Shown here: positions 1 to 22,880 of the stretch, piece after piece
How positions within the stretch are numbered: position 1 is the first letter of the stretch
How the letters are laid out: every line of letters begins with the position of its first letter
Assembly (NCBI GenBank): GCA_031370785.1
Contig: JANMQY010000093.1
Span: forward strand, 1-22,880
Length of the DNA stretch: 22,880 nt
Source of the DNA: Candidatus Eiseniibacteriota bacterium
GTDB lineage: Bacteria; Eisenbacteria; RBG-16-71-46
Direction of reading: 5' to 3'
The notes under the pieces: model-generated
Told to the model about the DNA's origin: nothing
Seen by the model: the letters and a program-made list of their open reading frames with translations, nothing else
Database searches by the model: none
Position numbers and translations under genes: made by a program

Positions 1-8
1 CCACCAAC

Positions 9-41
9 GCGAAAGGGCCGGTCTCTCGACCGGCCCCTCGC
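9..41 (-). terminator. Intrinsic terminator-like hairpin (possibly bidirectional)
   Basis: Minus strand reads GCGAGGGGCCGGUC-GAGA-GACCGGCCCUUUCGC-GUU: a perfect 9-bp core GGGCCGGTC/GACCGGCCC, a GNRA tetraloop and a short U-rich tail. On the + strand it directly follows CCACCA at 1-6. Confidence 0.65.
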
Positions 42-231
42 CATATTGGGTCTCTCGCGGGTACGACTCGCGAGGTGCGAGTCTCGGCTCGCCTCGGCCA
101 CCAGTTGTCCGGTGCGCCGACCCCCATGCCGCCCCAGTGCGGCTAAGATTGCGCTGCTTCACGATCCGGGCGTTGGAGTCCCCCGATCCCACAGACGCCC
201 AACCGATCCACAGCGCACTGTTCGCACGTCA
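42..231 (-). ncRNA. Candidate structured non-coding RNA (element B), family unassigned
   Basis: No credible ORF. Long hairpin at 150-217 (UGCGCUGU/GCAGCGCA, GGGCGU/ACGCCC) with G-U pairs on the minus strand, several further hairpins, and it ends at the 9-41 terminator. Shares collinear blocks with 19817-20015. The hairpins at ~53-92 pair better on the + strand, so strand is not certain. Confidence 0.4.
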
Positions 232-430
232 TCGTGATGCGGAGCGAAAAAAATCTGTACTGCAACCGCCCTGGCGTCTCGATGAGGTGTCTTGACCCGT
301 CCGCGGTGCCTTGCGGTGCGCCGGGGGAATGGCGCTGGTGCGGGCCCTCGCAACTGATGCGGGGGGGTATAGCTCGGGGACAGGCTCAAGAGTAGAATCG
401 CCGGCCGTATGATTGCAATGGCTAAAATGC

Positions 431-459
431 TCGCGCGCCGGCAAACGGCCCACTAGACT
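431..459 (+). promoter_or_regulatory. Putative sigma70-type promoter of tnaA (TCGCGC-N17-TAGACT)
   Basis: TAGACT at 454-459 lies 9 nt before the ATG, which has no Shine-Dalgarno. The same -35 hexamer and spacing occur upstream of trxB. Confidence 0.4.
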
Positions 460-468
460 CGCGATCCC

Positions 469-1866
469 ATGCGCTTCCCGGCTGAACCTTTCCGTATCAA
501 AGTGGTCGAACCGCTGCGCCGCGTCTCGCGCGAAGAGCGGGAGCGGCTGATCCGCGAGGCCGGGCTCAACATCTTCGCGGTCCCCGCCGACAGCATCTAC
601 GTCGACCTCCTGACCGACAGCGGCACGGCGGCCATGAGCGACAACCAGTGGGCCGGCCTGATGCTTGGCGATGAGTCCTACGCCGGGAGCCGCAACTTCT
701 ATCACCTCCAGGGGACGGTGCGCGACATCTTCGGGTATCGCCACGTGATCCCGACCCACCAGGGCCGCGTGGCCGAGAACCTGCTCTTCTCGACGGTGCT
801 GAAAAAGGGCGACGTCGTGCCGAACAACATCCACTTCGACACCACCCGCGCCAACGTCGAGCATCAGGGCGCAGAAGCGCTCGACCTCGTGATCGACGAG
901 GGCCTCGATCCGACGCTGCAGCATCCGTTCAAGGGAAACCTCGATCCGCTCAAACTCGATCGCGCGCTTACCGAGCTGGGTGCGGCGCGCGTCCCGTTGG
1001 TGATGATCACCGTGACCAACAACTCGGGCGGTGGGCAGCCGGTCTCGATCGCGAACGTGCGCGCGGTGCGCGAGGTGTGCAATCGGCACGGCGTGCCGCT
1101 GTTCTTCGACGCGTGCCGATTCGCCGAGAACAGCTGGTTCATCCAGCAGCGCGAAGCGGGATACGCGAACAAGCCGGTCGCAGAGATCGCGCGCGAGATG
1201 TTCTCGTACGGTGACGGCTGCACCATGAGCGCGAAGAAGGACGGGCTGGTCAACATCGGCGGGTTCCTCGCGCTCAACAACAGCGAGTGGGCCGAGCGCA
1301 TCACCAACCTGCTGATCCTGGTGGAAGGTTTCCCGACCTACGGTGGGCTCGCGGGCCGCGACCTCGAAGCGATCTCGCGCGGGCTGCGCGAAGTGCTGAA
1401 CGAAGACTACCTCGCGTTCCGCATCGGCCAGGTCGCCCAGCTCGGCGAGCAGCTCGACCGCGCCGGCGTGCCGATCGTGAAGCCGGTCGGCGGGCACGCG
1501 GTCTATCTCGATGCGTTGCGCTTCCTGCCGCAGGTGCCGCAGTCGCAGTACCCCGGCCAGGCGCTGGTGGTGGCGCTCTATCGCGAGTACGGAATTCGCG
1601 TGGTCGAGGTCGGATCCCTGATGTTCGCGCACAAGGACGCCCTCGGGAAGACGGTCTACCCCCGGCTCGAGCTGGTGCGGCTCGCGGTGCCGCGCCGCGT
1701 GTACACGACCGAGCACATGCGCTACGTGGCGGAATCGGTGATCGATCTCCATCGCCGCCGCGAGCAGATGAAGGGATTGCGGATCACATACGAGGCGCCG
1801 GTGCTCAGGCACTTCACCGTGCGGCTCGAAGAACTGACGGACGCCGAGGCGGCATGCCAACCCTGA
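469..1866 (+). CDS. tnaA: Tryptophanase (tryptophan indole-lyase), PLP-dependent beta-eliminating lyase, 465 aa
   Basis: Family motifs EPFRIKVVE, DLLTDSG, GDESYAGS, PTHQGR and PLP-lysine MSAKKD. Specificity residues match tryptophanase rather than tyrosine phenol-lyase: HFDTT (Asp, not Thr), VEVGS (not MERG), LRHFT (His, not Phe). Confidence 0.93.
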   Translation: MRFPAEPFRIKVVEPLRRVSREERERLIREAGLNIFAVPADSIYVDLLTDSGTAAMSDNQWAGLMLGDESYAGSRNFYHLQGTVRDIFGYRHVIPTHQGRVAENLLFSTVLKKGDVVPNNIHFDTTRANVEHQGAEALDLVIDEGLDPTLQHPFKGNLDPLKLDRALTELGAARVPLVMITVTNNSGGGQPVSIANVRAVREVCNRHGVPLFFDACRFAENSWFIQQREAGYANKPVAEIAREMFSYGDGCTMSAKKDGLVNIGGFLALNNSEWAERITNLLILVEGFPTYGGLAGRDLEAISRGLREVLNEDYLAFRIGQVAQLGEQLDRAGVPIVKPVGGHAVYLDALRFLPQVPQSQYPGQALVVALYREYGIRVVEVGSLMFAHKDALGKTVYPRLELVRLAVPRRVYTTEHMRYVAESVIDLHRRREQMKGLRITYEAPVLRHFTVRLEELTDAEAACQP

Positions 1867-2573
1867 ATCGCGGCTTCTCGCTCACGTGGCTCGGCCACTC
1901 CACGTTCAAGCTGGTGACGCGCGGCGCCAAGACCGTGCTGATGGATCCGTGGGTGGAGGGAAATCCTGCGTGTCCGAAGGACCAGAAGACCTTCGACAAG
2001 ATCGACATCATGACGATCTCGCACGGCCATGGCGACCATGCCGGCGATGCAGTCACGCTCGGCAAGAAGTTCAAGCCGACCGTGGTGTGCAACTACGAGA
2101 TGAGCCTGTACCTGATGCGCAAGGGCGTGCCGACCGTGGCGCCAATGAACAAGGGTGGCACGCAGGAGGTGGGCGGGATCAAGTTCACCATGGTGCACGC
2201 GGTGCATTCGAGCGGGATCGAGGACGGCGGCCAGATCCTCTATGGCGGCGAGCCGTGCGGATTCGTGCTCACGCTCGAAGACGGCACGCGCATCTACCAC
2301 GCCGGAGACACCGGGCTGATCCCCGACATGGCGCTGATCGCTGAGCTGTATCCGCCCGAGATCGTGCTGCTCCCGATCGGCGATCTGTACACCATGGGCC
2401 CGCGTGAGGCCGCGGTCGCGGCGCGCATGCTGAAGCCGAAGTACATCGTGCCGATGCACCACGGCACCTTCCCGGCTCTGACCGGCACTCCGGATGCGCT
2501 GCGCGACGAGCTCAAGAACTTCAGAGTGAGCGCGGAAGTGATCGCGCTCCGTCCGGGAGAAACGCTGAAGTAG
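1854..2573 (+). CDS. Metallo-beta-lactamase-fold metal-dependent hydrolase (UPF0173/YtkL-like), 239 aa
   Basis: WLGHS, DPW, SHGHGDH (HxHxDH), HAVHSS, YHAGDT and PMHH motifs. Start moved to ATG 1854 (GAGG upstream), overlapping the tnaA end by 13 nt. Confidence 0.88.
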   Translation: MPTLNRGFSLTWLGHSTFKLVTRGAKTVLMDPWVEGNPACPKDQKTFDKIDIMTISHGHGDHAGDAVTLGKKFKPTVVCNYEMSLYLMRKGVPTVAPMNKGGTQEVGGIKFTMVHAVHSSGIEDGGQILYGGEPCGFVLTLEDGTRIYHAGDTGLIPDMALIAELYPPEIVLLPIGDLYTMGPREAAVAARMLKPKYIVPMHHGTFPALTGTPDALRDELKNFRVSAEVIALRPGETLK

Positions 2574-2597
2574 GCCCGACGCCGCACCCGCGCGGCG

Positions 2598-3695
2598 TCA
2601 GCTCGCGAATACCGCCACGATGTCGTAGATCGTATGCACGGCGATGGACGCAGTCGTATTCGATCGGCGCCGGATCAGGCCGAGAAACAGCCCCATCAGC
2701 CCGACCACGATCATCCCGAACCATGAATACTGCACGTGGAGCGCGGCGAACAGCACTGCGGTCATCCCCAGCCCGAGGCGGGGCTGCAGCGCTCCGCGCA
2801 GCGTGATCTCTTCCCCGACGCCCGCGGTGATGCCGAGCATGATCACGCGGCCGAACCCGAGCCCGCGCGCCATTGATTCGTTGATGCGGTGATCGTTCTG
2901 CCAGAGCGCGGGGAACCAACGCTGCTGCGCCCAGTCCGCGCTGCTGTTGAGCGCGAGAATCGCAAGAACGCCAACGCAGATCATCCACACGTGCGCGAGC
3001 GAGATGCGCCTGAGCCCGAGTCGCTCGAGGGTCGCGGTGAGATCGCGGCGGATGAGATAGCCGACCGAGGCGAAGGCGAGCGCGAGATAGCCGACGACTT
3101 CGGCGCCGAACGAAACCCGGTCGAAGAACCCGGCCCTGTCGTCGAGCATCTCCTGCATCAGGTCCGGCGCCATGAAGTAGCCCGGCACCGCGAACAGCAG
3201 CCCCATGAGCACCAGCCGCGCGCTGAGGCGCAGGGTGTGCGAGCTGCGCTCGGTCCGGAACAGGAGCGACACCAACTCGTCGACGAAGGGGCGCACCACG
3301 GTCAGGAGTGAGACGAGCGCGGCGAAGATCGAAACGCCGATCGTGGCCATGCGCGCCGGGCCGCCGAGCTCCGACTCGCGAGCGAGGGTGACCAATGTCG
3401 CGAATCCGAGGCAGCCTCCGACCGGAACGAGCGCGCCGAGCAGCCAGTAGAACAGCGTCCAGCGCTCGTCCAGATCCGCGGCCTGGGCGGCCACGAACAG
3501 GCCGGCCAGCACCATCATGATGGACAGTTCCTGCGCGCCGATCAGCAGGCCGACCGTGCCGGCCACTCCAATGACGCATAGCCAGATGAGGAGGCCGCGC
3601 CGCAGGTCGGGAATTTGTGGCGTCTCATCGAACGGCGGTGTCTCGTCCTCGCGAACGGCCGGTGGAACGCTCGAGACTTGATTCGGCAGGTCCAT
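2598..3695 (-). CDS. CPBP/Abi (CAAX-type) intramembrane glutamic metalloprotease with N-terminal multi-TM extension, 365 aa
   Basis: EEITLR (EExxxR), FAALH (FxxxH) and HTIYD motifs; many hydrophobic helices. Confidence 0.85.
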   Translation of the reverse strand: MDLPNQVSSVPPAVREDETPPFDETPQIPDLRRGLLIWLCVIGVAGTVGLLIGAQELSIMMVLAGLFVAAQAADLDERWTLFYWLLGALVPVGGCLGFATLVTLARESELGGPARMATIGVSIFAALVSLLTVVRPFVDELVSLLFRTERSSHTLRLSARLVLMGLLFAVPGYFMAPDLMQEMLDDRAGFFDRVSFGAEVVGYLALAFASVGYLIRRDLTATLERLGLRRISLAHVWMICVGVLAILALNSSADWAQQRWFPALWQNDHRINESMARGLGFGRVIMLGITAGVGEEITLRGALQPRLGLGMTAVLFAALHVQYSWFGMIVVGLMGLFLGLIRRRSNTTASIAVHTIYDIVAVFAS

Positions 3696-3701
3696 CAGGC
3701 C

Positions 3702-3731
3702 AGCATAGTGTGCACCACCTCGGAGCGTCCA
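3702..3731 (-). promoter_or_regulatory. Putative leaderless promoter of the CPBP gene (TGGACG-N18-TATGCT-N6-ATG)
   Basis: TATGCT (3707-3702) lies 6 nt upstream of ATG 3695, with no SD, within the 38-bp divergent gap to moaD. Confidence 0.5.
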
Positions 3732-3733
3732 CC

Positions 3734-3979
3734 GTGACCATCATCGTCCTGTTCTTCGCGCAGGCGCGCGAATACGCGGGTATGTCCAGCGCTGTCCTCG
3801 AACTGCCGGAGCCGAGCCGCGTCTCGGACGCACTCGCGGCGCTCGGTCACGCGCATCCTTCGCTCGAGCGATTGTGGCCGCATCTGGCGATAGCGCTCGA
3901 TGGCCAGCTCGTCAGCCCCGATACGTTGATCCACGCTGGCGCGGAGCTCGCGCTGCTCCCACCCGTGAGCGGAGGCTAG
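3734..3979 (+). CDS. moaD: Molybdopterin synthase sulfur carrier subunit (MoaD/ThiS ubiquitin-like), 81 aa
   Basis: VLFFA N-terminus and C-terminal PPVSGG diglycine. GTG 3734 has GGAG at 3722-3725, and moaE lies nearby. Confidence 0.88.
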   Translation: MTIIVLFFAQAREYAGMSSAVLELPEPSRVSDALAALGHAHPSLERLWPHLAIALDGQLVSPDTLIHAGAELALLPPVSGG

Positions 3980-4585
3980 GTGCCGAAGGCGCGGCGCGCG
4001 TCGAAGTGGGAATTCCATGCGCTCACCCCCGGGCGATGGAAGGACCTGGTCGCGCTGTTCGGGCCACGCGGCGCGTGCGCCGGCTGCTGGTGCATGTTCC
4101 CGCGCCTGACCGGCTCGGAGTGGAAGACGCAGGGCGCGAGCAACCGGCGTGCGTTCGAGCGCATCGTCCGCGCCGGCGATCGACCCGGGGTGCTCGCTTA
4201 TGAGGCTGGGCGCGCGGTCGGCTGGGTCGCGGTCGCGCCGCGAGAGGTGTACCGGCGTTTCGAGCGCTCGCGCATCCTTCAACCGGTGGACAGAAAGCCG
4301 ACCTGGTCGGTGCCGTGCTTCTTCATCGATCGCACCCAACGCGGTCGCGGTCTCACCGTCGCACTCCTGCGCGCGGCGTGCATCTACGCCTCCTCGCAGG
4401 GGGCGTCGCGCATCGAGGGCTACCCGCTCGAGCCGGCCAGGCCGATGCCTGCAGCCTTCGCATGGTATGGCCTTGCCTCCACCTTCCGCGCGGCCGGCTT
4501 CCGCGAGGTGGCGAGGAGATCGCCGACGCGCCCGATCATGCGGCGCGAGCTGGGTCGCGCGTCGCGGAATGCTGCTCGTGGCTGA
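3980..4585 (+). CDS. GNAT-family N-acetyltransferase with N-terminal CxxCWC motif, 201 aa
   Basis: Acetyl-CoA motif A QRGRGLT, plus VGWVAVAPR, IEGYP and AGFREV. GTG start directly follows the moaD TAG, with GGAGG at 3971-3975. Confidence 0.82.
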   Translation: MPKARRASKWEFHALTPGRWKDLVALFGPRGACAGCWCMFPRLTGSEWKTQGASNRRAFERIVRAGDRPGVLAYEAGRAVGWVAVAPREVYRRFERSRILQPVDRKPTWSVPCFFIDRTQRGRGLTVALLRAACIYASSQGASRIEGYPLEPARPMPAAFAWYGLASTFRAAGFREVARRSPTRPIMRRELGRASRNAARG

Positions 4586-5000
4586 GCTGGTCCATGCCAC
4601 CATCGACTCCAAGCGCCTGACAGCCGAGGCGGCGCGGCCCGACTGCGGCGCGATCGTGCTGTTCCTCGGAACCACACGCGATCATCACGATGGTCGCCGG
4701 GTGACGCGGCTGAGCTACGAGGCGTACGAGCCGATGGCGCTCGCGGCACTCGAGAAGATCGAGCACGCGGCCGTCGAGCGCTTCGAGGTCACGTCGTGCC
4801 GGATCGTGCATCGGCTGGGAGAAGTTCCGCTCGCCGAGGCGAGTGTCGCGGTGGTGGTCGTCGCCACGCATCGCGGCCCGGCATTCGACGCATGTCGATT
4901 CGCGATGGACGAACTCAAGCGCGCGGTGCCGATCTGGAAGAAGGAGCATTTCGCCGAAGGCGGCGAAGGCTGGGTCGAGGGCACCAAGCTCGGATCGTAG
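4569..5000 (+). CDS. moaE: Molybdopterin synthase catalytic subunit, 143 aa
   Basis: GAIVLFLGTTR, LSYEAYEPMA, HRLG, HRGPAF and LKRAVPIWKKE motifs. Start ATG 4569 overlaps the GNAT end by 17 nt. Confidence 0.92.
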   Translation: MLLVAELVHATIDSKRLTAEAARPDCGAIVLFLGTTRDHHDGRRVTRLSYEAYEPMALAALEKIEHAAVERFEVTSCRIVHRLGEVPLAEASVAVVVVATHRGPAFDACRFAMDELKRAVPIWKKEHFAEGGEGWVEGTKLGS

Positions 5001-6176
5001 CTACTCGAGCAGCGCGAGCGCCTGGAGCGCTTCGCCGCGAACCGACTCGTCCGCATCCCCGGCTGCTCGGGCGAGCTTGGTGACGATCTCCTCGACCGAG
5101 CATTCCGCGCTCTCGGCGCCGAGCCTGCGGCCGATCTCGCCGAGCGCCCATGCGGCGTGGCCGCGCACCAGCGGCGATGGATCGGACTCGAGCGCACGCG
5201 CCAGCGCCGGCACCGCGCCGGCCTCGGCACGGTTGCCGAGCGCAATGCACACGTTGCGCAGGAAGCCGTCCCGCTGGGCGCGGCGGATCGGGCTCTGCGC
5301 GAATACCTGGGCGAAGGTGGGCTCGTCGAGCTCGAGGAACTTTTCCAGCGACCAGCCCTCGAGCGCGCGGGCGTGAAGCCTGGCCTCGCGACCTGGCGGC
5401 GCGAAGCGGTTCCACGGGCACACCTCCTGACACACGTCGCAGCCGAAGACCCACTCACCGATCAGCGGGCGCAGCTCGGGCGCGATCGTCCCCTTGTGCT
5501 CGATCGTCAGGTACGAGATGCAGCGCCGCGCGTCCACCTGGTAGGGCGCGACGATGGCGCGCGTCGGGCACGCCTCGAGGCAGCGTGCGCAGGTGCCGCA
5601 GTGCTCGCGCTCCAGGGGCGGGTCCGCGACCAGCTCGCGGTTGACCAGCATCTCGCCGAGCAGGAACCACGAGCCGAGCGTCTGCGAGAGCAGGCCGGAG
5701 TGCTTGCCGATCCAGCCGAGCCCGGCACGCTCCGCCCAGCCGCGCTCGAGGATGGCGCCGGTGTCCGCGTACCAGAGCGCGCGCGATCCCGGAAGCGCCT
5801 CATCCTCGATGAAGCGCTCGAGCATGCGCAACCGGTCGCGCATGATGCGGTGATAGTCCTCGCCGCCCGCGTAGCGCGCGATGCGTCCCACTCGCGCATC
5901 GAGCCCTGCATCGCGCTCCGGCGGAGGGCAGAGGGCGACGCACACCACGGATCTCAGATCCCTGAGCAGCCTCTCGGGATTGGCGCGGCGCTCGCGATGC
6001 TCGGGCTCGGCGAGGTAGGCCATCTCGCCGTGGCGCCCGGCGGCGAGCCATTCTTCGAAGTGACGCGCCGCCTGGAGCGGAGCAACGCTCGCGACCGCGA
6101 CCGCTTCGAAACCCAGCTCGAGCGCGCGTTCCTTGATGCGCCGCGTGGCGAGGGCGGCATCGGGGGCGTCGCTCAT
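5001..6176 (-). CDS. queG: tRNA epoxyqueuosine(34) reductase (cobalamin/2x[4Fe-4S]) with C-terminal HEAT-like repeats, 391 aa
   Basis: ARYAGGEDYH, DTGAILER, AGLGWIGK, CGTCARCLEACPT, CISYLTIE and FGCDVCQEVCPWN motifs; HEAT-like DPSPLVRGHAAWALG. Confidence 0.93.
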   Translation of the reverse strand: MSDAPDAALATRRIKERALELGFEAVAVASVAPLQAARHFEEWLAAGRHGEMAYLAEPEHRERRANPERLLRDLRSVVCVALCPPPERDAGLDARVGRIARYAGGEDYHRIMRDRLRMLERFIEDEALPGSRALWYADTGAILERGWAERAGLGWIGKHSGLLSQTLGSWFLLGEMLVNRELVADPPLEREHCGTCARCLEACPTRAIVAPYQVDARRCISYLTIEHKGTIAPELRPLIGEWVFGCDVCQEVCPWNRFAPPGREARLHARALEGWSLEKFLELDEPTFAQVFAQSPIRRAQRDGFLRNVCIALGNRAEAGAVPALARALESDPSPLVRGHAAWALGEIGRRLGAESAECSVEEIVTKLARAAGDADESVRGEALQALALLE

Positions 6177-6202
6177 CGCAGCGGGCTTGACCCCTGATGA
6201 AG

Positions 6203-7171
6203 TCAGCGCGAGCTGTCGGCCGGAGCCTGGGCGCCGGGGCCGGCCTTGCCGCGCGGAAGGATGCCGCGCGTTGGGGGAGCAGCGGTCGCGGGCGGGCGTG
6301 GCAGTACGCGGAGCAGCGGCACGCGCTCGGGCGGGCTGCCGCCGGTTTCGGCGAGGCTACGCGCCTTGAGCGCGGCCTCGTGCGCGGCGCGGCGCAACGC
6401 GGCGATGCTGTCGAGCGGCATGGGCAGCGGCGACCGGAGCGGGGCGGCGCGTCTCGTATCGGGGGCCGCGGGCGCCATGCGCGGGAACAGGTCCTCGATC
6501 TGCACCGGGCGCACCGGGTGCCCAACCGCGCGCTCGATGTCTTCGACCGCCGGTCCGCGATTGATGCGCATGCCCGCCAGGTTGACGTAGTTCTCTACCG
6601 GCCTGAGCTGCGGTTTCTTCGCGGCCAGCTCGCTGGCGTGAACGATGTGAGCGCTGAGATCGGTCGCGACCATCTGCGAGGCGGGCACATAAAGGTACGG
6701 CCCTCCCGGAACGTAGGAGTACCAGTCGCGGTCCGGCGGCCCGATCGGCGCCCAGCCCACGTATCCGTCGCCTTCCTGCCACGCCACCCACGCCGGGCCC
6801 CAATCGCTCCCCGGAATCCATACCCAGCCTTCGAAGCGATCGTAGAGCCACTGACCGTAGTGGTAGGTCGCCCATCCGAACGGCTCGGTCGAAATCCAGG
6901 TCCAGCCGTAGACGGCGCTGGGCACCCAGAAGCCCTGCTCGTATGGACGCCACGAGAGGTAATTGCTCCGCGGGCGGAATACGTATCCGTAGGGCTCGAT
7001 CAGAACCCACTGGCCGTCGTCGGCGAGCGCGTCGTAGAAGAACCGTTGCTCGGGAAGGAGTGCGGCGCGCGCGGCGGGCATGGACTGATTGGCGGGCGTG
7101 AGGCCGGTGCTCGCGCACGACAGTTGCGCAAGGGCGAGCGCGGCGAGCAGCAGGGTCAGCGAACGAGTCAT
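6203..7171 (-). CDS. DUF6600-like Trp/Gly-rich exported protein, possible lipoprotein, 322 aa
   Basis: Signal peptide MTRSLTLLLAALALAQLSC with an imperfect lipobox. Motifs FYDAL..G.W, WRPY..G.W, GWTWIS.EPFGWATYHYGQW, GWVWIPG..WGPAWVAW and VGWAP; Pro/Ala/Arg-rich tail. Start moved to ATG 7171 (or GTG 7174) after AGAAGGGA. Confidence 0.75.
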   Translation of the reverse strand: MTRSLTLLLAALALAQLSCASTGLTPANQSMPAARAALLPEQRFFYDALADDGQWVLIEPYGYVFRPRSNYLSWRPYEQGFWVPSAVYGWTWISTEPFGWATYHYGQWLYDRFEGWVWIPGSDWGPAWVAWQEGDGYVGWAPIGPPDRDWYSYVPGGPYLYVPASQMVATDLSAHIVHASELAAKKPQLRPVENYVNLAGMRINRGPAVEDIERAVGHPVRPVQIEDLFPRMAPAAPDTRRAAPLRSPLPMPLDSIAALRRAAHEAALKARSLAETGGSPPERVPLLRVLPRPPATAAPPTRGILPRGKAGPGAQAPADSSR

Positions 7172-7248
7172 CACGATCCCTTCTACACCGCGGCGGAGTG
7201 AACGAGTCCAGGCGGTTGCGGCGGCGGCGCCAAACAGGCGGGCGGCGG

Positions 7249-8940
7249 TCACAGGCTCTTGTAGTCGGGTCCGCCGCCGCCTTCGGGCGTCACCCAGGTG
7301 ATGATCTGGTATGGGTCGGCGATGTCGCAGGTCTTGCAGTGCACGCAGTTCGAAGCATTGATCTGCAGTTTGAGCGCACCCGGCTTCGAAATGTCGGGCA
7401 CCATCTCGTAGACGTTGGCCGGGCAGAAGTGCTGGCACGGATTGCCGAACTCGCTGCGACACCGGGTTGCGCACACGCTGGTGTCCGCGACCACCAGGTG
7501 AACCGGCTGATCCTCGTCGTGAGTCGTGCCCGACAGGTACACGTCGGCGAGCTTGTCGAAGGTGAGCACGCCATCATATTTCGGCGCCGGCGGCTTGCCC
7601 GCGGGATGCACGTCGGCGAGCTTGCGCATGCGCTCGTGGCCCGGAACATTCTTCACCCGATCGCGCAGCAGCAGATCGCGGCCGCCGAACATCAGGGATG
7701 CGCCCACGTTCATCATGCCGGGGAAGAGGCCGTGCTCGAAACCCTGGTGGAAATTGCGCACCGATTTCAGCTCGTCGGCGGCCCATGAAGCCTCGAACCG
7801 GCGCTCGTAGCCGGCGAGCCGTTCCTTCGAGAAGTCGCCCGCGAGCAGGCACTCGAACAGCGTCTCGGCGGCGAGCATGCCCGACTTGATGGCGAGATGG
7901 ATGCCCTTGAGCCGCGCGCCATTCAGGAAGCCGCCGGTGTCGCCGCACAGCAGCACGCCGTCGGCGCTGAGCTTCGGCATGGCCCAGTAGCCGCCCTCGG
8001 GGATCGCCTTCGCGCCGTAGCCGACCGGCTTTCCGCCTTCGAGCAGCGCGCGCACCAGCGGATGTGTCTTCATGCGCTGCAGGTTGGCGTGCGGATCGCT
8101 GGTCGGGTCGGGCGCGTCGAGCCCGGTGACGAAGCCCACCGACCAGTGGCTGTCGCCGGCGCCGTAGATGAAGCCGCCGCCGAAGGTGTCGTGCGGGAGC
8201 GGGAAACCCATGGTGTGGATGACGCGGCCTCGTTGCACGCGGCCGGCCGGCATCTCCCACAGCTCTTTCACGCCGGTCGAGTACACCTGCGCGTTCTTGC
8301 CGACGGTGAGCCCGAGCTGCTGCTCGAGCTGCTTGGCAATGGTGCCGCGCGGACCCTCGCACAGCACGGTCGCCTTCGCGCGGCACTCGGCGCCGGGCTG
8401 ATAGTTGGGCTTGTGCGCTCCGGAGCGGCTCACGCCCTTGTCGCCGGCGAGCACGCCGAGAACTCGTCCGTTCTCCACGATCGGGGTCGCGGCGGGCGTC
8501 TCGGTCGCGATCAGCACGCCCCTGGCCTCGGCGATCCCGGCCATCCACGCCACCAGCTTGCCGAGTGAGATCACGTAGTTGCCGTGGTTGTTCAGCATCG
8601 GCGGGGTGAGCGGCAGCCGCAGCTGGCCATCGTTCCACAGCAGATAGACATCGTCCGCGGTGACGTCGCTCTCGATCGGGCAGCCCTGCTCGAGGAAGTC
8701 GTGCATCAGCTCGCGCATGCCGCGCGGATCCATCACCGCCCCCGAAATGCCGTGCGCGCCGACCGTGGCCGACTTCTCGAGCACCGCGATGTTGAGCTCG
8801 CCCACTTTCCTGCCCGGCGCGCCGGCCGCAATGCTCCTGTCGTGTCGCTCGACGAGGTTGGCGAGGTGGATCGCGCCGGCGAGTCCGGCCGGGCCGGCGC
8901 CCACGAACTGCACGTCGAACTCGAGTACTTCGCGTTCCAT
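7249..8940 (-). CDS. Electron transfer flavoprotein-(ubi/mena)quinone oxidoreductase (ETF-QO), 563 aa
   Basis: FAD motif VGAGPAGL, GAHGISGA, GAKAIPEGG and KGIHLAIKSGMLAAE; C-terminal [4Fe-4S] motifs CPANVYE and NCVHCKTCDI..P.Q.I.WV.PEGGGGP. Start moved to ATG 8940. Confidence 0.92.
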   Translation of the reverse strand: MEREVLEFDVQFVGAGPAGLAGAIHLANLVERHDRSIAAGAPGRKVGELNIAVLEKSATVGAHGISGAVMDPRGMRELMHDFLEQGCPIESDVTADDVYLLWNDGQLRLPLTPPMLNNHGNYVISLGKLVAWMAGIAEARGVLIATETPAATPIVENGRVLGVLAGDKGVSRSGAHKPNYQPGAECRAKATVLCEGPRGTIAKQLEQQLGLTVGKNAQVYSTGVKELWEMPAGRVQRGRVIHTMGFPLPHDTFGGGFIYGAGDSHWSVGFVTGLDAPDPTSDPHANLQRMKTHPLVRALLEGGKPVGYGAKAIPEGGYWAMPKLSADGVLLCGDTGGFLNGARLKGIHLAIKSGMLAAETLFECLLAGDFSKERLAGYERRFEASWAADELKSVRNFHQGFEHGLFPGMMNVGASLMFGGRDLLLRDRVKNVPGHERMRKLADVHPAGKPPAPKYDGVLTFDKLADVYLSGTTHDEDQPVHLVVADTSVCATRCRSEFGNPCQHFCPANVYEMVPDISKPGALKLQINASNCVHCKTCDIADPYQIITWVTPEGGGGPDYKSL

Positions 8941-8966
8941 GGGAGCCCCGGTGGAAATCGTGCGGC

Positions 8967-9953
8967 TCAGGCCGGCCGCAATGGAGCCGGATGCTTCTCG
9001 GCGTCGGCGTCCGAAGCGGCGTGGGCCTGCGCCTCGAGCCAGCGCTCGGCGTCGAGCGCCGCCATGCAGCCGGTGCCCGCGGCAGTCACCGCCTGGCGGT
9101 AGTTCGGATCGGCGACGTCGCCCGCCGCGAACACGCCCGGTATGGCGGTGCGCGCCGTGCCCGGCTCCACCTTCAGGTAGCCACGCTCGTCCATCGGCAG
9201 CTGGCCCTTGAGAAAAGCAGTATTGGGTTGATGCCCGATCGCGATGAAGACTCCTGAGGTCGGATGCTCGCTGATCTTTCCGGTCAGCACGTTGCGCAGC
9301 TTCACGCCGCGCACCTTCTGTTCCTCGACGCCCAGCACCTCGACCAGCTCGCTGTTCCAGATGAAGCGGATCTTCGGATTCTGGTGCGCGCGCTCGGCGA
9401 GAATCTTCGAAGCGCGCAGCGTGTCCCGGCGATGCACCACGCCGACTTCGGGGCTGAAGCGCGTGAGGTAGATCGCCTCTTCCATCGCGGTGTCGCCGCC
9501 CCCGAACACGATCACCTTCTTGCCGCGGAAGAAGAACCCGTCGCAGGTCGCGCACGCCGAGACGCCGAAGCCCATCAGTCGCTGTTCGCTCTCGAGGCCG
9601 AGCAGCTTGGCCGTGGCGCCGGTCGCGATGATCAGCGTCTTGCCGCGATAGACCTCTTCATCGGCTTTGACAACGAACGGACGTTGGGACAGATCGACGC
9701 TGTCCGCCGCGGCCTGCACGATCTCGGTGCCGAACCGCAGCACCTGGTCGCGCATGCGCTCCATCAGCTCCGGACCGAGGATCGGGTCGCGGAAGCCCGG
9801 ATAGTTTTCGACATCCGTGGTGATGGTCAGCTGCCCGCCCGGCTGGTACCCGGAGAGCAGAAGCGGCTTGAGGTTGGCCCGGGCAGCGTAGAGCGCTGCG
9901 GCATAGCCGGCAGGACCACTTCCCAAGATCAGAACATCAGCGATGCGTGACAA
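8967..9953 (-). CDS. trxB: Thioredoxin-disulfide reductase, 328 aa
   Basis: GSGPAG, GGQL..TT.VENYPG, redox [18 protein letters not shown] and [12 protein letters not shown] motifs. TTG start at 9953 has GAGGAG 6 nt upstream. Confidence 0.95.
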
Positions 9954-9996
9954 GGGAAACTCCTCATGAACAATCGGTTCGAGTAGCGCGGCGCGG

Positions 9997-10025
9997 ATTC
10001 TAGTCCAGCCGCAGCCCAAGCGCGA
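9997..10025 (-). promoter_or_regulatory. Putative promoter of the trxB operon (TCGCGC-N17-TAGAAT)
   Basis: TAGAAT at 10002-9997, a 17-nt spacer, and TCGCGC at 10025-10020. Confidence 0.45.
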
Positions 10026-10183
10026 GACGGTTCGGAGCAGGCGTTGAGATGCGCAACGCCCCCGGCAGGATCATGGGTGAGGTCTTCCCAGCACCCGGGG
10101 CATCGGCTATTCTGGGACCCGAAGCGCAAGGGCCCCTCCCGCTGCGCGCCGATACAACGAGGCCGAGCGGGAGTGAGAATGTG

Positions 10184-11734
10184 ATGCTGCGTGATGTCGT
10201 ATTCCTGATCTGTCTTCCTGGCGCCGTGCTGTTCAGCTCCTCGTCGGCGTCGGCCGCAATCGCGGTGCCGAGCAACTTCGTCAGCGAATCGATCGTCACC
10301 GGGCTCAACCTACCCAACAGCCTGGCGTTCATCCCCGATGGAAGGATCGTCTACACCGAGCAGATGACCGGGCGGGTGCGACTGGTGGTGAATGGGCACG
10401 TCGCACCGACCATCATGCTCACCGTGCCTTCGCTCAACACCAGCGGCTACGAGCGCGGGCTGCAGGGCGTGGCGATCGATCCCGGGTGGCCCTCGCGACC
10501 GTACGTCTATCTCGCCTACGACCGGATCGGGGATTTCATCCGGGTGGTGCGTTACACGGCGACCGGAGACGTGAACAGTCCGACCGGCGAGAACCTTCCG
10601 CTCACCGATCCCGCCATTCTCATCGACAACATTCCCGACAACGCAAACAATCACAACGCGGGCTGCCTGCGATTCTCACCCGACGGCTCGCTGTTCGTGA
10701 GCGTGGGCGAGGACGCGGACATGTGTGGTGCGCAGGATCTCGCGCAGCTCAAGGGCAAGCTGCTCCGACTCCGGGTCGCGGATCTGCCTCCCGGCCCGCG
10801 AACCGCTTTCCGCGCGCAGATCATTCCGCAGGACAACCCGATCGCATCGCCCGACAGCAACACCAGCCTGGTGTGGGCGAGTGGTCTGCGCAATCCGTGG
10901 CGCTTCCAGATCGATCCGGCCACTCTGGTCGCCTATGTCTCCGATCCGGGCGAAGCCACATATGAAGAGATCGACGAGGTCTCGGGCGGAAGCAACCAGG
11001 GCTGGCCATGGCGCGAGGGGCCGATGGTCGTGCCCATGCCTTCGTGCCCGGAGCCCGGAGGAAGCGGATCGCAGCAGTTCAGCTCGCCGATCGTCTCGGT
11101 GCTGCACGACGGAAGCGCGCAGGCGATCGTCACCGCCGGCGTCCGGCGCACAGTCCCGGGGGCCTCGAGCAACTGGCCCAACACCTACAACGGGATGGTG
11201 TTCTACGGCGACTACTATGCTGGCTACCTGCGCCGCGTGCAGAAGAACGGCGGCACATGGTGGCCGGTCGCCGCGGCGCCGGGGCAGCCCGACGCGACCA
11301 ACTGGGCGACCGGCCTGAAATCGGAATCCGACTTCGTCACCGGGCCAGACGGCAGTCTCTACTGGGTGCGCCAGTTCGACGACACGTTCTCCGGCGCGAC
11401 CGGATCGCTGGGGCGGATTCGCTACACCGGGCCCCCGCTGAGTGCTGCCTCGACGAACGGCGATCTCGCGCTCAGCGTGTCTCCCAATCCCAGCACCGCA
11501 GCGGCGCGGCTCGGGTTTTCGCTCGCACAGGCGGGAAACGTGCGCCTCGAGATCTTCGATCTGCTCGGACGCCGAGTGCGGACGCTGATCGATGGTCCGC
11601 GCGAAGAGGGACGCACCGAGATCGTGTGGGATGGGTCGGATGAGCGGGGCGGTCGAGCGCGCCCCGGACTCTACCTGGCGCGCATCCACTGCAACGGCCG
11701 CGCGAGTGTCGCGCACCTGCTTCGAGTCGAGTAG
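10184..11734 (+). CDS. Secreted glucose/sorbosone dehydrogenase (GSDH, PQQ-dependent sugar dehydrogenase-like) beta-propeller with C-terminal FlgD-Ig/T9SS-like domain, ~516 aa
   Basis: Signal peptide; LAFIPDG, ERGLQGVAIDP, NHNAG.L.FSPDG, GLRNPWRF, EEID and N.GWP.REG motifs. C-terminus SPNP...FSL...V.LEIFDLLGRRVRTL...WDG.DE.G....G.Y. Start ATG 10184 or GTG 10181 after GGGAG. Confidence 0.85.
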   Translation: MLRDVVFLICLPGAVLFSSSSASAAIAVPSNFVSESIVTGLNLPNSLAFIPDGRIVYTEQMTGRVRLVVNGHVAPTIMLTVPSLNTSGYERGLQGVAIDPGWPSRPYVYLAYDRIGDFIRVVRYTATGDVNSPTGENLPLTDPAILIDNIPDNANNHNAGCLRFSPDGSLFVSVGEDADMCGAQDLAQLKGKLLRLRVADLPPGPRTAFRAQIIPQDNPIASPDSNTSLVWASGLRNPWRFQIDPATLVAYVSDPGEATYEEIDEVSGGSNQGWPWREGPMVVPMPSCPEPGGSGSQQFSSPIVSVLHDGSAQAIVTAGVRRTVPGASSNWPNTYNGMVFYGDYYAGYLRRVQKNGGTWWPVAAAPGQPDATNWATGLKSESDFVTGPDGSLYWVRQFDDTFSGATGSLGRIRYTGPPLSAASTNGDLALSVSPNPSTAAARLGFSLAQAGNVRLEIFDLLGRRVRTLIDGPREEGRTEIVWDGSDERGGRARPGLYLARIHCNGRASVAHLLRVE

Positions 11735-11749
11735 CCGCGAACCAGCAGT

Positions 11750-11790
11750 GAGGCGCCCGCGCGTGTGAAGGCGCGGGCGCCTCGTTCTTT
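11750..11790. terminator. Terminator hairpin between convergent genes
   Basis: Perfect 13-bp stem GAGGCGCCCGCGC/GCGCGGGCGCCTC (11750-11762/11771-11783), followed by GTTCTTT on the + strand. Confidence 0.75.
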
Positions 11791-11804
11791 CCCCTTCGGA
11801 TCGT

Positions 11805-12971
11805 TCAGATCGCGCGCAGGGCCCCGGCCAGCGGCTGGCGCGCCGCAGCGCGCGCCGGAAGGATCCCGCCGACCAGGCCCATGCCCGCGGCGAAGATGAG
11901 CCCCGCGATCAAAGCCCCGGGTGTCACCCGGAACGCGAAGGCCAGCTCGCTGAACGACTGGAAATTCGTGGTGCTGGTCGCGATGCCATTGATGGGCAAG
12001 GCGAGCAGACACCCGATCACGCCGCCAATGAGCGCGAGCATCACCGACTCGAGGATGAACGACAGCATCACCTCGTGGGGCAGGAAGCCGAGCACCAGCA
12101 GCATCGCGATCTCGCGGGTGCGCGATCCGACTGCGGCGTACATGGTGTTCATCGCACCAAAGATCGCGCCGATCGCCATGATGCCGGTGATGAACACGCC
12201 CATGAAGCGGATCAGATTGGTCAGCAGCTCGGACTGCTGCGCGTAGAAGTCGCGCTCGCGCTGGATCTGCACCTGCAGGCGCGGGTCGGCTTCCAGCCGC
12301 TTCTTGATCTCGGCGAACTGGCTCGGATCTCTCATGCGGAAGGTCACGGTCTGGAACCCCTCGCGATCGAGCGCGGGGATCAGCACCGCCGCGTCGCCCC
12401 AGATTTCGGACTCGAACGAAGCGCCGCCCGCGTTGAAGTGGCCGACCACCGTGAAGTCGCGCTGCTGGAACCGGATCTTCTCGCTGACCGCGCAGTTCGC
12501 GAAACGTCGGGCGATGCGCTGCCCGACGATGACCTCATCGGTACCGGGCGTGAACATCCTGCCCTCGACGATCTTGACCTCCGCGCGAATGCCGACCGCC
12601 GAGGGATCCACGCCGCGCACCGTGACGTTCGAGGAGCCGGGCTGCCCGAGACGCTCCTTGTTCGCGACCACCACCAGCTCGGCGCTGACCAGCGGGCGCC
12701 CGTTCGGACCGATCGCGACGTCGGGCCCGGCGCGCAGAACGTCGGCCGCCTCTCGCGAGACGCCGCTCGAGATTTCGCTGTCCGCTCCCTTGCGCAGCGC
12801 GACCGCATTGTCCGCGGAGCCGGTCTGCAGCAGCGCCGCCTGAAATCCCGCGGCCAGCGCCAGCGCGCCGATGAAGATGGTGACAGTGAGGCCGATCCCG
12901 ATCGCGGTGGTGAGGGTCGCGACCGGGCGCTGCATCACGTTACGCACGTTGTATGAAATGGGGATGGGCAT
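11805..12971 (-). CDS. ABC exporter permease (MacB/FtsX-like), 388 aa
   Basis: TM1 followed by a large periplasmic domain, then NTMYAAV..RTREIA...LG and three C-terminal TMs ending GGILPA..AAR. Start ATG 12971 after GAGGAG. Confidence 0.88.
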   Translation of the reverse strand: MPIPISYNVRNVMQRPVATLTTAIGIGLTVTIFIGALALAAGFQAALLQTGSADNAVALRKGADSEISSGVSREAADVLRAGPDVAIGPNGRPLVSAELVVVANKERLGQPGSSNVTVRGVDPSAVGIRAEVKIVEGRMFTPGTDEVIVGQRIARRFANCAVSEKIRFQQRDFTVVGHFNAGGASFESEIWGDAAVLIPALDREGFQTVTFRMRDPSQFAEIKKRLEADPRLQVQIQRERDFYAQQSELLTNLIRFMGVFITGIMAIGAIFGAMNTMYAAVGSRTREIAMLLVLGFLPHEVMLSFILESVMLALIGGVIGCLLALPINGIATSTTNFQSFSELAFAFRVTPGALIAGLIFAAGMGLVGGILPARAAARQPLAGALRAI

Positions 12972-12982
12972 CGAAGGCTCCT

Positions 12983-14179
12983 CTAGTCCACGCGCCGCAG
13001 CGCCTGAACGATGCGCAGCTGCGAGGCCTGCCAGGCCGGAATCAATCCGCTCACCGCGCCGACCAGGGTCGCGATGGCGATGCCGGTGATCACGGTTGCC
13101 CAGTGCACGCTCATCGGAGGCAGGAAGCCGCCGAAGTTGAAGCCGGTGCCCTCGATCGCCCATTTCGCGAGCAACGAGCCGAGTATGCCGCCGCCCATAG
13201 TGATCACCGCCGCCTCGGCGAGCACGATGCCGAAGATGATGCCCTCGGTGAAGCCGAGGGTCTTGAGCACTCCGATCTCGCCGGTGCGCTCGCGAATCGC
13301 CATCACCATGGTGTTGGCCGCGACCAGCAGGATCGCGAACACCACCGCCAGGCCGATCACGCGCAGCACGAACGGAATGTTCCCGTACATGCTCACGAAT
13401 CCGGCCTGGAAGGCCTGCTCGCTCTCGGTGCGCGTGGCCGCTCCGGAATTCTCGAACATCTCGTCGACCTGCTTGGCGATGTCGGCAGCGCGACCCGGGT
13501 TGCTGAGGTCGAGGATGTACACGCCGACCAGGGCGCGTCCGCCCATGCCCTTCTGGTCGAGGTATTTCCAGTGGAAGAACATCGTCTCCTCACCGATGCT
13601 GCGCTTCTTCGCATGGTAGACGGCGCGAATGGTAAACGGCCACTCGCCGGGATAGATCGTGCCGGCGAGGGTGATGGTCTGCCCGAGCTTCCATCCCATC
13701 TTGGTCATGAGCTTCTGCCCGATGACGCACGCCGTCTGCTCGGTCATGTACGAGGCCAGCCGGGAAGGCATTCCCTCGGGCAGGGTCATCGTGGCCTGCG
13801 GCGGCGAAGCTTCGACGATCTCGATGTCGTTGGCGTAGATCGGAAAGAAATTCTCGTCGTCCACCGCGAACTGCGCGAAGAAATTGTGCGGGTCCTTCGG
13901 GTCCTGCGCGCCGAACCAGTTCTGGATCGCGACGCGCTTGACGCCGGGCACCGCGGCGATGCGGCTGCCGTAGGAGATCGGCAGCGGAAAGATCAGCGAG
14001 ATCGCGTTGCGCGAGATCAGGCGGGTTTCGCTGCCGACCTTGATCGCCTCCTGCAGCGTGTCAAGGACTCCGCCGAGCGTGCAGTACAGGAACAGCGCCA
14101 CCGTGACGCTCAGCATCGTGAGAATGGTGCGCCGCTTGTTGCGGCCGAGGTTGACCAGAATCAGGTTGAGGACGCTCAC
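12983..14179 (-). CDS. ABC exporter permease (MacB/FtsX-like), 398 aa
   Basis: NL.RNKRRTILT, NTMVMAIRERTGEIGVLKTLGF and SGLIPAWQAS motifs; GTG start at 14179. Confidence 0.88.
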   Translation of the reverse strand: MSVLNLILVNLGRNKRRTILTMLSVTVALFLYCTLGGVLDTLQEAIKVGSETRLISRNAISLIFPLPISYGSRIAAVPGVKRVAIQNWFGAQDPKDPHNFFAQFAVDDENFFPIYANDIEIVEASPPQATMTLPEGMPSRLASYMTEQTACVIGQKLMTKMGWKLGQTITLAGTIYPGEWPFTIRAVYHAKKRSIGEETMFFHWKYLDQKGMGGRALVGVYILDLSNPGRAADIAKQVDEMFENSGAATRTESEQAFQAGFVSMYGNIPFVLRVIGLAVVFAILLVAANTMVMAIRERTGEIGVLKTLGFTEGIIFGIVLAEAAVITMGGGILGSLLAKWAIEGTGFNFGGFLPPMSVHWATVITGIAIATLVGAVSGLIPAWQASQLRIVQALRRVD

Positions 14180-14193
14180 GTTGCCACCCCGCT

Positions 14194-14865
14194 TCAGTTG
14201 GACAGCACGCCCTTGTCGAGATGCAGCACCCGCGTCGCGCGCTCGGCAGCGTGCGGGTCGTGCGTCACCATGACGATGGTCTTCTTGAATTCCCGGTTGA
14301 GGCGCCCCAGCAGCTCCAGGATTTCCTCGCCCGACTTGCGATCCAGGTCGCCGGTCGGCTCGTCGGCGAGCAGCACCGACGGATCGCTGACCACCGCGCG
14401 CGCGATCGCCACGCGCTGCTCCTGCCCGCCCGAGAGCTGCCGCGGGAAGTGCTTGAGCCGGTCGTCGAGGCCTACCAGCTCGAGCGCGGTCTTCGCGCGC
14501 TTCTTTCGCTCGGCGCCACTCATCTTCACCAGCAGCAGCGGCAGCTCCACGTTCTGCAGCGCGGTCAGCACCGGAATCAGGTTGTAGAGCTGGAAGATGA
14601 ATCCGATGTTCCGCGAGCGCCACTTGGCGAGCTTTGAGCCCTTGAGTGTTGCGATGTTGGTTCCGCCGACGATCAGCTCACCGGAGGTGGGCTGGTCGAT
14701 GCCGCCGATCAGGTTCAACAGCGTCGTCTTTCCGCTGCCCGACGGCCCCATGAGCGCGACGAACTCGCCGTCCGCGATCTCGAGCGAGAGCCCGTCGAGC
14801 ACCGGGATCTGCTGCCGGTCTCGCACGTAGGTCTTGCGTACGTTTCGAACCTGCACGGCCCCCAT
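14194..14865 (-). CDS. ABC transporter ATP-binding protein (LolD/MacB-type), 223 aa
   Basis: Walker A GPSGSGKT, signature LSGGQEQR, Walker B LLADEPTG and H-loop VTHD. ATG 14865 follows GGGAGG. Confidence 0.93.
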   Translation of the reverse strand: MGAVQVRNVRKTYVRDRQQIPVLDGLSLEIADGEFVALMGPSGSGKTTLLNLIGGIDQPTSGELIVGGTNIATLKGSKLAKWRSRNIGFIFQLYNLIPVLTALQNVELPLLLVKMSGAERKKRAKTALELVGLDDRLKHFPRQLSGGQEQRVAIARAVVSDPSVLLADEPTGDLDRKSGEEILELLGRLNREFKKTIVMVTHDPHAAERATRVLHLDKGVLSN

Positions 14866-14897
14866 GAACGCCTCCCGTCCGCCGGATCGGCGGATCG

Positions 14898-16091
14898 TTA
14901 TGAGCCCACGACGCGGACCCGCGCGCCGTTCCTGAGATCGGCCGGCGGATGCACGACCACGCTCTCGCCGCCGGAGAGTCCACCTCTCACTTCGATGTGA
15001 TCTTCTCGCGCGGGACCCAGGTCCACGCTGCGAGCCACCAGCTTCCCGTTCTCCACCACCCACACGCGTGCGCCGCTTCCGTCCTGCACCACCGCTGCCG
15101 CCGGCACCATCACGCGGCGCGGCGCGCTCGCGGTCGCGGTGTGCTCCGGATCATTCACGAACAGGACCTTGGCTCCCATCTCGGGCAGGATCCGCGGGTC
15201 GTGGTCGAGGATCGCGACCTTGACCTGCACCGTCGCCTTCTGCCGGTCCGCGGTCGGCACCACCTGGCGCACACGTCCGCTGAACGACGTGTCGGGGTAG
15301 GCGTCGAGCGTGATGCGCGCCCCCTGGTTGCCACGGATCTGCGCGATGTACGCCTCGTTGACGTCGACCTCGACCTCGAGCGTTCCGAGATCGGCCATGG
15401 TCGCGATCGCGGTCCGGGTCAGTCCTCCGCCCGCGCCCGAGGGCGCGACGATCTCGCCGACCTCTGCGTCCTTGCGCAGCACAGTGCCATCGAAAGGCGC
15501 GCGCACCCGCGTGTTCTCGAGACTGGCCTCGGCGAGCCTGGTCTGCGCGTGCGCGCTCGCCTGCTGCGAGCGCAGCACGTCGAGCCGGGTCTGCGCGTTC
15601 TCCAAGTCCACGTCGGCGGTGAGGCCCTGGCGGCGCAGGTCCTGCGCGCGCGCCAGGTCGCGCGTCGCCTGGCGAAGCTGCGCGTCGAACTGCGCTTCCG
15701 CCGCGCGGGCAACCGCCAGCTGCGCTTCGTAGTCGGCACTCTCGATCGTCGCGATCACCTGGCCCTTGCGGACGCGCGAGCCTTCGTGTACCGGGAGGGT
15801 GGCGAGGCGGCCGAGAATCTTGGCCGACACCGACGCCCGGGTCCGCGCGACGACGTAGCCGTTCGCGCTGATGCCGGCGCTCGACAGCGTGCCGCCTCCG
15901 GTCGCGCTGACCGTCGCGGTCCTGACCGCGATCGCGCGTCTCGGGGCGAGCACGAAGAACCACACCGCAGCCGCCGCGACCAGGAGCGCGAGCACGACGA
16001 GGATCGCGACCCCACGACCCGCACCGCCCCCGCTCGGAGCGTCTTCGTCGCGGCGAATGCGAAGGCTGGAAAGATCCGGAGTGGTGGACAT
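14898..16091 (-). CDS. Periplasmic adaptor / membrane fusion protein (MacA/HlyD family), 397 aa
   Basis: N-terminal TM anchor, lipoyl half V.EGSRVRKGQVIA, alpha-helical hairpin, VRAPFDG, VDVNE and LPEM motifs. Confidence 0.9.
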   Translation of the reverse strand: MSTTPDLSSLRIRRDEDAPSGGGAGRGVAILVVLALLVAAAAVWFFVLAPRRAIAVRTATVSATGGGTLSSAGISANGYVVARTRASVSAKILGRLATLPVHEGSRVRKGQVIATIESADYEAQLAVARAAEAQFDAQLRQATRDLARAQDLRRQGLTADVDLENAQTRLDVLRSQQASAHAQTRLAEASLENTRVRAPFDGTVLRKDAEVGEIVAPSGAGGGLTRTAIATMADLGTLEVEVDVNEAYIAQIRGNQGARITLDAYPDTSFSGRVRQVVPTADRQKATVQVKVAILDHDPRILPEMGAKVLFVNDPEHTATASAPRRVMVPAAAVVQDGSGARVWVVENGKLVARSVDLGPAREDHIEVRGGLSGGESVVVHPPADLRNGARVRVVGS

Positions 16092-16119
16092 GGGGCCCGA
16101 GGGTTGAGGTGAGCCGGGA

Positions 16120-16149
16120 ACCTTAAGGAGTGGAACGGGATGGGGTCAA
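16120..16149 (-). promoter_or_regulatory. Putative sigma70 promoter of the ABC exporter operon (TTGACC-N18-TAAGGT)
   Basis: TTGACC at 16149-16144 and TAAGGT at 16125-16120, 28 nt before the ATG at 16091. Confidence 0.5.
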
Positions 16150-16350
16150 GCGGACCGCCGCTCGCGCGTAGACCCCTGCCTGCGTTTCCGGCGACCCTGC
16201 TCAGGGCCAGGGGTTCGGCGCCGGTTTGGCCGTGGCCGGAAGGGAGATGGATCGGTATCCTGATGACTCTGCTAACGCCGCCTGGATAGCGACGTCCATG
16301 GATTCCGCGGGCGCGGCCGCGCCTCGAGTTCCCTCGACCCGGAGGATGCC

Positions 16351-18138
16351 ATGAAGCTCCCGCGCATAGTTGCCCTTGCACTGACCGTTCTCGTCGCTGC
16401 CTCGAACGCGCGCATCACAGTGGCTGCCGCGCCGCCGCCTGCGTCCCCGGCGATCTTCGATTACAGCACCGTGATCGACATCAACACGATTCGTATGGGG
16501 GTGACGAACTTCGGCTCGTTCGCCAGCGACTTCGCGACCGGGAGCTCGGGGCTCGAATTTCCGAAAGGCAGCGGCAAGACCGCGGTCTACAGCGCGGGGT
16601 TGTGGCTCGGAGCTCACGTCGGTGGCGGCACACGGGTCGCGATCGCCGAGTATTCGAGCGAGTTCCAGCCGGGCGCAATGCTTGGTGGCTTTCCCGGCGA
16701 TCCGAACCTGGCGGAATACAAAGTGTACGGTCTCTACCGCTTCTATCCGGACGATGTCTCCCGGGACGCGGCGCTCGCGGACTACACGTTCGGCGCGGTA
16801 CCTCATGGTGCCCCGCCCGTGCAGGTGCAGCCGGATGGCTCACTCGACATCCTCGGCGACGAGATGCTGTGGGCGGTCTACAACGATGCCAATGCTACAT
16901 CCCACAACAATCGGGCCGGTAGCACGCTTCCGCTCGGTGTCGAGGTTCAACAGACCACGTTCGCCTTCAATCGATCCGGCCCTCTCGGGAACACGGTCTT
17001 CGTTCGCTTCAAGATTCTGAATCGAGGCTCGAACTCTCTCGACGACATGTATGTCGGGCTGTGGAGTGATCCTGATGTCGGCGGCGCCAACGACGACCTC
17101 GCGGGCTGCGACACGACGCGCTCGCTCGGCTACGCGTACAACGCCACGAACAGCGATCTGGTCTATGGATCATCGCCGCCCGCGGTCGGCTATCTGCTGC
17201 TGCGGGGCCCGACCCCGGGCAGCGGCGTGCCGCTTGGCATGACCGCGTTCACGGACTACATCAATGGAACGGACCCCACGAACTTTTTCCAGGTCTACAA
17301 CCGGTTGCAGGGCCTGCACGCGGATGGCAGCGAGATCATCAACCCGACCACAGGTCTGCCCACGCATTACATGCATTCGGGCGACCCCGTCACAGGAACG
17401 GGCTGGCTCGATAACGCGGCCTCGGATCGCCGACTGCTGCTCGCCTCGGGTCCATTTCACATGGCGCCTGGCGATGGGCAGGTGATCGACGGCGCGATCG
17501 TCATTGGTCAGGGCAGCAGCCGACTCTCATCGGTGACGGCGATGCGCTTCAATGCCGACGTTGTGCGCGGCTTCTACGCAGACGACCCGACGCCCACCCT
17601 CGCATCACTCGTGGACGCGCACGCCGAGCCCGACCGCGTGACCCTCTCGTGGTATGGCGCCGACGTCGCGGGCCGCTTCGTGACCATCGAGCGCAGGACT
17701 GCGGAGATCGGTTGGAGCGCGGTCGACTCTCGATTTGCGGACGGTTCCGGATCGATCGCGTTCGAAGATCGCAACGTGATCGCGGGTGTGCGCTACGGTT
17801 ATCGAATCGCGGTGCGCACCGACGGTGCGGACCGCTACTCCGCCGAGACCTGGATCGAAGTGCCGGTGGAAGCGGGCCTCTCGCTTGCGGGATTCCGCCC
17901 GAATCCCGCCGCTGGCGAGGTGTTCGTCGAGTTCTCGCTCCCATCCAGCGGATCCGCGTCACTGCGAGTCTTCGACATCGCGGGTCGCGCAGTCGTCATG
18001 CGCGAAGTCGGTGAACTCGGCGCGGGCCGCCATCAGATCCGACTCGACGGCGGCACGGCGCTCAAGGCAGGCGCGTACGTGATGCAGATTTCGCAGGGCG
18101 GTCGAATGGTGACGCGCAGAGGCGTGATCGTTCGCTGA
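16351..18138 (+). CDS. Secreted protein of unknown function with C-terminal FlgD-Ig/T9SS-type sorting-like domain, 595 aa
   Basis: GGAGG SD and signal peptide. Motifs GLEFPKGSGK...AGLW.GA, LGDEMLW.VYND, GVEVQQT, YVGLWSDPDVG...DD and D.R..L.SGPF..APG. A PTPTLASLV linker precedes an FN3-like domain and RPNP...FSLP...L.VFDIAGR.V. Confidence 0.8.
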   Translation: MKLPRIVALALTVLVAASNARITVAAAPPPASPAIFDYSTVIDINTIRMGVTNFGSFASDFATGSSGLEFPKGSGKTAVYSAGLWLGAHVGGGTRVAIAEYSSEFQPGAMLGGFPGDPNLAEYKVYGLYRFYPDDVSRDAALADYTFGAVPHGAPPVQVQPDGSLDILGDEMLWAVYNDANATSHNNRAGSTLPLGVEVQQTTFAFNRSGPLGNTVFVRFKILNRGSNSLDDMYVGLWSDPDVGGANDDLAGCDTTRSLGYAYNATNSDLVYGSSPPAVGYLLLRGPTPGSGVPLGMTAFTDYINGTDPTNFFQVYNRLQGLHADGSEIINPTTGLPTHYMHSGDPVTGTGWLDNAASDRRLLLASGPFHMAPGDGQVIDGAIVIGQGSSRLSSVTAMRFNADVVRGFYADDPTPTLASLVDAHAEPDRVTLSWYGADVAGRFVTIERRTAEIGWSAVDSRFADGSGSIAFEDRNVIAGVRYGYRIAVRTDGADRYSAETWIEVPVEAGLSLAGFRPNPAAGEVFVEFSLPSSGSASLRVFDIAGRAVVMREVGELGAGRHQIRLDGGTALKAGAYVMQISQGGRMVTRRGVIVR

Positions 18139-18148
18139 GCGGACCATC

Positions 18149-18196
18149 GACGGCGACGTCCGCATGGAATTTCCGGGAGTCGCCGTCTTGCGTTTT
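18149..18196 (+). terminator. Terminator-like hairpin after the secreted-protein gene
   Basis: GACGGCGAC/GTCGCCGTC 9-bp stem (18149-18157/18179-18187), followed by TTGCGTTTT; the loop is large. Confidence 0.5.
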
Positions 18197-18216
18197 GCGC
18201 AGAGCGCCCCTAGACT
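18188..18216 (+). promoter_or_regulatory. Putative sigma70 promoter of ferredoxin (TTGCGT-N17-TAGACT)
   Basis: Hexamers at 18188-18193 and 18211-18216, 17 nt apart. Confidence 0.5.
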
Positions 18217-18292
18217 TTGCCCTCGCTTTGAAATGCCGCTCACGCGCCTGGGCCCATCGCCCGCGCGTGGCAGAATCAGTCGGGAGGGTTGC

Positions 18293-18532
18293 ATGCCGTT
18301 CGTCATTGCCGAGCCGTGCATCGGGGTGAAGGACAAGTCGTGCGTCGAGGTGTGCCCGGTGAACTGCATCTACGAGGGCGAGGATCAGTACTACATCCAT
18401 CCCGACGAGTGCATCGACTGCCAGGCCTGCGAAGCCGCGTGTCCGGTACAGGCGATCTTCCCGGACAACGGCGTGCCCGAAAAGTGGAAGCCGTTCATCG
18501 ACAAGAACCGGACGCACTTCGAGAACACCTGA
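18293..18532 (+). CDS. fdxA: 7Fe ([3Fe-4S]+[4Fe-4S]) dicluster ferredoxin, FdxA type, 79 aa
   Basis: C-x7-C-x3-CP (CIGVKDKSCVEVCP) plus CIDCQACEAACP; ATG follows GGGAGG. Confidence 0.88.
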   Translation: MPFVIAEPCIGVKDKSCVEVCPVNCIYEGEDQYYIHPDECIDCQACEAACPVQAIFPDNGVPEKWKPFIDKNRTHFENT

Positions 18533-18558
18533 TCTCCGTGCATGCCCGAACGCACCTG

Positions 18559-18591
18559 GAGGCGGCGCGCCACGCGCTGCCTCTTTCGTTT
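18559..18591 (+). terminator. Intrinsic terminator between the ferredoxin and HD genes
   Basis: 11-bp stem GAGGCGGCGCG/CGCGCUGCCUC with one G-U pair, a 3-nt loop, then UUUCGUUU. Confidence 0.7.
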
Positions 18592-18600
18592 GAGGACGCC

Positions 18601-19170
18601 ATGACCGAAGCCACGCTTCCGAGCCGCGAGCAGGCGCTGGCCCTGGTGCACGAGTGGATCCAGAACCCGGGCCTTCGCAAGCATTGCTACGCGGTCGAGG
18701 CCGCGATGCGCGCCTATGCGAGAAAACTCGGGGGTGACGAAGAGCGCTGGGGCCTGACCGGGCTGATCCACGACTTCGACTGGGAGCGTCATCCCGACGC
18801 GGCGCGCCACCCGATGCAGGGAGTCGAGGTGCTGCGCTCGCTCGGCTGGCCCGAAGACGTGTGCCGCGCGGTGCTGGGGCACGCGACCTACAGCGGCGTG
18901 CCGCGCGACACGCCGATGGCGAAGGCGCTGTTCGCGTGCGACGAGCTGTGCGGGTTCCTGGTCGCGTGCGCGTTGATCATGCCCGACCGATCGCTCGAGA
19001 AGGTCGAAGTCGCCTCGGTGCTCAAGAAGATGAAGCGCGCCGACTTCGCGCGGAACGTCAACCGCGACGACATCACCACGGGTGCGGCGGAGCTCGGCGT
19101 CGAGCTGAGCGAGCACATCGCGTTCACGCTCGAAGCGCTGCGCGGCGCGCGCGCGGATCTGGGGCTGTGA
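18601..19170 (+). CDS. HD-superfamily metal-dependent phosphohydrolase (COG2316-like), 189 aa
   Basis: LRKHC.AVEA.MR, GLIHDFD, HP..G..VL, GH, ACDEL.G, V.KK.K...FA..VNR motifs; GAGGA SD. Confidence 0.85.
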   Translation: MTEATLPSREQALALVHEWIQNPGLRKHCYAVEAAMRAYARKLGGDEERWGLTGLIHDFDWERHPDAARHPMQGVEVLRSLGWPEDVCRAVLGHATYSGVPRDTPMAKALFACDELCGFLVACALIMPDRSLEKVEVASVLKKMKRADFARNVNRDDITTGAAELGVELSEHIAFTLEALRGARADLGL

Positions 19171-19790
19171 GCGTGATGCTCATCGCAGCGATCGCAGACA
19201 GCGCACGGCACGTCGGCGAACTCGCCAGGCAGGCTCACGTACTGGGGGCGAGCGAGGATCTCGAATCATGGCACGAGTTCTACCTCATGGTAGGAACGGC
19301 CGCTGTCACGCTCGTTGGTCTGCTGTTCGTCTCGCTCTCGTTCCATCTCGACGTTCTGCTTCACGAGCACCACGCACATCTGCTGGCGGTGGCGCGGCAG
19401 GCGATGCTGAACTTCGTTGGAGTGCTGATCATCTCGCTCAGTTTTCTGGCACCCGGGATGACGGCGCGGCCGCTGGGCATGAACCTGTTCATGATCTCAG
19501 CAATCTTCCTGGTGTTCGGGGTTAGTGCCCTGTCACGCGCGTTGCGCCAGCGCGACTCGAGCCCGCACTCCGCCTTCGTCCTCCGCCGCTCGCTGATCAG
19601 CATCATCGGCTTCGCGGCTACCGCGTGGGTGGGCTTCCGGATGTTTTCGCATCGCGACCCGACCGAGGCCTACTGGCTGATCGGACCCATGTGCATGATT
19701 CTGGGCAACGCGGTCGGCACCGCGTGGGATCTGCTGGTGAGGGTCGGGCGGCTCAAGCAGGAAATCGCGGCGAACGACTCGAAGTCGTGA
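19167..19790 (+). CDS. Hypothetical integral membrane protein (~5 TM), ~207 aa
   Basis: GTGA overlap with the HD stop (alternative start ATG 19176). W..F....G.AA.TL.GLLFV.LS N-terminal helix and C-terminal NAV..AW.LL; codon usage looks coding. Confidence 0.7.
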   Translation: MSVMLIAAIADSARHVGELARQAHVLGASEDLESWHEFYLMVGTAAVTLVGLLFVSLSFHLDVLLHEHHAHLLAVARQAMLNFVGVLIISLSFLAPGMTARPLGMNLFMISAIFLVFGVSALSRALRQRDSSPHSAFVLRRSLISIIGFAATAWVGFRMFSHRDPTEAYWLIGPMCMILGNAVGTAWDLLVRVGRLKQEIAANDSKS

Positions 19791-19809
19791 GCCCACGCAG
19801 CACCGTGCG

Positions 19810-20016
19810 GTGCCCGCTCTCGCGACGCATCTCGGCACCCCAAAGCCTGACGCCGACCGAGGTGCATTCCCGAAATCCGGGAGGTCGTCCCCAATCGGCG
19901 TCGGCGTACCGCTGCTTCTTCTGGCCGGCGGTCCCCCTTAGAGGTTCCGCACTCGGCCGCGCCCATGGAATCCATGGGCTCTGGTCGACGCCGCAGCGAA
20001 ACTGCCCGCGACGTCT
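19810..20016 (-). ncRNA. Candidate structured non-coding RNA (element A), family unassigned
   Basis: Lies in the 312-bp gap between convergent genes, with TTGACC-N17-TCCAAT upstream. Stems containing G-U pairs on the minus strand: GACGUCGCGG/CUGCGGCGUC, GGCCG-GCGG-CCUC/GGGG-CCGC-CGGCC and GACGCCGAUUGGGG/CCUCGGUCGGCGUC. Confidence 0.45.
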
Positions 20017-20022
20017 GTGCGA

Positions 20023-20051
20023 ATTGGACGCCCGCACTGCGTTCCGGTCAA
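20023..20051 (-). promoter_or_regulatory. Putative promoter with no downstream CDS (TTGACC-N17-TCCAAT)
   Basis: TTGACC at 20051-20046, preceded by an A-tract; TCCAAT at 20028-20023 is a weak -10. Predicted start ~20016. Confidence 0.35.
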
Positions 20052-20102
20052 CGAGATTTTTCTGGCGGTGCAGTCGCAAGCTCCGTGCCCGCGCCACCCC
20101 CG

Positions 20103-22880
20103 CTACACGTTCAGCGGGCGCAAATTCTCGACGGTGAGCGTCACTGAGTCGAGCGTGTCGTCCACGGAGCCTTCGACGCGCACTGCGCTGCTTCGGGCGG
20201 CGGCGGCGAAGGCGCGGTGGGCGTCGGGGAACAGGACGCACTCGACGAGTCCGCTGCGGTCGGCGACGGTGAGGAACAGCATCACCCCGCCGCCCCGGGT
20301 CTCGATCCGGCGCATCGCACAGGGCAGGCCCGCGATCGCGACGCGCTTTCCCGCGTAGGAGGGGAGCGCCGCGGCGCGCACCGTCCCGGCGCGGCCTTCG
20401 GGGTCCACCAGGGCGTCGAGCGGATGCGCGGCGAACCACAGCCCGGTCGCACGCATCTCGCCGCGGACGCGCTCGGCAAGGTCGAACTCGGGCAGCTCGG
20501 GCGTGGTGAGCGGCGCGGCCGCATCCGGCATCACCGCCGTTCCGTCGGGGGCGACCAGCGCCGCGGCACGCGATGCGCCAGTCCGCCGGCGCGGCGCGGC
20601 TCCGAGCGCCGCGGTCACCCGCGCTTCGAGCAGCAGCGAGGGCCGTGTGCGCCCGGTGAAGTCGAGCGCGCCGGAGAGGATCAGCGCCTCGACCTCATCG
20701 CTCCCCGGCCGCGCGCGATCGAGCAAGTCGGCGAGGCTCGCGAACATTCGGCGAGCGCGCTCCTGGGCGATGCGCTCGCCGGTCGAAGTGCTGAGCCCGG
20801 CGACGCGCGAAAGGCCGATGCGCACCGCGCCCGTCATGGCGCCCGCCGGTGCGCCCGCGATGGCGCCTGCCGGTGTCCCCGTGCGAAGCGTGAGTGACGG
20901 TGCCCGCGCCGCGGTCTCGAGCGTGGTTTCCCAGCTCGAGCGCATCGCGCACGGCGCGAGGAAGCGCACGCGCTGACGCCGCAGGTCCTCGACGTGCACC
21001 CAGGTCGGGTACATGCCCGCGTGGTGGTTGAGCACGCCCACCGCGTACTCCGCCGGAAAGCGCGTCTTGAGCGCCGCGCACTGCCAGCCGAGCGTGCCGT
21101 AGCCCGCCGCGTGCGCCTTGCAGAACGCGTAGGCGGCGAAGCGAGCCAGGTCGCGCCACGCCTCGCGCGCCTGGCCGGGCTCGACCCCGTGCGTGGCCGC
21201 GAGCTGGACGAACCCGTGCTCGAGGGAGCGGAACTCCTCGTCGCCGCGCGCGGCCGAGATCGCCCGCCTCAGCTCGTCGCCCTGGGCGAGCGAGAGGCCG
21301 GTGAGCGCGGCGGCGACGCACATCACGTCCTCCTCGTAGAGCATGACGCCGTGCGTGGCGCCGAGCACCGCCTCGAGCCGCGGGTGCGCGAACGACGCCG
21401 GCTCGAGCCCGCGGTGTCGGCGGCAGAACACCTCCTTCATGCCGGACTCGGCGGCGCCGGGGCGGATCAGCGCCACCGCGGCGATGGTTTCGGCGAGCGT
21501 GCCGCAGCGCAGCATGCGCAACAGATGGCGCATGGCGGGGGACTCGAGCTGGAAGCAGTTGAGCGTGTCGCCGGCCGCGATGCGCGCGCCGGTCGCGGCG
21601 TCCTCGCCCGGGATGTGGTCGAGCTCGATCGCCGCGCCACCGCGGCGCCGTGCCAGCTCGATGCAGTCGCCCATGGTCGTGAGGGCGCGGTTGCCGAGCA
21701 GGTCCATCTTGACGAGCCCGATGGCCTCGATGGCGCGCATCTCGAACTGGGTGACCACGACGTCCTTGGCGGCGCGCTCGAGCGGCAGGTACCAGGTGAG
21801 CGGCCGGTCGGCGATGACGATGCCGCCGCAATGGACCGAGAGATGCCGGGGCGCCCCGTCGAGACGCTCGGCAAGGCGCAGTGATTCGGCCAGCACCGGC
21901 TCGCGCCACGACCCGCCATCGATTCCATGGGCGGGTGCCCCGGCCCGCGCGTCGGCGACCGCGCCCAGGCGCTCGAGGTACGGCGGCTCGAGCGCGCGCG
22001 GGATGCGGCGCGCGAGCGCGTTGACGCGCGCGTTCGACACCCCGAGCGCCTTCGCGGTCTCGCGAAACGCCGAGCGCGCGCCGAGCGTGGCGTGGGTCGA
22101 GATCATCGCCACGCGGTCGGCGCCGTAGGTCTCGTAGACGTGCGCGATGACCTCGTCGCGGCGCTTCCAGCACAGGTCGATGTCGAGGTCCGGGCAGTCG
22201 CGGCGCGTGGGATGGAGGAAGCGCTCGAAGTAGAGCCCGTAGCGCAGCGGGTCCACGTTGGTGATGCCGAGCACGTAGGCCACGATCGAGCCCGCCCCCG
22301 AGCCGCGCCCCACGGTCGGAATGCCGCGCGCGCGCGCGAAGCCGACAATCTCGGCGACCAGCAGGAAGTAGTCGGTGAAGCCCAGCCGGTCGATGATGCC
22401 CAGCTCGTGGCGCAGCCGCGCCAGCGCGCTCCGATCGTCGCGGCCGTAGCGGCGCCGCAGCCCCTCGCGGGTGAGACGCGAGAGCCGGCCCGGGCCGCTC
22501 TCGCCGTCGGGCAATGGCGCGCGCGGGAAGATGGGCGTGCCGAGCTCGAGCTCGAGCCGGCAGCGCGCAGCGAGCGCCGCGTTGTTCGCGAGCGCCTCCG
22601 CGCCCGCCTCGGGCGTGCCGGCCGCAGCACAGGTCGCGCGCACGCGCCGCTCCCACTCCGCGGGGCCCGCCAGCCACGCCTCGCGCGCGCAGAAGGCCTC
22701 GGCGGGCATGCGCTCGAGCAGCTCGCCGGCCGCGGCGGTCACGGCGATGCGGTGGGTGTCGAAGTCGCGCGCGTGGAGCAGCGCGCCGTCGCCGGTGGCG
22801 ACCAGCGGCACGCCCAGCCGGCGCGCGAGCGTGACGCGCCCGGGTAGCCCCGCGCGCTCGGCGGCGAGCCCGCGCACGCC
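20103..22880 (-). CDS. dnaE2: DNA polymerase III alpha subunit, DnaE2-like (5' end outside window), >=924 aa
   Basis: GRGSGAGS, PDLDIDL and KMDLLG catalytic aspartates, HCGG, FQLESP.MR, YAFCKAHA, HhH and OB fold. It ends right after the OB fold with no tau-binding tail. The DnaE family call is firm; the dnaE2 subtype is an inference. Confidence 0.85.
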   Translation of the reverse strand, partial: GVRGLAAERAGLPGRVTLARRLGVPLVATGDGALLHARDFDTHRIAVTAAAGELLERMPAEAFCAREAWLAGPAEWERRVRATCAAAGTPEAGAEALANNAALAARCRLELELGTPIFPRAPLPDGESGPGRLSRLTREGLRRRYGRDDRSALARLRHELGIIDRLGFTDYFLLVAEIVGFARARGIPTVGRGSGAGSIVAYVLGITNVDPLRYGLYFERFLHPTRRDCPDLDIDLCWKRRDEVIAHVYETYGADRVAMISTHATLGARSAFRETAKALGVSNARVNALARRIPRALEPPYLERLGAVADARAGAPAHGIDGGSWREPVLAESLRLAERLDGAPRHLSVHCGGIVIADRPLTWYLPLERAAKDVVVTQFEMRAIEAIGLVKMDLLGNRALTTMGDCIELARRRGGAAIELDHIPGEDAATGARIAAGDTLNCFQLESPAMRHLLRMLRCGTLAETIAAVALIRPGAAESGMKEVFCRRHRGLEPASFAHPRLEAVLGATHGVMLYEEDVMCVAAALTGLSLAQGDELRRAISAARGDEEFRSLEHGFVQLAATHGVEPGQAREAWRDLARFAAYAFCKAHAAGYGTLGWQCAALKTRFPAEYAVGVLNHHAGMYPTWVHVEDLRRQRVRFLAPCAMRSSWETTLETAARAPSLTLRTGTPAGAIAGAPAGAMTGAVRIGLSRVAGLSTSTGERIAQERARRMFASLADLLDRARPGSDEVEALILSGALDFTGRTRPSLLLEARVTAALGAAPRRRTGASRAAALVAPDGTAVMPDAAAPLTTPELPEFDLAERVRGEMRATGLWFAAHPLDALVDPEGRAGTVRAAALPSYAGKRVAIAGLPCAMRRIETRGGGVMLFLTVADRSGLVECVLFPDAHRAFAAAARSSAVRVEGSVDDTLDSVTLTVENLRPLNV
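20827..20874. repeat. In-frame 24-bp tandem duplication inside dnaE
   Basis: GCGCCCGTCATGGCGCCCGCCGGT / GCGCCCGCGATGGCGCCTGCCGGT, 21 of 24 identical. Confidence 0.8.

Follow-up and report, generated by a model that had tools for sequence, protein, structure and literature searches.

CsrB- and RsmZ-type sponges are stand-alone, multi-hairpin RNAs with a terminator and many A(N)GGA motifs in their loops, and lineage-restricted small RNAs (sRNAs) are common. Other stand-alone sRNAs act through C-rich sequence. RsaE of Staphylococcus aureus and further UCCC-motif sRNAs are Hfq-independent and carry an unpaired C-rich motif, which in RsaE is the working seed according to the available part of its report (PMC2790875). 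In the G+C-rich host Xanthomonas, sX13 presents unpaired C-rich loops on three stable stems as its working seed against G-rich motifs near start codons, and Hfq is dispensable for it, again as far as the available part of the source goes (PMC3771888).

The window, which is the whole 22,880-nt stretch of Candidatus Eisenbacteria DNA analysed here, holds two loci that we call A and B. Comparison of homologous sequences indicates that both are very probably minus-strand elements with their own promoter, a conserved fold, no conserved ORF and no co-oriented gene downstream, and we consider it probable that they are two independent sigma-70-type sRNA genes confined to one family of Candidatus Eisenbacteria. 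Similar to RsaE, B has predicted unpaired UCCCC/CCUCC motifs and lies in a genome without detectable Hfq, but it is longer, has no sequence or Rfam match, and is best conserved in a separate 68-nt hairpin. Unlike the stem-capping C-rich loops described for sX13, those of B fall in a fast-evolving 5' domain, and its conserved apex is G-rich. A and B share with the CsrB/RsmZ type the stand-alone multi-hairpin form, the terminator and a CsrA-bearing genome, but neither has an A(N)GGA loop array and GGA is near the shuffled level. Both RNAs represent new, well-supported families with promoters, folds and search models.

Promoters, extents and folds

20051 to 20023, minus strand: promoter of RNA A, -35 TTGACC (20051-20046), 17-nt spacer, -10 TCCAAT (20028-20023)
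20016 to about 19838, minus strand: RNA A, about 180 nt, four tandem hairpins, with its 5' end placed from the promoter
20015 to 19986, minus strand: A hairpin P1, two stems with a bulge and a variable loop, from individual folds of 19 homologues and pair counts
19979 to 19961, minus strand: A hairpin P2, GCCCAY...RUGGGC
19958 to 19923, minus strand: A hairpin P3, GGCCG, 3-nt bulge, GCGG, 2x2 purine loop, CCUC/GGGG apex
19905 to 19842, minus strand: A hairpin P4, long, with a variable interior and a U-tail at its end
418 to 389, minus strand: promoter of RNA B, -35 TTGCAA (418-413), 18-nt spacer, -10 TACTCT (394-389)
about 383 to 9, minus strand: RNA B, a unit of about 370 nt with its own promoter and one long hairpin inside
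383 to 218, minus strand: B 5' domain, roughly constant in length and fast-evolving in sequence, with repeated C-rich motifs UCCCC/CCUCC
217 to 150, minus strand: B core, a 68-nt hairpin with an 8-bp closing stem and a variable middle stem
143 to 128, minus strand: small hairpin on the 3' side of the B core, present in some of the homologues, read from the sequences without a formal count
41 to 9, minus strand: G+C hairpin at the end of B that resembles a terminator, with a short U tail

The promoter of A is strongly conserved: all 19 of 19 aligned homologues have TTGAC, which also occurs in 54 of 55 distinct upstream regions. The commonest -10 among the homologues is TGGAAT. The sequence-only reading had placed a TTG hexamer 29-30 nt before the first GACGU of both elements, and this proved to be the true conserved -35 of A, but in B the hexamer is absent even from the two closest homologues, and conservation picks out a promoter some 155 nt farther upstream. 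Of 31 B homologues, 21 have that promoter pattern at 186-249 nt before the apex, compared with 3 on the opposite strand and 0.6 in shuffles. The earlier 5' end of B was too short, and the unit extends from about 383 to 9. A simple promoter scan called nothing at either site because it demanded a closer match to TATAAT, and conservation was used in its place.

The model match of A spans 19837-20016, its folding z is -4.69 (0 of 200 shuffles as good), and 13 of its 39 pairs show compensatory change on both sides, which none of 500 shuffles reached. P3 is the best-conserved part, although its apex deviates in one genus; P2 has 98% of cells paired and compensatory change in 3 of 6 pairs. P4 is an intrinsic terminator in most homologues, and the window copy has a poor U tail (UUU only). 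Neither a long conserved single-stranded seed nor a C-rich loop motif was found in A.

The B core has 31 invariant columns across 20 homologues, a purine-rich internal loop (GGAU/UGAA) and a near-invariant apex (UGYGRGAUCGGGGGACUCC), with 96.7% of cells paired, compensatory change in 6 of 23 pairs and a folding z of -3.5. Many G-C/G-U and G-U/A-U swaps fix the minus strand. Covariation in A and B exceeds both controls, where the pair-count shuffle ignores relatedness and alignment A5 is fitted to the model. The hairpin at 41 to 9 (z -5.67) may also serve the convergent gene, and a pattern search found a similar GGCCGG..CCGGCC hairpin in 11 of 31 B homologues.

The B core shows one-base indels and invariant letters, which speak against coding. 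ORFs of at least 8 codons that have an SD-like site were found in only 3 of 19 homologues of A and in 7 of 22 of B, at varying positions and in varying frames, and a small peptide was rejected, with no ORF common to the homologues. The claim that A and B are stand-alone, structured, non-coding minus-strand elements is borne out.

Known families and the relationship between A and B

With Rfam 15 at the gathering score, neither A nor B matched in the window or in 12 homologous loci (six each of A and B), and they are not 6S, SRP or c-di-AMP RNAs, which had been singled out for checking. The block order of the window copies (CGCUG, GGGGGAC, UGGGG, ACCUCG, GAGAG) presumably resembles that of the c-di-AMP (ydaO/yuaA) riboswitch RF00379, but the later blocks are unconserved and the gene downstream is convergent at the A and B loci, not co-oriented as after a leader; RF00379 (cut-off 38 bits) matched nowhere in the genome at E<=10 and nowhere in the window. 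The sole 6S match (RF00013, cut-off 46.4 bits) lies on another contig at 75.5 bits, and 6S is a single rod with a 5'-3' closing stem and a central bubble, whereas A, of similar size, consists of four hairpins. The letters GAAGCAG in B recall what we take to be the SRP loop; the true SRP copy is on another contig (RF00169 and RF01854, 74.7 and 86.7 bits), and A and B received no score. tmRNA and RNase P are likewise on other contigs, and Y RNA was rejected, as no TROVE protein was found. Regarding rRNA mimicry or pairing, the longest words in common with the 16S gene and the 1.5 kb that follow it are 9-10 nt, as in shuffles. No description of A or B was found in paper searches on the phylum, and most likely they are uncatalogued, two separate sRNA genes outside Rfam rather than copies of one RNA.

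The proposal that A and B are two diverged copies of one RNA of about 200 nt rested on collinear blocks, whose letters are indeed present in both stretches where they had been reported. Most are unconserved in the orthologues (19 of A, 31 of B), the 3' blocks included: CGCTG[CT]GG occurs in 1 of 19 A and 22 of 31 B orthologues, GAAGCAGCG in 1 and 21, GCACCTCG in 1 and 3, CGCGAGAG in 0 and 4, and GGGGGAC in 9 and 31. The helix formed by CGCUGY and GCAGCG is real and conserved in B, but in A these letters sit in P1 and in a single-stranded linker. The likeness of A and B is not clearly above chance, as their pairwise score was reached in dinucleotide-shuffled controls by 30 and 44 of 1000 shuffles with lenient gaps and by 709 and 340 of 1000 with strict gaps. 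Against 900 intergenic windows of the genome, a null drawn with a crude gene caller and including coding DNA, A orthologues and B cores gave a median p of 0.26, and the window's own A copy gave 0.02 (lenient) and 0.08 (strict).

An ancient common origin through a GYGGRA...GGGGRAC hairpin module is improbable and largely refuted, even though several observations lean towards it. GYGGRA and GGGGRAC lie inside a GG(C/G)CG...CG(G/C)CC helix in both RNAs, the mean z of A x B-core pairs is 0.85, where reversed and complemented controls give 0.08 and 0.10 (380 pairs that are not independent), and both lie on the same strand in one neighbourhood, with 17-35 kb between them in 6 relatives. However, the covariance models do not find each other, contrary to what the proposed search would show for copies: model R1 scored at best 17.8 bits on 20 A loci and 2 other loci, with none on P3, and model R2 at best 9.6 bits on 21 B loci. 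Profile searches also failed: the top 30 matches of the B profile included no A sequence, and for the A profile the highest-placed B sequence came 9th, behind null windows (E 35). The consensus folds differ (four tandem hairpins against one long hairpin within the unit of about 370 nt), as do pairing register and -35 consensus, and the two RNAs occur independently of each other across the family. The tempting paralogy was therefore removed as unsupported, and the 20-kb spacing is probably a product of conserved gene order alone.

Candidate modes of action

Both RNAs would act in trans without Hfq; Hfq, Ro60 and FliW were not detectable in the CsrA-bearing, 100%-complete host genome. By analogy, B may work like RsaE or sX13, a tentative reading in which the unpaired C-rich motifs of its 5' domain would base-pair with ribosome-binding sites rich in G, pairing at Shine-Dalgarno sites would block initiation, and the near-invariant hairpin would be a protein-binding or processing/stability module. 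Like the C-rich-seed sRNAs, B is a stand-alone gene that has a promoter and a terminator of its own. In a relative, the 3' end of the 16S reads CACCTCCTTT. The window copy has C-rich motifs at 381-374 and 367-361, and across homologues they are mostly predicted to be unpaired, often in a hairpin loop. Within the first 60 nt of B, such a motif occurs in 21 of the 22 homologues used (9 of 31 were dropped for a weak or distant promoter), compared with 13.6 expected from dinucleotide shuffles, so that composition alone predicts 13.6 of 22 for these low-complexity motifs; the background is 11% in the genome, 16% in intergenic DNA and 31% in 60-mers downstream of promoters. Against a seed, the best-conserved part of B is the hairpin, unlike typical seed-driven sRNAs. 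An antisense search of the genome with the B apex returned 17 matches of 11-12 nt, none of which stood out. A may likewise be a trans regulator working through P3, by its pyrimidine-rich apex strand or by binding a protein, a reading held with low confidence.

It is unlikely that one or both RNAs are protein decoys, for example for the solo CsrA of the lineage, with the B apex as a putative binding site. CsrA is present in 83 of 89 family genomes and FliW was not found in the host's own, which makes RNA antagonists plausible; the B core has 3.3 GGA compared with 2.0 in shuffles, and its invariant bulges and loops suggest recognition of shape. Eisenbacteria CsrA homologues are seldom predicted functional by a model, in the available part of the source, which could mean altered specificity (PMC13443453). 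However, A(N)GGA is rare (0.09 per B core and 1.1 per A; 0.7-1.1 per RNA), about one GGA per RNA is predicted unpaired, and CsrA is near-universal where the RNAs are patchy. A hyper-conserved hairpin joined to a drifting C-rich domain, in a host with CsrA but no detectable Hfq, Ro60 or FliW, offers a concrete test of RNA regulation in such lineages.

B could instead be a self-contained switch, which we regard as improbable, in which the apex GGGGGA would fold back onto the C-rich 5' motifs of the RNA itself (a kissing loop or pseudoknot), or a small molecule would bind to the core, and either event would hide or expose the seed. The first C-rich motif of the window copy is a nearly exact complement of the apex, and the parts are held at a roughly fixed distance from -35 to apex. 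Nonetheless, apex/5'-domain duplex energies in 22 homologues are no better than with shuffled 5' domains, and the invariant G-run is incapable of showing covariation. A further, quite improbable reading makes B an undescribed bipartite RNA, whose shape-recognised hairpin (tandem purine loop and G-rich apex) would dock a protein or ligand and gate the fast-evolving anti-Shine-Dalgarno loop array, and A could be a distantly related second module working on that logic; B would then be an Hfq-free, switchable global translation regulator.

Distribution, neighbouring genes and expression

469 to 1866, plus strand: beta-eliminating lyase gene (tryptophanase/tyrosine phenol-lyase type; Pfam PF01212), divergent neighbour of B
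20103 to 22877, minus strand: DNA polymerase III alpha-type gene (Pfam PF07733, PF17657, PF14579, PF01336), upstream of A and by inference DnaE2-like

Model matches were found for A in 30 and for B in 24 of 59 family genomes, nearly always single-copy and syntenic, and both are absent from the syntenic site in many relatives. No credible match lies outside the family, where three weak A-model matches had E 0.07-0.1 and two B-model matches (32 and 26.6 bits) were dropped for lying inside predicted coding frames. Absence rests on synteny checks, since the wider model searches scored only 17 to 31 candidates per genome. A dispersed repeat was rejected, with no further copy of A or B in their own genome (blastn, nhmmer), and so was a mobile or viral origin, with 0 pattern matches in viral contigs. 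Both RNAs are dispensable in many relatives.

The polymerase gene adjoins A in 20 of 31 loci, and B loci carry a LON-domain gene in 22 of 28 and the lyase gene in 20 of 28. These conserved neighbours would fit cis elements (a lyase leader, or an element at the 3' end of the polymerase or LON-domain gene) or hairpins at the DNA level, but we find this highly improbable, as the wobble patterns point to the strand that does not encode the lyase and LON genes, both elements come with conserved promoters of their own, B is kept where a hydrolase gene replaces the lyase (7 of 28 loci), and the neighbouring genes persist without the RNA. In spacer alignments, the lyase gene has its own -10-like TAGACT at 454-459, with 9 nt between it and the ATG. 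In homologous loci of both RNAs, the gene that follows downstream is convergent.

Among the four runs examined, which were retrieved with B as the query, no strand-specific transcript of A or B was seen. Runs X1 and X2 showed even long-contig cover of the whole 20 kb and were treated as DNA, and the lack of cover of A in runs X3 and X5 was not counted as evidence. Short contigs covering only B, at 153-354 and 125-366 in two metatranscriptome runs from two studies, stop short of the predicted start near 383 and are a weak hint of B expression.

Two probable small RNA genes and their conservation

A and B are most likely two genuine small RNA genes, uncatalogued and restricted to one family; their paralogy is not supported, and the observation that drew attention to them is, overall, partly confirmed. 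Comparison among relatives shows them as separate predicted units of promoter, RNA and terminator, each with a conserved fold and with no evident downstream gene to control. The relevant features of the window are as follows.

418-389, minus strand: predicted promoter of B
~383 to 9, minus strand: B, ~370 nt, its extent set by that promoter and by the terminator-like hairpin
217 to 150, minus strand: core hairpin of B
41-9, minus strand: terminator-like hairpin of B
454-471, plus strand: -10-like TAGACT, 9 nt before the lyase ATG
469-1866, plus strand: lyase gene, divergent from B
19173-19790, plus strand: membrane protein without a Pfam match
20016 to ~19838, minus strand: A
20103-22877, minus strand: polymerase III alpha gene

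In the 19 aligned homologues of A, TTGAC is invariant and a 17-nt spacer separates it from a -10 whose most frequent form is TGGAAT; ~180 nt closed by a U-tailed hairpin follow. TTGAC is also found in 54 of 55 distinct upstream regions from genome and metagenome loci. The RNA folds into four tandem hairpins (P1-P4), with 88% of cells paired in the MAFFT alignment (32-48% in slid controls) and two-sided changes in 13 of 39 pairs, a number reached by 0 of 500 shuffles. The model-fitted alignment of 64 distinct rows gives 29 of 39 such pairs, although this alignment is biased toward the model and 5 of its rows are antisense. For the window copy, the folding z is -4.69. The P3 apex is near-fixed in most genera, with other pyrimidine/purine stems substituting in one genus, and P3 is probably the working part of A.

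Upstream of A, 20 of 31 loci have a polymerase III alpha gene, and in 24 of 31 an HD-domain gene is convergent; in three relatives the polymerase gene directly adjoins the convergent gene with no A in between. In one further genome, at locus L219 between the polymerase gene and the membrane gene, the promoter of A precedes a stretch that by eye is hairpin-rich and A-like, its sequence almost unrecognizable; the A model barely scores there, and the final hairpin alone matches (14.5 bits). In some relatives the membrane gene sits between the HD-domain gene and A. The window's own genome also contains another polymerase III alpha gene (G000:C22:20077-22062), which shares 71% identity with that of the window over 671 aligned residues and runs into a G-rich contig end.

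The conserved part of B is the 68-nt core hairpin rather than a 180-nt stretch, with 31 invariant columns among 20 homologues, 96.7% of cells paired and compensatory changes in 6 of 23 pairs. Many pairs alternate between G-C and G-U or between G-U and A-U; read on the plus strand, these would be mismatches, so the minus-strand argument of the sequence-only reading is valid for B. Upstream of the apex, at a distance of 186-249 nt, 21 of 31 homologues carry the promoter pattern (TTG[CA], 17-18 nt, YANNNT); the opposite strand yields 3 and shuffles 0.6. The 5′ domain can be aligned among close kin only.

B has two neighbors: a lyase or hydrolase gene that diverges from it and a LON-domain gene that converges on it. 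Among 20 LON loci from family genomes lacking a B match, 10 have a lyase or hydrolase gene close behind the LON gene and B absent. Many homologues have a site comparable to TAGACT, which suggests a leaderless or near-leaderless lyase transcript back-to-back with the B promoter. In the window's own genome, the LON-domain gene (G000:C90:1-579) ends at a contig edge, so that contig may lie next to the beginning of the window, perhaps separated from it by other DNA.

Distribution and expression

The assembly G000 is 3.44 Mb, 68% G+C and 100% complete, and the window is its entire contig C5; no second copy of A or B was found elsewhere in it. A tRNA-SeC gene lies on another contig. Among 60 relatives searched, B had strong DNA matches (E below 1e-6) in 19 genomes and A in 18, all of the same family; we take the genomes carrying the B motif as a single family within Candidatus Eisenbacteria. 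In 150 genomes drawn from the phylum, covariance models matched 24 of 59 family genomes for B, including a degenerate match of 25 bits, and 30 of 59 for A, with no credible match outside the family. Both A-only and B-only genomes occur. Two genomes have two A matches each (G092:C143:28698-28885 and 35402-35588; G032:C14 and C9). The A pattern was found at 41 metagenome loci, and neither pattern had viral matches. The Rfam check left both elements without a match, and no published description was found in the literature searched, which yielded the unrelated PMC10434106 and a paper on CsrA (PMC13443453); large motif catalogues in supplements could contain them.

Four RNA runs were examined among 10 listed as matching B. 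In two of them, long contigs span the entire 20 kb at even coverage, which looks like DNA. The other two, from different studies, gave short contigs entirely within B (153-354 and 125-366), which take in the 5′ domain and end short of the predicted start. These fit the longer boundary of B but are unstranded and biased by the B query.

Relationship between A and B

The blocks shared by A and B do lie where the sequence-only reading placed them, but its proposal that A and B are diverged copies of one RNA was not supported. The alignment score is marginal, reached by 30 and 44 of 1000 dinucleotide shuffles with lenient gaps and by 709 and 340 with strict gaps. The B model has no match at the conserved hairpin of A, nor the A model at B. 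Against 900 genomic windows, A orthologues compared with B had a median p of 0.26, and the window's own copy a p of 0.02; the original impression of likeness arose because this copy happens to carry B-like words, present in 1 of 19 A orthologues. A residual likeness, GYGGRA...GGGGRAC (mean z 0.85 versus about 0.1), leaves a small probability of a shared module.

Candidate modes of action

Both RNAs would act in trans. After 9 of 31 B homologues with a weak or distant promoter were dropped, 21 of the remaining 22 have UCCCC, CCCCC or CCUCC within the first 60 nt, mostly predicted unpaired; 2 of 22 carry the G-rich mirror motif. The background frequency is 11% genome-wide, 16% in intergenic DNA and 31% of 72 promoter-downstream 60-mers, but composition alone predicts 13.6 of 22. 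We tentatively favor a mode in which the C-rich loops would seed-pair with Shine-Dalgarno sites and the core hairpin would serve as a protein-binding or processing module, similar to the C-rich pairing described for RsaE (PMC2790875) and sX13 (PMC3771888).

Hfq, TROVE and FliW were not detectable in the window's genome, and CsrA is present there and in 83 of 89 family genomes. That B is a decoy for CsrA or another protein is unlikely, and GGA counts do not favor it; an internal switch, which duplex energies do not favor, is less likely still.

CsrA scores ~91 bits in nearly all of those 83 genomes (e.g., L242:1501-1659, one such locus), with no flagellar genes evident among the locus ORFs; the model in PMC13443453 rarely predicts CsrA homologues of Eisenbacteria to be functional. 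Elsewhere in the window, 10049-11734 and 16351-18138 (plus strand) encode two proteins that are probably secreted and have FlgD-Ig or sorting-type domains at the C-terminus; the divergence of reads from a near relative is greatest in the latter gene.
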